A stretch of DNA of 54,810 bases. It comes from Candidatus Parcubacteria bacterium. Its GTDB lineage: Bacteria > Patescibacteriota > Minisyncoccia > Phycocordibacterales > Zambryskibacteraceae. Position numbers and translations under genes: made by a program. Positions 1 to 54,810 of this stretch are shown here, piece after piece. The stretch is from contig JAIFWP010000002.1 of the NCBI GenBank assembly GCA_019661785.1, positions 105,059 through 159,868 on the forward strand, in the 5' to 3' direction. Below the pieces are notes generated by a model, which was given only the letters and a program-made list of their open reading frames with translations, was not told the origin of the DNA and did no database searches. Numbering within the stretch: the first letter of the stretch is position 1; the number at the start of each line of letters is the position of its first letter.

Positions 1-21
1 ATCATGTAGGATTAGTTCACT

Positions 22-93
22 GCCCCAATAGCTCAACGGATAGAGCACTTGTCTTCGGAACAAGGGATGTGGGTTCGATTCCTGCTTGGGGCA
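22..93 (+). tRNA. tRNA-Arg (anticodon UCG)
   Basis: The sequence folds by hand into a full cloverleaf. Acceptor GCCCCAA/TTGGGGC, D-arm GCTC..GAGC, anticodon stem CTTGT/ACAAG with loop CTTCGGA (UCG), T-loop TTCGATT. CCA is not encoded. Confidence 0.88.
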
Positions 94-127
94 CATTTAG
101 GCAATCTCAGTGTAAACCGTATGTCCT

Positions 128-478
128 TTAGGCTTTATTGGACATTTTGCCTGCGTTTGAGGTAATTTCTTGCCTTATGGCTTCTAGCTGCTTGCCCCAG
201 AGCTTCTCATACCTTGCTAGCCAGGTGCCGAGCTTCATAAGGCTCCCTAGCTCGAGGCTACAGACCATGTTCCTACCCTGTCTCCTCACCGTTATGAGCC
301 CGGTCCTCTTGAGTATGGATATATGCCTCGAGATGGCCGGGGCCGAGATCTTGAAGGGTGCGGAGAGCTCGGCCACAGTGCGGTCTCCCCGATAGAGATG
401 GTCCACAATCTTACGCCTCACCTCGTCTGAAAGGGCGTAGAAAACCCTGTCTAGGGTGACTTCTTCATACTTAACCAT
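128..478 (-). CDS. ArsR/SmtB-family winged-helix transcriptional regulator
   Basis: 116-aa ORF. The segment RRKIVDHL...RTVAELSAPFKISAPAISRHISILKRTGLI is a typical ArsR HTH. A TATACT box lies 7 nt upstream of the ATG. Confidence 0.8.
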   Translation of the reverse strand: MVKYEEVTLDRVFYALSDEVRRKIVDHLYRGDRTVAELSAPFKISAPAISRHISILKRTGLITVRRQGRNMVCSLELGSLMKLGTWLARYEKLWGKQLEAIRQEITSNAGKMSNKA

Positions 479-531
479 ATTGTTAAGTATATTAAGAAAA
501 CCTATACATCACAATCTATTTTAGATAAGAC

Positions 532-891
532 CTAGATTATGTTCTCCAGTATCTCGGCTTTGGCTGTGCGGGTGGTCTCGTCAATCTTCACCGCTACAAG
601 GTCTAGCTGCCAGTCTAGGTCAATCTTCTTCTCCATTAGGTATGTCTGGATGGCTCTGTGGAGGCGTTTGAGCTTACCCGGGTGCATGTTCTCCTCGGCC
701 CTTATGTTTGTTACATGCGAAACGCTTTTTACTTCTACAAAATGAACGACATTCCCCTTTTGGGCAATTATATCGAGCTCACCCCACTTCCTTAAATAGT
801 TCCTATCGAGGATTTTGAAGCCGTGTTTCTCAAGAAACACACAGGCTACATTCTCGCCTATATCGCCTATTCTCCTCTTATCGGTCTTCAT
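532..891 (-). CDS. YraN/UPF0102-family endonuclease-like protein
   Basis: 119 aa. The pattern GENVACVFLEKHGFKILDRNYL..GELDIIA....VHFVEVKS matches the YraN family. Confidence 0.8.
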   Translation of the reverse strand: MKTDKRRIGDIGENVACVFLEKHGFKILDRNYLRKWGELDIIAQKGNVVHFVEVKSVSHVTNIRAEENMHPGKLKRLHRAIQTYLMEKKIDLDWQLDLVAVKIDETTRTAKAEILENII

Positions 892-1104
892 TATAGATAT
901 TTATGCAGGAACTGATGTTTCTGGTGTAACGTTTCACATGAAACTAAGATGTGTAAATATGGCTTATTTTAAGGACAATTTAGCGCCATCTTTAGGCTAT
1001 GGCCTTGATAAGATGTCCCTTATCCCCTCTCTCCACATCCTTATCCACAGATGGTAAGAATCATGCTGTAATAACGTCCAACTAGAGCCTTATTCCAACT
1101 CATA

Positions 1105-1333
1105 TATAACAAACCCGCTGCCTTGCGGGAGCGGGTTTCGTGGAAAGGCAGCCCCAGTTCAGAGACATCACTGGCAGAGGACGCCGAGCTTCAAAATTTT
1201 AAGGGTGAGGAAGCAACGCCTCCGCTAGCGTGAGCCGCGGACCGGAACATCTTTCGTGGTCCGGATACCACTAGGAACGATGCAACAAGCTTCTGATAGA
1301 GAGGGGAGACTCAATAACATCTGCTTGGCGCCT
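1105..1333 (-). ncRNA. Candidate ~230-nt small RNA of unknown class (orphan promoter-to-terminator unit)
   Basis: On the minus strand, TTGTGT (1367-1362), a 16-nt spacer and TATACT (1345-1340) precede a stretch with no ORF longer than 19 codons. It contains GC helices such as CGGACC/GGTCCG at 1238-1263 and ends in hairpin 1111-1138 plus a U-rich tail. Confidence 0.3.
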
Positions 1334-1345
1334 GGGGTAAGTATA

Positions 1346-1407
1346 AAACTAAAGGACATTTACACAAAGCACATTCGTAGGAGAACTGTGGATAACTTTG
1401 TCCTTTA
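1346..1407 (-). terminator. Long hairpin just downstream of the xth stop (putative terminator)
   Basis: On the minus strand an 8-bp stem AAAGGACA/TGTCCTTT encloses about 40 nt and is followed by a TTTTAT tract. Confidence 0.35.
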
Positions 1408-1410
1408 GGG

Positions 1411-2196
1411 TCAGTCAGCCAAAGTTAATCTGACAGGACAGTGGTCTGAGCCGAGTATTTCATCAAGAATTTCAATCTTCTCTACCTTCTCTAGCATTTC
1501 AGGCGTAGTGAAGAAGTAATCTATCCTCCAGCCCACGTTTCTCTCCCTGGCAAAGCTTTTCATGTCCCAGTATGTATAGGCCTCACGCTTCTCGGGGTAA
1601 GTGTGGCGGAAGACGTCCACCCAGCCCTTGGAGATAAGTTTGTCCATCCAAGCTCGCTCTATGGGCAGGAATCCGACATGGGCAGCGTTTTCCTTAGGCC
1701 TGGCTAGGTCTATCTCATTGTGAGCGACATTCACATCCCCGCAGAAGATGATATTGGGGTTCTTCTTCCGGAGCTTCTCTATAAAAGCTAGGAAATGGTC
1801 ATAGAAGGCGAGCTTGTACTCTAAACGCTCTGGAGCCCCGCCGCCATTAGGGAAGTAGCAGTTAATGAGGATAAAATGGCCATAGTCAGCCATTATTAGG
1901 CGTCCCTCCTGATCCATCTCGGGGATATTGAGATCGTTTACCACCTTCTCCGGCTTAACCTTGCTGTATATGCCTACGCCGGAGTACCCCTTCTTCACCG
2001 TAGGGAAGTGGAAGTAGGAGTGGTAGCTCTGTCCCTTGCCATACTTAGGATTGCGAACCTCTTCCGTGAGCTGTTCGGGCAGGGACTTGGTCTCTTGTAT
2101 GCAGAGGATGTCGGGCTCCTCCTCTAAGATGCGGGCGAAGGAGCCCTTGCGGTCGACAGCCCTGAGCCCATTCACGTTCCAGGAAATGATTTGCAT
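1411..2196 (-). CDS. xth: Exodeoxyribonuclease III (AP endonuclease)
   Basis: 261 aa. MQIISWNVNGLRA..., QETK, NVAHNEIDL and GSDHCPV are ExoIII/EEP signature blocks. Confidence 0.93.
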   Translation of the reverse strand: MQIISWNVNGLRAVDRKGSFARILEEEPDILCIQETKSLPEQLTEEVRNPKYGKGQSYHSYFHFPTVKKGYSGVGIYSKVKPEKVVNDLNIPEMDQEGRLIMADYGHFILINCYFPNGGGAPERLEYKLAFYDHFLAFIEKLRKKNPNIIFCGDVNVAHNEIDLARPKENAAHVGFLPIERAWMDKLISKGWVDVFRHTYPEKREAYTYWDMKSFARERNVGWRIDYFFTTPEMLEKVEKIEILDEILGSDHCPVRLTLAD

Positions 2197-2246
2197 AAGG
2201 TTGTCCCCATGGTATCACGCTCGGGAGTACGTTTAGGCTCTGCTGT

Positions 2247-2255
2247 TGTTATAAT
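2247..2255 (+). promoter_or_regulatory. Extended -10 box (TGtTATAAT) 6 nt upstream of the ATG at 2262; putative leaderless promoter
   Basis: The motif and its spacing were read directly from the sequence. Confidence 0.5.
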
Positions 2256-2261
2256 TTTGAT

Positions 2262-2744
2262 ATGAAGCTCCTCGCTACTCTTGTATTGCTCCTACTCATG
2301 TTCATAGGCGCATGGCTATACCTGCGTGAAGGGGATAAGACTACTGTAGTGCAGACCGCCGTGATCGGCGGCGAGACGACAGAGACAAAGGTAGAGGTGA
2401 CGAAGACTGATATTACGCAAAACGGCCTAAGCTCTCTCCCTGTTGGCTTCCCAAGCGATATCCCTGTAGAGGTAAGCAATATCACTGAGAGCTACCGTGC
2501 AGCTTACCAAGGCAAGGGCTTAGTGCAGTACACCGTGAGCTATACCTCGGAGAAGTCTAGAGAATCACTGTGGAACTCCTACTCTGAGTTCATGAATAAG
2601 TCAGGGTACACCATAGACAAAGGCAGTTCCTCTAAGAGCCTTGGGCAGATATATGGGGTCAAGGGTATAGACTCACTCTCTATAATCATCTCGGTAAGGG
2701 GAGGGCTCTCGCTCGTGCAGATTAACCTTCTCGATAGGCAATAA
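2262..2744 (+). CDS. Membrane-anchored hypothetical protein (paralog of 2754-3260)
   Basis: 160 aa with an N-terminal hydrophobic helix. The C-terminal block YSEFMNKSGYTIDKG...ISV resembles YTDFLSERGYTILSTG...VSM of the next ORF. Confidence 0.6.
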   Translation: MKLLATLVLLLLMFIGAWLYLREGDKTTVVQTAVIGGETTETKVEVTKTDITQNGLSSLPVGFPSDIPVEVSNITESYRAAYQGKGLVQYTVSYTSEKSRESLWNSYSEFMNKSGYTIDKGSSSKSLGQIYGVKGIDSLSIIISVRGGLSLVQINLLDRQ

Positions 2745-2753
2745 CGAGTAGAG

Positions 2754-3260
2754 ATGGCTGAGAAACAAACACAGAGCAACAATCTGGCCCCTCTCCTCAT
2801 AATCCTCGCTGTCCTCATAGTGGCGGTAGGCTGGAACTGGATAAGAGATACCCTCTGGTCGCGCCTAGCTTGGAACTACGGTCCCGTGCCATCGAACTTC
2901 GTGCTTGAGGCGAGCGCTAGCCCTGGGCAGGCAGTATCCGGCTTCCCCAAGGAGCTCATAGGTTTGGCCACTGATGTGAGGATTAAGAGCTCGGCCAAGT
3001 ACAGAGTTACAGAAACCTCAAGTCAGGCCGAAGTGCTCACTCTCACCTATGAGACAGGTGCGCGCATACCGGAGCTCTTTGCCGCTTATACTGACTTTTT
3101 ATCGGAGAGGGGATACACCATCCTCTCGACGGGCTCTAAGGGAGGGGTCGCGAGCGTGAATGCCGCTATGGGGAAGACGCTCATCACGGTGAGCATGTAT
3201 GTCTCGAGCCTTGGCAAGAGCGATGTGCGAGTAGACGTGAGGAAACCAGTGGTACAATAA
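2754..3260 (+). CDS. Membrane-anchored hypothetical protein (paralog of 2262-2744)
   Basis: 168 aa with an N-terminal TM helix (LAPLLIILAVLIVAVGW). It shares its C-terminal domain with the upstream ORF. Confidence 0.6.
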   Translation: MAEKQTQSNNLAPLLIILAVLIVAVGWNWIRDTLWSRLAWNYGPVPSNFVLEASASPGQAVSGFPKELIGLATDVRIKSSAKYRVTETSSQAEVLTLTYETGARIPELFAAYTDFLSERGYTILSTGSKGGVASVNAAMGKTLITVSMYVSSLGKSDVRVDVRKPVVQ

Positions 3261-3270
3261 ATAGATAATC

Positions 3271-4707
3271 ATGAACATGAAAAAAACAATAATCGCATCG
3301 AGTATCGCCCTCGCGTTAGCGGTCGGCGCAGGTAACCTCTACGCATGGTCCGAGCCAGGCAGCGTTCCTCCCGCTGGCAATGTGAATGCTCCGCTCCGCG
3401 GCTCGAACCTCACAAACCTCTTCCTCCCTTACTACAACTCGTCTCTGGGGGCCATGGTCAACTCAACTCTTACTAGCGACGGCTCTAGTGCTACTGCTAA
3501 TGGCAATTTGTTCACTACGGGTGCTCTCTACGCAGGCAATTCAGTCAGGTCTTGGAGGACAAGCAATGGGTCAGGTACTTTTTCCCTCGGCAATAGCGAC
3601 GTTTTATTGGAGAGCAGGACAAATACTGGAGATACAGGACAATTTATTCTAAAGAACTGGCAGGCAAATAGCGTTTATCATACAGCCCTGTACGCAGATG
3701 CTTATGGACATGTTGGAATCGGCACTGATAGCCCAAACGCCAGCTTGCAAATAGCCGGAGGCAACATTACTGATAGCGTTGGGACCGGGGCCATTCTTAG
3801 GGTAGGCGCCCTCTATATGGATGGTGATGAAATCAGCACCACGGGTAGCGACTTATATCTTGGTAATACGGGGAATGCCTTCAAGACTGTTCATATTGGA
3901 AATGGTGTCGATGTCTTCCAGAGCGGCAGGCTGAATGTTAATGGGGACATAAATATTAGCGGATGTTATAAGGTCAATGAAACATGCATCACCGCGGGCT
4001 CAGGCACTACTGGCCCCGCTGGCCCTCAGGGTCCCGCCGGCCCTACAGGCGCAACCGGAGCAACTGGAGCCACGGGTGCTACAGGAGCCACGGGTCCACA
4101 AGGCCCACAAGGTCCTCAGGGTCCCGAGGGGGCGTCGCCCTTCAGCTGGGATGGCTCGACAGCTTCTCTGGGTGGCAGAATGGTGGTTGGACAGGGAGTG
4201 AATATCGGTTCGGACCCGGCAATTTATGGTGTGGGAGCCTATGGAGATGGAGTTAGAGGTGATGCCAGTTCCGGTGGCCGGTCAGGGGTTTATGGAACGT
4301 CGGCTGCTTTTGGAGGGTATGGTGTGTACGGGGAGAATGGTAGTGGCGGTTACGGTATCTACTGTAATGGTGGAAGTTGTGGCGGTAACCGCGCTTGGAC
4401 GAACGCATCTGATGCAAGGCTTAAGCAAAACATAAGCACCATCTCTAGCGGGCTTGATAAGGTGATGCAACTGCGAGGAGTGAACTTTGAATTCAAAAAT
4501 GCCCCTGGTGTTAAGCATGTAGGCTTTATCGCTCAGGAGATTAAGAATGTTGTCCCAGAAGTAGTTACTGTGGACCCATCAACCGGATATTACTCTGTCG
4601 CAGAGAGCTCAGTTAATGCTGTCTTAGTTGAAGCAGTAAAAGAGCTAAAGAAACAAAACGACGACTTAAGAGCTCGCGTAGACGCACTGGAAGCAAAGAT
4701 AAAATAA
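3271..4707 (+). CDS. Secreted collagen-like triple-helix repeat protein with a C-terminal S74-type intramolecular chaperone (tail-fibre-like) domain
   Basis: 478 aa. It has a signal/anchor helix, 15 uninterrupted G-X-Y triplets and a Gly/Tyr-rich segment. The C-terminus reads SDARLK...GVNFEF...GFIAQEI...coiled coil, typical of self-cleaving phage tail-spike chaperone domains. Confidence 0.8.
   Translation: MNMKKTIIASSIALALAVGAGNLYAWSEPGSVPPAGNVNAPLRGSNLTNLFLPYYNSSLGAMVNSTLTSDGSSATANGNLFTTGALYAGNSVRSWRTSNGSGTFSLGNSDVLLESRTNTGDTGQFILKNWQANSVYHTALYADAYGHVGIGTDSPNASLQIAGGNITDSVGTGAILRVGALYMDGDEISTTGSDLYLGNTGNAFKTVHIGNGVDVFQSGRLNVNGDINISGCYKVNETCITAGSGTTGPAGPQGPAGPTGATGATGATGATGATGPQGPQGPQGPEGASPFSWDGSTASLGGRMVVGQGVNIGSDPAIYGVGAYGDGVRGDASSGGRSGVYGTSAAFGGYGVYGENGSGGYGIYCNGGSCGGNRAWTNASDARLKQNISTISSGLDKVMQLRGVNFEFKNAPGVKHVGFIAQEIKNVVPEVVTVDPSTGYYSVAESSVNAVLVEAVKELKKQNDDLRARVDALEAKIK
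4003..4137 (+). repeat. Collagen-like G-X-Y repeat tract (15 triplets: GTT GPA GPQ GPA GPT (GAT)x5 (GPQ)x3 GPE GAS)
   Basis: Read directly from the translation. At the nucleotide level it is a GGN-NCN-NCN 9-nt periodic repeat. Confidence 0.9.
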
Positions 4708-4708
4708 A

Positions 4709-6061
4709 ATGAAGAGACTACTCACAGCAGGCATCGCTCTCGCGGTTGTCCTAGTGGGTTTGTCTATGGTCTTGTTTGCATCGCCAACGAGGGCCTTGGC
4801 GGCAGCAATCGACTTGTCGGGCTACGCTTGGTCAGAGAACGTGGGATGGATAAGCTTCAAGGGGCCTACTTACGGAGTGACTTTGAGCAATACGACAGGA
4901 CTCTTCTCGGGCCATGCCTGGTCAGAGAATATCGGGTGGATATCCTTCCAACAGGCTGACGGCACTAGCTGTGGAGGCGGTGCCTTGATGAACCTGGCTA
5001 CTGGTGCTGTGAGCGGCTGGGCCAAGGTGCTTTCAACCGGAGCTTGCGTACACTTGGCAGGTACTGGATACGCTGTTGCATATACGAGCGCTACGAGCCG
5101 CTTCTCCGGCTACGCTTGGTCAGACACAGACGTAGGTTGGATACATTTTGCAGGGACTAATTACGCTGTCGTGACAGACTCTACTCTGACCTCTGACTCA
5201 ACTATCAATGTGACAGTGAGTCCGACGAGCGCCGGGTGGACCTTATATAAAGATGGAGTGCAGTTCGCCACAGGAGTAGGCAACGGCACAGCTACAGTCA
5301 CGCCAAGCGCCTCGGGCTCGTCTATTTCCATTACAGGAGGCAGCGTCGCGGGTTATGATTCTCCACCTGACTATACCAACTCGCAGGGAGGAGGCTCCTC
5401 TCTCACCTTGTTTGGCGGAGAGACCATAGGCTTCACCCTTACTTATACGCGCGCCTTTGACTACACGCTATCTAACGGCGGCACCGTCACGGTGGAAGAG
5501 GGAGGCACTAACCAGTTTGGCCAGGTGGTCATCCATGAGGCGCTCACGGGTACCTCAGGCGCCTCTCAAGCCGTGAGCTTGTCGGCTAGCGGCCAGCCAA
5601 GCGGCGTCAGCACCGCCTTCTCCACCTGTACCCCAGGCTCGAAGCCAAATTGCGACTCGACTCTGACTATAACTGTCGCCCCTACGACTAATCCCGGCAC
5701 TTATCCTGTCACTATTACAGGCTCGCCTCTTGGCAAGACCACGACCTTTAGCCTTATCATTAATGCCGCGTCCGGCATGTCGGTCACCTGCAGCCGCACT
5801 CCATCCTCGGCTCATGTGGGCGATACTGTCCACTGGTCCTCATCCGTCTCGCAGAATCCAGCCCACCCTCCATATACCTATCTCTGGTCAGGCACTAACA
5901 TCCCAAGCAATATTACGGATAGCGGCTTCGACATCGTGTACTCGACGACCGGCACCAAGACCGCAGATGTCACCGTGCGCGACTCGAAGGACAACATTTC
6001 GCACTGTATCCCTGCCGGTTCCATAAACATCGGCGTCAGCCCAATCTTTGAGGAGTTCTAG
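4709..6061 (+). CDS. Secreted repeat protein (G[YH]AWSxxxGWI[SH]F repeats plus Ig/PKD-like C-terminal region)
   Basis: 450 aa with an N-terminal helix. There are three clear copies: GYAWSENVGWISF, GHAWSENIGWISF and GYAWSDTDVGWIHF. The C-terminal YTYLWSG...DIVYSTTGTKTADVTVRDSKDN is PKD-like. Confidence 0.7.
   Translation: MKRLLTAGIALAVVLVGLSMVLFASPTRALAAAIDLSGYAWSENVGWISFKGPTYGVTLSNTTGLFSGHAWSENIGWISFQQADGTSCGGGALMNLATGAVSGWAKVLSTGACVHLAGTGYAVAYTSATSRFSGYAWSDTDVGWIHFAGTNYAVVTDSTLTSDSTINVTVSPTSAGWTLYKDGVQFATGVGNGTATVTPSASGSSISITGGSVAGYDSPPDYTNSQGGGSSLTLFGGETIGFTLTYTRAFDYTLSNGGTVTVEEGGTNQFGQVVIHEALTGTSGASQAVSLSASGQPSGVSTAFSTCTPGSKPNCDSTLTITVAPTTNPGTYPVTITGSPLGKTTTFSLIINAASGMSVTCSRTPSSAHVGDTVHWSSSVSQNPAHPPYTYLWSGTNIPSNITDSGFDIVYSTTGTKTADVTVRDSKDNISHCIPAGSINIGVSPIFEEF
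4820..5149 (+). repeat. Three protein-level repeats of the G(Y/H)AWSxxxGWI(S/H)F motif
   Basis: The repeats are at aa 38-50, 68-80 and 134-147 of the ORF, with a degenerate SGWAKV copy between them. Confidence 0.75.
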
Positions 6062-6064
6062 GCG

Positions 6065-6073
6065 TGCTAAAAT
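6065..6073 (+). promoter_or_regulatory. Extended -10 box (TGcTAAAAT) 6 nt upstream of the pilB ATG at 6080; putative leaderless promoter
   Basis: The motif and its spacing were read directly from the sequence. Confidence 0.45.
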
Positions 6074-6079
6074 GTTTTC

Positions 6080-7819
6080 ATGCACATTGACGAGACTCAG
6101 CTTAAGAAGTTCCTACTCGACGCGGGACTTGTCTCGAAGAAAGACTTAGACGATGTCGCCTCCTATGCAGCGGAGAAGGGAATCGCTCTTGGCAAAGTCC
6201 TCGTTACAAGAGGAGTGCTCACAGAAGACGAGTATCGACGCACAGAGGGCTACATTCTTGGAGTGGCCTTCGTTGATTTGAAGAATCAGAAGCTCGACCT
6301 CGACGTCCTCTCTCTCATACCTGAGCCCATCGCTCGCAATCACAATATCGTCGCCTTCAAGAAGACTCCCGACACTCTCGAGGTAGCGATGCTCGACACT
6401 GAAGACCTCACGGCTATCGATTTCGTCGGTAAGTCTGTAGGGTTGAAGATTGTCCCGCGCCTTACTGATAACGAGTCCATGAAGTGGGCCCTCATGTCGT
6501 ATCAAAAGAGCCTGCAAGACGAGTTCGGCAGCGTCATCGAGAAGGAGGCCGGAGCGCTAAAGCCTATAAAAGGCGGAGTAGAAGAGGAAGGGGACCTTAA
6601 GAAGCTCGCTGAAGACGTGCCTGTAGTGCGTATCGTCGATACACTACTCAAGCACGCTATAGTCCAAGGCGCGTCTGACATACATATAGAGCCGCAGGAT
6701 GCTGAGGTCCTCGTGAGATACCGCATCGATGGCATACTCCACGATGCTATGGTCTTGCCGAAGACGACCGCTCCCGGCATTACCGCCAGAGTCAAAGTTC
6801 TCTCAAGCCTTAAGCTCGATGAGAAGCGCTTACCCCAGGATGGCCGCTTCAAGATAGAGCTCGATGGCGAGAAGGTTTCCTTCCGCGTCTCTACTTTGCC
6901 TACTTACTATGGTGAGAAGACGGTTATGAGGATTTTACGCGAGAATGCTTACGGCTTCACTCTCGAGTCTCTCGGCTTCCACGGACAAGCGCTCGAGGTA
7001 GTGCACGAGAGCTTGAAGCTCACTTCCGGCATGCTCCTCAACTGCGGTCCGACAGGTAGCGGCAAGACCACAACTCTCTATACTCTCCTAGATATATTGA
7101 ACACGCCGAGCGTAAATATCTCTACCATCGAGGACCCTATCGAGTATCAGATGAAGAGAGTGAACCAGACTCAAGTGAGACCGGAGATTGGCTTCTCCTT
7201 CGCGCAAGGATTGCGCACGCTAGTCCGCCAAGACCCAGACATCATCATGGTGGGGGAGATCCGTGATACTGAGACGGCAGCGCTAGCGGTGAACGCGGCT
7301 TTGACGGGGCACTTGGTGCTCTCCACTTTGCATACTAATTCAGCAGCCGGGGCCATCCCACGACTTCTTGATATGAAGCTAGAGCCCTTCCTACTCACTT
7401 CGACTTTAGACGCTGTCATGGGACAGCGCTTGGTGAGGAAGCTCGGTACGAATAAGGAGAGATATCTCCTTAACAAAGAAGAAATCAACTCGCTCGGACA
7501 CTTGGTATCTCTAGATAGGATGCTCGCTCTGCTCAAGGCGGAGAACTTGGTTGAGAAGGCCGCAACCTGGGAGCGAGTGCCGTTCTGGAAGGCTAAGGCC
7601 ACAGCAGATGGCGACGGTTATCAAGGCAGAATAGGTTTATATGAAGTGTTGAAGGTCTCGCCTGCAGTGAAGGCCCTTATACTCCGAGGTGCGACACAGC
7701 AAGACATCGAGGAGCAAGGCAAGAAGGAGGGGATGATTACCATGCTCGAGGATGGAGTCTTCAAGGCAGTGCAGGGCATCACCTCGATAGAGGAGGTCTT
7801 AAGAGTGGTATCCGAATAA
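6080..7819 (+). CDS. pilB: Type IV pilus / type II secretion assembly ATPase (PilB/GspE family)
   Basis: 579 aa. It has an N-terminal GSPII_E_N-like region, Walker A GPTGSGKTTT, an Asp box and Walker B IMVGEIRD, and a His box TGHLVLSTLHTN. Confidence 0.92.
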   Translation: MHIDETQLKKFLLDAGLVSKKDLDDVASYAAEKGIALGKVLVTRGVLTEDEYRRTEGYILGVAFVDLKNQKLDLDVLSLIPEPIARNHNIVAFKKTPDTLEVAMLDTEDLTAIDFVGKSVGLKIVPRLTDNESMKWALMSYQKSLQDEFGSVIEKEAGALKPIKGGVEEEGDLKKLAEDVPVVRIVDTLLKHAIVQGASDIHIEPQDAEVLVRYRIDGILHDAMVLPKTTAPGITARVKVLSSLKLDEKRLPQDGRFKIELDGEKVSFRVSTLPTYYGEKTVMRILRENAYGFTLESLGFHGQALEVVHESLKLTSGMLLNCGPTGSGKTTTLYTLLDILNTPSVNISTIEDPIEYQMKRVNQTQVRPEIGFSFAQGLRTLVRQDPDIIMVGEIRDTETAALAVNAALTGHLVLSTLHTNSAAGAIPRLLDMKLEPFLLTSTLDAVMGQRLVRKLGTNKERYLLNKEEINSLGHLVSLDRMLALLKAENLVEKAATWERVPFWKAKATADGDGYQGRIGLYEVLKVSPAVKALILRGATQQDIEEQGKKEGMITMLEDGVFKAVQGITSIEEVLRVVSE

Positions 7820-7830
7820 TTATTGGAACA

Positions 7831-9033
7831 ATGAAGTACGCCTTTACAGCTAAAAACAGAGAGGGAGTAGTCTACAGCGCCGAGGAGGATGCTAAGGACA
7901 AGCTCGAGCTATATGCCAAGGTGCGGAGCGAGGGGGGCTCGATACTCACTGCCAAAGAGGTGAAGGAGGGCAAGAGCCTGGTGAGCCTCTCCTTCGACCG
8001 AGTGAATACGCGCGATAAAATAGTCTTCGCCAAGAATCTATCGTCCATGCTTGCTGCCGGCCTTTCTCTCCCCAGAGCCATGAACGTCATGGAGAGAGAG
8101 TCGAGCAAGTCCTCAATGCAGAAGTTCCTGCGCTCTCTCTCGGCTGACGTGAGCAAGGGCGAGCCGCTATCGACCTCTCTTGCTAAGCAGGGCAAGGTTT
8201 CAAGCCTCTTCGTCTCGATGGTCAAAGCTGGCGAAGAGTCAGGCAACCTCTCAGGCTCTCTCATAGTCGTCGCTCGCGAGATGGAGAAGTCCTACACTCT
8301 CACGAGGAGAGTGCAGAGCGCGATGATATACCCCGTCATCATCGTGTGCCTCATGATAGTCATAGCGGTACTCCTCCTTATATATATGGTGCCAACGCTC
8401 ACCTCAACCTTCCAAGGCCTTAATATCACCCTGCCTCTCTCGACGAGGGTCATCATTGCAACATCTAGTTTCCTTGTAACGCATACTCTCCTCGCGCTCT
8501 CAACCCTTGCCCTCCTTGTGCTCGGCCTCGTGGCTATTGTGAAGAGCTCTCCTGGGAAAAAGGTTTTTGACACAGTTAATCTAAGACTGCCTCTCATAGG
8601 CACGCTTCTGCGTGAGATAGGCAGCGCCCGAACAGCGCGTACTCTCTCCTCTCTCTTATCGGCCGGAGTGACGGTAGACAATGCTCTTGATGTCACAGCA
8701 AACGTCCTACAGAACCACTTATATAAGAGAGCACTTCTAGATGCCCGCCTCTCGGTGCAGAAGGGTGAGCAGTTGTCCTCTGTCTTCAGCAAGTATCCGA
8801 GGCTCTATCCGCCATTTGTGAGCGAGATGTCGGCCGTAGGCGAGGAGACGGGCAAGCTAGCCGAGATGCTCGAGAATGTGGCTATATATTATGAAGAGGA
8901 TGTCGATAACAGGACCAAGGATCTCTCCTCGGTCATAGAACCTCTCCTCATGGTCGCGGTCGGCATAGCAGTGGGCATCTTCGCTGTCTCAATGCTCGCT
9001 CCGACCTACTCCTTGGTCAATCTCATTCAATAA
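7831..9033 (+). CDS. pilC: Type IV pilus platform protein (PilC/GspF family)
   Basis: 400 aa with a duplicated T2SSF domain pattern (LSSMLAAGLSL...; LSSLLSAGVTVDNAL...) and three TM segments. Confidence 0.9.
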   Translation: MKYAFTAKNREGVVYSAEEDAKDKLELYAKVRSEGGSILTAKEVKEGKSLVSLSFDRVNTRDKIVFAKNLSSMLAAGLSLPRAMNVMERESSKSSMQKFLRSLSADVSKGEPLSTSLAKQGKVSSLFVSMVKAGEESGNLSGSLIVVAREMEKSYTLTRRVQSAMIYPVIIVCLMIVIAVLLLIYMVPTLTSTFQGLNITLPLSTRVIIATSSFLVTHTLLALSTLALLVLGLVAIVKSSPGKKVFDTVNLRLPLIGTLLREIGSARTARTLSSLLSAGVTVDNALDVTANVLQNHLYKRALLDARLSVQKGEQLSSVFSKYPRLYPPFVSEMSAVGEETGKLAEMLENVAIYYEEDVDNRTKDLSSVIEPLLMVAVGIAVGIFAVSMLAPTYSLVNLIQ

Positions 9034-9419
9034 TGAGCATGCAAAATAGCAGAGGCTTCAACCTGGTGGAGGTCTTGGTAGCAGCTACCATCATCACGGT
9101 CTTCTTGGCAGCTCTCGTCGGCACAAGCAACCTCTACTTGCGAGCTTCGCGCACAAGTCCAGAGCGAGCTAAGGCTCTGTATCTGGCCGAAGAGGGGATA
9201 GAGAACCTTGTATACATGCGTGACCAGTCTTGGACCGCTTATATTGCTTCTGCGCCGACAGACTCCACCGAGAACATAGGCGCTTTCACACGGAGAACTG
9301 AGCTTGCGGGAGCGAGCAATCATACGAAGTCCGCTCGCGTCAGCGTATCTTGGCTCGATCACGATTCTATGGCGACTGTATCACTCACAGCTCTTATCTC
9401 GAACTTATATGACAATTAG
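9033..9419 (+). CDS. Prepilin-type N-terminal cleavage/methylation-domain protein (pseudopilin)
   Basis: 128 aa. MSMQNSRG|FNLVEVLVAATIITVFLAAL is a class-III signal with G-1 and E+5. The ATG overlaps the pilC stop. Confidence 0.8.
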   Translation: MSMQNSRGFNLVEVLVAATIITVFLAALVGTSNLYLRASRTSPERAKALYLAEEGIENLVYMRDQSWTAYIASAPTDSTENIGAFTRRTELAGASNHTKSARVSVSWLDHDSMATVSLTALISNLYDN

Positions 9420-9822
9420 ATATTTTTTAACAGCTCGCCGGAGAGGCTTCTCTCTAGTAGAGATAGTGGTCTACATAGCCATACTTACCTTCCTTAGCAT
9501 GATTATCATGAACACTTTCGCTACGGTGACTCATCTTGGCACTGTCGAGACAGGGCGAGAGAGCTCGACGCGTTCGGCCGTGGCCGTGCTCAACCGCTTG
9601 AGCCGCAGTATAAGGTCGGCAGGCAGCGCCTCGGTAGAGGGGGGCGAACTGCTTCTTGATGGCAATCCTGTGGATCTGAGCGCGTATCTCGAGGACGGGA
9701 TGACTCTCGATGGATTGTCATTTAATCTGACTTCCGGAAGCACTAGCGCACGAGTGCGTACATCCTTCACTCTCCATGGAGAGAGTTTCTACTCAACTTC
9801 GGTCTTAAGGCACAAACGATGA
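9409..9822 (+). CDS. Prepilin-type N-terminal cleavage/methylation-domain protein (pseudopilin)
   Basis: I chose the internal ATG at 9409 of ORF 9304-9822. It gives MTIRYFLTARRRG|FSLVEIVVYIAILTFL, a class-III signal. The upstream part of the ORF overlaps the previous gene. Confidence 0.72.
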   Translation: MTIRYFLTARRRGFSLVEIVVYIAILTFLSMIIMNTFATVTHLGTVETGRESSTRSAVAVLNRLSRSIRSAGSASVEGGELLLDGNPVDLSAYLEDGMTLDGLSFNLTSGSTSARVRTSFTLHGESFYSTSVLRHKR

Positions 9823-10211
9823 GCATCTCTACCAAACACAAGTTAGAGCAAGGGCAGGCCATGATTATGGCTACAGTCTTCTTCGTCTTTATATCTACGA
9901 CTGTTATCCTGGGTCTTGGCTCGATGATATCTAGCTCTCAAAGGCTTATATCGAAGTCGATACACTCTGAACAGGCTTACTACATCGCTGAAGCTGGGGC
10001 TGAAGAGACCGCTTATGCTCTCATGCATGGATTGCCGGCGGACACTCCCACGATAGAGAGCCAGTCTCCGGTAGTGGCAGTGGCTCCTGAGGGTGAGAAT
10101 ATGCGCATATCATCCACTGCCACTATTGATGATGTAGAGCGTACGGTAGAGATACTTCTCTATGCGAGCAGCACGGACTCTCGTATCCTAAGCTGGAAAG
10201 AAAGCCGCTAG
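9819..10211 (+). CDS. Pilus-associated hypothetical protein (PilX-like N-terminal hydrophobic segment without E+5)
   Basis: 130 aa with QGQAMIMATVFFVFISTTVILGL. Its start overlaps the previous stop, and it is the last gene of the same-strand pilus operon. Confidence 0.5.
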   Translation: MSISTKHKLEQGQAMIMATVFFVFISTTVILGLGSMISSSQRLISKSIHSEQAYYIAEAGAEETAYALMHGLPADTPTIESQSPVVAVAPEGENMRISSTATIDDVERTVEILLYASSTDSRILSWKESR

Positions 10212-10224
10212 CCCGGCGTCTGTG

Positions 10225-10233
10225 TGGTATATT
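10225..10233 (+). promoter_or_regulatory. Extended -10 box (TGgTATATT) 6 nt upstream of the tpiA ATG at 10240; putative leaderless promoter
   Basis: The motif and its spacing were read directly from the sequence. Confidence 0.45.
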
Positions 10234-10239
10234 ACAGCC

Positions 10240-10941
10240 ATGAAACTCATCCTTGTCGGGAATTGGAAGAACCACCCGAGTTCTATCAAAGAGGCATCCG
10301 CCCTTTTGAGCGGCCTAACGAAGAAAGCCAGAGTTTATAAGAAGCTCAGTACCTTCATCGCTCCTCCTACGACATACTTCGACCTAGTAGGGCAGAAGGC
10401 TAAGAGCATTGGCTCTCTCGCGGCCCAGGACATCTTCTTCACACCAGGAAGCGGGACATACACCGGAGTCGTGACGCCGGACATCCTGAAGAGCTTTGGC
10501 GTAAAGCTCGCCATTGTGGGACACAGCGAGCGCCGCAAGCTCGGTGAGACTAATCAAGTCGTAGCAGAGAAGGTCCAGACAGCTCTTGTCGCGGGCATCA
10601 TTCCCCTCATATGCATAGGCGAGGAGGTCCATGATTATGAGGGACATTACTTTGAGTTCCTAAGCGCGCAGCTCAAGGCTTCGCTCGACGGCATCCATCG
10701 ACGTTCGGACGCGGCCAAGCTCGCTATCGCTTATGAGCCAGTTTGGGCCATAGGCAAGAAGGCCAAGGATGCCATGCACCCCGCCGAGCTCGCCCAGATT
10801 GTCATATTCATAAAGAAAGTTCTGACTGAGATCTTCGGGCGAGAGGCGGCTGAGGGCATACCAGTGCTCTATGGCGGCTCTGTAGAGCCGGCAAACGCCA
10901 AAGAGCTTCTTAAGGGTTCTTGGCTGGACACGCATCTCTAG
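10240..10941 (+). CDS. tpiA: Triosephosphate isomerase, apparently frameshifted near 10916; the conserved C-terminus continues in another frame to 10985
   Basis: GNWKNH, IVGHSERR, AYEPVWAIG and YGGSV are TIM signatures. The in-frame tail reads ...ELLKGSWLDTHL*. The -1 frame from 10917 reads FLAGHASLDAKSFNAIAEALIA*, matching the canonical (V)GGASL C-terminus. Confidence 0.85.
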   Translation: MKLILVGNWKNHPSSIKEASALLSGLTKKARVYKKLSTFIAPPTTYFDLVGQKAKSIGSLAAQDIFFTPGSGTYTGVVTPDILKSFGVKLAIVGHSERRKLGETNQVVAEKVQTALVAGIIPLICIGEEVHDYEGHYFEFLSAQLKASLDGIHRRSDAAKLAIAYEPVWAIGKKAKDAMHPAELAQIVIFIKKVLTEIFGREAAEGIPVLYGGSVEPANAKELLKGSWLDTHL

Positions 10942-10986
10942 ATGCCAAGAGTTTTAATGCTATCGCCGAAGCCCTTATCGCCTAAC

Positions 10987-11015
10987 TTGACAAAAATCAT
11001 ATTTAGGTGTACTAT
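10987..11015 (+). promoter_or_regulatory. Sigma70-type promoter TTGACA-N17-TACTAT driving the 11146 ORF
   Basis: The -35 hexamer is at 10987-10992 and the -10 at 11010-11015. A ~130-nt leader follows, with hairpins such as CAGGCACGG/CCGTGCCTG. Confidence 0.6.
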
Positions 11016-11145
11016 ACACAGGCACGGTGATTGCCGTGCCTGGTAAATCCGAGAGGGCTTACTTGCTTTTGTTCCTCACAGCGTCGCTAAAAGCTCTGGT
11101 ATTAATGCCAGACACTCTTTGAGTCAATAGCGACAAGGAGAAAGG

Positions 11146-11781
11146 ATGCGTCGTCTTCAGCGTACCATGCTCACCTGGCGGTTCGAGAACGATCTCGCTC
11201 CCGCTAGCCCGAACTTCATGCCCGTTAGTCTCGCTGACATGAGCGAGAAAGGGGTTTGTATCTCGCGAGTCGAGATTAGCCTCTTCCGCGACAAGGCCGA
11301 GATGGGTGTGTGGCTAGTTATTGGAGCGGGGGTTCTGCCTGGCCAGCGTGAGGGGATTCGCACTTGGCTCTTCCGCGTATTTCGTCCGCTCGGTGTTCCC
11401 GGTCTGCGGCTGGTCACGGAGATCGACGATGATGAGACCACTGAAGATGACCGAGGGCATCATCAGCATCCACAGGTCACCATGAACAGCAACAACGCTC
11501 GTCTCAGCTTCGAGTTCGATCGGGTTCCTGGCGAGGCGTTCACGACGACCGCGATGAGAGTGTTCTATGGGTTCGTCGACGCTCTCGAAGTTCCCGAGTC
11601 GTGGTGTTATCAGTTGCCATACCCGGTGGTCTATCAGGAGACCATGGTTTACGAGCCGAATGATGGATGGACTCCCTTCGGACACATTCTCGCCGATACG
11701 TGCCGTCTCGAGATGAGCAAGCATGAACAGCTGGTGTACCGCCTCGCAATGAAGTTGCGGGGAATCTCGGTTGACGTCTAA
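11146..11781 (+). CDS. Hypothetical protein (ORFan cassette between tpiA and pgk)
   Basis: 211 aa. SD AAGGAG lies 5 nt upstream of the ATG, and the ORF has its own promoter and terminator. I recognise no family. Confidence 0.6.
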   Translation: MRRLQRTMLTWRFENDLAPASPNFMPVSLADMSEKGVCISRVEISLFRDKAEMGVWLVIGAGVLPGQREGIRTWLFRVFRPLGVPGLRLVTEIDDDETTEDDRGHHQHPQVTMNSNNARLSFEFDRVPGEAFTTTAMRVFYGFVDALEVPESWCYQLPYPVVYQETMVYEPNDGWTPFGHILADTCRLEMSKHEQLVYRLAMKLRGISVDV

Positions 11782-11801
11782 GTACCATCACTTCTCTACA
11801 T

Positions 11802-11836
11802 GGCCGGCATCCTCTTGGGTGCCGGCCTTTCTTTTT
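11802..11836 (+). terminator. Rho-independent terminator
   Basis: GGCCGGCA...TGCCGGCC stem followed by TTTCTTTTT. Confidence 0.75.
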
Positions 11837-11849
11837 ATCAATAAGGATA

Positions 11850-11858
11850 TGCGATAAT
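11850..11858 (+). promoter_or_regulatory. Extended -10 box (TGcGATAAT) 6 nt upstream of the pgk GTG at 11865; putative leaderless promoter
   Basis: The motif and its spacing were read directly from the sequence. Confidence 0.45.
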
Positions 11859-11864
11859 AAGGCG

Positions 11865-12812
11865 GTGAAGACTCTCCCCAATCTCATCGAGGCGGATCCC
11901 AAAGGCAAACGTGTGTTTGTGCGCGTCGACTGGAACGTGCCCCTACTTCGCCAAGGCTCCGCAGGGCAAGCTATGGTCGCTGACGATTTCCGTATCAAAA
12001 AGAGCCTTGAGACTTTAGAATTTTTAAAAAAGGCTGGCGCGAAGGTTATCATCGCCACTCATCTTGAGCCGGACGATGCGTCGGTAGACATACTCAGGGA
12101 TTATCTGCCCGAAGGAGCAGAACTCTTGCCAAACTTACGCGGGAATCCCGGCGAGAAGGGCAATGATGCTAAGTTTGCCGAGGAGCTCGCCGCAAAAGCC
12201 GATATATATGTGAATGAGGCCTTCTCCGCCTCACACCGTGAGCACGCATCTATAGTTTTATTGCCCAAATTGCTACCTAGCTTCGCGGGTATTCAGTTTG
12301 AGAGGGAGGTGGAGGGACTCTCCAAGGCTTTTAATCCCACGCACCCCTTCCTCCTTGTCCTCGGCGGGGCCAAGTTCGAGACGAAGCTGCCTTTGGTGGA
12401 GAAATTATTAAATATCGCCGATGAGGTCTTCATCGCTGGGGCGAACGCGGTACAAGTATCTGGAGATTTGATGAGGAATCCTAAAATATCCTTGCCTCTC
12501 GGAGACATCGCAGCTCTAGATGCTGATGAGGCTAATTTGAAAATGCTTGAGACTAAGATAGGTCAGTCCGAATTCATACTCTGGAACGGCCCTCTCGGCA
12601 AATATGAGGATGGTTATAAAGAAGGGACTCAAAGGCTCGCCAAGATGCTGTCCGAATCAGGGAAGGAAGTAATTGTTGGGGGCGCGGACACTCTAGCTGT
12701 TATAAAAGAGTTAGACCTTTATGATAAATTCTCCTTCGTCTCAACTGGTGGGGGAGCTATGCTCGACTTCTTGGCCACAGGCACTCTGCCCGGCATAGAA
12801 GCGCTCAATTAA
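11865..12812 (+). CDS. pgk: Phosphoglycerate kinase (short form, 315 aa)
   Basis: KGKRVFVRVDWNVPL, NEAFSASHREHAS, GGAKFETK, WNGPLG and GGGAML are PGK blocks. GTG start. It is about 80 aa shorter than typical bacterial PGK. Confidence 0.85.
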   Translation: MKTLPNLIEADPKGKRVFVRVDWNVPLLRQGSAGQAMVADDFRIKKSLETLEFLKKAGAKVIIATHLEPDDASVDILRDYLPEGAELLPNLRGNPGEKGNDAKFAEELAAKADIYVNEAFSASHREHASIVLLPKLLPSFAGIQFEREVEGLSKAFNPTHPFLLVLGGAKFETKLPLVEKLLNIADEVFIAGANAVQVSGDLMRNPKISLPLGDIAALDADEANLKMLETKIGQSEFILWNGPLGKYEDGYKEGTQRLAKMLSESGKEVIVGGADTLAVIKELDLYDKFSFVSTGGGAMLDFLATGTLPGIEALN

Positions 12813-13144
12813 ATTTCCGGACCGTCGTCGCTTATCTTCTGCGGGATGAGATGGATGTGGACGTGTGGTATGTCTGTACCAACGATGCCTACTCTTACGA
12901 AATCACCTTCGTATTTATCCTTCAGCATTTTCGCTACACGTTTGACTGAGCGGAATACTTCGTCCGAAAGTTCATCCGGCATATCGATAAACCATCGGTG
13001 ATGGGTTTTAGGAATGAGAAGCGTATGTCCCGGAGCTTTGGGATGAATATCAAGAAATGCGACGGTGTGTTCATCTTCATGAATGATTTCCGAAGGAATC
13101 TCTTTGTTCGCGATTTTGCAGAATAAGCAGTCAGGATCTCTCAT
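12809..13144 (-). CDS. HIT-family (histidine triad) protein
   Basis: 111 aa. CLFCKI..., HPKAPGHTLLIPK and the histidine triad HVHIHLIP. Confidence 0.88.
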   Translation of the reverse strand: MRDPDCLFCKIANKEIPSEIIHEDEHTVAFLDIHPKAPGHTLLIPKTHHRWFIDMPDELSDEVFRSVKRVAKMLKDKYEGDFVRVGIVGTDIPHVHIHLIPQKISDDGPEI

Positions 13145-14127
13145 TAATATGATGTTTTAGCCACTAAGCGCCCTTCTCTGTCGTATAGGGAGATAATCTC
13201 GTGCGAGGTTGCCCACATCTCCCAGGGCTTAGACAAGTAGACGTACCAAGTACTGCCTTGGAAGTTATTGTCTCCGGCATGATAGTCGAGACAAGCAGGG
13301 TAGTTCATGCGGGCTTTGATGAAGGCTATGCAAGCTCCGGACAACCCAGCAGAGTCGTCTACTGTTGGTCCAAGCTTGGCATCGTCTTTAAATACAGGCT
13401 TGTGACACGAGCGCATGCCAGCCAGGTAGTCCTGACAGGCTATGTCGAGCCCTTGTACCCCAGACTCTTTAGACGGGGCCGGACAAGAGCGGGCCAAGCC
13501 TGAAGGGAAGCGGTAGCTCTCAGCGAAGTAGCCTGTGCACTTGTTCTCCTTGAAGCTCACAAGCTGGTAGGGGCTTATATTGCCTGGGCTGCCGCTCATA
13601 ACAACGGCTGTCTCTCCAGGTTTGAGCACAATATCACTTAGCGGGCTTTGCCCAGAAGCAGCTACGATATAGGCTCCTTGTGGTATCAAGGCTGAGTCTG
13701 AAGGATAGTAGACCTCGTTATTGCCGACAGCATAAGCTCGAGAGCTCTTGCCGTTCTCGAGCTTGTATCCGGTCAGGTCAACCGAGCTCCCGCCGCCGTT
13801 TTGTATAGTTATGTACTCCTCGCTAGGCTGGTATGTATAAGCGGCATTCCCTGTACCTAGGGAAAGGGAGCTTGCCACAACCGTGCTTGTAGTTTTTACG
13901 CCAGATAGCTTAGTTCCCGTTGTGGCCTTTGTGCCGCTGGCCTGCTTGGCGCCTGTGCCCGACACAGTAGGGCCTACTGCGCTCGTAGATGAGCTATTAG
14001 TGAAGGGCGAGAAGCCGAAGAGGCTCCCTCTGAAGACTCCGGGCACTACAAGTACGAAGATAACTACCGATATGGCAACGAGGATGAGGAGCCATTCGAC
14101 GAAGTTTCCTCCGGTTAATTTCTTCAT
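13144..14127 (-). CDS. Membrane-anchored secreted protein with a possible lamin-tail-domain (LTD)-like segment
   Basis: 327 aa with an N-terminal TM helix and a Ser/Thr/Gly linker. EYITIQNGGGSSVDLTGYKLENG resembles the LTD core. The C-terminal region is Cys-rich. Confidence 0.5.
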   Translation of the reverse strand: MKKLTGGNFVEWLLILVAISVVIFVLVVPGVFRGSLFGFSPFTNSSSTSAVGPTVSGTGAKQASGTKATTGTKLSGVKTTSTVVASSLSLGTGNAAYTYQPSEEYITIQNGGGSSVDLTGYKLENGKSSRAYAVGNNEVYYPSDSALIPQGAYIVAASGQSPLSDIVLKPGETAVVMSGSPGNISPYQLVSFKENKCTGYFAESYRFPSGLARSCPAPSKESGVQGLDIACQDYLAGMRSCHKPVFKDDAKLGPTVDDSAGLSGACIAFIKARMNYPACLDYHAGDNNFQGSTWYVYLSKPWEMWATSHEIISLYDREGRLVAKTSY

Positions 14128-15780
14128 ATGACGCTTGTATTATACAATACTCCGATGCTAGTTCGTGAAATTTTAGATAATCTCCTCCGCGAGAGGGGAG
14201 TCTCGCCGGAACTTGAACAAGATTTCCTCTACCCTGTATATGAAAAGCTCCATGACCCACTCCTCTTGCCAGATATGGAGCAAGCCAGAGACAGAGTCAT
14301 AGAGGCGATGCAAAATGCGGAGCCTATAATGGTTTTCTCCGACTATGATGCCGATGGCATACCTGGTGCGGTCGTCATGAAGGACTTCTTCAGACGGGCA
14401 AAGTACGATAAGGTCACCTTTTACATTCCTCACCGACACGATGAGGGTTTCGGCCTTAATATGGAGGCTATCGACGAAGCCAAGGAGCGCGGCGCCAAGC
14501 TCCTCATCACCGTAGACTGCGGTACGGCTGACATAGAGGAGGTTGCCCATGCCAACTCGCTTGGTTTGGACGTCATCATCACCGACCACCATGAGAGCAA
14601 TGAGTTGCCGAAAGCTCACTCGGTGGTGAATCCGAAAGTTAAACACTCGAAGTATCCCTTCAAAGAGCTTTGTGGAGCCGGGCTCGCCTACAAACTGGTG
14701 CAGGCAATACTCGCCAAAGAGCGATTTGGCACCAAAGAAGGCATGGAGAAGTGGTCTCTCGACATGGTAGCCATAGCTACGCTCTCCGACATGGTGCCTC
14801 TCGTCGGCGAGAACAGGATTTTCGCCAAGTACGGGCTCGATGTCTTGAGGAAATCTCCTCGCCCTGGCCTCCAAGCTCTGTGTAGGAAGCTAGGCATGGA
14901 CCAGCGCTTTATAAACGAGGACGATATCGCCTTCATGATTACTCCTCGCATCAATGCAGCCTCGCGCATGGGCGTGCCGGAGGACGCTTTCAAGCTCCTC
15001 GCGACGGCAGACCTGCGCGAGGCTGACGCTCTTGCTCTCCACTTGGAGCAGATTAATAACGAGAGGAAGGTCTTGGTAGCAACTATTGTCAAAGACGCCA
15101 AAAAGCACTTGAAGCAGAGGGGTGAGCTGCCCGCAGTCATCGTCATCGGCAATCCTGAGTGGCGTCCAGCCATCCTTGGCCTCGTCGCTAACTCGCTTGT
15201 CGAGGAGTACTCGCGCCCGGCCTTCGTTTGGGGACGCGACGGCGACAATATGCTCAAGGGCTCATGCCGTTCGTATAACGGTTATGACCTATTTGAGCTC
15301 ATGAGTGCGGCCAAAGAGTGCTTTGTTGAATTTGGCGGGCATGCGGGAGCGGGGGGATTCTCCATGACGCTTGAGAGTTTGCAAACTTTAGAAGAGAGAC
15401 TTTCAGAATGCCTCTCTAGTTTAGTAGAAGGAGATAAGGAAGCTGAGAGTACCGGTATAGAAATCCAACTCAAAGAGATATGCGAAGATCTTTGGCAGAC
15501 CCTCTCTCTTGTTGCGCCCTTCGGCACAGGCAATCCAAAACCTATTTTCAAAATTAAATCTGAAATCAAAGACGTGCGCCAGTTTGGCAAGGCCCAAGAC
15601 CATCTTGAGCTCATACTGAAGCCCAATACCAAGGCTGTATCCTTCTTCTCGACGCCTAAGAGCTATGGCCTAGAACTTAAGCCAGAGTCGAACGTCAATC
15701 TCCACGTCCACCTCGAAAAATCCTATTTTAGAAATCGCCCCGAACTGCGCTTGAGGATTGTTGATATACTAGCGGCATGA
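14128..15780 (+). CDS. recJ: Single-stranded-DNA-specific exonuclease RecJ (DHH/DHHA1)
   Basis: Motifs: SDYDADGI, DCG, ITDHH and GGHAGAGG. The true start may be the ATG at 14155, which lies 6 nt downstream of TACAAT at 14143-14148. Confidence 0.88.
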   Translation: MTLVLYNTPMLVREILDNLLRERGVSPELEQDFLYPVYEKLHDPLLLPDMEQARDRVIEAMQNAEPIMVFSDYDADGIPGAVVMKDFFRRAKYDKVTFYIPHRHDEGFGLNMEAIDEAKERGAKLLITVDCGTADIEEVAHANSLGLDVIITDHHESNELPKAHSVVNPKVKHSKYPFKELCGAGLAYKLVQAILAKERFGTKEGMEKWSLDMVAIATLSDMVPLVGENRIFAKYGLDVLRKSPRPGLQALCRKLGMDQRFINEDDIAFMITPRINAASRMGVPEDAFKLLATADLREADALALHLEQINNERKVLVATIVKDAKKHLKQRGELPAVIVIGNPEWRPAILGLVANSLVEEYSRPAFVWGRDGDNMLKGSCRSYNGYDLFELMSAAKECFVEFGGHAGAGGFSMTLESLQTLEERLSECLSSLVEGDKEAESTGIEIQLKEICEDLWQTLSLVAPFGTGNPKPIFKIKSEIKDVRQFGKAQDHLELILKPNTKAVSFFSTPKSYGLELKPESNVNLHVHLEKSYFRNRPELRLRIVDILAA

Positions 15781-16259
15781 TAACTATCTTTACTGACGGG
15801 TCGTCGAAGGGCAATCCTGGGCCAGGGGGCTTTGCAGCTATTATCTCTGACGGTCTTATGGTGCGCGAGGTAGGCGGGAGCGAGAAGCATACTACAAACA
15901 ATCGGATGGAACTCAAGGCGGCCATTCGCGCCCTTGAGTCTCTAGAGCCAACGAACGACACTATATATATCCACACAGATTCGCAGTACGTGATGAAGGG
16001 CATAACCGAGTGGATACATGGCTGGCTCGCCAAAGGCTGGAAGACGGCTCAGAAGAAGCCAGTAGAGAACCAGGACCTCTGGCAAGTTTTATATAAGAAC
16101 ACTGAGGGCAAGAACATAGAGTGGAAGCATGTTGCCGGCCATGCTGGCGTAGCTGCCAACGAGCGCTGCGACGAGATAGCCCAAGGTTTCGCCGACGGAG
16201 TGGATGTAGACTTATATGATGGACCGCTCGCCCAGTACAGAGTCAGTCTTGAGGCGTAA
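15777..16259 (+). CDS. rnhA: Ribonuclease HI
   Basis: 160 aa. TDGSSKGNPGPGGFA, NNRMELKA, TDSQYV and GHAG...NERCDE are the DEDD catalytic blocks. Confidence 0.9.
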   Translation: MITIFTDGSSKGNPGPGGFAAIISDGLMVREVGGSEKHTTNNRMELKAAIRALESLEPTNDTIYIHTDSQYVMKGITEWIHGWLAKGWKTAQKKPVENQDLWQVLYKNTEGKNIEWKHVAGHAGVAANERCDEIAQGFADGVDVDLYDGPLAQYRVSLEA

Positions 16260-17763
16260 CCGATTTATATACTCAGGGCTCTGGGGTTTTATCCTGGGGG
16301 TCCTCTTAGCTTCCTTATTCCAAATACCGCCCCTGGCTTGCGTGCTGGCTATAGCAGTCGCGTTCGTAGCCTATTTTGCAGAGAGACATGCCATTATTTT
16401 GATTTTCCTTTGTGCTTTGGCTCTTGGCGCACTGCGTTTTGATGTGAAAGACTTCCATGAGCTCTTGCCTATGGAGAGTACTGGCATGGTGGCGAGCGAG
16501 CCGGAGCACAGAGACATGGATACCAGGTTCGTCTTCGAGAGCGACAACGGAGAGAGAGCGCTTGTCTCGACGGATTTATTAAGCGGAGTGCAGTATGGCG
16601 ACAGGGTAGAGGTGAGTGCCAACTTCAAAGTCCCGGGAGTCATAGTCGACGAGACGGGACGGAGCTTCGACTACGGGGCGTATCTGTCTAAAGATGATAT
16701 TTATTACACAGCCAACTTTGCTAAAGTAGCTCAAATCGCCGAGAGCCCGTCGTCTGCTCACGGTCAGGCATCGGTAGATTCGCGACCGACGGGCTCTCGG
16801 CTTATTTCGGGGTTGCTCAAGGTTAAGAATTCTTTTGTTGAGAAGATGAGGCAGATTTTGCCTGAGCCGGAGTCCTCTCTATTGGCTGGGCTTATCGTTG
16901 CGGGGAAGCAGGCCTTGCCTAAGTCGATACTAGATGAGTTCCGCCGTGCTGGAGTGGTGCATATCGTAGTCTTGTCGGGCTACAACCTGACTGTCATCTC
17001 TGAGTTCTTGCTAGTCCTACTGGCCTTCCTTGGCAAACGCAGGTCGGCTCTCGTCTCGGCGGTTGCCATAGTAGCCTTCACCTTGATGACTGGGGCTACA
17101 GCTACCGTAGTCAGAGCCGCCATTATGATACTCCTCGTCCTCTTGGGCCGGATTATCGCTCGGCCTGGCTCCTCGCCGCGCATACTCCTATTCACGGGAG
17201 TCGTCATGCTTCTAGAGAACCCTAAGGAACTCGTCTTCGATCCATCCTTCCAGCTCACTTTTCTTGCTATGCTAGCGCTGATTTATACCGTACCGATATT
17301 CGAGAGATTTTTAACTAAAATCCCTGAGAAGTTCGGTTTACGTACGCTTCTCGCTACTACCCTAGGCGTACAAGTAGTTGTTTTGCCTTACATCTTGTAC
17401 AACATGGGCAATTTCTCGACTGTCTTCCTGCTCTCGAACCTTCTTATACTTTTCGTAGTGCCATTTACCATGCTCATCGGCTTTGCTGCAACCATACTGG
17501 CCTATGTTTCAGGCATTATTGCTTGGCCACTAGCTTTTATATCGCACCTTCTGCTCTCCTGGATTCTGTTTGTAGCAGGTTTCTTGGGTAATTTGAAATG
17601 GGCCAGTATCCAAATACAGAGTTTCCCGCTTTGGTTGACTCTTCTTATATATGTAGTGCTGGGGACGCTGATTTTTGCAAAAGAAGAAGCGCGAGAACTA
17701 GTCTCGCGCTTCCGGAGTCACTGGCCGAAGAAGACAATCGTATCACCGCGGAGCTCCGCATGA
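16216..17763 (+). CDS. comEC: ComEC/Rec2-family DNA-uptake channel protein (competence domain only, no MBL domain)
   Basis: 515 aa. An N-terminal OB-like part is followed by a polytopic competence domain (LLAGLIVAGKQALP..., VVHIVVLSGYNLTV). The start is uncertain because it overlaps rnhA by 44 nt. Confidence 0.8.
   Translation: MMDRSPSTESVLRRNRFIYSGLWGFILGVLLASLFQIPPLACVLAIAVAFVAYFAERHAIILIFLCALALGALRFDVKDFHELLPMESTGMVASEPEHRDMDTRFVFESDNGERALVSTDLLSGVQYGDRVEVSANFKVPGVIVDETGRSFDYGAYLSKDDIYYTANFAKVAQIAESPSSAHGQASVDSRPTGSRLISGLLKVKNSFVEKMRQILPEPESSLLAGLIVAGKQALPKSILDEFRRAGVVHIVVLSGYNLTVISEFLLVLLAFLGKRRSALVSAVAIVAFTLMTGATATVVRAAIMILLVLLGRIIARPGSSPRILLFTGVVMLLENPKELVFDPSFQLTFLAMLALIYTVPIFERFLTKIPEKFGLRTLLATTLGVQVVVLPYILYNMGNFSTVFLLSNLLILFVVPFTMLIGFAATILAYVSGIIAWPLAFISHLLLSWILFVAGFLGNLKWASIQIQSFPLWLTLLIYVVLGTLIFAKEEARELVSRFRSHWPKKTIVSPRSSA
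17686..17712 (-). terminator. Perfect 11-bp hairpin (GAAGCGCGAGA/TCTCGCGCTTC) with a U-tract on the minus strand; terminator of ORF 17718-18098, embedded in the comEC 3' coding region
   Basis: The palindrome was read directly. On the minus strand it is followed by TTCTTTTGCAAAAAT. Confidence 0.6.
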
Positions 17764-18098
17764 TAGAAGACGCCTTGGCGGAAGGGGCACACGTCGACGC
17801 TGTTGCCCTTGACGCCTTGATTCCATCTTGGGCCCTTGATGCGGTAAGGACTGTGGAGCACGAAACGTTCTGTCCAGCTCATCACCTTGCCATCTTTCGG
17901 CCTGAGGTGCGGACGGCCAGCCTCGAAATGCAGCCATCCATCCTCGTCCTTGCCTTGGCAGACGATGACTTCAAAGATGCCGCGGCGGTTGAGCGAGTTG
18001 ACGGCCGCCTCGCGTCCGACAGGCAGCCAAGCTGCGGCAGCCGCGACGATAATCAAGATGAGGCCTGTCTGGGCCATGAGTGACGCACGACTTTGCAA
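17718..18098 (-). CDS. Small secreted hypothetical protein (ORFan cassette)
   Basis: 126 aa. SD AAGGAG lies 5 nt upstream of a TTG start. Signal-peptide-like LILIIVAAAAAWLPVG. The terminator hairpin starts 5 nt after the stop. The gene converges on and overlaps comEC by 46 nt. Confidence 0.5.
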   Translation of the reverse strand: MQSRASLMAQTGLILIIVAAAAAWLPVGREAAVNSLNRRGIFEVIVCQGKDEDGWLHFEAGRPHLRPKDGKVMSWTERFVLHSPYRIKGPRWNQGVKGNSVDVCPFRQGVFYHAELRGDTIVFFGQ

Positions 18099-18131
18099 TC
18101 GATCTCCTTGTTGGGTCCGCTCTCAGCTTAG

Positions 18132-18731
18132 CTATTTCTGCGCTTCTGTAAAGTTCTTCTCGCACGTTTGCCAGTTGAGGTTTGCGAGGAAGGCGTCAAC
18201 GTACTTGCCTTTGCCTGCTGCGCCGTAGTCGAGGATGTAGGTGTGCTCCCACACATCGAGCGCGAGGATGATAGGTAGGGAAGCGAAATGCCCAATATGC
18301 TGCTCCTCAGAGAAGCCGAACATGAGGTTGCCGCTCACAGCGTCGTAATACATGATGGACCAGCCTGGTCCGCGCATCATGCCGACGTTCTTAATAAATT
18401 TCATTGTAGTGTCGACTGAGCCGAACTGCTCTATCATCTTCTGCTCAAGCGCTCCGCCTGAGGTGAGGGGGGTCGGGCCGCCCTCAAGATGCTTGAAATA
18501 ATACTCGTGAAGCCTCATGCCACCGAACTCGAAGGACAAGCGACGCTGGAGCTCGGATAAGGCAATCGCGTTTTGCTCCGAGTCTGCCATGAGCTTGCCC
18601 ATGAGCTCGCAGATGCCGTTAAAGTTCTTTACATAGCCTGCGTAGAGGCCCAGATGCTCCTCTATAGACTTAGTCGAGATGCCGTTAAGCCCGCCTATAT
18701 TAAATTTCAATGGTTCGAATGTTTTTGTCAT
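18132..18731 (-). CDS. sodA: Fe/Mn superoxide dismutase
   Basis: 199 aa. The N-terminal helical hairpin block is present, and DVWEHTYILDY matches the DxWEHAYY metal-ligand motif. Confidence 0.92.
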   Translation of the reverse strand: MTKTFEPLKFNIGGLNGISTKSIEEHLGLYAGYVKNFNGICELMGKLMADSEQNAIALSELQRRLSFEFGGMRLHEYYFKHLEGGPTPLTSGGALEQKMIEQFGSVDTTMKFIKNVGMMRGPGWSIMYYDAVSGNLMFGFSEEQHIGHFASLPIILALDVWEHTYILDYGAAGKGKYVDAFLANLNWQTCEKNFTEAQK

Positions 18732-18737
18732 GAGACG

Positions 18738-18743
18738 ATTATA
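18738..18743 (-). promoter_or_regulatory. TATAAT box 6 nt upstream of the sodA ATG; putative leaderless promoter, overlapping the divergent -10 of the 18752 gene
   Basis: The minus strand reads TATAAT-cgtctc-ATG. Confidence 0.45.
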
Positions 18744-18745
18744 CT
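18740..18745 (+). promoter_or_regulatory. TATACT box 6 nt upstream of the ATG at 18752; putative leaderless promoter
   Basis: The plus strand reads TATACT-atatgt-ATG. The whole divergent intergenic region is only 20 nt. Confidence 0.45.
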
Positions 18746-18751
18746 ATATGT

Positions 18752-19612
18752 ATGAAATCTGTACGCCTGTATTGGCGTGAGTGCATCTTGGCGGTGCTCG
18801 TAGCGGCGAACTTGGTTGTCTTTAGCCTCGCTCGTGCAGAAGGGGAGACGGACTTGCTCCGTGTTTATTTCCTCGACATTGGCCAGGGCGACAGCATCTT
18901 CATCGACTCTCCGACACACGGCCGAGTGCTCGTTGACGGAGGTCCAAATGGCAAGGTCTTGAGCGAATTGGGCAAGATACTGCCCTTCGGTGATAGGCGG
19001 ATAGATGTGGTCATTGAAAGCCATCCGGATGCAGACCACATCACCGGCCTAGTGGATGTGCTGAAGAACTATCAAGTCGGCGTCTTCATGGAGCCGGGCG
19101 TAGAGACCTCGACCAATAAGGTTCATGTCACGCTCGAGGGCGAGGTGCAGAGCCTCAATATAAAGAAGATCATTGCGAAGAGAGGTATGACCATCGACTT
19201 GGGTGCCGGAGTGGTGATGACAATCCTCTTCCCAAACCAAGATGTGAGGGACTGGGAGACGAACGATGCCTCCATAGTAGCCAAGCTCACGTATGGGAGT
19301 GAGAGCTTTTTGCTGACTGGAGATTCTCCCAAGAAAGTTGAGTACATCTTACTCAGCTTAGATAAAAATATTTTGAAATCGACCGTCTTAAAGGTCGGTC
19401 ATCATGGATCGAAAAACTCGACCTCGCTTATATATGCTGAAGCTGTGGCGCCGGAGTATGCTGTCATCTCTGCCGGAGCGGGGAACAGGTATGGTCACCC
19501 GTCGAAAGAGGCCTTGGACGTCTTGAATCAAGTCGGCGCGAAAATCGTCTCAACCATAGACATGGGCACTATCGAATTCGACACAGACGGAGAGACGCTG
19601 TATCTAAAATAA
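18752..19612 (+). CDS. MBL-fold metallo-hydrolase, ComEC C-terminal-domain-like (stand-alone)
   Basis: 286 aa with an N-terminal anchor. YFLDIGQGDSIFI, HPDADHITGL, LLTGD, GHHGS and YGHP match the beta-lactamase-like domain usually fused to ComEC. Confidence 0.85.
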   Translation: MKSVRLYWRECILAVLVAANLVVFSLARAEGETDLLRVYFLDIGQGDSIFIDSPTHGRVLVDGGPNGKVLSELGKILPFGDRRIDVVIESHPDADHITGLVDVLKNYQVGVFMEPGVETSTNKVHVTLEGEVQSLNIKKIIAKRGMTIDLGAGVVMTILFPNQDVRDWETNDASIVAKLTYGSESFLLTGDSPKKVEYILLSLDKNILKSTVLKVGHHGSKNSTSLIYAEAVAPEYAVISAGAGNRYGHPSKEALDVLNQVGAKIVSTIDMGTIEFDTDGETLYLK

Positions 19613-19618
19613 TTGCGC

Positions 19619-19861
19619 TTAAATAATACCTGCTTTCTTCAATACCGAGTGGGCGCCGCGCTTCTGGATGGTTTTGATGGCGCGAGTGGAGAGAGTGAGG
19701 GTGAGGGTCTTCTTCAGCTCCGGCACGTAGATGCGCTTCTTCTGCAGGTTCGGGTACTTCCTCACCTTGCCTGTAGGGTTGAACTGGGTAGCGCGAGTCC
19801 TGTTGGAGAAGCCTCCACCCATAATCGAGCCTTTATTGTTTACTGGGCATACCTTAGCCAT
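19619..19861 (-). CDS. rpmB: 50S ribosomal protein L28
   Basis: I chose the internal ATG of ORF 19619-20242. The 80 aa MAKVCPVNNKG...FSNRTRATQFNPTGK...TLSTRAIKTIQKRG form an L28 pattern. A TTGCAA-N16-TAAAGT promoter lies upstream. Confidence 0.9.
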   Translation of the reverse strand: MAKVCPVNNKGSIMGGGFSNRTRATQFNPTGKVRKYPNLQKKRIYVPELKKTLTLTLSTRAIKTIQKRGAHSVLKKAGII

Positions 19862-19954
19862 AGTGGGCATTACTTTAACACAAACCCAGGCGCTTGCAAA
19901 TGAGGCCCATAAGGCGTTTAATGGTCTAAGACCAAGCAGCCTGAGGGCAAAAAC

Positions 19955-20212
19955 ATGACCCGAGCACAGATCGTGAAAGGGCTTGTGGACTACCTCACCA
20001 AGCCGAAGTGTCCCAACGGTAAGTGCGGCATCCGAGACTCTCGCAGGGTCGAAGTGAGCCGAACAGTACGCCGACCGGGCAAGCCGGGCGATGGAGGCCT
20101 GTGGTATGACGAGGTGGTCGACGCCAACGAGTGCAATGGCTGTCACACCCGGTTTCGCCACGATACGCGGGCTGAGGATCACGACCCCAGTCGAATCCTC
20201 GCAGTTGCCTGA
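19955..20212 (+). CDS. Small zinc-ribbon-like hypothetical protein (ORFan cassette)
   Basis: 85 aa with CPNGKC...CNGCH cysteine pairs. SD GAGGG lies 7 nt upstream, and hairpin 20225-20254 lies downstream. Confidence 0.5.
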   Translation: MTRAQIVKGLVDYLTKPKCPNGKCGIRDSRRVEVSRTVRRPGKPGDGGLWYDEVVDANECNGCHTRFRHDTRAEDHDPSRILAVA

Positions 20213-20224
20213 AGGGCAGGTAGA

Positions 20225-20254
20225 AGGGCCGTTCCGATTCATCGGAACGGCCCT
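20225..20254 (+). terminator. GC-rich hairpin (AGGGCCGTTCCGA/TCGGAACGGCCCT) after the 19955 ORF
   Basis: The stem is a perfect 13 bp, but the following T-tract is weak (TACTCTTTG). Confidence 0.5.
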
Positions 20255-20261
20255 TACTCTT

Positions 20262-20270
20262 TGATATAAT
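20262..20270 (+). promoter_or_regulatory. Extended -10 box (TGaTATAAT) 6 nt upstream of the ATG at 20277; putative leaderless promoter
   Basis: The motif and its spacing were read directly from the sequence. Confidence 0.5.
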
Positions 20271-20276
20271 CCTTAT

Positions 20277-20894
20277 ATGGCACTCGAATTCGTCATTCAG
20301 ATACTCATCCTCCTCATGTCGGTCGTCATCCACGAGGTTTGCCACGGCCTCGCTGCTCGTTACTACGGCGACCACACAGCAGAGTATCAAGGCAGACTCA
20401 CACTGAATCCTCTTAAGCATCTCGACCCGGTCGGATCGCTCCTCTTACCGGCTCTTCTCTTCTTCACCCATAGCGGGATAGTCTTCGGCTGGGCGAAGCC
20501 AGTGCCATATAATCCATACAACCTTAAACCTGGCAGATGGCCTGAGGCCGCAGTAGCCTTGGCTGGTCCGGCATCGAACTTCGCCATTGCGGCAGTCTTC
20601 GCCGTCCTCTTGCGCCTAGGCGTCTCGCATGACTACTCGCCGGCCTTCCTCCACATCACTGCGGCTATAGTACTAGTGAACCTGCTCCTCATGGTCTTCA
20701 ACCTCATGCCCGTGCCTCCGCTCGACGGCTCAAGACTCCTCTTCGCTGTCTTCCCTGAGAGGCTATACAGGTACCGCAACTTCTTCGAGCGATACGGGTT
20801 CGTACTTGTCATCATCTTTATCTTCTTCCTATGGCAGTTCGTCGAGCCCTTGGTAGGCACCCTTTTCCATATCTTGACCGGACAGCCGCAATGA
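20277..20894 (+). CDS. Site-2 protease (peptidase M50) family membrane metalloprotease
   Basis: 205 aa. HEVCH (HExxH) lies in the first TM segment, [11 protein letters not shown] is the LDG motif, and the protein is polytopic. Confidence 0.82.
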
Positions 20895-20910
20895 GCTAAA
20901 GTGTTGGCCT

Positions 20911-21327
20911 GTGTCGACCATCAACCAATTAGTCAAAAAGCATCGTCAGCAGAAGAGCCGCAAGCCTAAGGCGGTGGCTCTTGCGCGCGGCTTCAACTCC
21001 ATTAAGAATCGCCCTGTCTTCTATAACTCGCCCTTCAAGAGAGGTGTGTGCGTTAAGGTGACCACCAAGACCCCTAGGAAGCCTAACTCCGCTATTCGTA
21101 AGATTGCCCGTGTCCGCCTCACTAACGGCCAGGAGGTGACAGCCTACATCCCAGGAGAGGGCCACAACCTCCAAGAGCACTCGGTGGTAGTGCTCCGAGG
21201 CGGCCGCGTGAAGGACCTTGGTATCCGCTATACTATCGTCCGCGGCGTCCTTGATACCTCCGGAGTAGAGAAGCGCCGCAAGGGCCGCTCGCAGTATGGT
21301 AACAAGCGCCCTAAAGCCGCAAAATAA
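20911..21327 (+). CDS. rpsL: 30S ribosomal protein S12
   Basis: 138 aa. STINQLVKK..., [16 protein letters not shown] and [13 protein letters not shown] start. Confidence 0.96.
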
Positions 21328-21339
21328 TATTGATACCCA

Positions 21340-21810
21340 ATGAGACGCAAACTTAAAGCCAAGCCAAAGATAGTTCCCGACAGTGTCTACGACTCTGAGA
21401 AGGTAGCTAAGTTCGTAAACTACGTCATGCTCGAGGGCAAGAAGGTTACTGCCAGGAAGGTTGTCTATGCTGCGCTCGAGTCTATCAAGGAGCAGACCAA
21501 GAATCCGAACCCTCTTGAGGTCTTCGAAGCCGCTTTGAAGAACACCGGTCCTACTATGGAAGTCCGTTCACGCCGCGTGGGAGGCGCCAACTACCAGATA
21601 CCCCGCGAGGTTCGTCCTGAGCGCCGCCAGTACCTCTCTATGAAGTGGATTGTAGACGCCGCTAGAGGCAAGAAGGGCAAGCCTATGCATGAGAAGCTCG
21701 CCGAGGAGATCATCGCCGCCTCAAACAACGAGGGCGAAGCTATCAAGAAGCGCGAGAACACTCACAAGATGGCCGAGGCCAACAAGGCCTTCGCCCACTT
21801 CGCTTGGTAG
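21340..21810 (+). CDS. rpsG: 30S ribosomal protein S7
   Basis: 156 aa. The translation has S7 blocks ([16 protein letters not shown]..., [10 protein letters not shown]) and the gene follows rpsL. Confidence 0.96.
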
Positions 21811-21822
21811 CTCGGGTAGGGT

Positions 21823-21828
21823 TATACT
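21823..21828 (+). promoter_or_regulatory. TATACT box 6 nt upstream of the ATG at 21835; putative leaderless promoter
   Basis: Spacing was read directly. The -35 region is weak. Confidence 0.35.
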
Positions 21829-21834
21829 AATCAG

Positions 21835-22128
21835 ATGGAACACGAACCAAACGAGGAACTGGGATTTGAATATCTTTCCGAAGAGGAAATTACGCAGGTT
21901 ATACGAGAAGCTATTAATGAGTGGAAAATAGAAGACGGTCCATCAAAAACCGTGCCAGAGTTTTACGTTAACGAGATACAGGATTTTATAGCCAAAAAAT
22001 ACGGTTTAGATAGATTCTCTCTTCACTACCCGAGGTCAGAACCTGAGGGTGACGATAAAAAGATATTTGAAAACTTTCTCAAAGTTTTTTCAGATGAATT
22101 AGTCACAAAATACTTAAGAATGGCATAA
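21835..22128 (+). CDS. Small acidic hypothetical protein (visibly AT-richer than its neighbours)
   Basis: 97 aa rich in E/D. The ORF is clearly lower in GC than the flanking ribosomal genes. The terminator at 22131-22160 follows. Confidence 0.55.
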   Translation: MEHEPNEELGFEYLSEEEITQVIREAINEWKIEDGPSKTVPEFYVNEIQDFIAKKYGLDRFSLHYPRSEPEGDDKKIFENFLKVFSDELVTKYLRMA

Positions 22129-22130
22129 GC

Positions 22131-22160
22131 AAAAGCCTCCTGATTATTGGGGCTTTTTTT
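22131..22160. terminator. Hairpin with T-tract between convergent genes (21835 ORF and sortase)
   Basis: AAAAGCCTCC...GGGGCTTTTTTT. Confidence 0.65.
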
Positions 22161-22701
22161 ATACCAATTCGGCAGTTACAATCAGGCGGTGGTCGTAGGT
22201 GGAGAGTCTGGTCGTAAATTTGCCGGCGCAGGTGATGAGGTTAAGCTGTTTTGCGGAGGTTGGGGCGAAGAGGGTGTACGGGGAGAGAGTAGCGAGAGAG
22301 TAGAGGTTGGATGCCTTAGTGACGTAATGGAGCACCCTACCGCTCTTCATATAGATGTAGATGTCCGAGCCTAGAGGGAGCTTGTTTAAGTTTTTAAAAG
22401 CGGCGAAGACATGAGCATCGAGGACTGCCGTGCCGGTATTGCCAGGAGCTACACCGCCTGCATACCAACCAACGTTGTTTGTGTAGCCAGAGGGCACATC
22501 CATCTCGCCCTTGGTATTGGTGCCGACGCCTTGGATGGGGGAGAAGAGGTTGATAGCTGGGGCGTAGATCCAAGTTGGAGCATCATTGGGGGCCATAGGA
22601 CCAGCGGTGGCGTAAGTCACCGCGGCGCTCGCCGTCTTTACCGTAAAGGCGGGTAGTAGGGTTGCTGTAGCTACAAGAGCTATAAAAAAGATCTTTTTCA
22701 T
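22159..22701 (-). CDS. Sortase-family transpeptidase (class E/F-like)
   Basis: I chose the ATG at 22701 (MKKIFFIALVATA signal/anchor). VGWY, GNTGTAVLDAHV and LNLITCAG (TLxTC-type catalytic Cys) are present. Confidence 0.78.
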   Translation of the reverse strand: MKKIFFIALVATATLLPAFTVKTASAAVTYATAGPMAPNDAPTWIYAPAINLFSPIQGVGTNTKGEMDVPSGYTNNVGWYAGGVAPGNTGTAVLDAHVFAAFKNLNKLPLGSDIYIYMKSGRVLHYVTKASNLYSLATLSPYTLFAPTSAKQLNLITCAGKFTTRLSTYDHRLIVTAELV

Positions 22702-22812
22702 ATGTATTTTTAATTTATTTCCGGAATATTTTACACGGCTGAACTTTTTTGAGTAGTTGTGCTTGGCATTACTGGTATGTGTGCTAAAAAGCAAGCTCAG
22801 CAGTAGTCATTT

Positions 22813-22853
22813 GAAATGAAAAAAGCCCCGAGCGCGTGTTGCGCAAGGGGCTT
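22813..22853 (-). terminator. Rho-independent terminator of the 22860 ORF
   Basis: On the minus strand, AAGCCCCTTGCGC...GCGCTCGGGGCTT is followed by TTTTTCATTT. Confidence 0.65.
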
Positions 22854-22859
22854 CCGATA

Positions 22860-23228
22860 TTACTCCCAAGGATTCTTCTCCCTGGTTTTCTTCGATGACG
22901 GCCTGATCATGAGCCGAGCCCGGTCGTAGTCCTTGACTCTCATCATCTGGTAGACTCGCCACCTGCTGATGATTGGCCACTGCACATACCGGTACAGCTT
23001 CTGGATCCGCTCTGCATGGTAGTTCAGCAAATGACGATGCAAGAGTACTCCAGCGACCCCTGCTACCATGCTTGCAACCATGCAGATCACGAACTCTCGA
23101 GCTGCATCTTGACCGAGACCCCTGAGGTCGAAGACCTCCTGACAGATGCCCCAGACTGTGATGCTGACTCCAGCGCTTGTGATAACAACCAGATATACAT
23201 CAAGGTAGAGGCCGTTCCGTCTTTGCAT
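22860..23228 (-). CDS. Two-TM hypothetical membrane protein (ORFan cassette)
   Basis: I chose the start at 23228, which has SD GAGG 4 nt upstream. The ORF could extend to a TTG at 23246. There are two hydrophobic helices and a basic C-terminus. Confidence 0.5.
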   Translation of the reverse strand: MQRRNGLYLDVYLVVITSAGVSITVWGICQEVFDLRGLGQDAAREFVICMVASMVAGVAGVLLHRHLLNYHAERIQKLYRYVQWPIISRWRVYQMMRVKDYDRARLMIRPSSKKTREKNPWE

Positions 23229-23426
23229 AATGCCTCGCTTTTTCAAAATGTGTGCGTGACCGAAAGGGTTCTGCTACTAAATTTACATAAATTAAGCACT
23301 TTGTCACGTTAGGTATGAAGGAATTTCAATGTCAGGTGATTTGGGATATCTCGAGGCTTATATCCTGCTCTGATTGCGGACGGTACTTGGAGTGGACGAG
23401 CTCGGTCTGACCAACCGGGCTTTCGT

Positions 23427-23455
23427 TTGATTATTGAGCTCTATTACTGTATTCT
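23427..23455 (+). promoter_or_regulatory. Sigma70-type promoter TTGATT-N17-TATTCT upstream of fusA, fused to the T-tract of the preceding hairpin
   Basis: The -35 is at 23427-23432 and the -10 at 23450-23455. Confidence 0.5.
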
Positions 23456-23512
23456 GATACCCAACAGCAGGTATCTGCTTATTTTTATTCAAAATCCCAA
23501 GGAAACAACAGA

Positions 23513-25678
23513 ATGGAACGAGATTATCCCTTAGAGCGAGTACGTAACTTCGGCATCATAGCCCACATTGACGCGGGCAAGACCACTACCTCAGAGAGAG
23601 TGCTCTTTTACACTGGAGCTCAGCATAAGATAGGTGAGGTGCATGAGGGAGAGACCACTACGGACTGGATGGAGCAAGAGCGCGAGAGAGGCATCACCAT
23701 CACGGCCGCTGCTATCACTTGCTTCTGGGCGCCTACATACCTATCAGAGGCTGACAGGAAGGATACTAAGAAGAAGTACCGCTTCAATGTCATCGACACC
23801 CCAGGGCACATCGACTTCACTGTGGAGGTGAAGCGCTCTCTCAGAGTGCTTGACGGAGCCGTAGTCGTCTTCGACGGCGTGGCTGGCGTGGAACCTCAAT
23901 CCGAGACCAACTGGCGCTATGCCGAGGAGGCTCAAGTGCCGCGCGTCTGCTTTATTAACAAACTAGACCGCACAGGAGCTAGCTTCGAGCGTTCGTACGC
24001 CTCAATATTGAACAGGCTCTCGAAGAAGGCTGTTCGCATGCAGATACCTATTGGCGAGGAGGATGCTCACGAGGGTGTTATCGACCTCTTGAAGATGAAG
24101 GCCTACTACTTCGAGGGCAATATGGGTAACCAGGTGGTAGAAAAGGAGATTCCAGAGAACTTGAAGGCCGATGCCGAAAAGTATCGAGGCGAGCTTGTAG
24201 AGCGCATCGTCGAGAACGACGAAGGCCTTATGAACGCTTACCTCGAAGGCAAGGAGGTCTCTCTCGAGGCTCTCAAGGAGACTTTGAGGAAGGCCGTCAT
24301 TGGCAACAAGATTTTCCCTGTCTACACTGGTTCCGCGCTTAAGAACAAGGGAGTCCAGCTCGTACTCGACGCCGTCGTCGATCTCTTGCCATCTCCGCTC
24401 GACATCCCTCCGGTCAAGGGCATTGACCCTAACACTGGTGAGGAAGTGTTGCGCCACGCCTCGGACTCTGAGCCCTTTGCTGCTCTCGCCTTCAAACTCC
24501 AGGCTGACCCATTCGTCGGACAGCTCACCTTCTTCCGTGTGTACTCGGGTACTATCGAGTCGGGTTCTTATATATACAACTCCACAACTGGCAACAAGGA
24601 GCGTCTCGGACGCATCGTCCGCCTCCAGGCCAACCAGCGCGAGGAGGTAAAGAAGGTCTTCGCCGGTGAGATTGCCGCTGCCGTAGGGTTGAAGGAGGCT
24701 AAGACGTCGCACACCTTCTCCGACGAGGACAAGCCAATACTCCTCGACCAGATCATCTTCCCAGAACCAGTTATCTCGCTGCGTATCGAGCCTAAGACCA
24801 AGGCCGACCAGGAGAAGATGGGCATGGCTCTTAAGCGCCTCTCTGACGAGGATCCAACCTTCCGCATCAAGTCGGATACTGACACAGGCGAGACTGTCAT
24901 CATGGGCATGGGTGAGCTTCACCTTGAGATTATCGTCGACCGTATGAAGAGGGAATTTAATGTGGAGGCCAATGTCGGCAAGCCTCAGGTGGCATACAAG
25001 GAGACTATCACTGGTACTGCCGAGGTTGAAAACAAATACATCAAGCAGACAGGAGGCAAGGGTCAGTACGGTCACGTCAAACTCAATATCAAACCGCTTC
25101 CTCAATATGATCCGGAGGAGAAGGTGCCTAAGAACGCTCACCGCGAGGAAGGCTTCGAGTTTATCGACTCTATCAAGGGAGGAGTTATCCCTCAGGAGTT
25201 CATCCCAGCAGTTGAGAAGGGTATACGAGAGGCTATGGACCGAGGTATCCTCGCTGGCTTCAAGATGACAGACATCTCGGCCGAGCTCACCTACGGTTCG
25301 TATCACGACGTCGACTCGTCAGAAATCGCCTACAAGATAGCTGCCTCACAGGCCTTCCAAGACGCTGCTCGTCGTGCCAAGCCAGTTATCCTCGAACCTA
25401 TCATGAAGGTTGAGGTCGTGGTACCAGAGAAGTTCATGGGTGACATCACCGGCAACCTCTCCTCGAAGCGTGCTCAGATAGAGGCCATGGAGGACAGGGG
25501 AGACTTGAAGGTTGTTCGAGCCAAGGTGCCTCTCTCAGAGATGTTCGGCTATGTGACGGCTCTTCGCTCTATGACCGAGGGGCGCGGGTCGTCGACCATG
25601 GAGTTCGACCACTACGCTATCGTGCCTAAGAACGTAGAGCTCGAAATCATCGAGAAGCGCACCGGAGCTAAGGCTTAA
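23513..25678 (+). CDS. fusA: Elongation factor G
   Basis: 721 aa. G1 [10 protein letters not shown]3 DTPGH and G4 NKLD are present, and domains II-V are recognisable. Confidence 0.98.
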
Positions 25679-25693
25679 TTAAACTAAATATTC

Positions 25694-25725
25694 AAAAAGC
25701 CCCAGGAGACTGGGGCTTTTTGTTT
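25694..25725 (+). terminator. Rho-independent terminator after fusA
   Basis: AAAAAGCCCCAG...CTGGGGCTTTTTGTTT. Confidence 0.8.
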
Positions 25726-25794
25726 ACACTGAGCTTGTCGAAGTGTTTGTGGGTAGGGTAAAGTAGTCCTCAGACCCAAAAGAGGAGCATCACC

Positions 25795-25926
25795 ATGTTC
25801 TTGCGCTACAGCACTCAGGACCCCGTCGAGCCTTCGAAGGCGGAAACCCGCAAGGCTCGCGAGGCTGGAAAGCCTGTACCTGTACCCCCGCCGGCTCCAG
25901 AGCCGACCGCCACCCCCTGTTCATAA
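25795..25926 (+). CDS. Micro-ORF, 43 aa, Pro-rich (MFLRYSTQDPVEPSKAETRKAREAGKPVPVPPPAPEPTATPCS)
   Basis: This ORF is not in the ORF track because it is under 60 aa. SD AGAGGAG lies 7 nt upstream of the ATG, and hairpin CACCCCCTG/CAGGGGGTG overlaps the stop. Confidence 0.4.
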   Translation: MFLRYSTQDPVEPSKAETRKAREAGKPVPVPPPAPEPTATPCS

Positions 25927-25991
25927 CAGGGGGTGTTGCTTTATAAAGCTCTGCAGTAGAATTTATCTAGACCCTTCTACGGAGGAGCACT

Positions 25992-26186
25992 ATGCGCAGA
26001 CTGGCGAGGATGCTCCTTGGTACATTCCTCGAGCGCTTGAAGGCGAAGATTGGCTCAGGCACCTGGAGCGACAGTGGGCGCAGGAATGGGTCTCCCAAGA
26101 TCAAAGTGAAAAGGGGAGGCCGAGTAGAGAAGTATCTGCGCGAGGTAGAGAGAGCCAGACAAGCGTCCGGCCTCAGAACCCCGTGA
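25992..26186 (+). CDS. Small basic hypothetical protein (64 aa)
   Basis: SD GGAGGAG lies 4 nt upstream of the ATG. A 15-bp hairpin terminator at 26179-26220 overlaps the stop. Confidence 0.5.
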   Translation: MRRLARMLLGTFLERLKAKIGSGTWSDSGRRNGSPKIKVKRGGRVEKYLREVERARQASGLRTP

Positions 26187-26220
26187 GATAGCGCTGCGCT
26201 ATCTCACGGGGTTTCCTTGT
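26179..26220 (+). terminator. Rho-independent terminator
   Basis: CCCCGTGAGATAGCG/CGCTATCTCACGGGG followed by TTTCCTTGT. Confidence 0.7.
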
Positions 26221-26225
26221 AAATG

Positions 26226-26254
26226 TTGACTATTCGAGCCCTTATCTGTAATAT
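26226..26254 (+). promoter_or_regulatory. Sigma70-type promoter TTGACT-N17-TAATAT upstream of tuf
   Basis: The hexamers and spacing were read directly. A ~120-nt structured, SD-less leader follows. Confidence 0.6.
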
Positions 26255-26378
26255 TGCCCATTAGCGCTATACCGCTTTTGTTAGCTCTTTGAGAGCCTCT
26301 CAATAAAGGCTAAGTTAAGCGGTTTCTTGCGCTCCCTGGTTTTACTAACTTTAAATCTTAATTTACTAATAAATTACT

Positions 26379-27581
26379 ATGGCAGACACATTCGACCGCT
26401 CAAAGCCGCACGTAAACGTCGGTACTATCGGTCACGTTGACCACGGCAAGACCACTCTCACCGCCTCCATCCTACATGTCCTCGACATGAACAAGGATAA
26501 GGGCTACGGTGCCAAGGTTGAAGCTATCGACCGCATCGACTCAGCTCCTGAAGAGCGAGAGCGCGGTATCACTATCGCCCTCCACCACTCGGAGTACTGG
26601 ACCCCAGCTCGCCACTACGCTCACATCGACGCTCCAGGCCACGCTGACTACATCAAGAACATGATTACCGGTGCCGCTCAGATGGACGGCGCAGTTCTCG
26701 TGGTTGCCGCAACTGATGGTGCTATGCCTCAGACACGCGAGCACGTACTCCTTGCAAAGCAGGTTGGTGTGCCTAAGATAGTTGTGTTCTTGAACAAGTG
26801 CGACATGGTTCCTGATAAGGATCTTATCGACCTCGTTGAAGAGGAAGTTCGCGACCTTCTCTCAAAGAACGGTTTCGATGGTGCTAATACCCCTGTCATC
26901 CGCGGTTCAGGTCTCAAGGCTCTCGAGGCTAAGGACATGAGCGACGAGTATGCACAGAAGGTCTTCGAGCTTGTATCTACTCTCGACACCTACATCCCAA
27001 CTCCTGTTCGTGAAGTTGAGAAGCCATTCCTCATGCCTATCGAGGACATCTTCTCCATTGAAGGACGCGGTACTGTGGTTACCGGACGCATCGAGCGCGG
27101 TACGGTCAAGGTCGGTGAGGAAGTCGATGTTATCGGCCTCCGCGACACTCAGAAGACTACCGTCACTGGTATCGAAATGTTCAACAAGCAGCTCAATGAA
27201 GGTCTCGCGGGCGACAACGCCGGCATCCTTCTCAGAGGTGTTAAGAAAGAGGATCTCTCGCGCGGTCAGGTGATCGCCAAACCAGGGAGCGTTACCCCTC
27301 ACACAGAGTTCACAGCCGAGGTCTACATTCTTAAGAAGGAGGAAGGTGGTCGCCACACTCCGTTCTTCACCGGCTACAAGCCACAGTTCTACATCCGCAC
27401 GACTGACGTTACTGGCGAGGTTACCCTCAATGCTGGTATCGAGATGATCATGCCTGGAGATACAGCAACCTTCAATGTGAAGCTCGTTGCTCCGGTCGCT
27501 CTTGAGGACCAGACACACTTCGCCATAAGGGAGGGAGGCAAGACTGTCGGCGCAGGAGTGGTTACGAAGGTTATAAAGTAA
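26379..27581 (+). CDS. tuf: Elongation factor Tu
   Basis: 400 aa. [17 protein letters not shown] and NKCD are present, and the EF-Tu domain II/III blocks are canonical. Confidence 0.98.
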
Positions 27582-27586
27582 ATTAG

Positions 27587-27943
27587 ATGGCCACAAAGCC
27601 CAAAGCTACAAAAAAGGCTGCGGCTACGGCCGAGCCGGTCTCTAAGCTCCGCATTAGAGTGCGAGCCTACGAGTCTAAGATCCTTGATGTCTCAGTCAAA
27701 CAGATTATCGACACTGCTCTCCGCTACGATGCTGAGATACAGGGTCCGATACCTCTGCCTACCGAGATAAAGAAGTACACCGTGAACCGCGCGGCCTTCG
27801 TCTACAAGAACGCCCGAGAGCAGTTCGAGATGCGCATACACAAGCGCCTCATCGATATCGTGAATCCGAACGGCAAGGTCATAGAGGCTCTCACGAACCT
27901 CTCCCTTCCATCCGGCGTCAACATCGACGTAAAGATGATCTAA
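27587..27943 (+). CDS. rpsJ: 30S ribosomal protein S10 (with a short basic N-terminal extension)
   Basis: 118 aa. The LRIRVRAYESKILD...GPIPLPT...HKRLIDI pattern is S10. Confidence 0.95.
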   Translation: MATKPKATKKAAATAEPVSKLRIRVRAYESKILDVSVKQIIDTALRYDAEIQGPIPLPTEIKKYTVNRAAFVYKNAREQFEMRIHKRLIDIVNPNGKVIEALTNLSLPSGVNIDVKMI

Positions 27944-27949
27944 ACAGAG

Positions 27950-28384
27950 ATGAAAAGCATCCTCACCAAGAAAGTGAATATGACGCAAATCTTCGCCGAA
28001 AACGGCGAGGTTTTGCCTGTCACACTTCTTATCTCCGCAGAGGAGCTTGGTGAGGGTACTCTGGTCGAGGGCGATACGGTTTCTGTTACTGGTATCTCGA
28101 AGGGCAAGGGCTTCCAGGGTGTGGTTAAGCGGCACGGCTTCAAGGGAGGTCGACGCAGCCACGGTCAGAAGCATTCTGAGCGCGAGCCAGGATCCATCGG
28201 CGGAGGTGCTCGCGCCGGAGGCCGCGTGGCCAAGGGTATGCGCATGGCCGGCCGCATGGGCGGGGAGAGAGTGACGGTCAAGAATTTGAAGATCGTCAAA
28301 ATCCTTCCTGAGACCAAGGAGATCTTTGTCTCCGGAGCTATACCTGGCCGCCGCGGCACTAAGGTCGAAATCAGAACCAAATAA
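27950..28384 (+). CDS. rplC: 50S ribosomal protein L3 (reduced, 144 aa)
   Basis: KKVNMTQIF..., [13 protein letters not shown] and [15 protein letters not shown] are L3 blocks. About 60 aa of the usual N-terminal barrel region are absent. Confidence 0.9.
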
Positions 28385-28388
28385 AGAC

Positions 28389-29054
28389 ATGGAAGCGCAA
28401 ATCTACGACATCACAGGCAAGTCATCGAGCAAGGTCAAGCTACCGGAGAACCTCTTCGGCTTGTCTTGGAATGCCGACCTCGTGCACCAGGTCGCTACCT
28501 CGCTCGCTACTAACAAGAGGAAGCCTGTTGCCCACACCAAGGATCGCGGCGAGGTTCGTGGAGGAGGCAAGAAGCCATGGAGGCAGAAGGGTACTGGCCG
28601 TGCTCGACACGGCTCGACTCGCTCGCCTATATGGGTCGGCGGAGGCGTGACTCACGGTCCAAGGAACGAGAAGAACTTCGCCCGCACTGTCTCTAGGAAG
28701 ATGCGCTTGAAGGCTCTCTATGTAATCCTCTCGAGGAAGTACAAGGACGGTGAGGTACTCTTTGTCGACACTTTGGCCATGAAGGAGCCTAAGACCAAGA
28801 TGGCAGTGTCGGCGCTTAAGGGCCTCTCTCAGGTAAAAGGCTTCGAGAAGCTCTCGACCAAGAAGAAGAACGCCGCAGTCATCGCTCTCTCGGCCAAGAG
28901 TGCATCTACTGAGAGAAGCATGCAGAACATCGGCAGCGTCGAGGTCATGGAAATCCGCAACCTAAATCCGCTCACACTTCTAAATCACAAGTTCGTGGTC
29001 ATAGAGAACCCAGCAGAGTCGCTTAAGAACCTACCAGGACATGCCAAAGAATAA
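28389..29054 (+). CDS. rplD: 50S ribosomal protein L4
   Basis: I chose the ATG at 28389 (MEAQIYDITGK...). RGGGKKPWRQKGTGRARHGS is the L4 signature. Confidence 0.94.
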   Translation: MEAQIYDITGKSSSKVKLPENLFGLSWNADLVHQVATSLATNKRKPVAHTKDRGEVRGGGKKPWRQKGTGRARHGSTRSPIWVGGGVTHGPRNEKNFARTVSRKMRLKALYVILSRKYKDGEVLFVDTLAMKEPKTKMAVSALKGLSQVKGFEKLSTKKKNAAVIALSAKSASTERSMQNIGSVEVMEIRNLNPLTLLNHKFVVIENPAESLKNLPGHAKE

Positions 29055-29358
29055 AACCACAACAGAAGCGCTTCCGGTAAAGGCCGTGAAGTCCTCTCTC
29101 ATAAGCCCACGCCTGACTGAGAAGTCGGCTATCCTCTCCGAGTCGCGCGGCGTGTACGCCTTCAACGTCGAGAGAGACGCAACCAAGCGAAGCATTATCG
29201 CTTCTGTGAAGGCAGAGTACAAGGTTACTCCAGAGAGCGTGCGCATGGTGGCTGTGCCGGGGCAGAATGTCATCTTCAAGGGCCACCGTGGCAAGAGGAG
29301 CGCTGGCAAGAAGGCGTATGTATATCTGAAGAAGGGTGATAAGATCGACTTCGCGTAA
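29041..29358 (+). CDS. rplW: 50S ribosomal protein L23
   Basis: 105 aa. The segment PRLTEKS...YAFNVERDATK...KKAYV is L23-like, and the gene sits between rplD and rplB. Confidence 0.92.
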   Translation: MPKNKTTTEALPVKAVKSSLISPRLTEKSAILSESRGVYAFNVERDATKRSIIASVKAEYKVTPESVRMVAVPGQNVIFKGHRGKRSAGKKAYVYLKKGDKIDFA

Positions 29359-29376
29359 AATCAATACAGAACGAAC

Positions 29377-30216
29377 ATGAAACGATACAAGCCAACATCG
29401 AAATCGCGCAGGAACATGACCGGAATCAACTTCCGCGAGTTCGTCACAGCTACTAAGCCGGTGAAGAGCTTAACTAAGGGCTTCCGCCGCGGAGATGGCC
29501 GCAACAACACTGGCCGCATCACCACTCGCCACAAGGGAGGCGGTGCCAAGCGCCGTTACCGAGATATCGACTTCATGTTCGATAAGAAGAACGTGCCATT
29601 TACACTCAAAACTGTCGAGTACGATCCCAACCGATCTGGCTTCATTGGCCTTGTAGCATACAAGGACGGCGAGCGCCGCTACATCCTCCTTTCGAAGACT
29701 ATGCGAGTCGGAGACACTTTTGTAGTCTCGGAGACTGCGCCTCTTACCCACGGCAACAGACTCCCGCTCAAGAATATCCCTGTAGGCACCTTCGTCTACA
29801 ACGTCGAGGTGAAGCCTAATGGCGGCGCCAAGATGGCACGCTCGGGTGGCAGCTATATCGAGGTCTCAGCTAAGGACCAGGGCTATGTTGACCTCAAGAT
29901 GCCATCAAGCGAAGTGCGCAAGGTCCTCGAGACTGCGTGGGCCACTATCGGCGAGGTATCGAATGACGAGAACAGGCTCGTGAACTTGGGTAAGGCCGGA
30001 CGCAGCCGATGGCTCGGTATCCGTCCTACCACTCGCGGTACGGCTATGAACCCGGTAGACCACCCACACGGCGGAGGAGAGGGACGCCAGGGCCGCGGAC
30101 GCAGACGCGCTATATCTATATACGGCAAGCCAACAGGCAAGGGTCAGAAGTCGCGCCGCGCTAAGAAGTACTCCAACAAGTTCATCGTCCGCCGCAGAAA
30201 AGTCGGCAAGAAGTAA
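29377..30216 (+). CDS. rplB: 50S ribosomal protein L2
   Basis: 279 aa. The L2 motifs GRNNTGRITTRHKGGG and MNPVDHPHGGGEG are present. Confidence 0.97.
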   Translation: MKRYKPTSKSRRNMTGINFREFVTATKPVKSLTKGFRRGDGRNNTGRITTRHKGGGAKRRYRDIDFMFDKKNVPFTLKTVEYDPNRSGFIGLVAYKDGERRYILLSKTMRVGDTFVVSETAPLTHGNRLPLKNIPVGTFVYNVEVKPNGGAKMARSGGSYIEVSAKDQGYVDLKMPSSEVRKVLETAWATIGEVSNDENRLVNLGKAGRSRWLGIRPTTRGTAMNPVDHPHGGGEGRQGRGRRRAISIYGKPTGKGQKSRRAKKYSNKFIVRRRKVGKK

Positions 30217-30225
30217 CAAACAAAG

Positions 30226-30250
30226 TCCGCCGTAAGGCGGATTTTTGTTT
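30226..30250 (+). terminator. Rho-independent terminator after rplB
   Basis: TCCGCCGTAAGGCGGA followed by TTTTTGTTT. Confidence 0.7.
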
Positions 30251-30277
30251 GACTTAGAGTGATGATTTCTGTATCAA
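30249..30277 (+). promoter_or_regulatory. Sigma70-type promoter TTGACT-N17-TATCAA for the 30314 ORF; its -35 overlaps the rplB terminator T-tract
   Basis: The hexamers and spacing were read directly. Confidence 0.5.
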
Positions 30278-30313
30278 TAAGTTAGGCATGTCACATCCAC
30301 AGAGGAGGCGCAG

Positions 30314-30694
30314 GTGGCTGAAACGATCATTCCAGGCAATATCCGCAGACGAGTCCGGTACGGAGCAAAACAGCTTGACCGCTTCCAGCCAGGCTGGGTC
30401 GGCAGGGTCGACGTAGACAAGCTCGATGTTTCCGACCGAGAGCGCTGCGTCGCTGGGCAGCTTGTCGGCGACTTCAGCCGCAACTACGATCAGCTCGACA
30501 TCAGCAACAACCCCATCGCCACTGGAATGTTCGTGGAGGGGCCACTCGACTCTCCCGTCGTGCGGAGCGAGTACCGCCTTCTCACCGAGGCATGGAAGAG
30601 GGAAATCGCTGTCCGGAGGGCGAGGATGAGCCATGTGCCCAGATTCTTTTCACGGCTTTTCGGCAGAATGTGGAATACACTTCTGCCGGCTTAA
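30314..30694 (+). CDS. Hypothetical protein (ORFan cassette)
   Basis: 126 aa with a GTG start 5 nt after SD GAGGAGG and a plus-strand terminator at 30701-30734. I preferred it over the equal-length minus-strand ORF 30254-30634, which lacks these signals. Confidence 0.5.
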   Translation: MAETIIPGNIRRRVRYGAKQLDRFQPGWVGRVDVDKLDVSDRERCVAGQLVGDFSRNYDQLDISNNPIATGMFVEGPLDSPVVRSEYRLLTEAWKREIAVRRARMSHVPRFFSRLFGRMWNTLLPA

Positions 30695-30700
30695 ACGCCT

Positions 30701-30734
30701 AGCGCACGCGGAACATCGCGTGCGCTATTTGTTT
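30701..30734 (+). terminator. Rho-independent terminator
   Basis: AGCGCACGCG/CGCGTGCGCT followed by ATTTGTTTG. Confidence 0.7.
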
Positions 30735-30787
30735 GACCGATTCGCATTTCGGGTATTAAATATCAGAAGACGCCTTCCGGAGGGACC

Positions 30788-31003
30788 ATGCCACGCAAAA
30801 GATCTAGAAATGGAACGGGAGGCAGGCGCAAGAAGAAGGAGGAAGTTCCACCTCGTCCGCTGCACTCCTTTTATGTAAATCAGGAGAAGACAGATGTTTG
30901 GAAGGAGTGCAAAAGATTGATGGATGAGCATGACGCCGAAGCCATCAAGAGAAGCCGCGGAGGAAGACCGCGCAAACATGCAGTCGAGGCCCTACTGGAA
31001 TAG
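30788..31003 (+). CDS. Small basic protein with AT-hook-like RGGRPRK motif (ORFan cassette)
   Basis: 71 aa. SD GGAGGG lies 3 nt upstream. The N-terminus PRKRSRNGTGGRRKKK is basic. Terminator hairpin 30987-31018 overlaps the stop. Confidence 0.5.
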   Translation: MPRKRSRNGTGGRRKKKEEVPPRPLHSFYVNQEKTDVWKECKRLMDEHDAEAIKRSRGGRPRKHAVEALLE

Positions 31004-31018
31004 TAGGGCCTTTCGTTT
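30987..31018 (+). terminator. Rho-independent terminator
   Basis: AGGCCCTACT/AGTAGGGCCT followed by TTCGTTTG. Confidence 0.7.
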
Positions 31019-31044
31019 GCAATTTTTATCCAAAAGTGTAAAGT

Positions 31045-31180
31045 GAGCGGCGTAAGGTCAAAGACAGGGGGCGGCGAAAGCCTTAATCACTAAGCCTCCC
31101 GAGACTACTCTCTAACCGCTTTCGGGCGAGTCAGCGACCTTATAAGGTCGATTTTATTTGTCAAAAACACAAACAGACAA
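31045..31180 (+). promoter_or_regulatory. Candidate L10 (rplJ) leader with an attenuator-like hairpin
   Basis: It lies downstream of TTGCAA-N16-TAAAGT (31017-31044). It contains a GGC-GAAA-GCC hairpin and CGACCTT-ATAA-GGTCG followed by ATTTTATTTG, about 20 nt upstream of the rplJ ATG. I could not score the fold. Confidence 0.35.
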
Positions 31181-31666
31181 ATGGCAATTACTAAACAGAA
31201 GAAGGTAGAGATAGTGGACAAGCTGACTAAGGCTCTTAAGGATGCTAAGGCGCTCGTCTTCGTGAACTTCCACGGACTTAAGGTTTCCGACGCCACCGCG
31301 CTCCGCCGCGCTCTGAAGAGCGAGGGTGTGAGCTACCAGGTGACCAAGAAGACTTTGACCAAGCGAGTGCTCGACGCGCAGATGTACGAGGGCGCGAGCC
31401 CAGAGCTCCCTGGCGAGCTCGCTATGGCTTGGGGCGAGGACCTTGTGGCTCCTGCGAGAGGCGTGTACGCCTTCGCTAAGAAGTTCCCTGAGGCGCTCTC
31501 CATCCTTGGAGGAGTCTTCGAGGGCAGGTACATGTCTAAGGCCGAGATGGAGGGTATCGCCACGATACCTGAGACTCCGGTTCTTAGGGGCATGTTCGTG
31601 AACATCATTAACTCTCCGATACAGCGCTTTGCTATCGCTCTTAATGAGGTAGCTAAGAAGAAATAG
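31181..31666 (+). CDS. rplJ: 50S ribosomal protein L10
   Basis: 161 aa. KALVFVNFHGLKVSDATALRRAL...GVSYQVTKKTL is an L10 pattern, and rplL follows. Confidence 0.93.
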   Translation: MAITKQKKVEIVDKLTKALKDAKALVFVNFHGLKVSDATALRRALKSEGVSYQVTKKTLTKRVLDAQMYEGASPELPGELAMAWGEDLVAPARGVYAFAKKFPEALSILGGVFEGRYMSKAEMEGIATIPETPVLRGMFVNIINSPIQRFAIALNEVAKKK

Positions 31667-31685
31667 TAGAAATTAATTAACCAAT

Positions 31686-32048
31686 ATGAACCAAGATCAA
31701 ATCATTGAAGCAGTTGAGAAGCTCTCCGTGCTCGAGCTCAACACTCTCGTCAAGGCAATTGAGGAGAAGTGGGGTGTCTCAGCTACTGCAGTCGCAGCGG
31801 CTGGCCCAGCAGCAGGCGCTCCAGCAGAGGAGGCTAAGGCTACAGCGAACGTCGAGCTCACTGATGGCGGTGCTAACAAGATAGCCGTTATCAAGGTGGT
31901 CAAGGAGGCACTCGCCCTCGGCTTGAAGGAGGCTAAGGACCTCGTCGACGCAGCCCCTTCAATGTTGAAGACCGACATGAAGAAGGAGGAGGCAGAGGCC
32001 CTCAAGAAGAAGGTGGAGGAAGCAGGCGGCAAGGTTACACTTAAATAA
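31686..32048 (+). CDS. rplL: 50S ribosomal protein L7/L12
   Basis: 120 aa. The protein has an Ala-rich hinge, and KIAVIKVVKEALALGLKEAKDLVD...EAGGKVTLK is L12. Confidence 0.96.
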   Translation: MNQDQIIEAVEKLSVLELNTLVKAIEEKWGVSATAVAAAGPAAGAPAEEAKATANVELTDGGANKIAVIKVVKEALALGLKEAKDLVDAAPSMLKTDMKKEEAEALKKKVEEAGGKVTLK

Positions 32049-32069
32049 CTTAACCAGACTGTTTCTACA

Positions 32070-32096
32070 AAAACCCCGCAATTGCGGGGTTTTTGC
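32070..32096 (+). terminator. Rho-independent terminator after rplL
   Basis: AAAACCCCGCAATTGCGGGGTTTTTG. Confidence 0.8.
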
Positions 32097-32100
32097 TAGG

Positions 32101-32688
32101 GTGTACAATACGCCCATGACAAAAGCGGTTGCGCATATATTCGGCTCTGAGGCCAAGGTCAAGGTTATGCGTCTCTTTATATATAACCGGGGGTCGATAT
32201 TCACTACCAAGACCATTATCGAGAGGGTCAAAGAGAGCTCTAAATCGGTAAGAAAGGAGCTTGGAGCCTTAGTGAAGGCCGGGCTCATTAAGAAGCGCGC
32301 CAAGGGCTTCGTACTCGCTGACGACTACCGCTACCTAAGCGCCCTAGAGCACTTTATGACAGACACCTCCAAGGTTTCCGAGAGGGATATTGTGAAGAAG
32401 CTCTCCAAAGCAGGCAATATGCGCCTAGTGCTCACCTCTGGCTTCTTCCGCCATGACCCTGAGGCTAGGGTAGATCTCCTCGTAGTAGGGGATAAGATTA
32501 AACCTAAGAGGCTCATAAGCGCCATAGCCTCTATTGAGGCTGACTTAGGCCGTGAATTGCGCTATGCCGCCTTCGAGACAGTCGACTTCAAGTATCGCCT
32601 AGGGGTATACGACAAGCTCATCCGAGACATCCTAGACTATCCACACCAAAAGCTCATCGACAAAGTAGGGGTTCCGCCTCTGGTATAA
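32101..32688 (+). CDS. Hypothetical protein with an N-terminal winged-helix-like domain
   Basis: 195 aa. The FGSEAKVKVMRLFIYN...SVRKELGALVKAGLIKK pattern resembles MarR/ArsR-type wHTH. The start may be the GTG at 32101 or the ATG at 32116. Confidence 0.55.
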   Translation: MYNTPMTKAVAHIFGSEAKVKVMRLFIYNRGSIFTTKTIIERVKESSKSVRKELGALVKAGLIKKRAKGFVLADDYRYLSALEHFMTDTSKVSERDIVKKLSKAGNMRLVLTSGFFRHDPEARVDLLVVGDKIKPKRLISAIASIEADLGRELRYAAFETVDFKYRLGVYDKLIRDILDYPHQKLIDKVGVPPLV

Positions 32689-32740
32689 TAGGTGGAACCC
32701 AAGTTATTGGGATTATTAGCAAACAGTACTGTACGGATAC

Positions 32741-33436
32741 ATGTATATAAACACATGGAGCAACGTTCTTCAGCTCTCTTTCCAGAATCTCTGGATGGGG
32801 ATCGTTAACTTTGTTCCGAACCTAGTCATCGCTCTCGTCATAGTCATCATCGGATGGCTCATCGGCGCTCTCTTTGGCCGGGCGATTTGGCAGGTTTTCC
32901 GCTCTATCAAGCTCGATGAGGCCCTAAGGCGCGCAGGATTCGAAGGTTTCCTTCGCCGCGGTGGACTCAACCTTGATTCGGGCGCGTTCATCGGTGGTCT
33001 CGTAAAATGGTTCATAATCGTAGTCTTCCTTGTGGCAGCCTTCGACGTTTTGGGCCTTACTGAGGTCAATCTCTTCCTTCAGCAAGTGGTCATTGCCTAC
33101 CTACCTAGAGTTATCGTAGCGGCACTTGTCCTTCTTGCTTCTGGAGTGATAGGAGACATCGCCGAGAGAGTAGTCGTCACGGCTGCTCGCACTGCAGACA
33201 TCAAGTCAGCACACTTCGCAGGTGCTATCGCCAAGTGGGCAGTCTGGGTCTTCGGTATCCTCGTCGCTTTGTCCCAGCTCGGCATCGCCGCAGCTTTCAG
33301 CCAGACGCTCTTCACGGGCATCGTCATCGCCATCTCCTTGGCACTTGGCCTCTCCTTTGGCCTTGGTGGTCAGGATGCGGCAGGACGCTTCCTAGAGCGC
33401 TTGCGCGGAGATATGGGTGGACGTCATGGCAACTAA
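32741..33436 (+). CDS. Polytopic membrane protein (TM-helix-repeat / mechanosensitive-channel-like)
   Basis: 231 aa. The protein contains repeated hydrophobic helices with motifs resembling VPNLVIALVIVIIGWLIG. Confidence 0.5.
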   Translation: MYINTWSNVLQLSFQNLWMGIVNFVPNLVIALVIVIIGWLIGALFGRAIWQVFRSIKLDEALRRAGFEGFLRRGGLNLDSGAFIGGLVKWFIIVVFLVAAFDVLGLTEVNLFLQQVVIAYLPRVIVAALVLLASGVIGDIAERVVVTAARTADIKSAHFAGAIAKWAVWVFGILVALSQLGIAAAFSQTLFTGIVIAISLALGLSFGLGGQDAAGRFLERLRGDMGGRHGN

Positions 33437-33472
33437 ATCCCGGTATTAAGCTAGATAATACCTGAGATAGCT

Positions 33473-33494
33473 AAAGGCCCCGCAAGGGGCCTTT
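33473..33494 (+). terminator. Hairpin AAAGGCCCCGCAAGGGGCCTTT
   Basis: The stem-loop is perfect but the T-tract is short. Confidence 0.55.
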
Positions 33495-33520
33495 AGCGTG
33501 GAGTCTTGAGGCGGGTCGGT

Positions 33521-33549
33521 TTGACAATAGCCCTTGGTTTCTATACTAT
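33521..33549 (+). promoter_or_regulatory. Sigma70-type promoter TTGACA-N17-TACTAT restarting the r-protein operon at rpsS
   Basis: The hexamers and spacing were read directly. Confidence 0.6.
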
Positions 33550-33596
33550 ATTCCCCACAAGCGTTCGAACGCTTTTTGTTTTCTAATAAGCGATTA

Positions 33597-33941
33597 ATGA
33601 CAAGGTCAAGCAAAAAAGGCCCATACGTAGACCCTCGAGTGATGAAGAAGATCGAGGGCAAGAAGCCGGGTAATACTGGCGTTATTAAGACGTGGGCTAG
33701 AGCCTCGCAAATCGCTCCAGAGATGGTCGGATTCACCTTCGGAGTCCACAACGGACGCGACCACGTAGAGGTCTTCGTTACTGAGGACATGGTTGGGCAC
33801 CGCTTGGGCGAGTTCTCTCTTACGAGGAAGTTCGTTAAGCACGGCGGTAAGATGCAGAAGGAGATAGAGGTCAAGGCCAAGGAGTCTGAGGTTGCAGCCG
33901 CTAAGGCCGCCAAAGCCTCGACCGAAACTAAGAAAGCATAA
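33597..33941 (+). CDS. rpsS: 30S ribosomal protein S19 (with Lys/Ala-rich C-terminal extension)
   Basis: I chose the ATG at 33597. The S19 blocks [23 protein letters not shown] and [13 protein letters not shown] are present. Confidence 0.94.
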
Positions 33942-33950
33942 TCACTATAC

Positions 33951-34283
33951 ATGGCCGAAGCTAAAGCAAGTCTCAATAATTACCGCCAGTCGCCTAGGAA
34001 GGTCCGCGTAGTTGCCGACCTTATGAGAGGCAAGTCGGTCGAGGATGCTTTGGTCACCCTTACCTTCACCACGAAGCGCGCTTCCGGCCCGCTAGAGAAG
34101 CTCCTTGCTTCGGCTATTGCTAACGCTAAGAGCCTGTCTTTGCCACTCGATAAACTTGTGGTTAAGGAAATCCGCGTCGACAGCGGAGCTACGCTCAAGC
34201 GACGCAAGTCCCGCTCACGCGGCCTTGCTAACCCTATAAAGAAGCGCACATCCCATATCAATATCGTGCTAGCCGAAAAATAG
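33951..34283 (+). CDS. rplV: 50S ribosomal protein L22
   Basis: 110 aa. The segment RQSPRKVRVVADLMRGKSVEDAL...RSRGLANPIKKRTSHI is L22. Confidence 0.94.
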   Translation: MAEAKASLNNYRQSPRKVRVVADLMRGKSVEDALVTLTFTTKRASGPLEKLLASAIANAKSLSLPLDKLVVKEIRVDSGATLKRRKSRSRGLANPIKKRTSHINIVLAEK

Positions 34284-34297
34284 ACTGAAAAACTAAT

Positions 34298-34966
34298 ATG
34301 ACACACACAGTACATCCATATTCGCACCGCCTAGGCATCTTGAGGGACTGGAAGTCCCGATGGTTCTCGCCTAAGGGCAAGTTCTCCGAGTTTCTCGCGG
34401 TGGATGTGCTTGTGAGAGCCTTCCTAGAGAAGCGTCTCAAGGGCCAGTTCGTCTCGGACATTGAGATAGAGAGGAACCAGAAGGCTATCCGTATCATCGT
34501 CTCCACCTCTCGCCCAGGCATGATCATAGGACGCCAGGGCGACGGCTCACAGAAGCTCCTCGCGGAGTTGAAGAAAGTCCTCGAGAGGAAGAAGCTCTTG
34601 CCCCAGAAGGTCGAGCTCAAGCTCGATATCCGCGAGATAAAGTCGCCTGAGTCGAACGCTGCTATCGTCGGCGAGATGGTCGTCGAAGGACTTGAGAAGC
34701 GCTTGCCCTTCCGCCGCGTGGTAAAGAGCATGCTAGAGAAGGTCATGGCCAACCGCGATGTGCAGGGCGTGCGCATTTACCTCGCTGGACGCTTGGGAGG
34801 CGCGACTATGAGCCGCACCGAGGATAGGAAGCTCGGACGCATCCCTCTTCAGACCTTCCGCGCTGACGTAGACTACGCTCAGGTGAAGGCCATCATGCCT
34901 TACGGCACTATTGGCGTGAAGGTCTGGATATATCGCGGAGACATTTTCGACAAAGATAAAAAATAA
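34298..34966 (+). CDS. rpsC: 30S ribosomal protein S3
   Basis: 222 aa. VHPYSHRLG...W.SRWF is present, along with a KH domain and GRLGGATMSRTE. Confidence 0.96.
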   Translation: MTHTVHPYSHRLGILRDWKSRWFSPKGKFSEFLAVDVLVRAFLEKRLKGQFVSDIEIERNQKAIRIIVSTSRPGMIIGRQGDGSQKLLAELKKVLERKKLLPQKVELKLDIREIKSPESNAAIVGEMVVEGLEKRLPFRRVVKSMLEKVMANRDVQGVRIYLAGRLGGATMSRTEDRKLGRIPLQTFRADVDYAQVKAIMPYGTIGVKVWIYRGDIFDKDKK

Positions 34967-34967
34967 T

Positions 34968-35390
34968 ATGTTATTTCCTAAGAAAGTTAAATACCGCAAG
35001 TGGCACACCATGCGCAAGAACCCTCTCAAGGTGGGTGCGGCTACTCGCGGCGTTACCGTCGCCTTCGGCTCCTTCGGCCTCAAGGCTACTGACCAGGCTC
35101 GCATCAAGTCGAACCAGATAGAAGCGGCTCGTAAGGTGCTCTCCCGCTCTATAGGCAAGTCGGGCCGCCTTTGGATTCGCATTTTCCCTGACATGCCTTA
35201 TACTGCGAAGCCCGCTGAAGTGAAGCTAGGTAAGGGCAAGGGCGACCTCCAGGGCTATGTAGCCCCGGTTAGGGCCGGACGCGTGCTCTTCGAGGTTGAC
35301 GGCATCCCTGAGGCCGCGGCTCGAGAGGCTCTACGCAAGGCTGGCACCAAGCTCCCGGTTAAGACTCGTATCGTCGCAAGACAGCAATAA
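34968..35390 (+). CDS. rplP: 50S ribosomal protein L16
   Basis: 140 aa. The L16 blocks MLFPKKVKYRKWH, IEAARKV and KGKGDLQGYVAPV are present. Confidence 0.96.
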   Translation: MLFPKKVKYRKWHTMRKNPLKVGAATRGVTVAFGSFGLKATDQARIKSNQIEAARKVLSRSIGKSGRLWIRIFPDMPYTAKPAEVKLGKGKGDLQGYVAPVRAGRVLFEVDGIPEAAAREALRKAGTKLPVKTRIVARQQ

Positions 35391-35413
35391 AATACTGCTC
35401 ATAAATTCGCAAC

Positions 35414-35638
35414 ATGGCTAAGAAACTCACAGGAACAGTAGTATCGAACAAGATGAAGGACACCGTCGTCGTCCTTGTTCAAACATATGAGAAGCATCCT
35501 AAGTATGAGAAGTTCATTAAGCGACACAAGAAGTTCAAGGCCCACGACGCTGGCAATGTGAAGCAGATGGGGGATAAGGTCACCATCGAGGAGACGAGAC
35601 CTATTTCCAAAGATAAGCATTTCAAAGTTTTAAACTAA
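35414..35638 (+). CDS. rpsQ: 30S ribosomal protein S17
   Basis: 74 aa. The S17 blocks LTGTVVSNKMKDTVVVLV, KAHD and GDKVTIEETRPISKDKHF are present. Confidence 0.95.
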   Translation: MAKKLTGTVVSNKMKDTVVVLVQTYEKHPKYEKFIKRHKKFKAHDAGNVKQMGDKVTIEETRPISKDKHFKVLN

Positions 35639-35639
35639 T

Positions 35640-36011
35640 ATGATCCAGCCACGCAGCATAGTCGAGATAGCAGACAACTCCGGAGCCAAGGTCGGACGCA
35701 TCTTCAAGGTGCTTGGTTCCTCGAAGAAGCGCTACGCCCGCATTGGCGACATCGTCGTCCTCTCAGTGCAGAAGGCTGAGCCCCGCAAGCAGGTGAAGAA
35801 GAAGGACGTCCTCTATGCCATAGTCGTCCGCCAGAAGGCCCCTTTCCGTCGCGTAGACGGTTCGTATGTGCGCTTTGACGAGAACGCAGTCGTCATCCTC
35901 GACAAGGGCAAGGAGGAGCCTATGGCAGGACGTATCTTCGGCCCAATACCTAGGGAGATTGGTGAGAAGGGCTTCCAGACTATTATCTCTAGAGCCCCAG
36001 AGGTTGTTTAA
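35640..36011 (+). CDS. rplN: 50S ribosomal protein L14
   Basis: 123 aa. The L14 blocks MIQPRSIVEIADNSGAK and VRFDENAVVIL are present. Confidence 0.97.
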   Translation: MIQPRSIVEIADNSGAKVGRIFKVLGSSKKRYARIGDIVVLSVQKAEPRKQVKKKDVLYAIVVRQKAPFRRVDGSYVRFDENAVVILDKGKEEPMAGRIFGPIPREIGEKGFQTIISRAPEVV

Positions 36012-36021
36012 ATATACTGAT

Positions 36022-36237
36022 ATGCACGTAAAGAAAAACGATGATGTAATAGTGCTCACCGGCAAGGACAAGGGCAAGTCCGGCAAGATTGTGCGCGCCT
36101 TCCCCAAGCTCGGTCAGGTGGTTATAGACGGCATCAATATAAAAAAGATCCATGAGAAGAAGGGGACTGGCGGCAAGGGTCAGATAGTAGAGCGTGCATA
36201 CCCTATAGACGCCTCGAATGTTCGACTAAAGAAATAA
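36022..36237 (+). CDS. rplX: 50S ribosomal protein L24 (short)
   Basis: I chose the ATG at 36022. MHVKKNDDVIVLTGKDKGKSGKIV is a KOW motif. Confidence 0.92.
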   Translation: MHVKKNDDVIVLTGKDKGKSGKIVRAFPKLGQVVIDGINIKKIHEKKGTGGKGQIVERAYPIDASNVRLKK

Positions 36238-36246
36238 AACAACTGT

Positions 36247-36780
36247 ATGGAAAACTTAAAGACTAAAACCAAGAGCTTGAAGGGATACACGAACCCGATG
36301 CAGCAGCCAAAGATTGTTAAGGTCGTGGTCTCTGTAGGCGTAGGCTCTCTCAAGGATAAGAACAAGATTAAGGTTATCGAAGACCGACTTTTGAAGATAA
36401 CTGGACAGAAGGCCGCACCAAGAGGCGCGAAGATAGCTATCGCTAACTTCAAGAGCCGCCAGGGTGATGTCGTAGGCTACCAGGTCACTCTACGAGGGGC
36501 ACGCATGCAGGACTTCCTCGAGCGCCTCATACACATCTCTCTCCCTCGTACCAAGGACTTCCGAGGCATATCCAAAAACTCCGCTGACGAGATGGGCAAC
36601 TACACCTTGGGCATTAAGGAGCACACCATCTTCCCTGAGACTGCCGACGAGGAGTTGAAGGATGTCTTCGGCCTCGCCATCACCGTAGTCACTACCGCTA
36701 AGAGCCGCAAGGAGGTACAGGACTTCCTCGAGCATCTCGGCTTCCCATTCAAAAAGGTCGAAGAGCCAAAGAAGAGATAG
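36247..36780 (+). CDS. rplE: 50S ribosomal protein L5
   Basis: 177 aa. The L5 blocks PKIVKVVVSVGVG, FKSRQGDVVGYQVTLRG and RDFRGIS are present. Confidence 0.96.
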   Translation: MENLKTKTKSLKGYTNPMQQPKIVKVVVSVGVGSLKDKNKIKVIEDRLLKITGQKAAPRGAKIAIANFKSRQGDVVGYQVTLRGARMQDFLERLIHISLPRTKDFRGISKNSADEMGNYTLGIKEHTIFPETADEELKDVFGLAITVVTTAKSRKEVQDFLEHLGFPFKKVEEPKKR

Positions 36781-36802
36781 ATAAATAATCAATGAATACA
36801 CG

Positions 36803-36828
36803 AAGCCCCGGCGATTGCCGGGGCTTTT
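36803..36828. terminator. Bidirectional hairpin AAGCCCCGGCGATTGCCGGGGCTTTT between rplE and the antisense cassette
   Basis: It has a perfect stem, a T-tract on the plus strand and TTCGTGTATT on the minus strand. Confidence 0.7.
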
Positions 36829-36833
36829 GCTAT

Positions 36834-37151
36834 CTACAGTCGGACTCGGGAGCCGAAAGGAACATTGCCGAAGACTCCCATGAGGTCTTCTGCTGTGATT
36901 TGCTCGGCGCGGCGTGCGCCGATAACCATGAGCTGGAGGCGTGCCTGCGTCAGCCGCATTCGTCGGATGAAGTGGATGGATTCCTTCTTCGACCATCCCG
37001 GATGCTCGAGCATGAAGGCGGAAACCTCCTCCTTCTTTGGCTTGTCGCGAAGCCACTGCTTGGCTTCCTTCGCAGAGCAGTTGCGTAGGTCCATCGCTCC
37101 TTCGACGAGTCGTGGGTCGAGGCGGAAGCCTCCAAAATTGAGTTTCCACAT
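36834..37151 (-). CDS. Hypothetical protein, 105 aa (antisense cassette inside the spc operon)
   Basis: SD GGAGGTGG lies upstream. The ATG shares one nucleotide with the upstream stop (TGATG). It contains EEVSAFMLEHPGWSKKESIHF, similar to a motif in the upstream ORF. Confidence 0.55.
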   Translation of the reverse strand: MWKLNFGGFRLDPRLVEGAMDLRNCSAKEAKQWLRDKPKKEEVSAFMLEHPGWSKKESIHFIRRMRLTQARLQLMVIGARRAEQITAEDLMGVFGNVPFGSRVRL

Positions 37152-37300
37152 CAGCCACCTCCAACAATTTCGAGAGCAAGATCAACCGCGAACTTGGTTC
37201 TGAAGTAGACCGCGATTTGGTGGTCGTCCCAGTCGGGGTGCTCTTCCTTCAGCTTGGCAACTTCGGCTTCGGTGGGCTTCAGGGACTTTTTGTCCGCCAT
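37151..37300 (-). CDS. Hypothetical micro-protein, 49 aa (MADKKSLKPTEAEVAKLKEEHPDWDDHQIAVYF...)
   Basis: I chose the internal ATG at 37300 of ORF 37151-37378, with SD GGAG 6 nt upstream. It is translationally coupled to the downstream ORF. Confidence 0.45.
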   Translation of the reverse strand: MADKKSLKPTEAEVAKLKEEHPDWDDHQIAVYFRTKFAVDLALEIVGGG

Positions 37301-37332
37301 TTTGGCTCCAGAAAGGGGTCTTGGATAATTAT

Positions 37333-37369
37333 GCTCCAAACGAAACCCCGCGCAAGCGCGCGGGGCTTT
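37333..37369 (-). terminator. Rho-independent terminator of the 37574 ORF
   Basis: On the minus strand, AAAGCCCCGCGCGCTTGCGCGGGGTTT is followed by CGTTTGG. Confidence 0.65.
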
Positions 37370-37574
37370 ATCTGGCACTGGTGGCTCGTTGGAGTCGCCG
37401 GGCCAACTCGATGGTCTGAGGTATGGATGGTACCCCAGTAGGGTATTGGTCGACCACTGCGCGTCCGTCGTCTATCATTTCGAGAGCTTCGACCAAGAAG
37501 TCTCTCGGCACAGTTTCCATCTTCCTCTTAGCCATGAGGCCCTCGACTAAGTGCACAAAAGTCATTGCGGTCAT
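37368..37574 (-). CDS. Hypothetical protein, 68 aa (antisense cassette inside the spc operon)
   Basis: I chose the internal ATG at 37574 of ORF 37368-37631, with SD GAGGAGG 11 nt upstream. The ORF has its own terminator. Confidence 0.45.
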   Translation of the reverse strand: MTAMTFVHLVEGLMAKRKMETVPRDFLVEALEMIDDGRAVVDQYPTGVPSIPQTIELARRLQRATSAR

Positions 37575-37702
37575 TTGGCACCTTGCCTCCTCTGGGGTCT
37601 TTTGGGGTGGGGTCTTGAAGTAAGCTAGCACATATGTTAGTCTGGTGCCACGGCTTTACCGCCTTTTTTGTCTCTATTTAAGGCGTTTAGCAAGCTCACA
37701 TA

Positions 37703-37888
37703 ATGGCCAAAACCTCAGTTATCGCAAGAAGCAAGAAGAAGCCCAAGTTCTCAACTCGGGCTACTAATCGCTGCTTCCGCTGTGGCCGCAAGCGCGGCTT
37801 CATGCGAGACTTCGGTCTCTGCCGTATCTGCTTCCGCGAGCTTGCTAACGAGGGCAAGATCCCAGGCATTAAGAAGTCTTCCTGGTAA
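37703..37888 (+). CDS. rpsN: 30S ribosomal protein S14 type Z (zinc-binding)
   Basis: 61 aa. The sequence [24 protein letters not shown] contains the CxxC...CxxC zinc motif. Confidence 0.95.
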
Positions 37889-37897
37889 TACATACAC

Positions 37898-38284
37898 ATG
37901 AACCCTATCGCAGACATGCTCATCCATATGAAGAACGCCGGACACGCCGGTCGCCACAATGTGGTAGTTGGTTACTCTAAGATCAAGCACGACATTGCTG
38001 ACGTTCTCAAGGAAGAGGGTTATGTGAAGGCGGTAGAGAAGAAGTCGAAGGGCGCTAAGCACTCGCTCTCTATAGACCTCTTCGTCGAAGAGAGGAATCC
38101 TAAGGTCAAGGGAGTAAAGATTATCTCCAAGTCCTCGAAACGCGTATACAAGAAGGCTGCTGACATCCACGCTGTGCGCCAGGGCTATGGACTCTTGGTC
38201 CTCTCTACTCCTCAGGGAGTCATGGCTGGACACAAGGCCAAGAAGGCTGGTGTCGGCGGTGAGGCACTATTTTCAATCTGGTAA
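37898..38284 (+). CDS. rpsH: 30S ribosomal protein S8
   Basis: 128 aa. The S8 blocks MNPIADMLIHMKNA, ISKSSKRVY, LVLSTPQGVM and GGEALFSIW are present. Confidence 0.96.
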   Translation: MNPIADMLIHMKNAGHAGRHNVVVGYSKIKHDIADVLKEEGYVKAVEKKSKGAKHSLSIDLFVEERNPKVKGVKIISKSSKRVYKKAADIHAVRQGYGLLVLSTPQGVMAGHKAKKAGVGGEALFSIW

Positions 38285-38313
38285 TTTCGAGTTTACGAGA
38301 AATCAAAAACAGC

Positions 38314-38847
38314 ATGTCACGAATTGGTAAACAAATAATAACACTTCCCGAGAAGACGGAGATAACAGTCTCTGAGAGGACTTTTGCTGTGAAGGGCCCC
38401 CTTGGCGAAGTGACTCGCAACACTCACCCAATGATTGAGGTGAAGGTGAACGGCAGGGAAGTCACCGTGGAGCCTAAGAGGCTTACTCTTGAGAGCCGTG
38501 CTCTCTGGGGTACTTATGCTTCGCACCTTAAGAACATGGTGGACGGAGTGAACAAGGCCTTTGAGAAGAAGCTCGTCCTCGAGGGTATCGGCTACAAGTC
38601 CGAGGTCAAGGGCGACGAGATGGTCTTTGCCCTCGGCTTCTCGCATCCGGTAAGAGTGAGCGTCCCTAAGGACCTCAAGGTCACCGCAGAGAAGAATGTC
38701 ATCACCGTGAGCGGTGTAGACAAGGAGAGAGTTGGCGAGTTCGCCGCTAAGCTCCGCGACCTTAAGAAGCCAGAGCCTTACAAGGGTAAAGGTATGCGCT
38801 ACTCTGACGAGGTCATTAAGCGCAAGCAGGGCAAGAAGACAGCCTAA
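38314..38847 (+). CDS. rplF: 50S ribosomal protein L6
   Basis: 177 aa. The L6 blocks MSRIGKQIITLP, LEGIGYK and KPEPYKGKGMRY are present. Confidence 0.96.
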   Translation: MSRIGKQIITLPEKTEITVSERTFAVKGPLGEVTRNTHPMIEVKVNGREVTVEPKRLTLESRALWGTYASHLKNMVDGVNKAFEKKLVLEGIGYKSEVKGDEMVFALGFSHPVRVSVPKDLKVTAEKNVITVSGVDKERVGEFAAKLRDLKKPEPYKGKGMRYSDEVIKRKQGKKTA

Positions 38848-38856
38848 TACACGCAC

Positions 38857-39177
38857 ATGAAATTAAACCAGAAACAGGCTAAAAGGGAGAGAAACCACAA
38901 GAAGATCCGTTCCCAAATCTCCGGTACGGCTACTTTGCCTCGCTTGGCTGTCTTCAAGTCGAACACTGCCATCTCAGCCCAGCTTATCGACGACGAGCGC
39001 GGAGCTACTCTGGCTCACGCCAGAGGCAAGGATGCCGAGAAGGTTGGTGCTGAGGTGGCCAAGGCGGCTATCGGCAAGTCGATAGAGGCCGTGGTCTTCG
39101 ACCGAGGCGGATACATATACACTGGCAAGGTCAGAGCCCTAGCTGATGCAGCTCGCAAGGCCGGACTCAAATTCTAA
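38857..39177 (+). CDS. rplR: 50S ribosomal protein L18
   Basis: 106 aa. The L18 blocks [31 protein letters not shown] and [13 protein letters not shown] are present. Confidence 0.95.
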
Positions 39178-39181
39178 TATT

Positions 39182-39847
39182 ATGGAACCAGAAACAATCA
39201 CACAAGTAACACCAGAGGCAACTCCCGCTCTCCCGACGAACGAAGTTGTCGGGACTCCGACTGCAAGCGTCGGAGCTGCAAGGAACGACAACAGGATGAG
39301 TCGAGACCCAAGAGCTGCTCCTCCTAGAGGCGGCAGACGAGACAACCGCCGCGGGCCTCGCCGCGACACCAGACCTAAGTCTGAGTTCGACCAGAAGATA
39401 GTTAGCCTCCGCAGAGTGACCAGAGTGACTTCCGGCGGTAGGCGCTTCGCCTTCGCTGTCTGCGTGGTAGCAGGCAACAGGAAGGGCATGGTCGGAGTCG
39501 GCCAGGGCAAGGCAGGAGATACGCCTCTCGCTATAGAGAAGGCCTTCCGCGACGCAAAGAAGAACATGATAACCGTGAACACCACCTCAAAGATGTCCAT
39601 CCCTCACGAGACAGAGGCCAAGTTCGCCGCATCAAGGGTGAGAATCATGCCTGCTCCGGGCAAGGGGATACTCGCAGGCTCTTCCGTCCGTGCCGTCCTC
39701 GAGCTCGCCGGCATGCGCGAGATATCGGCCAAGCTCTTCTCCCGCTCGAAGAACAATATCAATAACGCATACGTAGCCATCGAAGCGCTTAAGAAGCTCT
39801 CCGGTACGAAGTTGAAGCGTGTCCACCGAGAGGCCGTCACCAAATAA
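39182..39847 (+). CDS. rpsE: 30S ribosomal protein S5 (with ~60-aa disordered N-terminal extension)
   Basis: I chose the ATG at 39182. The S5 blocks VSLRRVTRVTSGGRRFAF, VVAGNRKGMVGVGQGKA and GSSVRAVLELAG are present. Confidence 0.93.
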   Translation: MEPETITQVTPEATPALPTNEVVGTPTASVGAARNDNRMSRDPRAAPPRGGRRDNRRGPRRDTRPKSEFDQKIVSLRRVTRVTSGGRRFAFAVCVVAGNRKGMVGVGQGKAGDTPLAIEKAFRDAKKNMITVNTTSKMSIPHETEAKFAASRVRIMPAPGKGILAGSSVRAVLELAGMREISAKLFSRSKNNINNAYVAIEALKKLSGTKLKRVHREAVTK

Positions 39848-39856
39848 TATAAGTAT

Positions 39857-40135
39857 ATGCAGTCCAACACTCTACAAGCCAAGACCAAGCGCACAAGAAG
39901 CCGACAAGTCGGTCGAGGCGGCACGCGCGGCAAGACCTCAGGCAAGGGCACCAAGGGGCAGAACGCTCGCGCCGGACGCAAGAAGCGCCCTGAGCTCCGC
40001 GACTTCATCAAGCGCTTCCCTAAGCTCCGTGGCCGCGGCAAGAACTCCTTCAAGGCCTTCCAGCCTAAGCTCTCCGGCGCTGCGCTAAAGGCCCACCTAG
40101 CTGAGAAGAAGGCAAAGAAAGCAGATAAGAAGTAA
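39857..40135 (+). CDS. rplO: 50S ribosomal protein L15 (truncated, 92 aa; N-terminal extended region only)
   Basis: The RQVGRGGTRGKTSGKGTKGQNARAG...FPKLRG pattern is L15. secY starts 5 nt after the stop, so no C-terminal globular domain is encoded here. Confidence 0.85.
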   Translation: MQSNTLQAKTKRTRSRQVGRGGTRGKTSGKGTKGQNARAGRKKRPELRDFIKRFPKLRGRGKNSFKAFQPKLSGAALKAHLAEKKAKKADKK

Positions 40136-40139
40136 TACC

Positions 40140-41414
40140 ATGTTCGGCACCTTCATACAGAAAATGCGTCTCGTCTTCGGAGACCCGGTGCTGCGCGGCA
40201 GGATACTCATGACCGTTGGCATCCTCATCCTCGCGAGAGTCCTCGCGGTTTTTCCCATACCTGGCATCAACTCGGCTGCGCTCGCGAGCCTCTTCACTGG
40301 CAACCAGTTCCTCTCGCTTTTGAACATCTTTTCTGGCGGCGGACTATCCTCGCTCTCCATAGTCATGCTTGGAGTGAGCCCTTACATCACGGCTTCTATC
40401 ATCATGCAGCTCCTCACTCTCATGGTCCCAAGGTTGAAGGAGATGTACCAAGAGGAGGGTGATGCCGGACGACGCAAGTTCGCCCAGTACTCGCGCCTCC
40501 TCACTGTGCCTTTGGCACTCCTGCAGGGTTATGCCTTCCTCACTCTCTTCCAGAGACAGGGAGTTTTGCCGTCACTCACTCTCTCGACTTTGGCTCTCGA
40601 CATGGTCCTCATCACTGCAGGCTCGCTCCTCATGGTCTGGCTCGGTGAGATCATCACGGAGTTTGGCGTTGGCAATGGTATCTCCCTCATCATTTTCGCC
40701 GGCATAGTCAGCCGCTTGCCTGGCACCTTGGGCCAACTCATATTCACCTTCGACCCATCGCAGCTCCCGACCTACATTGGCATGCTCGTGCTTATTATCC
40801 TCGTAATCGTGGGCGTTGTCATTGTCACAGAGGCCGAGCGTCCTATACCTATCACTTATGCCAAGCAGATGCGGGGAGGCTCCGTCTCAGGAGGCATGAC
40901 TAGCTACTTGCCTCTACGATTAAACCAGGCTGGAGTTATCCCTATCATATTCGCTCTCTCGGTGCTCCTTTTCCCACAGATGATATTGCAGTTCCTCGGC
41001 AATTCGTCGAACGTCTCTGTAGCTCACACATCGGCTACTCTCCTCGGCTACCTTACCAATGTCTGGTTCTATGACATTGCTTACTTCCTCTTGGTCTTCG
41101 TCTTCACATACTTCTATACTGCAGTGACCTTCGACCCAGACCAGATGGCCGAGAACTTGCAGAAGTCGGGAGCCTTCGTCTCTGGCGTCCGTCCTGGCGA
41201 GCCGACCGCAGCCTATGTGTCCAAGGTCCTTACAAGACTCACTCTGATAGGAGCTCTGTTCTTGGGTGCCATAGCAGTCTTGCCGCTTGTACTCCGCTCC
41301 GTCACTGGCCAGCAGTCGCTAGCTATCGGCGGTACTGCTCTCCTCATCGCCGTCACTGTGGTCATCGACCTAGTGAAGAAGATAGACGCTCAAATTACCG
41401 CCCAGCAATACTAG
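40140..41414 (+). CDS. secY: Preprotein translocase subunit SecY
   Basis: 424 aa with 10 TM segments. The blocks IPGIN, LGVSPYITASIIMQLL and GISLIIFAGI are present. Confidence 0.97.
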   Translation: MFGTFIQKMRLVFGDPVLRGRILMTVGILILARVLAVFPIPGINSAALASLFTGNQFLSLLNIFSGGGLSSLSIVMLGVSPYITASIIMQLLTLMVPRLKEMYQEEGDAGRRKFAQYSRLLTVPLALLQGYAFLTLFQRQGVLPSLTLSTLALDMVLITAGSLLMVWLGEIITEFGVGNGISLIIFAGIVSRLPGTLGQLIFTFDPSQLPTYIGMLVLIILVIVGVVIVTEAERPIPITYAKQMRGGSVSGGMTSYLPLRLNQAGVIPIIFALSVLLFPQMILQFLGNSSNVSVAHTSATLLGYLTNVWFYDIAYFLLVFVFTYFYTAVTFDPDQMAENLQKSGAFVSGVRPGEPTAAYVSKVLTRLTLIGALFLGAIAVLPLVLRSVTGQQSLAIGGTALLIAVTVVIDLVKKIDAQITAQQY

Positions 41415-41427
41415 GTATAATGGAGCG

Positions 41428-42027
41428 ATGCTCCATACAGTAATCTTTATTGGCCGCTCGGGTTGCGGCAAGGGTACGCAGGCCGACCTCTTGAAGGAGC
41501 GCATCACGCGCCTCGACCCCGAGAAGCGCAAGATACTCTATGTCGAGACGGGAGACAGATTCCGCAAGTTCATCCGAGGCAAGACCTACTCCTCAAAGCT
41601 CTCTGAGAAGATATATGAAGAGGACGCCAGGCAGCCCGACTTCCTCGCTGGGCTTATGTGGGGTAGTATGCTCCTCGAGGAGTTAGGAGAGGACATGCAC
41701 ATAGTCTTCGACGGTGTAGCCCGCTCAGAGCCCGAGGCCAAGCTCCTCACTACGGCCTTAGAGTTCTACAAGCGCGAGAGGCCAACGATAATACACATAG
41801 AGGTGAGCCGCAGGTGGAGCGAAGACAAACTCTTGAAGCGCGGACGCTCTGACGATGTGAATATATCTAAGATAGACAAGCGCCTGGACTGGTTCGACAA
41901 GGACGTAGTGCCAGCGCTCGACTACCTGCGCGCCAATCCTATGTACAGAGTGCTGGATGTGAATGGCGAGCAGACCATCGACGAAGTGCACCGAGAGATA
42001 ATATCCAAATACGACTATGGCAATTAA
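41428..42027 (+). CDS. adk: Adenylate kinase-family nucleoside monophosphate kinase (copy 1)
   Basis: 199 aa. It has P-loop IFIGRSGCGKGTQ, FDGVARSEPEAK, and a short lid with RGRSDD. Confidence 0.85.
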   Translation: MLHTVIFIGRSGCGKGTQADLLKERITRLDPEKRKILYVETGDRFRKFIRGKTYSSKLSEKIYEEDARQPDFLAGLMWGSMLLEELGEDMHIVFDGVARSEPEAKLLTTALEFYKRERPTIIHIEVSRRWSEDKLLKRGRSDDVNISKIDKRLDWFDKDVVPALDYLRANPMYRVLDVNGEQTIDEVHREIISKYDYGN

Positions 42028-42592
42028 TACATTCATCTTCATGGGACGCCCCGGCGCAGGCAAGGGTGTGCAGTCCGCGCTACTCTCGGAGGAGATGGGT
42101 TTTCCTATATTTTCTACTGGCGACAAGGTCCGTTCTATAGCTAAGGCCGAACATACTCTAGGCAAGAAGGTTAAAGAGGTATCAGAGTCCGGAGGCCTCA
42201 CTCCGCACTGGTTTGCTTCCTTCCTCTTCCAAGAGGCGCTCTTTGCCAAGGGGGAAGGTGAGGGGATTATATTTGAGGGTGTGGGGCGTAAGGAACCTGA
42301 GGCTAAGCTCTTCGCCGAGATTAATGAATGGCTCGATAACGACTTCCGAGTTCTCTATCTCAATGCCTCAGAGGAGACTATTACCAAAAGACTCATAAAG
42401 CGTGGAGAGCTTGAGGGCCGAGCCGACGACACGCCAGAGAAGATTAAGGTGAGGCTAGAAAATTTCAATAAAGAGACACAACCTGCACTTGAGTACCTCC
42501 GCTCTATCGGCAAAGTCATCGACATAGACGGTGAGCCTCTACCAGACGCAGTGCATGCAGAAGTGATGGAGAAACTCAAGCCGTTACTATGA
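42017..42592 (+). CDS. Adenylate kinase-family nucleoside monophosphate kinase (copy 2, tandem paralog)
   Basis: 191 aa. It has P-loop IFMGRPGAGKGVQ, FEGVGRKEPEAK and GRADD. It overlaps copy 1 by 11 nt. Confidence 0.85.
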   Translation: MAINTFIFMGRPGAGKGVQSALLSEEMGFPIFSTGDKVRSIAKAEHTLGKKVKEVSESGGLTPHWFASFLFQEALFAKGEGEGIIFEGVGRKEPEAKLFAEINEWLDNDFRVLYLNASEETITKRLIKRGELEGRADDTPEKIKVRLENFNKETQPALEYLRSIGKVIDIDGEPLPDAVHAEVMEKLKPLL

Positions 42593-43356
42593 TTAAACTA
42601 AAGACCAAAGACGACATACAGACCATGCGCGAGGGCGGTCAGAGACACGCTGAGATACTCCGCGCCCTCGCCGAGATGGTTACTCCTGGCATGTCGACTC
42701 TCGTGCTTGAGGAGGAGGCCTTGAGACTCATTAAGGCCCACGGCGACAAGCCCGCGCATCTTAACTACACTCCGGCCGGCGCCTTGCGCCCCTTCCCAGC
42801 GGTGCTTTGCATATCGGTTAATGACGAGATAGTGCACGGGATACCAAACGAGCCTGAAAAGATATTAAACCAAGGCGACATAGTGGCTATCGACCTCTCC
42901 ATAGAGCACAACGGTCTCATCACCGACTCGGCCATCACAGTGCCGGTCGGAGCTATAGACGACGAGTCGAGACGGCTTCTTGATGTGACCAAGCGAGCTC
43001 TCGATGCCGGTATCAAGGCCGCAAGGCCCGGCAAACATATTGGCGACATCGGCGCGGCGATATCTAGAGTTGTGGACGAGTCTGGCTTCTCGCTCGCGGA
43101 GGACTTGGCAGGACATGGAGTAGGATATGAGCTCCATGAGGAGCCCTTCGTGCCAAACGTAGGCATCTTCGGTGAGGGAGAGGAGCTAGTGCCAGGCATG
43201 GTCATCGCCATAGAGCCAATGGTAAATGTCGGCGGGCCGGAAATTGCTGACACAGGCGACGGCTACACCATAGTCACCGCCGATGGCTCCCGCGCCGCCC
43301 ATTTCGAACACACGGTGGCAATAACAGAGGAAGGAAATATTGTTTTGACCCGCTAG
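42589..43356 (+). CDS. map: Methionine aminopeptidase type I
   Basis: 255 aa. The metal-ligand blocks HGIP, DIVAIDLS, GHGVG and IEPM are present. Confidence 0.95.
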   Translation: MIKLKTKDDIQTMREGGQRHAEILRALAEMVTPGMSTLVLEEEALRLIKAHGDKPAHLNYTPAGALRPFPAVLCISVNDEIVHGIPNEPEKILNQGDIVAIDLSIEHNGLITDSAITVPVGAIDDESRRLLDVTKRALDAGIKAARPGKHIGDIGAAISRVVDESGFSLAEDLAGHGVGYELHEEPFVPNVGIFGEGEELVPGMVIAIEPMVNVGGPEIADTGDGYTIVTADGSRAAHFEHTVAITEEGNIVLTR

Positions 43357-43398
43357 GGCTTTGTGATAAGGTGGGGACAGATTAACCCAGAGGTTCCT

Positions 43399-43575
43399 AT
43401 GTGGCCCATGCGAGTCAAGAGCACGATGGCAGCTCCGTCGGAGGAATGCCTGAGCAAGAACCAAGTCATGCTCGCAGCTGAAGGGCAGACGGATGCTTCA
43501 GTCCGAGATCACCTCAAGAAGTGCAGCACATGCAAGGCCTCGGTCGAAGAACGTTTACAAGCGCTGGATGAATAA
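43399..43575 (+). CDS. Stand-alone zf-HC2 (anti-sigma-factor-type zinc finger) mini-protein, 58 aa
   Basis: I chose the ATG at 43399 with SD GAGGT 4 nt upstream. ...VRDHLKKCSTCKASVEE matches H-x3-C-x2-C. Terminator hairpin 43560-43594 overlaps the stop. Confidence 0.5.
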   Translation: MWPMRVKSTMAAPSEECLSKNQVMLAAEGQTDASVRDHLKKCSTCKASVEERLQALDE

Positions 43576-43594
43576 TCCAGCGCTTCCCTTTTAT
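43560..43594 (+). terminator. Rho-independent terminator
   Basis: AGCGCTGGAT/ATCCAGCGCT followed by TCCCTTTTAT. Confidence 0.65.
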
Positions 43595-43630
43595 ACAAAC
43601 TTTCGTTATACTCATCTTTTAATTAACTTT

Positions 43631-44236
43631 ATGGCACATCCGAAGAAGGAGAGGACATTCGTAGCAGTGAAGCCTGACGGCATCCAGAGAGGTCTCATAG
43701 GAGAGATGATAAAGCGTCTTGAGAACGTGGGGTTGAAGCTCGTGGCTATGAAGATGCTCACTGTCGATATACCTCACGTAGAGAAGCACTACACCCTCGA
43801 CCCAGAGTGGAGAAGGGTAACAGGGGAGAAGACCATCGCCGGCTATAAGTCCAAAGGCCTCACTCCGCCGTCCGAAGACCCATTTGAGATTACAGGCAAG
43901 ATATTGAAGAACCTCACCACCTACATGACGAGCGGACCTGTCATAGCTATGGTCTGGGAGGGCGCGCACGCGGTGAAGTTGGTACGCAAGCTCGTTGGCG
44001 GCACTGAGCCTCTCACCTCTGACGTGGGTACTATCCGCGGAGACTACGTTCTCGACTCTTACGCTATGTCTGACCAGGACGGCAGGGCAGTGAGGAACCT
44101 CATACACGCTTCCGGCTCGCTCGAGGATGCCGCTAAGGAGATACCGCACTGGTTCAAGCAGGATGAGATTACGAGCTACAGACTTGTCCAGGACGAAATA
44201 TTGTACGACGCAAGCCTAGACAACATCTTGGAATAA
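43631..44236 (+). CDS. ndk: Nucleoside diphosphate kinase (long form, with an internal insertion)
   Basis: I chose the ATG at 43631. ERTFVAVKPDGIQRGLIGE..., GTIRGDY and N.IHASGS are NDK blocks. At 201 aa it is longer than the usual ~140-150. Confidence 0.88.
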   Translation: MAHPKKERTFVAVKPDGIQRGLIGEMIKRLENVGLKLVAMKMLTVDIPHVEKHYTLDPEWRRVTGEKTIAGYKSKGLTPPSEDPFEITGKILKNLTTYMTSGPVIAMVWEGAHAVKLVRKLVGGTEPLTSDVGTIRGDYVLDSYAMSDQDGRAVRNLIHASGSLEDAAKEIPHWFKQDEITSYRLVQDEILYDASLDNILE

Positions 44237-44334
44237 GTCTGTAACGGACTTTTCTTTAATTCATATTTTGGATTTCTGTGGACAAGTCCCCAGGCTGAGC
44301 TTTTCTTCTTTTCTGGCCGCTCTATAATGACGTC

Positions 44335-44492
44335 AGGGTTATCTGAGGTATTATCTAGCTAACTAATATCAAGGGAGCTCGAATTGTTCCGATCCTTGGA
44401 TTGTGAACTGAGAGCACCCACCTAGTTTTCGAACTAGGGAATACCAAGGTAACCCTTCGCAAGCCCCTCACTTATGTGAGGGTTTCGCGTTA
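44335..44492 (+). ncRNA. Candidate structured RNA (orphan sRNA or cis-leader of the 44510 gene)
   Basis: It follows TATAAT at 44323-44328 and contains no ORF. P1 CCTTGG(44394)/CCAAGG(44444) encloses a 7-bp UUCG-tetraloop hairpin at 44421-44438. The unit ends in terminator CCCTCAC-TTAT-GTGAGGG plus TTTCGCGTT (44465-44491). Confidence 0.35.
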
Positions 44493-44509
44493 TAATCGTC
44501 ATATACTCT

Positions 44510-44908
44510 ATGAGCCGACGCCTGCTAATACTGACCTTCATCTCTGTCATCGTCGTTGGCGCCTTGCACAGGATAGGCAGCGCGTTCTATCTATATTGGG
44601 ATGTAGTTTGGTTCGATGGACTGGTGCACTATGTGGGAGCTCTCTCTGTCGGCTTCCTGTTCCTCTGGGTGTGGTACGTTTCGGGCCTCTTTGGCCGCTC
44701 GACTCCTTCGCGCAAAGAGGTTTTCATATCATCACTCATAGCCGTCATGGCTGTGGCCTTGGGGTGGGAGTTCTTTGAGTATTCATATGGCATTGCTGTG
44801 TCGAACGCTAACAACTATGTTCTCGATACTTTCCACGATGTCGTCTTCGACTTTCTCGGCGCTCTCACAGTAGGCCTTGTCGGCAGGGTTAGGAGCTTCT
44901 ATGAGTAA
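44510..44908 (+). CDS. Polytopic membrane protein, hypothetical
   Basis: 132 aa with four hydrophobic segments. I recognise no family. Confidence 0.6.
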   Translation: MSRRLLILTFISVIVVGALHRIGSAFYLYWDVVWFDGLVHYVGALSVGFLFLWVWYVSGLFGRSTPSRKEVFISSLIAVMAVALGWEFFEYSYGIAVSNANNYVLDTFHDVVFDFLGALTVGLVGRVRSFYE

Positions 44909-46208
44909 ACCAACTCTGACTTGCTGGGGTGGAGTGGGCTCAGTCACCGGAGCCAACTTTCTTTTGGAGATTAGCCCCTCGCAAGAGCTCGGGACAACCA
45001 AGAAAATCTTGGTTGACTGCGGGCTCGAGCAAGGAGAGGGAGCAAGTCAGGACCAAAACACTTTTCCGTATGACCCGGCTTCTATCGACTTGCTCTTTAT
45101 TACTCACGCGCACATAGACCACATCGGCCGCGTACACAGACTTGTTGCCCAAGGCTTCAAAGGGGTTATATATTCCACGGCGGAGACCAAGGAGATTTCT
45201 GAGCTTATGCTGAGAGACTTGGTGCACATCTCAGGCGAGGAGGACCACATGGTCGACGAGGCGTTGAAGCTCTGGCAGACCCTTCCATACCATGAGCCGA
45301 AGGCTTTCGGCTCTTTTACTCTTGAGTTACTGAATGCCGGACACATCTTGGGCTCGGCTATGTATAAATTTACCTTTGAGAGTGGCAAGTCGATGCTCTT
45401 TACCGGTGACTTGGGCAACTCCTCTACGCCTCTTTTGCCAAAGACCGACACCGTCGATGGGCTCACGTACTTGCTCATGGACTCAGTCTACGGAGACAGG
45501 AACCACGAGAGCACTGATGAGCGGGATATGAAGTTCAAACAGGTTTTGAAGGAGAGTATCGCTAGGGGAGGCACCATCCTTATACCAATATTCTCACTCG
45601 AGCGTACTCAGGTCATCCTCTATGAGCTCGGCAAGCTGGTCGATGCTAAGGAGATCCCCTCGGTGCCAGTCTTCCTCGACTCGCCGCTTGCTATCCGTGT
45701 GACAGAAGTCTACGAAAGAGTTTATGGCAAAGATAAATTCACCTTCCCCAAGCTCGTTGAGACAGCGCGCGTGCAGGATGCTAGCGAGATAGGCAGGGTC
45801 AAGGGGGCGAAGATCATTCTCGCTGGCTCGGGCATGTCTACTGCCGGACGCATCGTGCGCCACGAGGAGCATTACTTGCCCGACCCAACGACTACTATCC
45901 TCTTTGTCGGCTATCAAGCTCCTGGGACTCTGGGCCGCATGATATCCGAGGGCATGAAGGAGGTAATGATAGAGGGCGCCAAGGTCAAAGTGTTGGCGCA
46001 TGTGGAGGCTATTGACGGCTTCTCCGCGCACAAGGACTCTGACCACTTGGTAGAGTTCGTCTCGAGCACGGCCGAGACGCTTAAGGATGTTTTTATAACG
46101 ATGGGCGAGCCCAAGTCCTCGACCTTCCTGGCTCAGCGCCTCCGCGACGAGTTAGATGTCGAATCTATATTGCCCGAGAGAGGCAAGACCTACGAACTCG
46201 ACCTTTGA
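44901..46208 (+). CDS. MBL-fold / beta-CASP metallo-hydrolase (RNase J / CPSF-like RNA-metabolising family)
   Basis: I chose the ATG at 44901 with SD AGGAG 5 nt upstream. HAHIDHIGR is the HxHxDH motif, and GH..GS, DS.YGDR and a C-terminal SAH block are present. Confidence 0.82.
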   Translation: MSKPTLTCWGGVGSVTGANFLLEISPSQELGTTKKILVDCGLEQGEGASQDQNTFPYDPASIDLLFITHAHIDHIGRVHRLVAQGFKGVIYSTAETKEISELMLRDLVHISGEEDHMVDEALKLWQTLPYHEPKAFGSFTLELLNAGHILGSAMYKFTFESGKSMLFTGDLGNSSTPLLPKTDTVDGLTYLLMDSVYGDRNHESTDERDMKFKQVLKESIARGGTILIPIFSLERTQVILYELGKLVDAKEIPSVPVFLDSPLAIRVTEVYERVYGKDKFTFPKLVETARVQDASEIGRVKGAKIILAGSGMSTAGRIVRHEEHYLPDPTTTILFVGYQAPGTLGRMISEGMKEVMIEGAKVKVLAHVEAIDGFSAHKDSDHLVEFVSSTAETLKDVFITMGEPKSSTFLAQRLRDELDVESILPERGKTYELDL

Positions 46209-46217
46209 TAGACCTGA

Positions 46218-46562
46218 TTATTTAACCGATTCTACGACCTTTTTGAAAATAGATGGAGATGTCTCGGCGAGTTCGGCGAGTATCTTGCGGTCTAGATTGA
46301 CGCCCTTCTTCTTAAGCATATCTATGAACCTGGAGTAAGAGAGGCCGAGAGGCTTTACTGCCGAGGATATGCGGACATTCCAAAGTCTCCTGAAGTCACC
46401 CTTCTTGTCGCGTCTGTGAGCGAAGGAGTACGAACCAGCGTGGAAGATAGCCTCGTTTGCCTGGCGTTCCTTAGTAGAGCGACCGAAGCGGTAACCCTTC
46501 ACCTTCCTCAATATGTTCTTTCTGGATTTGAGAGCGTTAACGCCCTTCTTGACTCTGGTCAT
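46218..46562 (-). CDS. rplT: 50S ribosomal protein L20
   Basis: 114 aa. The L20 blocks MTRVKKGVNALKSRKNILR, AHRRDKK and LNRKILAELA are present. Confidence 0.96.
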   Translation of the reverse strand: MTRVKKGVNALKSRKNILRKVKGYRFGRSTKERQANEAIFHAGSYSFAHRRDKKGDFRRLWNVRISSAVKPLGLSYSRFIDMLKKKGVNLDRKILAELAETSPSIFKKVVESVK

Positions 46563-46566
46563 AGGA

Positions 46567-46758
46567 TTACATGTTTACTAGGAAGCGGCTGCGCTCCTTG
46601 TTGCTCATATGGAACTCGCTGTTGCGGCCCTTGGCGCCCTTCTGGGAGCTGTTCTCCTTGCTGTTGAAGTGGTTTTGGCCAGTCTTACGCACGAGGAGTT
46701 TGCCCCTTTTGGTGACTTTGACGCGCTTTAGGAAGCTCTTATTGGTCTTCATCGACAT
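46567..46758 (-). CDS. rpmI: 50S ribosomal protein L35
   Basis: 63 aa. MSMKTNKSFLKRVKVTKRGKLL...GQNHF is an L35 pattern. A TTTACA-N16-TAATAT promoter lies immediately upstream on the minus strand. Confidence 0.93.
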   Translation of the reverse strand: MSMKTNKSFLKRVKVTKRGKLLVRKTGQNHFNSKENSSQKGAKGRNSEFHMSNKERSRFLVNM

Positions 46759-46798
46759 AGGGCTCTATATTACCTGAATTCGGGCTTTTGTAAAGGGT

Positions 46799-46827
46799 AT
46801 GAAAAAGCGGCGTCTTGCGACGCCGCT
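46799..46827 (-). terminator. Rho-independent terminator of the HD-domain gene
   Basis: On the minus strand, AGCGGCGTCGCAAGACGCCGCT is followed by TTTTTC. Confidence 0.75.
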
Positions 46828-46832
46828 CGGTT

Positions 46833-47438
46833 CTAGAGCTTGGCTTCTAGGGCCTTGAGCTCCTCTTCGATCTTGAGCTTCAGGACGAGAACATCATCGA
46901 TGAGGCGAGGACTGACCTTTTCGATGAGGGGCAGGTAATACTTCCTGGTCTCCTCGATCTTGCGCCGCTGCTTCTCGACAGTGCAACCATCGAGAGTCCT
47001 CACGTTGTGGAGACGGTCACAGAACTTAAGAAGGATGGCCCAGTCTCCGCCTGCGACAATCCGCTCGACAGTTGACTCGACCGACTCGCCGTCGCGCTTG
47101 GTGAGAGCGGAGACAAGGCCTTCCACACGTTCGCCCCAGATGTGGGGGATGTCCTCGATTTCGATGAGCCAGTGATCCTCTGGCACGTCGTGAAGGATCA
47201 TGGCGACAATCAGGTCCGGATCAAGGATATCGAGCTCGTCGATCAGGATGAGCACCGTGGCACGCGGATGCTCGAAGTAGCGTCCGCCGCCTTCACGTGT
47301 CTGACTGCGATGACCCTCCTTTGCCTGCTTGTAGGCAAAGCGAATCTTCCATAGATCGTGTGGCCGCATCTTATGGCGAAGACGCCAGAAAAATGTTGCC
47401 CGGTTCTCGACGGGTACAACAACTGCCGTGGTTGTCAT
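46833..47438 (-). CDS. HD-domain protein resembling the RelA/SpoT (p)ppGpp-hydrolase domain (small-alarmone-hydrolase-like)
   Basis: 201 aa. YFEHPRATVLILIDEL...IVAMILHDVPEDHW carries the HD motif in the SpoT-hydrolase arrangement, followed later by LLKFCDRLHNVRTL. SD-like AAGGGGA lies 5 nt upstream. Confidence 0.7.
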   Translation of the reverse strand: MTTTAVVVPVENRATFFWRLRHKMRPHDLWKIRFAYKQAKEGHRSQTREGGGRYFEHPRATVLILIDELDILDPDLIVAMILHDVPEDHWLIEIEDIPHIWGERVEGLVSALTKRDGESVESTVERIVAGGDWAILLKFCDRLHNVRTLDGCTVEKQRRKIEETRKYYLPLIEKVSPRLIDDVLVLKLKIEEELKALEAKL

Positions 47439-47493
47439 GAGGATCCCCTTCGTTTGGGTCTACAAAGAAAATAGCACAAAAAGTAGGTCCTGT

Positions 47494-48000
47494 CTAGGCT
47501 CGTTCGATAATGGCGCTCATGCCCTTAGGGCTCCTCGTAGGAGGGGCAGCTATCTTGTGGGGGACAGTTACCAGCTTTAAGATGCGCTCTAGGCGCTCTC
47601 TTAAGAACTTCTCATCAAGATATTTGGCGCGTCCGGGCAAAAATAGGTTCAACTGGACTCTGTTGCCCTCGGCTAGCCACTCGCTGGCCTTCTTCGCCTT
47701 GAGGCCCAGGTCATGGTCTCCGGTACCAAGCTTCACTTGGACGGCTTTGACCTCTACGGAGTGGGCTTTCTTCTTGGCGTCCTTCTCCTTCTTCTGCTCG
47801 GCATACATGTACTTGCCTAGGTCGGTGATCTTGGCTACAGGAGGGTTAGCATTGGCCGATATCTCGATGAGGTCGAGGTCGAATTCATGCGCTTTCTTGA
47901 GGGCATCCTCTAGAGTGAGGACTCCGAAATTTTCTCCTGCTGGTCCAATGACGCGTACTTCCTTGGCTTTGATGGCGTGATTCGTGCGGGGTGTTAGCAA
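47494..48000 (-). CDS. infC: Translation initiation factor IF-3
   Basis: 168 aa. INHAIKAKEVRVIGPAGENFGVL..., DLDLIEIS and the C-domain block are present. The ORF opens with TTG at 48000, and non-AUG starts are classical for infC. Confidence 0.93.
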   Translation of the reverse strand: MLTPRTNHAIKAKEVRVIGPAGENFGVLTLEDALKKAHEFDLDLIEISANANPPVAKITDLGKYMYAEQKKEKDAKKKAHSVEVKAVQVKLGTGDHDLGLKAKKASEWLAEGNRVQLNLFLPGRAKYLDEKFLRERLERILKLVTVPHKIAAPPTRSPKGMSAIIERA

Positions 48001-48043
48001 GTCTGTTCTAAGGTTATTTAAGTGAGTATATACTATATAGACA

Positions 48044-48499
48044 ATGAATTACAAGCATATCTTACCTAGCCTTGAGGAGGTTATCCAAGCTAGGAAGCCT
48101 TTAAGGAACGCCAACCGCGAGCACCAAGAGTCCTTGACCTGGTCCGAGCGCTTTGCAGTCTTCATACACAGGAAGGTGGGGAGCTTGGGCTTCTTCCTCC
48201 TCCTCATCACATGGACAGCCGCTTGGCTCGGGTGGAATATTTTTGGTCCTTTGGACATGCGCTTCGACCCAGCACCGGCCTTCGTGATATGGCTCTTCGC
48301 CTCTAACATCATCCAGTTGAGCCTCCTCCCAGTTATCATGTTAGGACAGAACGTCGAAGGCCGTGCAGCTGAGAAGCGTTCTCAAAACGACTTTGAGATA
48401 AACGAGCGCGCTGAGGAAGAGATAAAGGTCATCATAGGACATCTAGAGAACCAGAACGAGCTTCTACTCGAGGCTCTGAAGAAGATTGAGAGGAGCTAG
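48044..48499 (+). CDS. DUF1003-like membrane protein
   Basis: 151 aa with two TM helices and a C-terminal coiled region. LLPVIMLGQNVEG...ERAEEE is similar to the DUF1003 family. This is a moderate call. Confidence 0.6.
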   Translation: MNYKHILPSLEEVIQARKPLRNANREHQESLTWSERFAVFIHRKVGSLGFFLLLITWTAAWLGWNIFGPLDMRFDPAPAFVIWLFASNIIQLSLLPVIMLGQNVEGRAAEKRSQNDFEINERAEEEIKVIIGHLENQNELLLEALKKIERS

Positions 48500-48600
48500 T
48501 TTCGCCTCCCTTTTAACACAGGCATAAAGGATTACTGTTCACGTCCGTTAGCATATGCGAGGGGGTATCCCCCTAGTTAGAAGTTTAGTTCACAACATCT

Positions 48601-48747
48601 ATGGCAAATCGATCAGGCGGTAACTCTTCAAGGAGTAACGGCAACAGGAATTCTCAGTCTTCCTCTTCTCGCGGCAATGGGAGCAGAGGTGGCAGCAAGA
48701 GCTCAGGTCGCGGACGAGGCAACTCGAGCGGCAGCGACTCTCGCTAG
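48601..48747 (+). CDS. Micro-ORF, 48 aa, low-complexity Ser/Gly/Arg/Asn-rich (RG/RGG-like)
   Basis: This ORF is not in the ORF track. It reads MANRSGGNSSRSNGNRNSQSSSSRGNGSRGGSKSSGRGRGNSSGSDSR. The terminator at 48779-48803 follows. There is no SD. Confidence 0.35.
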   Translation: MANRSGGNSSRSNGNRNSQSSSSRGNGSRGGSKSSGRGRGNSSGSDSR

Positions 48748-48778
48748 CTCTTAGCGCATAACGCCAAAGCAACACAAG

Positions 48779-48803
48779 ACCGCCTCATACGGGCGGTTTT
48801 GTA
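48779..48803 (+). terminator. Rho-independent terminator
   Basis: ACCGCCTCATACGGGCGGT followed by TTTGTATT. It abuts the convergent cls stop. Confidence 0.7.
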
Positions 48804-50123
48804 TTAGTACTGCTTAGCGAAAATCCTAGAGACTCTGCCAAAGAGCCTGTCGAGCACTCTTATCTTGAAGCTGTCCCCGGTGATCTCCTTCGAGCGTCTC
48901 TTGTCGAGCATAAACTCCTTCTCTATATCAGCGGCAAGTGCGCGGTCCTCTATGCCCATGAGGTTCTCGACATTTAGTGTAGATGAGCGATTGTCGAGGT
49001 TGGCGCTGCCTATTACTGACCAGTGCCCATCGACTGTTACAATCTTCGAGTGCATGTGAGCCGGTGCATATTCATATATATGTATCCCAGCATCGAGTAT
49101 CTCCTTGTAGTATGAGCGGCTGGCGAGCTGCACCACGCGCGAGTCTACATATGGCCCAGGCACTAGTATGTCTACCTCAACGCCCTCACTTGCTTTCTGC
49201 TTCAGAGCCTTGAGGATGTTGCTGTTTGGCAGCATGTATGGGGTCTCTATATAGATGTGATTCTCGGCGCCCATGATGGAGAGCCAGAGGAACTGGTATA
49301 AGCTCTTCTCCAGGTCGGGAGTAGGCGAGTGGTATAGAGGGATAAAGCATGTGCCCTTGCATGTGTCTGATACAGCGTAGTTCGGCAGGCTGGGATAAAA
49401 GCTCTCACCCGAGAGCAGTTCGCCGTTTGTCTGGCGCCAGAGGTCCGCGAACATGTCTTGAATGCTCCGCGCGGGCAACCCGGTGAACTTGAACATGATA
49501 TCTCGCCATTCGCCGGGCTCCTCTCCCTTGCCGAGCCACTCATCGTTGAAGGCTACTCCGCCTATGTAGCCCGTCTCTCCATCCACGGCCATAGCTCGCA
49601 GATGCGTGCGTTTGTTGAGGCGAGTGAGAGTCTTTAGCCCTATTGGCCTGAACTTCGCTATTTTGCCTCCAGCCTTCTCCAAGGCTGCAACCTTATCTTT
49701 GGGCGCCCCGAGAGAGCCCTTACCGTCCATGAGGACTCTCACTTCTACACCGGCCGATGCTCTCTCAGTCAGAGCGTCGAATATCTCACTCGTCATGTTA
49801 CCTTTCTTCCAAATGTAGTTGGCCAGGGTTATAGAGCGTTTTGCCCCCTTTATCTCCTGAAGCAGGTCTGGGATGAACTCGTCGCCGTTATTGAGTATCT
49901 TCACACTGCCTTCTGCCAAAGGATATATGGGCGAGTGGGCGATGCTTGCCGCAGCTCTGTAGAACTCGGGTGTGCTGAGAGCCATAGGGACAGTGCTCCA
50001 CACCTCGACCTCGGTATCTGTCCAGGGAGTGAACCAGGCCAGCAGGGTGAGGGTCGTGGCGAGGACTCCTATGACTATGAGTGCAGTAATCATCTTAGGG
50101 TGGCCTATGAAATGCGCTTTCAT
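48804..50123 (-). CDS. cls: Cardiolipin synthase-like phospholipase D family protein
   Basis: 439 aa with an N-terminal TM helix. The second HKD motif is canonical (HSKIVTVDG...GSANLDNRS). The first is variant (HLRAMAVDG, K to R). Confidence 0.85.
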   Translation of the reverse strand: MKAHFIGHPKMITALIVIGVLATTLTLLAWFTPWTDTEVEVWSTVPMALSTPEFYRAAASIAHSPIYPLAEGSVKILNNGDEFIPDLLQEIKGAKRSITLANYIWKKGNMTSEIFDALTERASAGVEVRVLMDGKGSLGAPKDKVAALEKAGGKIAKFRPIGLKTLTRLNKRTHLRAMAVDGETGYIGGVAFNDEWLGKGEEPGEWRDIMFKFTGLPARSIQDMFADLWRQTNGELLSGESFYPSLPNYAVSDTCKGTCFIPLYHSPTPDLEKSLYQFLWLSIMGAENHIYIETPYMLPNSNILKALKQKASEGVEVDILVPGPYVDSRVVQLASRSYYKEILDAGIHIYEYAPAHMHSKIVTVDGHWSVIGSANLDNRSSTLNVENLMGIEDRALAADIEKEFMLDKRRSKEITGDSFKIRVLDRLFGRVSRIFAKQY

Positions 50124-50179
50124 ATAAGCTGTCTATGTATAGACGGTTTTCCGTTAAATTCTCTACAATACGAAACTGT

Positions 50180-50428
50180 CTACTTGTAATTCACGAAGTC
50201 GGAGAGCTTCCGCACTTTTTCCTCAAGTTCTTCTATCTTCTTATCATCTTCCTCGTGGTGTTTGAAGAATCTTATGAGTCTTGGCCATATGAGTACGCCG
50301 ATGATGAGGTCGAAGATGACTATGAGGAAGACTTCAAACTCCCAGTGGGGGAGGTTAGTGAGCAGGGTCCAGAATGTTTCCTGTTCGGGCATGTATATCC
50401 AGACTACTCTCGTTTTCATAAAATGCAA
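50180..50428 (-). CDS. Small membrane protein, hypothetical
   Basis: 82 aa, or 79 aa from the ATG at 50419. It has one TM helix (VFLIVIFDLIIGVLIW) and a charged coiled C-terminus. Confidence 0.5.
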   Translation of the reverse strand: MHFMKTRVVWIYMPEQETFWTLLTNLPHWEFEVFLIVIFDLIIGVLIWPRLIRFFKHHEEDDKKIEELEEKVRKLSDFVNYK

Positions 50429-50443
50429 AACCGCCCCAAGGTT

Positions 50444-50752
50444 TCAAGCCTTAGGGCGGATGCGTTGCGGGAAACTCAGAAGGATGCTCATCATGGTGTC
50501 ATCGAGCGCGTCTTCAGGTGTACCTACTTGTTTCAGGTACTGCCTCAGTCTCGCCTTGGTCATGTTGATATTCGGGAAGAGCAGGTCCCACATAAAGAAG
50601 ATTGCTTCGCCGGAACGCTCCTTGAAAGCCTCCTCCTTTCTTTCGTCCTTGGTTATCTCTGCTTTCTCTCTGCTTCCTTCGACAACCCCAAGGACTCGGA
50701 TACTTCTGCTGTTAGGAATCGTACCAAGAATGGCCCAAATCTCTTCACGCAT
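50444..50752 (-). CDS. Hypothetical protein, 102 aa
   Basis: SD GGAG lies 6 nt upstream of the ATG. The hairpin terminator CCGCCCTAAGG...CCTTGGGGCGG plus TTTTGCATTTT overlaps the next gene's start. Confidence 0.5.
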   Translation of the reverse strand: MREEIWAILGTIPNSRSIRVLGVVEGSREKAEITKDERKEEAFKERSGEAIFFMWDLLFPNINMTKARLRQYLKQVGTPEDALDDTMMSILLSFPQRIRPKA

Positions 50753-50882
50753 ATGAATCTCCGTATTTAGCCTTTTTGTACCTTACACTTTATTATATGA
50801 AAAATCAAAAGAGGTGAAGGGATTGGTGCCCTCCGCCAGACAAAAAAGAAAAACCGACATAAAGCCGGCTTTCTTTTTGTTG

Positions 50883-51280
50883 TGGAGGTGAAGGGATTGA
50901 ACCCATGTCCGAAAGGTGCACCGAAGCGAGTTTACAAGGCCTAGAGTAGCTTGTGTTTTAAACGAGTGAGCTAAAAGCTAAACGGAACACTCACTCATCG
51001 ATCTCTTGTCTTAAATCCTAAAGTGAGAAGCTAGAGGATAGCAGTCCCGCAGATGAAGCATCTTTCCTCCTCGTGCCGGACGGCGGGGAAGAAGACGTTC
51101 GCTTAGGGTCGAGTATTAAGCTCGAACGTAAGAGAAAGCAAAGTCATTAGCCGTATAAAACGGTGAGACGATTGCTCGTGCGACTTTTGAGGTTGCACTT
51201 AGGTTTCCGAGGGATTAAGGAGTCCTCGGAGCTCCGCCTTGAACGAATCGGGGCAGTCTGACGTCTAAACTGACACCCCC
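50883..51280 (-). ncRNA. ssrA: tmRNA (SsrA), tag reading frame ANDFAFSYVRA*
   Basis: The 5' GGGGGUG pairs with the 3' CACCUCC-A, including the G3:U70 alanine identity pair. There is a T-arm-like GGGUUCAAUCCC. The resume codon GCU and tag ORF are at 51151-51116. The gene lies directly downstream of smpB. CCA is not encoded. Confidence 0.9.
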
Positions 51281-51289
51281 GTATTTAAA

Positions 51290-51727
51290 TTACAATGTTC
51301 TCTTGAGGTCCCGCTCGGTGTCGCGCTTTTTAATAGACTCGCGCTTGTCGAACTTTCTTTTGCCGCGGGCTATAGCGACATCGAGCTTGAGGAACCTTCC
51401 TTTATTGTACAGCTTAAGTGGCACTATTGTCAAGCCCTTGGTAGCCTCAGCCTCGGCGAGTTCCGTTATCTCCTCCTTGGCTAGGAGGAGCCTCCTGGCT
51501 CGGTCGGATTCATAACTCTCACTTGTATTATTAGGCTGATAGGGAGCGATGTCAGCACCCAAGAGATAAGCCTCCTTGCCTCTTATAGAGACGAAGGAGC
51601 CATTCAAGATGGCTTTGCCGGACCTTGCGCTCTTCACCTCTGGGCCCAGAAGCTCAATGCCAGCCACGAAAGTTTTGAGTATCTCGTAGTCAAAGCGGGC
51701 CTTCCTATGCTCTGCGTAGACAGTCAT
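51290..51727 (-). CDS. smpB: SsrA-binding protein SmpB
   Basis: I chose the internal ATG at 51727. AEHRKARFDYEILKTFVAGIELLGPEVKS.RSGKA... is an SmpB pattern. Confidence 0.93.
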   Translation of the reverse strand: MTVYAEHRKARFDYEILKTFVAGIELLGPEVKSARSGKAILNGSFVSIRGKEAYLLGADIAPYQPNNTSESYESDRARRLLLAKEEITELAEAEATKGLTIVPLKLYNKGRFLKLDVAIARGKRKFDKRESIKKRDTERDLKRTL

Positions 51728-51735
51728 TGTGGAGA

Positions 51736-51745
51736 ATGATAGCAT
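51736..51745. promoter_or_regulatory. Overlapping divergent extended -10 boxes: plus-strand TGaTAGCAT 6 nt before the ftsH ATG, minus-strand TGcTATCAT 8 nt before the smpB ATG
   Basis: The near-palindrome ATGATAGCAT sits in a 24-nt divergent intergenic region. Confidence 0.45.
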
Positions 51746-51751
51746 GCGGAT

Positions 51752-53773
51752 ATGGACCCAAAGGAGCAGGACAAATCTACAGAGAAAAATACACCCAACC
51801 TCTCTCCGAAGGATGAGAGACGCCAAGCCGAGAGGCGCAAGCGCCTTCTCGTGACTCGTATCGGAGCAGACAGACGCCGCAGCGGCCCATCACCGCAGAA
51901 GCCCACAACTCCTCCGAAGAACCTCATAACTCAGGCCGTAGTCGCTGTCGTCATCTTCGTAGCGCTTGTCTCCCTATACTCCTTCTTCTCCGGCTTTGGC
52001 GACAAGAAGGAAGTTGTCGGCCTCTCTGACCTCTCGCAGAACATCTCTCAAGGCTTGGTGAAGAGCATCGTTATAAAGGGCGACAATCTCACCGTCGAGT
52101 ACAAGGACGGCAGCACTAAGCTGTCGAAGAAGGAGGAGGGGACTGCGCTCAGCACCACTCTTACGAATTACAAAGTGCCGGAGGCTGCTCTCTCCAAGGT
52201 CAATATGAGCGTAGAGAACAATCAGGGTCTCGGATTCTGGATACTCTCGCTTGCTCCAATACTCCTGCCCATACTCTTCGTCATCTTCTTCCTCTGGTTT
52301 ATGTCGAGGCAGGTGAAGGGCGCTGGCATGCAAGCCTTCTCCTTCGGACAGTCGAAGGCGCGCCTCATACACCCCGACGACAAGGGCAGCCGCATCACCT
52401 TCAAGGATGTTGCTGGCGCTAAGGAGGCCAAGGAGGAGCTCGGGGAGATTGTAGACTTCTTAAGGAATCCAAAGAAGTTCCTCGACATAGGCGCCCGCAT
52501 ACCTAAGGGCATACTGCTCATGGGCGCTCCGGGCACGGGCAAGACCATGCTCGCGAGAGCGGTGGCAGGAGAGGCTGGGGTATCCTTCTTCTCTATATCT
52601 GGTTCGGAGTTCGTTGAGATGTTCGTCGGTGTTGGCGCCTCGCGCGTGCGCGACCTCTTCGACATGGCCAAGCGTGCTTCGCCGGCTATCATCTTCGTCG
52701 ACGAGATAGATGCTGTCGGCCGCGTGCGCGGTACGGGCATGGGAGGGGGCAATGACGAGCGCGAGCAGACCTTGAACCAGATCCTCGTCGAGATGGACGG
52801 CTTCGAGCCAACAGAGAAGGTCATCGTCATGGCCGCTACCAACCGCCCAGATGTGCTCGACCCGGCTCTGCTGCGCCCTGGACGCTTCGACCGTCGCGTC
52901 ACCCTCGACCTGCCAGACAGGAAGGATAGACTGGAGATACTGACCATTCATTCCAGGAAGAAGCCCTTTGCTGAGGATGTGAATCTCGCAGTTATAGCCG
53001 AGCGTACACCAGGATTCTCTGGCGCTGACCTCTACTCGCTTATGAACGAGGGAGCAATACTTGCTGCACGCGAGAACCGCCTCAAGGTTGCCCAGTACGA
53101 CCTCATACGTTCTATAGAAAAGGTGATGATAGGGCCAGAGCGCAAGAGCCATATTTTAAACAAGAAGGAGAAGGAAATTACCGCATATCACGAGGGCGGA
53201 CACGCTCTGGTGTCTTCAGTCCTGCCTTACGCCGACCCAGTACACAAGATATCTATCATTGCGCGCGGTCGTGCGGGGGGTTATGTATTCAAGCTGCCGC
53301 TCGAGGAGAACAAGCTCCAGACCAAGAAGGAGTTCCTCGACGACATCGCTGTCACTCTCGCCGGATACGTAGTGGAGAAGAGCATCTTCGGCGATGTCTC
53401 TACCGGTCCGTCGAACGACTTGCAGGTCGCTACGGCCATCGCTCGCGACATGGTGGCCAAGTACGGCATGAGCGACAAGCTAGGGCCAGTAGCCTTCGAG
53501 AGTCAGCCGGGACGTCCGCTGTTTGGGGCGAACATCGAGCAGAGGGGCTTCTCCGAGGAGATTGGGGCTCAGATAGACGCCGAGGTATATAAGATAATTG
53601 ATGACGGCATGAAGCGCGCGGCCAAGGTCATTAAGGATCATCGCAGTACTCTCGACGCCATAGCCAAGCGCCTCATCGAGGTCGAGACCATAGAGCAGAA
53701 GGACTTCGAGGACATCCTCATTGCCCACAAGATCACTCCTAAGAGGAAGAAGGATTTAGAACACCAGAAGTAG
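51752..53773 (+). CDS. ftsH: ATP-dependent zinc metalloprotease FtsH
   Basis: 673 aa. It has a TM anchor, Walker A GAPGTGKT, Walker [12 protein letters not shown] and HEGGH zinc motif. The N-terminal ~60 aa form a basic, disordered extension. Confidence 0.97.
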
Positions 53774-53779
53774 CAAACA

Positions 53780-53810
53780 AAAAGCCCCGGATATCCGGGG
53801 CTTTTTTGTT
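53780..53810 (+). terminator. Rho-independent terminator after ftsH
   Basis: AAAAGCCCCGGATATCCGGGGCTTTTTTGTT. Confidence 0.8.
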
Positions 53811-53822
53811 ACAAACAGAGTT

Positions 53823-54011
53823 TTACATGCACTCCTTGCAGTTCTTCTTGTGGCCTACGATTTCGATAATAGCCGAGATGCCGATGAGGATATATACCAC
53901 CATCATGAGGCCAGCTGGTAGCCAGTTCTGGATACCGTAGCCTAAGGCTGTGAGGCCCCAGTTCAAGCCACCGATGATGAGGAGAACGAATGCGATCTTG
54001 TGAAGCTTCAT
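53823..54011 (-). CDS. DUF378-family small membrane protein
   Basis: 62 aa. IAFVLLIIGGLNWGLTAL is the DUF378 signature. Confidence 0.75.
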   Translation of the reverse strand: MKLHKIAFVLLIIGGLNWGLTALGYGIQNWLPAGLMMVVYILIGISAIIEIVGHKKNCKECM

Positions 54012-54081
54012 TGTTATTTATTATTCCGACGCCTTTGGGTCGGAACTCCGACCACTCCGTGCGTCGGAGCTGTTAACTCTT

Positions 54082-54384
54082 CTATTCTACCTTCTCCGGA
54101 TGAGCTTGAGTATCTTTCTTATCCTCAGTTTCTTTGTGCCAGTTCCAGTGTGGATGCTCGCCCTTGAGATAGCAGACTATGAGGAAGGGGGTCGAGAGGA
54201 TGATGAAGTCGAAGGCAAAGCTAATGAGGAAGTCCGAGGCCGAGTGCTCCAAACTGGCCTTGGTGGCGTAGTGTACGAGCCCGGCAAGGTAGATGAAGGT
54301 GAGTACCCAGCCCTCCCAAGTGATAGGCGTCCACCCCCAGCCAAAGCGCTTGGCTTTAAACCAAAGTTTCTTTTCATCATTCAT
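54082..54384 (-). CDS. Small membrane protein, hypothetical
   Basis: I chose the ATG at 54384 (MNDEKKLWFKAKRFGWGW...), which has TACAAT 6 nt upstream on the minus strand. The ORF track extends to a GTG at 54402. Confidence 0.55.
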   Translation of the reverse strand: MNDEKKLWFKAKRFGWGWTPITWEGWVLTFIYLAGLVHYATKASLEHSASDFLISFAFDFIILSTPFLIVCYLKGEHPHWNWHKETEDKKDTQAHPEKVE

Positions 54385-54404
54385 TGTTATATTGTATACC
54401 ACAT

Positions 54405-54478
54405 CCGCCCTTAGCTCAGTTGGTTAGAGCACAGAGCTTATACCTCTGGGGTCCTTGGTTCGAATCCAAGAGGGCGGA
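54405..54478 (+). tRNA. tRNA-Ile (anticodon UAU)
   Basis: A hand fold gives a perfect cloverleaf. Acceptor CCGCCCT/AGGGCGG (C1-G72), D-arm GCTC/GAGC with GG, anticodon stem CAGAG/CTCTG with loop CTTATAC, T-arm CTTGG-TTCGAAT-CCAAG, discriminator A. CCA is not encoded. Confidence 0.85.
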
Positions 54479-54648
54479 CAATTAACGGGGTTAATTGTCC
54501 GAGCCGGAGCGCGACGGCGCGAGGCGGGGTCGCGAGATTTTTCAACAGAAAAATACTTGTGACGACAAAGACTATCCGAGCCCTAGAGTGGCAAAGAAAA
54601 AGCGGCGGAACGTGTGTTACGTTCCGCCGCTGACCTTTCCACGTGCGA

Positions 54649-54810
54649 CTACTTGAGGTGCGTTTCCAGCATCCGCGCGCGCAGCGCGTTTGCCGATGCT
54701 CCCGAGTAGATGCCGCACGTGACATGCGTCGACCTGATGCCCTGAGTGACCAGGTTGCCCTTCAGGAAGATGTCGTCGCGGCTGAGTACGAGTCCGTTTG
54801 TACTCTCGTA
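54649..54810 (-). CDS. Partial CDS (C-terminal 53 codons; continues beyond the window), unknown function
   Basis: The minus-strand frame is open from the window edge to TAG at 54651-54649 (...GNLVTQGIRSTHVTCGIYSGASANALRARMLETHLK*). Minus-strand terminator AGCGGCGGAACGT/ACGTTCCGCCGCT plus TTTTTCTTTG follows at about 54595-54635. Confidence 0.45.
   Translation of the reverse strand, partial: YESTNGLVLSRDDIFLKGNLVTQGIRSTHVTCGIYSGASANALRARMLETHLK

Follow-up and report, generated by a model that had tools for sequence, protein, structure and literature searches.

The 54,810-nt stretch of DNA analyzed here (the window) comes from a tiny-genome bacterium of the Paceibacteria (CPR), and its positions 2262 to 10211 encode what appear to be two adjoining units of a single Paceibacteria surface-appendage locus (Table 1). 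The explanation favored here, held with about even confidence, is that an accessory pilus module (unit 2, 6080 to 10211), working with shared parts, presents a Sec-exported, PilY1-like adhesin cassette encoded just upstream (unit 1, 2262 to 6061). Unit 1 would provide two small proteins anchored in the membrane and two Sec-exported proteins whose genes are translationally coupled, and unit 2 would provide PilB2, PilC2, and dedicated priming or tip minor pilins (PilV-like, PilW-like, and truncated PilX-like). Because this cassette is found within pilus gene clusters or fused to a pilin in related bacteria, it is a good candidate for the host-attachment gear of the CPR group.

Table 1. Features of the appendage locus and of its downstream neighborhood, with positions in the window
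Feature	Position	Strand	Length	Characteristics and evidence
Candidate promoter of unit 1	2250..2255	+		TATAAT -10 box, 6 nt upstream of the ATG of up1; sequence
up1	2262..2744	+		Bitopic membrane protein; N-terminal TM helix and alpha/beta domain of ~110 aa
up2	2754..3260	+		up1 paralogue, aligns with up1; TM helix and up1-type domain
P0001	3271..4707	+	478 aa	Secreted trimeric-fibre protein; domain search, sequence
P0002	4709..6061	+	450 aa	GW/Ig protein; Sec signal, GW module, Ig-like domains; sequence and AF2
P0002, GW beta module	4805..5176			aa 33-156
P0002, C terminus	6041..6058			Invariant P-x-F-x-E-F-COOH
pilB2 promoter	6065..6073	+		Leaderless type, extended -10 box TGcTAAAAT, 6 nt upstream of the ATG of pilB2
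PilB2	6080..7819	+	579 aa	Pilus assembly ATPase; MshEN N-domain, T2SSE E 3e-118
PilC2	7831..9033	+	400 aa	Platform protein; two T2SSF domains, E 1.5e-57
PilV/GspI-like minor pilin	9033..9419	+	128 aa	MSMQNSRG|FNLVE; N_methyl E 3e-5
PilW/GspJ-like minor pilin	9409..9822	+	137 aa	RRRG|FSLVE; N_methyl E 6e-6
Truncated PilX/GspK-like pilin	9819..10211	+	130 aa	PilX_N, weak match, E 0.058
ComEC	16216..17763			PF03772, E 2e-44

The first-pass annotation had described a run of seven closely spaced genes on one strand from 3271 to 10211, and every one of these ORFs was found at the coordinates claimed, on the plus strand and with spacers of -11 to +18 nt. Their order is collagen/S74 fibre, a protein with GW repeats and three Ig-like domains, PilB, PilC, two pilins with class III signals, and a PilX-like pilin. 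Position 3271, however, is not the beginning of the block, which in its conserved form opens at 2262 with up1 and up2. The leaderless-type -10 box proposed for pilB is real and is retained in 9 of 11 relatives as TGnTAAAAT, TGnTAGAAT, or TGaTAAGAT, 3 to 8 nt before the start codon. Since pilB2 has a conserved promoter of its own, up1, up2, fibre, and GW are probably transcribed together, separately from pilB2, and the two units may differ in regulation. The TATAAT box in front of up1 is a candidate leaderless promoter of the up1-up2-fibre-GW unit; relatives (L019 to L022) have TGcTATAAT or TGnTATACT at the matching position.

The position of up1 is conserved in the same-family loci examined, and up2 accompanies the fibre in same-genus loci (L019 to L022, L039, and L040). 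Up1 had no match in the Pfam copy searched, and its homologues bear a precomputed PF27226 tag. A Foldseek search of the PDB with the AF2 model of up1 (pLDDT 84) retrieved CalU16, LpqN, DcrB, and TiME, with a best E value of 0.013, and no PilN, PilO, GspL, or GspM.

The fibre protein P0001 consists of a Sec signal peptide (aa 1 to 25), a conserved mature N terminus (WSEPGSVPPAGNVNAPL, aa 26 to 42), a beta-rich region, 15 collagen GXY triplets (aa 245 to 289; Pfam/NCBIfam Collagen match at aa 245 to 288, E 2e-6), a Gly-rich region, and a self-cleaving Peptidase_S74 chaperone with an SDARLK motif (aa 380 to 432, E 2.7e-17 in Pfam/NCBIfam), followed by a C-terminal coiled coil. This S74 domain is the sole one in the genome and should cleave itself off once folding is done. 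Its syntenic orthologues conserve the N-terminal motif and the S74 end and vary in the middle. The annotation of P0001 as a collagen-like fibre with a phage-type chaperone describes this copy correctly, but the collagen stretch is not kept in the orthologues. Attachment is likely to be by the conserved N terminus (WSEP...PPxGNVxAPL).

Phage tail fibres and tailspikes carry a C-terminal intramolecular chaperone of the same endosialidase (Peptidase_S74) type, and NCBI names such fibre proteins "tail fiber domain-containing protein." P0001 resembles them in its S74 domain with the SDxRxK motif and subsequent coiled coil, and in having a conserved attachment end with variable middle and distal parts. 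However, the sequence similarity to phage tail-fibre C termini (46 to 47% identity) is confined to aa 376 to 478, and P0001 has a Sec signal peptide and is encoded on the chromosome, in a syntenic position in seven species, and its surroundings contain no phage genes. In addition, the PPxGNVxAPL motif is common to many non-S74 Parcubacteria proteins; the collagen-plus-S74 architecture is frequent in bacteria.

The start codon of P0002 lies 1 nt past the stop codon of the fibre gene. P0002 matched no Pfam family, but its sequence contains repeats of the form G(Y/H)AWSExxGWI(S/H)F, and its AF2 model (pLDDT 85) comprises a beta module at aa 33 to 156 and three Ig-like domains at aa 164 to 442. 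The previous assignment as a secreted GW-repeat/PKD protein is thus borne out for the GW repeats, whereas its PKD part comes solely from the Ig-like folds and from PKD matches of homologues. The GW module, a grafted module that belongs to no described family, was detected in 110 of the 300 genomes sampled from the class. The signals of both P0001 and P0002 are of the Sec type rather than the pilin type, and neither protein has a recognizable wall or membrane anchor. The two kinds of protein also travel together: a protein with the PPxGNVxAP(L/I) motif is encoded no more than two genes away from 32 of 75 GW genes, compared with 43 of 1,340 ORFs overall. Within the family, all 8 loci that have the GW module are accompanied by the fibre, which in one case is on a different contig, whereas the fibre is missing from the 10 or more loci that lack the module.

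Unit 2 is a genuine type-IV-pilus-type module. PilB2, one of three PilB paralogues and about 37% identical to either of the others, matches the T2SSE model from end to end, has an intact Walker A motif (GPTGSGKT at aa 323), and lacks the tetracysteine motif. The window contains no major pilin, PilD, PilM/N/O, or PilT, as had been noted from its sequence, and whole-genome scans placed all of these outside it: PilD, PilT, and PilM/N/O are encoded in single copies elsewhere, along with two PilA paralogues. The main pilus cluster, 64 kb downstream, encodes PilM/N/O, PilB1, PilT, PilC1, PilA, PilD, and four minor pilins. The earlier idea of a dedicated surface apparatus therefore stands as far as the type-IV-pilus-type module goes but not as a self-contained machine; to build a filament, it would depend on PilD and PilM/N/O, each present once in the genome, and on one or the other PilA paralogue. 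A second pilus, non-retractile, is the probable product.

Synteny of the block holds throughout the order. Full-length PilB2 orthologues with 62 to 80% identity were found in 28 of 40 relatives (split or partial copies in three more), nearly always with PilC2 and three or four GspH/I/J/K-type pilins on the 3' side. In most same-family genomes that have pilB2, its orthologue is preceded by an Ig-protein gene, and in seven same-genus genomes it is preceded by the fibre gene as well. Across the family, the Ig protein encoded directly upstream of pilB2 ends in PxFxEF. The fibre, GW protein, and pilBC thus proved syntenic in relatives, but this is uninformative alone, because the housekeeping neighbors xth, tpiA, and pgk are equally conserved.

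That observation lends some credence to the leading alternative, a rather unlikely one, namely, that the two units are neighbors only: the fibre, GW/Ig protein, and up1/up2 would form an autonomous Sec-dependent adhesin unit, perhaps anchored by up1/up2 on the cell body, and merely occupy a variable "surface-protein slot," kept beside pilB2 by the frozen gene order of these small genomes. The Sec-type signals and the separate pilB2 promoter fit this scheme. So does the retention of the PxFxEF Ig protein in two genomes that have lost PilB2 and PilC2 (G001 and the 100% complete G004); other relatives keep PilB2-PilC2 without the pilins (G030) or solely a divergent PilB2 (G002), which indicates that the Ig protein does not strictly depend on the motor and that the module is often lost. 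About 50 of 75 GW loci, which, coming from related genomes, are non-independent samples, likewise show no pilus gene within the available sequence.

Several observations argue against mere proximity, in addition to the lack of a recognizable anchor in P0001 and P0002. Three proteins, P0268 and the independent representatives P0037 and P0320, combine a pilin N terminus with a class III signal and a GspH-like head with grafted Ig/FN3 and GW modules. P0268, from a Harrisonbacteria locus, is encoded directly 3' of PilB-PilC, and its C-terminal GW module is 40% identical to that of P0002 (E 1e-26). Furthermore, the GW genes of five distant lineages are part of, or border on, other pilus clusters: inside the main cluster (L124, L125, and L072, with the order PilD-GW-four minor pilins), just beyond the minor pilins (L104), or as a GW-bearing pilin gene directly 3' of PilB-PilC (L100). 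Among these non-independent loci, placement in or beside main pilus clusters is only modestly enriched (5 of 75, against roughly 2 to 3% expected), and a PilB2-type ATPase is encoded 1 to 8 kb downstream on the same strand in 11 of the 47 distant GW loci with enough flanking sequence. The fusions, the GW genes near other pilus clusters, and the co-occurrence with the fibre motif tie the cassette to pili.

If P0002 is displayed by the accessory pilus, it would dock to the tip pilins through its conserved C-terminal Ig region and P-x-F-x-E-F end, leaving the N-terminal GW module exposed, perhaps toward the surface of a host cell. In Pseudomonas and Myxococcus T4aP, the operon of the minor pilins FimU-PilVWX also encodes PilY1, a Sec-exported tip adhesin that is not a pilin. 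Like PilY1, P0002 is exported by Sec, is not a pilin, and has minor pilins (here of the GspH/I/J/K type) encoded next to it; it also has a conserved C-terminal and a variable N-terminal part and a relative in a pilY1-like position, between PilD and four minor pilins (L072). Unlike PilY1, P0002 is made of Ig-like domains, and the genome has no match to the beta-propeller domain of PilY1 (PF05567), so the likeness is a functional analogy only, with a putative pilin interaction. The pilin::GW fusions share the design of Streptococcus sanguinis PilB, a modular minor pilin with a vWA module (bioRxiv 10.1101/2021.01.27.428410), in that an adhesive-type module is grafted onto a pilin; the GW protein of the window differs in not being a pilin, and GW differs in having no described family.

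A close known counterpart of the accessory pilus module is found in another CPR bacterium, the saccharibacterium Nanosynbacter lyticus TM7x, whose second, PilT-less pilus (T4P-2) binds the host via the tip pilin PilX2 (Grossman et al. 2025, PMC12206443; bioRxiv 10.64898/2026.10.06.756255). Both organisms have, beside a main PilT-bearing cluster, a second pair of PilB and PilC that lacks a retraction ATPase and has its own minor pilins, including a PilX-like one, which in relatives of the present genome bears a large extra domain. However, TM7x locus 2 has its own PilM2/N2/O2 and PilA2, for which the cluster here has no equivalent; PilX here has lost the large domain, and the candidate adhesins are the separate Sec-exported fibre and GW/Ig proteins, not described for TM7x.

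The copy of the module in this genome is reduced and perhaps partly nonfunctional. It has no GspH-like pilin, and compared with their orthologues of 157 to 166 aa and 171 to 177 aa, the PilV-like and PilW-like pilins have lost ~30 and ~38 internal residues, respectively. The product of the last gene matches the 439-aa PilX-like proteins of relatives with 46% identity over 72 aa; relatives have proteins of 392 to 609 aa at this position. It retains the N-terminal helix, the core, and the C-terminal ...SWKE strand but lacks the beta-helix-like domain of 260 to 480 residues (~300 here). These losses, with every stage of loss represented among the relatives (G030, G002, G004, and G001), could mean that the module is on its way out and builds nothing, leaving only the fibre/GW unit functional. 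This is improbable, given that all five ORFs are tightly packed and intact, as are the Walker A motif of PilB2 and the promoter motif, that the class III signals keep G-1 and E+5, and that the deletions are in frame and spare the C-terminal strands.

Still less likely is a T2SS-like pseudopilus, a short piston that would push the folded fibre and GW/Ig proteins through the wall and S-layer, with P-x-F-x-E-F as the recognition signal. It would account for the GspH/I/J/K type of the minor pilins, the lack of a major pilin and PilT in the cluster, the conserved extreme C terminus of the Ig protein, and the location of the putative Sec-signal-bearing substrates immediately upstream, and the GspE and GspF models score about equal to those of PilB and PilC. 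These scores are nevertheless below the curated cutoffs (503.7 versus 630 for GspE and 284 versus 424 for GspF), the cluster has no major pseudopilin, a whole-genome search revealed no secretin, and a secretin-free T2SS is not known from monoderm-like cells. Moreover, G004 and G001 keep the Ig protein although they have no motor, and the pilin::GW fusions point to display on a pilus instead of secretion.

A ComG-like DNA-uptake pseudopilus working with ComEC, with the fibre and GW proteins unrelated to it, is just as doubtful: the order of ATPase, platform, and several small class III pilins, without PilT, resembles comGA-GG, the ComGA, ComGB, and ComGE models match (E 2e-73, 2e-42, and 6e-4), and ComEC does lie ~6 kb downstream, with RecJ and RNase H also on the downstream side, but these matches are below the curated cutoffs (246.7 versus 300, 145.6 versus 240, and 19.9 versus 49), the ComGA model reaches half the score of the PilB and GspE models, and T4P-2 of TM7x is reported to be dispensable for competence (PMC12206443). 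The previously suggested link to DNA uptake is weak, as between the cluster and ComEC lie tpiA, which has its own promoter, an ORFan cassette closed by a terminator-like hairpin, pgk, and the genes for HIT and LTD proteins.

The seven co-directional genes that the first-pass annotation had placed at 3271-10211 were borne out by ORF listing, translation, and Pfam and NCBIfam searches (see the table below). Neighboring genes overlap by up to 11 nt or are separated by up to 18 nt, and the conserved block also takes in two upstream genes, up1 and up2, which code for paralogous membrane proteins. PilB2 is an ATPase of the PilB/GspE family (PF00437, E = 3e-118, aligned over positions 3-370 of 370) with the Walker A motif GPTGSGKT at aa 323, and its score against the TIGR02538 model (502 bits) falls under the equivalog cut-off of 675. 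PilC2 matches PF00482 twice (E = 1.5e-57). Class III signals are present in the PilV-like pilin (P0005) and in the product of the 9409-9822 ORF (N_methyl matches with E values of 3e-5 and 6e-6, respectively). The PilX-like protein (P0007) has no class III signal motif, as is also reported for PilX1 and PilX2 of the saccharibacterium Nanosynbacter lyticus TM7x. The possibility that up1 and up2 are hidden versions of PilN and PilO was rejected, as they gave no sequence match in Pfam or PDB and no structural match to PilN, PilO, GspL, or GspM; the best Foldseek matches of the AF2 model (pLDDT 84) were to CalU16, LpqN, DcrB, and TiME-type folds, with E values of at least 0.013. Homologs of up1 (P0252-P0267) are tagged as PF27226 in precomputed Pfam assignments.

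Pilus-related features of the window and of the remainder of the source genome (positions with the prefix C6 refer to the contig, all others to the window)
Feature	Position	Strand	Description
up1	2262-2744	+	one TM helix and alpha/beta domain of ~110 aa; paralog of up2
up2	2754-3260	+	one TM helix and alpha/beta domain of ~110 aa; paralog of up1
Fibre (P0001)	3271-4707	+	478 aa; signal peptide; Collagen; Peptidase_S74; SDARLK; terminal coiled coil
GW/Ig protein (P0002)	4709-6061	+	450 aa; three G(Y/H)AWSExxGWI(S/H)F repeats (GW module); no Pfam family
PilB (PilB2)	6080-7819	+	T2SSE, E = 3e-118; MshEN domain
PilC (PilC2)	7831-9033	+	two T2SSF domains
PilV/GspI-like pilin (P0005)	9033-9419	+	G|FNLVE
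PilW/GspJ-like pilin	9409-9822	+	G|FSLVE
PilX-like protein (P0007)	9819-10211	+	130 aa; PilX_N, E = 0.058; 46% identity to PilX-like proteins of relatives
PilB3	C6:61565-63340		orphan paralog
PilB1	C6:179681-181411		main cluster
PilT	C6:181820-182881		main cluster; sole copy in genome
PilA	C6:184095-184544		main cluster
PilD	C6:184529-185266		sole copy in genome

The window corresponds to C6:105059-159868 of the source genome. Whole-genome scans of the source organism (545 kb, 95%-complete) detected three PilB paralogs, ~37% identical to one another, and two PilC genes, along with a single copy each of PilT, PilD, PilM, PilN, and PilO. All these single-copy components are encoded in or beside the main pilus cluster at C6:174.6-187.5 kb, which has the order PilM ... 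PilN, PilO, PilB1, response regulator, PilT, PilC1, PilA, PilD, four minor pilins. There is no major pilin in the PilB2 cluster or anywhere in the window, and PilD, PilM/N/O, and PilT, missing from the PilB2 cluster, are available only at the genome level. The list of missing pilus parts in the first-pass annotation is therefore accurate for the window, and its proposal of a dedicated apparatus has to give way to that of an incomplete satellite module. A second PilA paralog (MLKPKARGKSRG|FTLIELLVV...) is encoded on contig C4 at ~73.9 kb, well away from the two pilus clusters, and could serve as the major subunit of the accessory module. The zinc-binding tetracysteine motif, CxxC...CxxC, is retained in PilB3 and represented by two Cys residues in PilB1; PilB2 has no Cys in that region.

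The best-supported reading, to which we would give an even chance, is that of an accessory pilus module and an adjoining cassette of Sec-exported adhesins. The pilus, probably non-retractile, would borrow PilD, PilM/N/O, and a PilA. Second pilus systems are already known from CPR bacteria: in TM7x, the PilT-less second pilus, T4P-2, provides host binding via PilX2 (PMC12206443; bioRxiv 10.64898/2026.10.06.756255). The GW/Ig protein would then act similarly to PilY1, docking through its conserved C-terminal part and exposing its variable N-terminal part. Its GW module could bind a host glycan, in the manner of lectin-like tip pilins, or the N-terminal peptide of the fibre. In its AF2 model (pLDDT 85), a beta-rich GW module (aa 33-156) is followed by three Ig-like domains and, in contrast to the PilY1 family, there is no beta-propeller; the respective domain, PF05567, had no match in the genome. 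In Foldseek searches, neither PDB nor BFVD gave anything beyond generic tandem-Ig adhesion molecules, as the Ig domains dominate the whole-chain comparison and mask the fold of the GW module. In the relatives, the protein encoded directly 5' of pilB2 varies in its N-terminus and in total length (from 450 to 1467 aa), and its last 200-300 residues always match those of P0002, with the invariant P-x-F-x-E-F-COOH terminus among them.

Full-length PilB2 orthologs (62-80% identity) were found in 28 of the 40 relatives; three others have split or partial versions, one (G002) has a divergent one (47%), and eight have none. Among the 34 loci that were fetched and annotated, the recurring order is xth (on the minus strand), up1, up2 and the fibre in some cases, Ig protein, PilB2, PilC2, three or four pilins, tpiA, pgk. 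This arrangement holds throughout the family and partly throughout the taxonomic order. The block of fibre, GW/Ig protein, and pilBC recurs, with the fibre at the pre-pilB2 site restricted to seven genomes of the same genus. These seven are the ones whose Ig proteins carry the GW module: a fibre accompanies all eight loci with the module, in one case on another contig, whereas the at least 10 loci without the module have no fibre.

Adjacency among such close kin is weak functional evidence, since the housekeeping neighbors are equally conserved, and a serious though unlikely explanation is that the fibre/GW unit and the pilus genes are merely independent neighbors. The transcription signals are consistent with separate units. 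An extended -10 box, TGcTAAAAT (6065-6073), located 6 nt 5' of the pilB2 ATG, is conserved in 9 of 11 relatives, and the same kind of box, TATAAT (2250-2255), precedes up1. The promoter scan returned no more sites than shuffled sequence, so the promoter argument rests on this conservation. The longest tpiA ORF (10222-10941) has a GTG start at 10222 and an in-frame ATG at 10240; 6 nt 5' of the latter lies an extended -10 box, TGgTATATT, with its hexamer at 10228-10233 and the same leaderless design as those of pilB2 and up1, which suggests that tpiA probably starts at 10240 under its own promoter. The likely transcription units are up1-up2-fibre-GW (in which 1 nt separates the fibre stop from the GW start), pilB2-pilC2-three pilins, and tpiA. 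Read-through between these predicted units is possible. No convincing intrinsic terminator was identified within 2262-10941, where the few terminator-like matches are no commoner than in shuffled sequence, and the scan found no terminator-like site on the plus strand between 5404 and 9770.

Distant loci argue against mere neighborhood. The GW module, which has no Pfam family and of which no mention was found in the searchable literature, is encoded in at least 551 loci of the genome collection and in 110 of the 300 sampled genomes of the class (~37%). We fetched 75 distant GW loci, of which 47 extend for at least 7 kb on the downstream side. In 11 of these 47, a PilB2-type ATPase (55-68% identity) is encoded 1-8 kb downstream on the same strand, partly reflecting the same ancient synteny, as tpiA and pgk often follow. 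Five of the 75 loci have the GW gene inside or beside another pilus cluster. In a complete genome of Nealsonbacteria (L072), the order is PilM-N-O, PilB1, REC, PilT, PilC1, PilA, PilA, PilD, GW (1211 aa), four minor pilins. Three further loci have the orders PilC1, PPGGN-motif collagen protein, GW, PilD (L124); PilD, AWTEP-motif protein, GW (L125); and PilD, three pilins, two small ORFs, an S74 fibre with the N-terminal motif, GW (L104). In Harrisonbacteria (L100), PilB and PilC are followed by P0268, a pilin (MRG|FTLLE, N_methyl match). The P0268 head shows homology to the GspH-like pilin encoded in PilB2 clusters (E = 5e-7). Behind this head come an Ig domain with homology to its counterpart in P0002 (E = 5e-7), an FN3 domain, and, at the C-terminus, a GW module that shares 40% identity with the one in P0002 (E = 1e-26). 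Two more full-length pilin-GW fusions, P0037 and P0320, emerged when 1.8 billion representative proteins were searched; FN3-repeat giants dominated the output, so that only full-length rows were used. The functional interpretation of the first-pass annotation is thus supported in part: its gene-level observation stands and fusion and neighborhood tie the GW module to pili, while its ComEC link is weak.

The fibre combines a Collagen stretch of 15 GXY triplets (Pfam match at aa 245-288) with a Peptidase_S74 domain (PF13884, aa 380-432, E = 2.7e-17), which contains the Ser/Lys cleavage motif (...WTNA|SDARLKQNI). Its layout resembles that of a phage tail fibre: the putative attachment end is conserved, the shaft varies, and the chaperone is predicted to cleave itself off. 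Collagen as its defining trait was rejected, as the GXY run is absent from syntenic orthologs. The streptococcal collagen-like adhesins Scl1/Scl2 differ from it in having a long GXY region and an LPXTG motif, which P0001 lacks; the score against NF038329 was 26 bits versus the cut-off of 325. Unlike the S74 tail fibres, P0001 is not encoded among phage structural genes; its gene keeps its place in seven species, has cellular genes on both sides, and codes for a Sec signal peptide. A prophage origin was rejected because of this signal peptide and the stable cellular neighbors, only the S74 chaperone matching phage records. A protein with the fibre's N-terminal P...PPxGNVxAP(L/I) motif is encoded on the same strand within two genes of 32 of the 75 GW genes; of all 1340 ORFs, 43 contain the motif, and most of these 43 are those very neighbors. 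In the source genome, this motif and the GW motif are confined to the fibre and GW/Ig genes.

A more far-reaching proposal, which we regard as rather improbable at this stage, is that of plug-in host recognition on the type IV pili of Paceibacteria, with GW serving as a docking adaptor for interchangeable fibres in a class-wide adhesin-docking pair. The GW module, carried by either a GspH-like pilin or a PilY1-like Sec-exported Ig protein, would bind the N-terminal WTEP...PPxGNVxAPL peptide of phage-like, trimeric, exchangeable fibres, a pairing comparable in its logic to cohesin-dockerin. Swapping the variable distal part of the fibre would shift host specificity, in the same way as phages swap their tail fibres.

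Paceibacteria/Parcubacteria are very abundant and represent the largest CPR class. To our knowledge, mechanistic work on host attachment is limited to Saccharibacteria, where the adhesins are pilus tip pilins. We found no description in the searchable literature of the satellite architecture or of a class-wide fibre/GW cassette tied to pili, and nothing on a fibre/pilus link in Parcubacteria. The locus and its relatives offer testable candidates for host attachment in this class: the satellite PilB2/PilC2/minor-pilin module, which must share parts of the main pilus; the GW module, tied to pili through gene fusion and neighborhood; and the secreted-fibre partner family marked by its conserved N-terminal motif. 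If the link holds, host range could be predicted from genomes via the variable fibre and GW proteins.

Returning to the accessory pilus module, it is quite doubtful that the copy in the source genome is a decaying remnant. This genome does lack the GspH-like pilin of relatives' clusters, where the pilins comprise GspH-like (~150 aa, GspH E = 0.002), PilV-like (~160 aa), PilW-like (~172 aa), and PilX-like proteins, the latter of 392-609 aa with a beta-helix-like domain. Its own PilX has lost this large domain and kept the relative-like C-terminal ...SWKE end, and the internal deletions in its PilV-like (~30 residues) and PilW-like (~38 residues) pilins are in frame. Loss of the module is frequent among the annotated loci of relatives: in G030, PilB2-PilC2 are directly followed by tpiA; G002 has a divergent PilB2 alone; in the 100% complete G004, the Ig protein is directly followed by tpiA; and in G001, up1 and the Ig protein are found in a different context. 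The sister species form a stepwise series, from the full set to PilB2-PilC2, to a divergent PilB2, to nothing, with the PxFxEF Ig protein kept at every stage; such a series would reveal to what extent these bacteria can do without the second pilus.

A pseudopilus similar to that of type II secretion is very improbable despite the GspI- and GspJ-like pilins, given the scores against GspE (TIGR02533, 503.7 versus a cut-off of 630) and GspF (TIGR02120, 284.4 versus a cut-off of 424) and the absence of the secretin PF00263 from the 95%-complete genome. Equally improbable is a competence pseudopilus, as the scores against ComGA (NF041000, 246.7 bits versus 300) and ComGB (NF041012, 145.6 versus 240) fall under the cut-offs. 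The proposed ComEC/DNA-uptake link is the weakest part of the earlier interpretation. At 13144-17763, the minus strand encodes a secreted protein with a lamin-tail domain (LTD), after which RecJ, RNase H, and the ComEC channel follow on the plus strand; this DNA-processing neighborhood may have more to do with DNA uptake than the pilus module does.

Some of the domains described here also occur in much larger proteins. The GspH-like pilin head of P0268, P0037, and P0320 is combined with other modules in P0313, and elsewhere it bears long FN3 arrays and Cys-rich C-terminal modules in proteins of 1080-2024 aa, which points to a giant modular pilin family in CPR bacteria. Likewise, S74 domains end giant ORFs of 1958-6513 aa in the relatives (G001:C8, G011:C1, G039:C5, and G016:C6), so the genus seems commonly to have surface fibres that differ widely in size and are predicted to be trimeric and self-cleaving.

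Follow-up and report, generated by a model that had tools for sequence, protein, structure and literature searches.

Start sites with and without a Shine-Dalgarno motif on one Paceibacteria chromosome: conserved genes and small ORFan cassettes

Introduction

Can conserved and strain-specific genes of one chromosome differ in the way their translation is started? This question is raised by a stretch of 54,810 nucleotides (positions 105,059 to 159,868 of contig JAIFWP010000002.1, assembly GCA_019661785.1), in the following referred to as the window, for which an earlier note had claimed two initiation regimes: core genes almost without a Shine-Dalgarno (SD) element, and about 13 small ORFan cassettes, each led by one. 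The window belongs to a chromosome from the Paceibacteria (Parcubacteria/OD1, CPR), with a best L5 identity of 80% to Zambryskibacteria and other Paceibacteria. The CCTCCT anti-SD motif was detected in only 48% of Parcubacteria, and the lineages without it overlap with the group lacking uL1 (Tsurumaki et al. 2022, RNA 28:1041, PMC9297842), to which the clade described here may belong. That study dealt with rRNA and the proteins of the ribosome rather than with start sites on mRNAs. Neither in the window nor in 156 further loci was an rRNA found.

SD signals of core genes and ORFans

The SD energy was calculated as the duplex with ACCUCCUUU over positions -20 to -1, a canonical anti-SD which may not be the organism's own. 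As a strict motif measure, we used the longest match to TAAGGAGGTGATC, the purine-rich counterpart of the canonical CCUCC tail, with its end 3 nt or more upstream of the start. While the core genes (57 scored of 58 conserved or recognisable ones) showed a median of -1.7 kcal/mol and 0% at or below -8, the 13 ORFans showed a median of -8.3 kcal/mol with 69% at or below -8 (Mann-Whitney p=4e-8). Thus, for the window, the scores bear out the described dichotomy of nearly SD-less core genes and SD-led ORFans. The motif was present at its described position for all 14 starts listed in the earlier note, of which 13 belong to ORFans; the remaining one, 47438, precedes a gene with a Pfam HD_4 domain, which is not an ORFan.

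With the strict measure, the listed starts comprised matches of at least 4 nt in 14/14, at least 5 nt in 9/14 and at least 6 nt in 5/14 cases, compared to a background of 25.5%, 8.7% and 2.6% for all 4817 start triplets of the window (binomial P=3.8e-7 for the 5-nt class). The corresponding values for the core genes were 8.6%, 5.2% and 0%, a depletion below background (P=0.001). The spacing between motif and start was 3-7 nt and once 11 nt. Five of the starts (19955, 23228, 37300, 47438 and 50752) showed 4-nt matches only, each of which lies within chance when taken alone.

Two details of the original description could not be maintained. Not every small ORF carries an SD, since the ORFan at 21835-22128 interrupts the str operon without one and looks leaderless. 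Furthermore, the "GGAG" regarded as a weak SD of adk falls within the 6 nt that separate a TATAAT box from the ATG and is therefore probably not an SD.

Start regions of the core genes

In 14 of the 58 core genes, the start is preceded by a -10 box at a distance of 4-9 nt, in 10 of them at exactly 6 nt, compared to none of the 14 SD-led starts and 1.8% of all ATGs as background. This points to leaderless mRNAs for these 14 genes, the transcription starts being predicted. The arrangement can be illustrated by a divergent gene pair, in which a TATAAT or TATACT box lies exactly 6 nt upstream of each ATG, and it recurs at 2262, 6080, 11865, 15777, 20277, 21835 and 41428. The other core genes showed A-rich, G-depleted junctions. 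For the core genes, G was reduced to 5-14% in the region from -13 to -1, compared to 24% in the background, while A was enriched. An example is a ribosomal-protein block broken only at the cassette slots.

18719..18770, both strands: divergent sodA (start 18731, minus) and MBL gene (start 18752, plus), putative leaderless example
26379..43356, plus strand: conserved tuf/S10/spc/secY/adk/map block; genes without SD, upstream regions A-rich and G-poor

Layout of the SD-led cassettes

Each SD-led unit consists of one small ORF, or of a short bicistron, between a promoter and a terminator of its own.

10987..11015, plus strand: promoter-like TTGACA-17-TACTAT upstream of cassette 11146, 10/12 consensus matches
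11092..11145, plus strand: leader of cassette 11146; hairpin CTGGTATTAATGCCAG, second short hairpin, SD AAGGAG (11135-11140) 5 nt upstream of the ATG
11146..11781, plus strand: ORFan of 211 aa, rare family (8 distant homologues)
11802..11827, plus strand: intrinsic terminator of cassette 11146; 11-bp stem with 9 GC pairs, then TTTCTTTTT
17718..18098, minus strand: ORFan of 126 aa, TTG start; SD AAGGAG 5 nt upstream, terminator 17713-17685 (minus)
19955..20212, plus strand: Cys-rich ORFan of 85 aa; weak SD GAGGG, 14-bp terminator 20224-20255
22860..23228, minus strand: membrane-like ORFan of 122 aa; weak SD GAGG, promoter-like site 23307-23280 (minus), hairpin and T-tract past the stop
25772..25926, plus strand: Pro-rich 43-aa ORF (25795-25926); AGACCC leader 25772-25777, SD AGAGGAG
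25969..26186, plus strand: basic 64-aa ORF (25992-26186); AGACCC leader 25969-25974, SD GGAGGAG
30236..30727, plus strand: cassette with 126-aa ORF, GTG start 30314; promoter-like TTGACT-17-TATCAA, SD GAGGAGG, 12-bp terminator 30700-30727
30733..31003, plus strand: cassette with very basic 71-aa ORF (30788-31003); TTGACC promoter-like site, SD GGAGGG
36804..37631, minus strand: insert between L5 and S14, two units
37574-37368, minus strand: unit 1 of this insert, 68-aa ORF; two AGACCC copies (37615, 37600), SD GAGGAGG, terminator 37365-37346
37300-37151 and 37151-36834, minus strand: unit 2, bicistron of 49-aa and 105-aa ORFs with 1-nt overlap (TGATG), then a terminator; AGACCC at 37321, SD GGAGGTG before the 105-aa ORF
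43399..43585, plus strand: ORFan of 58 aa in the map-ndk gap; SD GAGGT, hairpin 43559-43585 spanning the stop
46833..47496, minus strand: SD-led accessory gene for a 201-aa HD_4-domain protein (47438-46833); TAGACA-17-TATTTT promoter-like site at 47496, AGACCC at 47461, SD AAGGGGA, terminator
50444..50752, minus strand: ORFan of 102 aa; weak SD GGAG, TATAAT box 39 nt upstream

The strongest hairpin plus T-tract sites of the region follow ORFans (11802, 17713 on the minus strand, 20224, 25911, 30700, 37346/37365 and 43559), and terminators are clear for 10 units. TTGAC-type promoters were found at 10987, around 30236 and around 30733, with a TAGACA at 47496 on the minus strand. The promoter-like sites, assigned for 11146, 23228, 25992, 30314, 30788, 37300 and 47438, are consensus matches only. 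The 6-nt leader motif AGACCC is common to five cassettes.

Coding character of the ORFs

NCBI annotates 8 of the 10 tested ORFs with exactly the starts used here, in agreement with the claim that they are real, and as a set the ORFans showed coding periodicity (GC1 0.60, GC2 0.44, GC3 0.66). The opposite reading would be that the ORFs are spurious and that the GGAGG-like strings, either chance products or parts of GC-rich hairpins in intergenic DNA that has expanded, were selected for preceding a start codon. Indeed, a 4-nt match precedes a quarter of all start triplets, clearly spurious pairs of SD and ORF occur in the gaps (e.g. 11348, 20106, 30633 and 50358), homologue searches gave no match for 12 of the 13 ORFans, and the 43-aa ORF at 25795 is weak and the least certain of the set. 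However, in a worst-case null of 144 spurious antisense or out-of-frame ORFs, with the best-SD start chosen for each, only 9% reached -8, and the ORFans exceed this null (p=1e-5). Besides this, the enrichment of matches of at least 5 nt and the frame periodicity argue against an artefact, as does the fact that each ORF spans the interval from its own SD to a strong terminator. For the 211-codon ORF, homologues were found and AF2 gave a confident fold (pLDDT 75, pTM 0.71), two adjacent ORFans have a domain in common, and the 105-aa ORF showed a helical core with a pLDDT of 68-89 in a single-sequence AF2 model. Altogether, an artefact is considered highly improbable.

SD use and slot content in relatives

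Core starts of 80 relatives (n=1106) showed a median of -0.4 with 1.4% at or below -8, and a replicate set (n=114) showed 0%. This establishes the lack of SDs at core genes as a clade-wide property.

The cassettes are inserted between genes which are adjacent in relatives, namely in the slots tpiA/pgk, comEC/sodA, L28/M50, sortase/fusA, fusA/tuf, L2/L10, L5/S14, map/ndk, L35/IF3 and tmRNA/PLD. Among relatives, the slot length ranges from 27 nt to more than 3 kb: the L5/S14 gap comprises 27 nt in two of them (L002 and L004) compared to 923 nt here, and the L2/L10 gap 121 to more than 1200 nt. The content is different in every relative, demonstrating hypervariable slots. Often, the slots of relatives likewise hold SD-led ORFs with terminators, and SD 5-mers before gap ORFs of the 80 relatives peak at -13 to -8 (9.2% vs 3.2%).

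SD use is inversely related to conservation. None of 69 genes present in at least 10 loci was SD-led, compared to 29/140 singletons, and for genes shared by at least 3 loci the amount was 4/96 (singletons vs shared genes, Fisher p=2e-4). In relatives, SD-led starts precede, among others, the genes for MazF (twice), a reverse transcriptase, a HerA/T4CP-like ATPase and a PIN-PhoH protein, and some of the genes led in this way belong to mobile elements. Since only about 20% of the lineage-specific genes in relatives are SD-led, and the window itself contains SD-less ones (2262, 2754, 4709 and 21835), the SD marks a subset of the accessory genes and not all of them.

Origin of the cassettes

The 11146 protein has 8 distant full-length homologues (31-38% identity), which lie in contigs whose core genes are SD-less. 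A strong SD and an 11146-type leader were present in 5/5 homologues with readable upstream DNA (L081-L085), and hairpin 1 of the family leader showed 2 compensatory pairs. In four further CPR-like contigs whose DNA could be read, members with the same leader and SD occupy differing genomic sites; one homologue adjoins an HTH_36 gene, a large serine recombinase and a tRNA. Comparison of these upstream regions shows leader and SD to be conserved across different loci, and the differing sites, together with the mobile-element genes among the SD-led genes of relatives, show exchange within the CPR gene pool. For the 12 singleton cassettes, mobility would be an extrapolation from the 1 of 13 ORFans with detectable homologues.

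The suggested common foreign origin from a phage, a host or another SD-using donor was not supported: phage, plasmid, PHROG, PADLOC and IMG/VR searches gave no match, and the GC3 of the ORFans (0.655) equals that of the core genes (0.651). Apart from AGACCC, no sequence shared between the cassettes was found. Integron cassettes or MITE-like repeats (attC, terminal repeats) were rejected, as an all-against-all comparison of 10 gaps gave nothing longer than 13 nt and no integrase was found within the window. Residence in a phage or prophage was rejected as well, based on the setting in a chromosomal ribosomal-protein operon and the phage, PHROG and IMG/VR searches.

Two start-site architectures

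On balance, we consider it probable that one chromosome comprises two start-site architectures, an SD-independent default and an SD route for self-contained cassettes. The claim of two regimes thus stands for window and clade, but refined, the default comprising leaderless starts as well as A-rich ones independent of an SD, and the SD side leadered, self-contained cassettes. In the default route, operon-first genes would be transcribed from a -10 box ending about 6 nt before the ATG, giving leaderless mRNAs; both their transcription starts and their leaderless translation are inferred from the position of the box. At operon-internal genes, the junctions are rich in A, depleted of G and carry a T at -1, which suggests re-initiation or binding of unstructured RNA. 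The SD route comprises 13 or more small units, complete in themselves and located in a few hypervariable gaps between genes, each with a sigma-70-like promoter, a probable start of transcription close to AGAC(CC), a leader of 25-45 nt (once about 125 nt and structured), a canonical GGAGG-type SD, an ORF of 43-211 aa and one of the strongest terminators of the region. A leadered monocistronic mRNA would be barred from the leaderless route and would therefore depend on SD/anti-SD pairing for 30S recruitment. The cassette SDs presumably pair with the organism's own 16S tail. The cassettes probably belong to the flexible gene pool of the clade, which is partly exchanged horizontally, and carry their own expression signals along, like the "morons" of phage genomes.

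The same motifs could be idle relics, if the cassettes came from SD-using donors (a host bacterium, phage or plasmid) into a cell whose ribosome either has no anti-SD or makes no use of it. The reported loss of the motif in about half of the Parcubacteria, i.e. in the same superphylum (PMC9297842), would predict clade-wide SD-less core genes, as observed. Internal SD-like motifs were not avoided in the core coding sequences of relatives (observed/expected 0.92-1.08), which thus give no independent hint that an anti-SD is active. Relative to the core genes, the ORFans had a lower CAI (0.61 vs 0.70) and a slightly raised GC. However, anti-SD loss does not predict canonical, well-spaced cassette SDs, which it makes puzzling, and the spacing of the 5-mers in relatives is canonical. 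The unsuccessful donor searches and the matching GC3 speak against foreign sources. Since a useless motif should decay over a divergence to 31-38% identity, the conservation of SD and leader in the 11146 family, all in CPR-like contigs, also argues against relics, and this explanation is regarded as unlikely.

Alternatively, the anti-SD could be normally hidden and the cassettes translated conditionally or by a sub-population of ribosomes, the SD being a switch and not a general recruitment signal. In Flavobacterium johnsoniae and other Bacteroidia, nearly all genes are SD-less, strong canonical SDs being found at a minority; bS21, bS18 and bS6 sequester the anti-SD, and ribosomes without bS21 translate the SD-led rpsU (PMC7797042, PMC9976891, PMC13000453). 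The clade described here resembles them as an SD-less lineage with upstream adenines and few guanines at its starts and two coexisting initiation modes, and AGACCC in five cassettes would fit a co-regulation. In contrast to the single autoregulated ribosomal-protein gene of Bacteroidia, the SD-led genes here are many heterogeneous, strain-specific ORFan cassettes, and leaderless promoters are common. The frequent absence of bS21 in Parcubacteria (PMC9297842) counts in favour of a gated class; but if bS21 is absent here, the Bacteroidia-type anti-SD pocket would be missing. A gated class of this kind is given little probability compared to what is assumed for the two architectures.

Comparison with other genomes

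In leaderless-rich genomes such as Mycobacterium tuberculosis (Actinobacteria), Deinococcus and the GeneMarkS-2 "group C", a -10 box lies about 6-7 nt before operon-first starts, and leadered genes, including core and operon-internal ones, generally carry an SD. The window shows the same box about 6 nt before operon-first starts, but its operon-internal core genes are also without SD. The anatomy of the cassettes (own promoter, small ORF, strong terminator) is that of the "morons" of lambdoid phages, and like these they lie between genes whose adjacency is kept by relatives, with varying content. Unlike morons, they are found in a cellular chromosome, inside ribosomal-protein operons and not in a prophage, and the phage searches gave no homologue.

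A further-reaching and rather doubtful extension would be a dual translation system, in which the conserved proteome is SD-blind or SD-less and an SD channel is reserved for hypervariable, exchanged cassettes. Such a system could operate by an anti-SD gated through ribosome heterogeneity, analogous to but independent of the bS21 switch of Bacteroidia; if the 16S tail is without CCUCC, another mechanism would have to read the GGAGG leaders. If true, the SD would be a tag that holds flexible genes (symbiosis, conflict) under separate translational control.

Shine-Dalgarno sites at ORFan and core starts

Small unrecognisable ORFs of the window had been claimed in an earlier note to carry Shine-Dalgarno (SD) sites, in contrast to the core genes. 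The respective motif was found at all 14 listed starts, and a quantitative scan confirmed that SD frequency differs between the two gene sets. With duplex energies computed against ACCUCCUUU, the median was -1.7 kcal/mol for the core or recognisable genes (n=57), not one of which reached -8, compared to a median of -8.3 and an amount of 69% reaching -8 for the 13 ORFans (p=4e-8). As a null against the picking of ORFs for their SD, 144 ORFs lying antisense or out of frame within long genes were each scored at their best-SD start. Even in this worst case, only 9% reached -8 (p=1e-5 compared to the ORFans). Based on a strict positional motif measure, a match of at least 5 nt was present at 9 of the 14 ORFan starts, whereas the rate among the 4817 start triplets of the window was 8.7% (P=3.8e-7), the other five listed motifs comprising only a 4-nt match, while core genes were depleted in SD matches relative to the start-triplet background (P=0.001). 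These per-ORF nulls (best-SD spurious ORFs and all start triplets) are the valid ones for SD enrichment. A crude count of "SD plus ORF" density in gaps versus inside genes was discarded as a measure, since in-frame internal starts in long genes meet the ORF criterion trivially.

The further claim that every small unrecognisable ORF carries an SD holds true for the 14 listed starts and fails for the small ORFan 21835, which has none. Gene 47438 contains a Pfam HD_4 domain and is therefore not an ORFan. The "GGAG" at adk lies 3' of a TATAAT box, ahead of the ATG. The strongest terminators of the region, hairpins with a T-tract, stand 3' of ORFans, and several TTGAC-type promoters lie upstream of them.

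SD-independent starts as the default of the clade

A -10-like hexamer ending 4-9 nt 5' of the start codon was observed for 14 of 58 core genes (exactly 6 nt in 10), compared to 1.8% of all ATGs and 0 of 14 ORFans. Such a hexamer close to the start codon is the signature of predicted leaderless mRNAs. Among 1106 core starts in 80 related loci, the median energy was -0.4 and 1.4% reached -8; this scarcity of strong SDs was true of every gene family examined. In an independent set of metagenome loci from a JGI scan, 0 of 114 core starts reached -8. The sequence upstream of 1003 core starts was A-rich with a maximum of 63% at -6, showed T at -1, and was depleted in G from -13 to -1 (5-14% compared to a background of 24%). 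Accordingly, SD-independent initiation belongs to the clade and not just to the genome of the window.

The acidic ORFan of 97 aa at 21835-22128 is markedly AT-rich (GC 0.37 compared to 0.53 in the core) and comprises a TATACT box 6 nt 5' of its ATG. It is a compositionally foreign-looking gene on the predicted leaderless route.

The ORFans as genes

The view that the SD-bearing ORFs are real is supported by annotated starts, coding periodicity, a shared domain and a structure model. Eight of ten ORFans tested are annotated NCBI proteins with exactly the listed starts, each a singleton cluster at 90% identity. Coding periodicity was observed over the ORFan set (GC1 0.60, GC2 0.44, GC3 0.66); ORFan GC3 equals core GC3, while the CAI is lower than in the core. 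The adjacent ORFs 37300 and 37151 have a common domain (E=6e-5), and for the 105-aa ORF a single-sequence AF2 model showed a helical core with a pLDDT of 68-89.

The ORFans matched no family of Pfam, PHROG, PADLOC or NCBIfam, and no tblastn match to window ORFans was obtained in the 80 relatives, in contrast to the SD-less unknown genes 32101, 44510, 48044 and 50180, which do have such matches. A word-indexed protein search with concatenated ORFans also returned no match, which is a weak negative, as the window's own proteins, although contained in the collection, were not returned either; in two of these searches, Gly-Ser linkers perhaps saturated the candidate list. Within 17685-17763, the minus-strand ORFan 18098 overlaps by 46 nt with the convergent ORF of comEC, which ends at 17763, and the ORFan's terminator falls inside the final comEC codons.

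Gene content of the window and its relatives

Gene content was determined by a codon-usage gene model combined with Pfam. Besides a type IV pilus cluster, the window encodes tpiA, pgk, recJ, rnhA, comEC and sodA. Its str/S10/spc ribosomal-protein block comes with secY, two adk genes, map and ndk. A beta-CASP nuclease, L35-L20, IF3, a PLD-like protein, a tmRNA, ftsH and two tRNAs are also encoded, while uL30 is absent. In a search of one genome per species, the L5 protein matched best to metagenome-assembled genomes of Zambryskibacteria and other Paceibacteria (Parcubacteria/OD1), with at most 80% identity. The gene order is common to the nearest relatives, including an L10-L7/L12-unknown (195 aa)-MscS-like block (31181-33436) that separates L2 from S19 and has no L11/L1 genes nearby. 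This placement is kept in the related loci L001-L009, and in L030 the block follows L5. The placement may be tied to the uL1-lacking group of Parcubacteria.

Several further features were observed. Between the end of L16 (35390) and the start of S17 (35414), where uL29 is usually encoded, the gap (35391-35413) does not contain it, and no L29-like ORF was found elsewhere in the window; in L001 and most relatives this gap measures 210-290 nt, and it encodes L29 in L001. Tandem adenylate-kinase paralogues (41428-42592) overlap by 11 nt, while most relatives apparently contain a single adk region matching both. uL3 (27950-28384) is short, its 144 aa amounting to about two thirds of the normal size, with similarly short matches in the nearest relatives. 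A tRNA-Ile with the anticodon TAT (UAU), unusual in bacteria, lies at 54405-54479. Adjoining the pilus genes, a secreted protein (3271-4707) combines collagen-like GXY repeats with a Peptidase_S74 (endosialidase chaperone) domain at its C-terminus, a phage tail-fibre-like architecture.

Insertion slots and origin of the cassettes

The SD-bearing ORFs occupy intergenic slots that are hypervariable among relatives. The L5|S14 slot ranges from 27 nt to more than 3 kb, and the slots L2|L10 (or L2|S19), fusA|tuf and L35|IF3 are similarly variable. Since the best JGI metagenome match in a scan for closer relatives was just 57% identical to the window, the exact insertion borders of the cassettes are not definable. 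ORFs with a terminator and a strong SD at the correct distance also occur in slots of relatives (for example L5|S14 in L005, L2|L10 in L009 and L002). SD 5-mers peak at -13 to -8, with 9.2% for gap ORFs compared to 3.2% for ORFs that lie within core genes. In a codon-filtered set of non-core genes, 29 of 140 singletons had a strong SD, compared to 4 of 96 genes common to at least 3 loci (Fisher p=2e-4) and 0 of 69 common to at least 10. SD thus marks a subset of the flexible genome, the majority of lineage-specific genes still being without it. Where the SD-led genes of relatives are recognisable, they are of a typical flexible or selfish kind, among them MazF (twice), a PaaX-like regulator, a reverse transcriptase, a PIN-PhoH protein and a HerA/T4CP-like ATPase.

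In anatomy and placement, the self-contained cassettes are like phage morons. A phage or host donor, as proposed in the earlier note, found no support. A phage or plasmid origin was rejected, as tblastn against phages and plasmids, the PHROGs, PADLOC and NCBIfam libraries, and an IMG/VR scan with the profile of the 11146 family all remained without match. The alternative of a distinct class is supported. Integron- or MITE-like borders, repeats or any other sequence common to the cassettes were not found, except for the hexamer AGACCC.

AGACCC copies in cassette leaders (motif recurrence)
25772, plus strand
25969, plus strand
47461, minus strand
37615, minus strand
37600, minus strand
37321, minus strand

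Six of the window's 21 copies thereby fall in about 420 nt of leader sequence. In five cassettes the hexamer stands directly 3' of a -10-like box and 2-13 nt 5' of the SD, and it may be a transcription start mark or a common regulatory site. As it was not found in the corresponding leaders of relatives, the motif is specific to the genome of the window.

The 11146 family

For the 211-aa protein at 11146, exhaustive HMMER against 1.84 billion representative proteins gave eight full-length homologues with 31-38% identity. Including these homologues, a confident AF2 model was obtained (pLDDT 75, pTM 0.71). Foldseek showed no significant PDB neighbour; the YbjN and type-III-chaperone-like matches were weak (best E-value 0.08), and no function was assigned. 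The family profile had no match in IMG/VR or the JGI metagenomes.

Contexts were looked up for seven homologues and the DNA was read for five. The homologues lie on CPR-like contigs, whose core genes (L20, IF3, SmpB, ArgRS, ribosomal-protein operon) are SD-less or leaderless-looking, while all five with readable DNA carry a strong SD. The SD is retained despite a protein divergence of more than 60%.

Sites of the 11146 family
Window: tpiA|pgk slot
L085: upstream of the S10 operon
L081: between IF3 and a PemK toxin, within an island of unknown genes that carry SDs
L083: beside an HTH_36 protein, a large serine recombinase and a tRNA

The gene moves, or stays, along with its own expression signals within CPR genomes. 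The five homologues and the window have in common a two-hairpin leader (window 11092-11145, L081-L085), aligned from TCTGGTATTAATGCCAG over CTTGGG.AACCAAG to ATGACAGCAAGGAGG. Its first hairpin comprises a TATTAAT loop and two compensatory pairs among six sequences. With two conserved hairpins 5' of the SD, the leader may be an uncatalogued cis-regulatory RNA; Rfam gave nothing at the gathering threshold.

On the L085 contig (500-8430; GCA_034680565.1, JAXOUH010053769.1), 12 of 14 S10/spc operon genes have spacers of about 85 nt composed of inverted 7-mer tandem repeats, (TAGGAGT/TAGGAAC)n after the stop codon and (CTAACTC/ACTCCTA)n up to the ATG. These could form long intercistronic hairpins holding anti-SD-like CUCCU runs.

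Implications for translation start in Paceibacteria

CPR/Patescibacteria represent a large share of bacterial diversity, and to our knowledge almost nothing is known about their translation start. A full-text literature search found no paper on a gene-level SD split of this kind in CPR. In the window and about 120 related loci, conserved Paceibacteria genes manage without SD, many as apparent leaderless mRNAs, while a canonical, well-spaced SD is kept specifically on strain-specific, self-contained cassettes. Altogether, we lean towards two predicted start architectures: a leaderless or A-rich, SD-independent one for the native proteome and a leadered, SD-dependent one for self-contained accessory cassettes.

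For gene annotation, the signature of SD and terminator should aid in the recognition of genuine small ORFans against the noise of CPR genomes. A gene caller that expects an SD will mis-handle one start class, and a caller that expects "no motif" the other. The fixed insertion hot spots within ribosomal-protein operons are useful for the study of gene flux in these reduced genomes.

The CCTCCT motif was found in only 48% of Parcubacteria, and its absence overlaps with the uL1-lacking group (Tsurumaki et al., PMC9297842). None of the 156 loci examined contained rRNA genes, and avoidance of internal SD-like motifs in core coding sequences, a proxy for an active anti-SD, was not reflected by any depletion. 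If the 16S tail is canonical, the split between cassettes and core is a new variant of a Bacteroidia-like situation; with a non-canonical tail, the conservation and good spacing of the cassette SDs are a real paradox. Some Parcubacteria seem to have lost the anti-SD motif, a published puzzle that is now tied to a directly testable prediction: if the cassettes are translated, a functional 16S tail, or else another recognition route, would be required.

Follow-up and report, generated by a model that had tools for sequence, protein, structure and literature searches.

Few gene arrangements in prokaryotes are as conserved as the S10-spc-alpha cluster, on which CPR phylogenies are based. The ribosomal-protein supercluster that contains it is normally among the least permissive places in bacterial genomes. 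Insertions into ribosomal clusters are the subject of a published study, which reports that the parts flanking such an insertion often become fully disconnected in the descendants. The insertions set out there lie mostly between classical operons (rpoBC-str and str-S10), with one inside the rpoBC operon (rplL-rsmC). The locus described here, the rplE-rpsN junction of a Paceibacteria (Patescibacteria/CPR) genome, resembles the insertions of that account in that a few unrelated genes are lodged at one point of a conserved cluster and in that 15 related loci run for at least 2 kb after rplE without rpsN. It differs in that the break lies inside the classical spc operon, recurs clade-wide, and is marked as a boundary by a predicted terminator and a conserved promoter and leader.

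The small genes at this junction also resemble other known kinds of element. Like the genes of type II toxin-antitoxin (TA) operons, two of them are small, translationally coupled, and furnished with a promoter and a terminator of their own, both of which are predicted here. Like phage morons, they form autonomous small units that have their own translation signals and terminator and are opposed to the surrounding genes. Like orphan small-protein genes, they are short, fast evolving, confined to a narrow clade, and placed between core genes in an interval of variable content; unlike other orphan sites, the interval lies inside the ribosomal-protein supercluster. We consider it probable (roughly 0.6) that the ribosomal cluster is split at this point and that the tolerant spacer between its parts holds lineage-restricted small genes. 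In the literature searched, no work linking the spc operon to CPR or describing the rplE-rpsN junction in Patescibacteria was found.

Organization of the rplE-rpsN junction

In the window, which is the whole 54,810-nt stretch of DNA that was analyzed, the gap between rplE and rpsN is 922 nt, and the gene order of the ribosomal cluster is otherwise retained. On the minus strand, the gap contains ORFs of 105, 49, and 68 aa, each with a Shine-Dalgarno (SD) site, and it also holds two strong GC hairpins. Both its size and the ORF lengths agree with the initial annotation. The features are as follows.

36247-36780, plus strand: rplE (uL5), last gene of the upstream ribosomal transcription unit
36803-36828, bidirectional: predicted intrinsic terminator, stem AAGCCCCGGC/GCCGGGGCTT, loop GATT, then TTTT on the plus strand
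36834-37151, minus strand: 105-aa gene, the founder of an orphan family with four members, all-alpha by prediction
37155-37162, minus strand: SD sequence GGAGGTGG of the 105-aa gene, 3 nt before the ATG (GGAGG core 6 nt before)
37151-37300, minus strand: 49-aa ORF (from ATG; 75 aa from an upstream GTG), found only in the window genome
37328-37355, minus strand: candidate promoter of the 49/105-aa unit, -35 TTGCGC (37350-37355, in the hairpin), 16-nt spacer, -10 CATAAT (37328-37333)
37336-37375, minus strand: internal hairpin, core CCCCGCGC-GCTT-GCGCGGGG at 37346-37365, then UUUCGUUU
37368-37574, minus strand: 68-aa ORF (from ATG; 87 aa from GTG), a singleton
37586-37592, minus strand: SD-like GAGGAGG, 11 nt upstream of the 68-aa ATG
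37615-37643, plus strand: putative rpsN promoter, TTGAAG-N17-TAGTCT, 88 nt upstream of rpsN
37644-37702, plus strand: rpsN 5' leader with a degenerate form of the clade hairpin, GGC (37652-37654) and GCC (37661-37663), and a T-run (37664-37669)
37703-37888, plus strand: rpsN (uS14, 61-aa zinc type), first gene of the downstream ribosomal transcription unit

The window rplE shares 80% identity with its counterparts in Zambryskibacteria and other Paceibacteria metagenome-assembled genomes, and the window rpsN shares 93% with its relatives. In the classical spc operon, rpsN directly follows rplE and is cotranscribed with it, no terminator or promoter intervening; here the sequence places 922 nt, a predicted terminator, and a predicted promoter between the two genes. 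ORFs starting with ATG cover 674 of the 922 nt on one strand, an extent equaled in 25 of 2000 shuffles, and the AT skew changes sign across the gap, which is consistent with minus-strand coding. The codon-usage scores of the 105-, 49-, and 68-aa frames are 0.234, 0.356, and 0.187 bits per codon, respectively, against 0.35 +/- 0.14 for the window's genes, and among 71 out-of-frame ORFs these scores are matched by 3, 2, and 6, respectively. All three scores fall inside the range of host genes, and the gap shows no compositional anomaly (G+C of 0.54 to 0.57 versus 0.45 to 0.61 in the flanks). A strong SD had been ascribed to each ORF; the three sites are present, but the spacing of the 68-aa ORF is rather long.

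The hairpin at 36803-36826 has a folding energy of -22.7 kcal/mol whichever strand is read (z -5.1 and -4.4), and with the UUUU that follows, it satisfies a strict terminator rule on the plus strand. Its bidirectionality, which had been proposed earlier, holds for the fold, but the minus-strand U-tract is weak (UUCGUGUAUU). The hairpin at 36803-36828 is predicted to close both rplE on the plus strand and the convergent 49/105-aa unit on the minus strand. The internal hairpin, likewise described in the initial annotation as a terminator, reaches -29.3 kcal/mol on the minus strand (z -5.1) and is identical at 24 of 24 nt in a related locus, L001, though the flanking ORFs there are unrelated. Transcription of the 68-aa ORF is predicted to end at this hairpin, whose 3' arm would hold the -35 element of the next unit. 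That -35 fits the consensus at only 3 of 6 positions, so the candidate promoter was missed by the consensus scan, but L001 has a counterpart (TTGCGC-N16-TATAGT), and we infer from the two loci that this element probably serves the 49/105-aa unit. The 20-nt internal hairpin was also considered as a repeated element and rejected as such; its exact copies in GTDB genomes belong to unrelated phyla and lie far from any ribosomal or family gene, as expected of a generic GC palindrome.

The junction in other Paceibacteria

The initial annotation took the rplE-rpsN junction to be normally a few nucleotides long. This premise does not hold for the related Paceibacteria (survey sample of 80 + 80 loci), in which 108 closed junctions have a median length of 506 nt and a range of 21 to 3630 nt, with 7 of at most 60 nt and 12 exceeding 2 kb. 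Some relatives are nearly empty at the junction (21 to 89 nt), as had been suspected, but most are filled, and with varied cargo: the spacers carry unrelated genes on either strand, including glycosyltransferases, sigma-70 factors, PaaX/Cas2-like proteins, a Y1 transposase (L103), and a HigB/RelE-like toxin, which forms part of a TA-like pair in L008 and L098.

Of 145 related loci, 46 have a predicted intrinsic terminator no more than 90 nt past rplE (0.8 expected), and a TTGnnn-N16-18-TAnnnT element, mostly with TAAGCT or TAGTAT, precedes rpsN in 45 of 85 related loci (9 in shuffles), its modal distance to the ATG being 62 to 65 nt. Together, the heterogeneous contents, the terminator, and the rpsN promoter indicate that, at the level of sequence, one transcription unit ends and another begins at the rplE-rpsN junction in Paceibacteria and that cargo is tolerated at this boundary. 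The head-on collision of the cassette with the ribosomal operon that had been foreseen appears overstated, with rplE ending in a predicted terminator and rpsN having its own conserved promoter. These results suggest that rplE|rpsN is a fixed point at which genomes of a large CPR class often interrupt the cluster. Genes found there should not be read as assembly errors by annotators or by binning or synteny tools, and the spacer lends itself naturally to work on the origin of accessory and orphan small genes beside essential, highly expressed operons.

A four-member family of small helical proteins

The 105-aa gene belongs to a family of four members, namely, the window gene, P0002, P0005, and an ORF of L110, the three outside the window being at loci L001, L082, and L110; all four are antisense in the rplE-rpsN spacer. 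The family was sought among 5.8 billion proteins by word-indexed and word-seeded phmmer and by a full HMMER profile scan of 1.84 billion representatives, which gave two hits. Degenerate-pattern scans of metagenome, GTDB genome, and IMG/VR contigs confirmed no further member, and a local profile with jackhmmer over 8946 ORFs from 162 related loci returned the four known members only. In these searches no homologue was detected beyond a narrow lineage, which is what defines the gene as an orphan. The members share their spacer and orientation and yet have diverged to 28 to 37% identity, and the genes evolve fast, with 28 to 71% identity where rplE is 79 to 85% identical.

Between the window and L001, the 105-aa gene has a dN/dS of 0.11 to 0.18, and the differences by codon position are 22/21/57, that is, 57 of 100 at third positions; synonymous divergence is saturated (dS of 1.5 to 2.1). 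These sequence measures mark the 105-aa ORF as a genuine gene that encodes a protein and is kept by purifying selection, and since it is shared with three related genomes at this site with saturated dS, it is not a recent arrival there. In L001, the homologue is preceded by GAGGAG 6 nt ahead of a GTG start. In a neighbor-joining tree of rplE, which rests on a single protein with no bootstrap, the window pairs with L082 as its sister, and L110 belongs to the same subclade. This subclade also holds genomes with other cargo, so that loss or replacement must be assumed. We propose that the 105-aa family would have been inherited vertically in the spacer within a narrow soil clade; L001 and L082 derive from the soil samples ERZ1761214 and JGI 3300004463, respectively.

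The 105-aa protein was modeled twice with AF2, giving pLDDT values of 59.9 and 75.9; the mean of 75.9 was reached by one of five models (the remainder, 54 to 62) and rises to 82 to 95 across residues 11 to 80. Foldseek searches against PDB (twice) and BFVD found no fold match (best E of 0.47 to 2.7; TM below 0.4), and a PDB sequence-profile search found none either (best E of 0.13). Pfam, PHROGs, PADLOC, and NCBIfam returned no match above threshold for any of the three products, and the homologues and neighboring small ORFs likewise gave none. The structure and family checks that the initial annotation called for thus bear out its view that no family is recognized. The 105-aa protein is predicted to be soluble and all-helical, without a recognizable catalytic, toxin, or DNA-binding domain. 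Counted by hand from the residues, the net charge varies within the family, and since it is not conserved, nucleic-acid binding cannot be argued from charge.

The 49-aa paralogue and the 68-aa ORF

The 49-aa ORF has an SD (GGAG at 37306-37309) 5 nt before its ATG, and it overlaps the 105-aa gene in a TGATG stop/start at 37149-37153, just as the initial annotation stated; the SD of the 105-aa gene sits within the 3' end of the 49-aa ORF. The 49-aa protein aligns with residues 37 to 75 of the 105-aa protein with a Smith-Waterman score of 49 (reached in 0 of 5000 shuffles) and also matches the L001 homologue (shuffle P = 0.004). The duplicated segment claimed for the two products is thus well founded, and the 49-aa ORF is, on the alignment, a truncated paralogue of the 105-aa protein. 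The motif EHPxW, by which the similarity had been noticed, fares less well, in that the shared segment is real but its W is not conserved among the homologues. A search of 5.8 billion proteins retrieved only the 49-aa protein itself, and no similar gene is present in L001, L082, or L110. The inverted repeats I1 and I4 and the resemblance of EVQDFLEHLGF in rplE to EVSAFMLEHPGW gave rise to the idea that the central motif came from an inverted copy of the rplE 3' end; this was rejected (Smith-Waterman score of 28; shuffle P = 0.35), and other members gave no better result.

Coding by the 68-aa ORF is uncertain, and the case for it is weaker than that for the 105-aa gene. It is possible, although we think it doubtful, that this ORF, or with less likelihood the 49-aa ORF, is not a gene and that the region is an open noncoding spacer, a 5' untranslated region, or a small-RNA region. 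Both ORFs are singletons, the 68-aa protein also being its own only hit in the 5.8 billion proteins; the codon score of the 68-aa ORF compares with 0.12 to 0.13 for the overlapping plus-strand ORFs; no canonical promoter was found upstream of it in the consensus scan, and its SD-ATG spacing is long; and the L001 sequence in the same slot cannot be aligned with it. Against this, AT skew and codon usage point to the minus frame, the predicted terminator directly follows the stop codon, and the slot in L001 also holds an ORF, an unrelated one of 58 aa with a perfect AGGAGG-N6-ATG and a good promoter. For the 49-aa ORF, the best codon score of the three and the significant paralogy to a proven gene speak for coding. 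Homology of the 68-aa ORF to the 58-aa ORF of L001 (protein P = 0.37; nucleotide P = 0.23) and to an 81-aa ORF of L082 (protein P = 0.11) was considered and rejected.

Origin and possible roles of the cassette

If the cluster is split as we propose, the ribosomal genes of Paceibacteria would often be cut into two transcription units at rplE|rpsN, the rplE unit ending in an intrinsic terminator and the rpsN unit starting from its own promoter with a short leader. The spacer would then tolerate added DNA, and its cargo would vary by genome. In the window, the cargo would be lineage-restricted small genes in two units on the opposite strand. The one convergent with rplE would consist of the 49-aa paralogue translationally coupled to the 105-aa gene and end at the shared terminator; the other, possible unit would be the monocistronic 68-aa ORF, divergent from rpsN and ending at the internal hairpin. 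We infer transcription, translation, and a biochemical role for the cassette products. The 105-aa protein would presumably bind another macromolecule as an adaptor or regulator, and the 49-aa product could act as its partner or competitor because it copies the central helices of the 105-aa protein. The four-member family and the candidate rpsN leader element are now open to experiment.

The position of the family invites other readings. Its protein might be tied functionally to its neighbors, as a regulator of the rpsN promoter or leader or as a ribosome-associated factor, so that its role, and not inheritance alone, holds it in place. All four members do keep the same spacer and orientation despite their low identity, and at two of the loci, L110 and L082, the gene and rpsN point away from each other with promoter regions less than 100 nt apart, an arrangement that recalls the divergent regulator-target pairs common in bacteria. 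We regard such a role as unlikely, however, because the four genomes are close relatives (rplE identity of 79 to 85%, where measurable) and vertical inheritance alone explains the position. There are also sister genomes without the 105-aa gene whose junctions are tight or differently filled, the searches of the 105-aa protein revealed neither a domain nor a fold for binding DNA or RNA, and in the window and L001, another ORF and a terminator lie between the 105-aa gene and rpsN. Equally improbable in our view is that the spacer is a fixed "landing pad" bounded by terminator and promoter, inside the ribosomal supercluster, in which new small genes would be captured again and again or would originate de novo, possibly sustained by transcription diverging from the strong rpsN promoter. 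The window would then display three stages, a singleton (68 aa), a truncated duplicate (49 aa), and a selected family (105 aa), the last kept at the site through action on the neighboring ribosomal unit.

The cassette gives no evidence for a defense system, a TA pair, or a viral module and is a local oddity. The layout that had suggested a type II TA-like pair, with an upstream antitoxin and a coupled downstream toxin, is there: the genes overlap, the small one lies upstream, and both would share a promoter and a terminator. The same spacer is filled by the TA-like pair in L008 and L098, and the 75-aa reading has a subthreshold match to the Rv0078B antitoxin family (E of 0.068, 13.6 bits versus a cutoff of 27.1). 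A type II system, however, would comprise a growth-arresting toxin of known family or fold (RelE/ParE, MazF, VapC, HipA, Doc, or others) and an unrelated, neutralizing antitoxin with a DNA-binding domain (RHH, HTH, AbrB, or Phd), conserved together, whereas here PADLOC found nothing; Pfam, NCBIfam, and PHROGs gave no toxin or antitoxin family over threshold; Foldseek found no toxin fold (PDB E above 0.9); the other three family members stand alone with no upstream partner; and the 49-aa product is a partial copy of its neighbor. We consider a TA pair very unlikely. A recent foreign insertion, such as a phage moron, a miniature mobile element, or an island fragment, was likewise raised in part by the initial annotation and would fit the SD site and terminator that each unit carries, the empty junctions of close relatives, and the arrival of mobile genes in this spacer elsewhere, such as the Y1 transposase. 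Unlike a moron, however, the cassette has no prophage context, and no relative was found in IMG/VR, GenBank phages (tblastn), or BFVD. The gap has no terminal inverted repeats, target-site duplications, flanking repeats, or recombinase ORF, and its G+C and codon usage are host-like. With the long residence of the 105-aa gene at the site, these findings leave a recent insertion barely plausible.

The rpsN leader

The window's own rpsN leader shows no significant fold (z -0.96), and in Rfam searches of the gap and the leader, all matches stayed below threshold and fell on segments of unrelated models that resemble terminators. When rpsN leaders were aligned with MAFFT, RNAalifold predicted no pairs, since their stems and loops vary in length and do not stay in register, and leader hairpins were counted per sequence instead of on the alignment. 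Counted in this way, a hairpin of at least 4 bp with a T-rich tail is present in 39 of 82 distinct relatives (3.9 expected), in 30 stem variants, and in most of these relatives it lies 11 to 15 nt before the ATG.

Organization of the rplE-rpsN spacer

In the window, rplE and rpsN are separated by 922 nt, and the gap and its flanking genes contain the following elements.

36247-36780, +: rplE ORF
36803-36826, both strands: G+C-rich hairpin, -22.7 kcal/mol on either strand, followed by UUUU on the + strand
36834-37151, -: 105-aa ORF, with the Shine-Dalgarno-like purine-rich site GGAGGTGG upstream
37151-37300, -: 49-aa ORF (from ATG), with the Shine-Dalgarno-like site GGAG upstream
37336-37375, -: G+C-rich hairpin, -29.3 kcal/mol, followed by UUUCGUUU
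37368-37574, -: 68-aa ORF (from ATG), with the Shine-Dalgarno-like site GAGGAGG upstream
37615-37643, +: predicted rpsN promoter, TTGAAG-N17-TAGTCT, matching the relatives' pattern
37703-37888, +: rpsN ORF, zinc-type, 61 aa

ORF calls, positions, and sequence confirm the three minus-strand ORFs with Shine-Dalgarno-like sites reported in the initial annotation, and the bidirectional and internal hairpins described there both fold far more strongly than shuffled controls. The stop codon of the 49-aa ORF overlaps the start codon of the 105-aa ORF (TGATG). Inverted repeats of 10 nt (100%) and 16 nt (88%) pair the 3' end of rplE (36727-36774) with the middle of the 105-aa gene (37001-37047). The likeness of the 105-aa central motif to the rplE C-terminal tail (peptide EVxxFLEHxG) is not significant (P = 0.35), and the resemblance of the middle of the gene to that tail is probably due to chance.

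The junction in related genomes

The window rplE is 80% identical to those of Zambryskibacteria-like and other Paceibacteria (Patescibacteria/CPR) genomes. rplE and rpsN were located in loci from species-representative genomes (80) and metagenomes (80). Gap lengths span 21 to 3,630 nt (median, 506 nt) in the 108 junctions closed on both sides, with only 7 at or below 60 nt and 12 above 2 kb, and 15 further loci have at least 2 kb after rplE without rpsN. The expectation that this junction spans a few nucleotides is thus true of bacteria at large but fails in this clade, and the apparent anomaly of the wide gap is common in this lineage. Comparison across related genomes, as had been proposed, also revealed some close relatives with an essentially empty junction: four loci (L003, L005, L087, and L092; rplE 76 to 79% identical) have tight gaps of 21 to 23 nt without a terminator or promoter, which indicates that continuous and split operon states coexist in the clade. 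The spacer cargo of relatives is heterogeneous, lies on either strand, and includes the following.

Family-4 glycosyltransferases
Sigma-70 factors
PaaX/Cas2-like proteins (L007, 4608-5177; L136, 469-675)
Peptide deformylase
IS200-like Y1 transposase (L103, 4052-5036; 58 bits)
Toxin-antitoxin-resembling pair with a HigB/RelE-like toxin (L008, 4508-5066; L098, 4480-4996; E = 7e-5, below the Pfam cutoff)
Many ORFs without a family

Mobile or selfish-type cargo occurs in this spacer at L007, L008, L098, L103, and L136.

Intrinsic terminators were defined strictly (a stem of 6 bp or longer with 4 or more G-C pairs, then 5 or more T residues among the following 8 nt). By this rule, 46 of 145 distinct loci have a terminator no more than 90 nt past the rplE stop codon, compared with 0.8 expected from shuffles, and the post-rplE hairpin of the window satisfies it. 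Upstream of rpsN, the pattern TTGnnn-N16-18-TAnnnT is present in 45 of 85 loci (9 after shuffling), mostly 62 to 65 nt before the ATG and typically as TTGAAT/TTGACA-N17-TAAGCT/TAGTAT. A large share of genomes thus bears transcription unit boundary signals here, and by these signals the rplE-rpsN junction is predicted to separate two transcription units in many of them. The same signals predict an ordinary convergent and divergent arrangement in place of the head-on transcription into the operon proposed initially: the 49/105-aa unit would converge with rplE on one shared bidirectional terminator, and the 68-aa ORF would diverge from the rpsN promoter.

The rpsN promoter is followed in many loci by a leader hairpin of 4 to 8 bp, with 30 stem variants that differ in sequence yet retain pairing, and a T-rich tract, mostly 11 to 15 nt before the ATG, without a visible Shine-Dalgarno site. 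The hairpin with its T-rich tail was found in 39 of 82 distinct loci (3.9 expected). Carriers of the promoter and leader include L002, L006 to L008, L082, L085, L086, L088, L089, L091, L098, L104, L110, L112, and others, as well as the window (37615-37702), in which the hairpin is degenerate (3 bp) and the leader is about 25 nt longer. The element matched no Rfam family and could be a 5' stabilizer, an attenuator, or a ribosomal protein binding site.

Coding evidence for the three ORFs

Single-strand ORF coverage of the gap (674 of 922 nt) was equaled in 25 of 2,000 shuffles, and AT skew changes sign across the gap, which is the expected effect of coding on the minus strand. Under a codon usage model built from 46 long ORFs in the window (training genes, 0.35 ± 0.14), the 105-, 49-, and 68-aa ORFs score 0.234, 0.356, and 0.187 bits per codon, levels attained by 3, 2, and 6 of 71 small out-of-frame ORFs, respectively. 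Coverage, skew, and codon usage agree, indicating that the three ORFs exceed chance. Comparison of the 105-aa ORF with its homolog P0002 gave a dN/dS of 0.11 (NG86) to 0.18 (LWL85) and an excess of third-position differences (22/21/57 by codon position), indicating that this reading frame is under purifying selection.

The 49- and 68-aa ORFs yielded only self-hits in a search of 5.8 billion proteins. The 49-aa product aligns with residues 37 to 75 of the 105-aa protein (score of 49, attained by 0 of 5,000 shuffles) and with the L001 homolog (P = 0.004). It is therefore a truncated paralog of the 105-aa protein, in keeping with the duplicated small domain noted earlier; no counterpart was found in L001, L082, or L110. 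Support for the 68-aa ORF as a gene is weaker: overlapping + strand ORFs score 0.12 to 0.13 per codon, no canonical promoter was found, and its Shine-Dalgarno-to-ATG spacing is 11 nt. In its slot, L001 carries an unrelated 58-aa ORF (148-324). The rpsN promoter, leader, and internal hairpin (24/24 nt identical) flanking the slot are kept, and the ORF bodies cannot be aligned; either the slot acquired different content or its content has diverged at an extreme rate, with the regulatory elements around it staying fixed.

A small protein family at one site

P0002 (71% identical) is the sole close homolog of the 105-aa ORF among 5.8 billion proteins. Its source, L001, is a 783-nt farmland contig with one end in the last rplE codons and the other in the rpsN leader and promoter, placing P0002 in the same spacer. 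When 1.84 billion representatives were scanned in full with an HMMER profile, the only further protein to emerge was P0005 (98 aa; E = 1.5e-7), encoded antisense between uL5 and uS14 on L082. The fourth member (86 aa) lies antisense within the 336-nt gap of L110; its promoter is canonical (TTGACA-N17-ATAATT), it has an AGGAGG site, and it shares its terminator with rplE. Its alignment with each of the three others was matched by 0 of 5,000 shuffles. A local profile search of 8,946 ORFs from 162 loci recovered the same four members and no others. They share the N-terminal motif (L/I)(V/I)(E/D)GAMxLxx(C/L)SxxEAxx(W/F)L. On L082, the rplE terminator and the family gene have between them an 81-aa ORF without a family (819-1064, ribosomal gene strand), and a bidirectional terminator (796-820) is common to this ORF and the convergent family gene.

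In an rplE neighbor-joining tree (one protein, no bootstrap), the window and L082 are sisters, and L110 falls inside the same subclade, which also contains genomes with other cargo. Vertical inheritance with turnover thus suffices to explain the single site common to all four members. A functional tie of the 105-aa protein to rpsN or the ribosome is less likely, and nothing positive favors it.

Possible function and origin

Pfam, NCBIfam, PADLOC, and PHROGs searches returned nothing above threshold for any product or homolog, in agreement with the initial failure to recognize a family, and a PDB sequence profile search was likewise negative. AF2, run with three sequences, gave a five-helix model of the 105-aa protein (mean pLDDT of 75.9, attained by only one of five models; block means of 82 to 95 across residues 11 to 80); Foldseek searches of PDB and BFVD returned no structure resembling it. 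The toxin-antitoxin layout suggested at first lacks the three defining features tested: membership in a toxin family, an antitoxin distinct from the toxin, and conserved pairing of the two genes. The suggestion of a phage moron or mobile element fails on context, homologs, and composition: no viral relatives (in IMG/VR, GenBank phages, or BFVD) or flanking repeats were found, and composition and codon usage show no anomaly relative to the window. The cassette is best explained as accessory cargo that is confined to this lineage and occupies a naturally permissive spacer between transcription units. With low confidence, the 105-aa protein may be a soluble helical adaptor or regulator, which the truncated 49-aa paralog may modulate; no system-level function of the cassette emerges.

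The cassette comprises a new tiny orphan family and two singletons, within a wider pattern in which the spc operon is broken clade-wide between rplE and rpsN, the promoter and leader are conserved, and the cargo varies. No report of this break was found in the literature searched. It resembles the operon boundary insertions described for other phyla in PMC8046335.

Putative leaderless genes in the window

At several genes elsewhere in the window, a TATAAT-like hexamer ends only 3 to 10 nt ahead of the ATG and a Shine-Dalgarno site is absent, which suggests leaderless mRNAs.

13144-14127, -
18132-18731, -
20277-20894, +
41428-42027, +
44510-44908, +
50135-50770, +

Across the window, ORFs differ in their use of Shine-Dalgarno sites: a strong core is present at 15 of 56, even when alternative starts are allowed.
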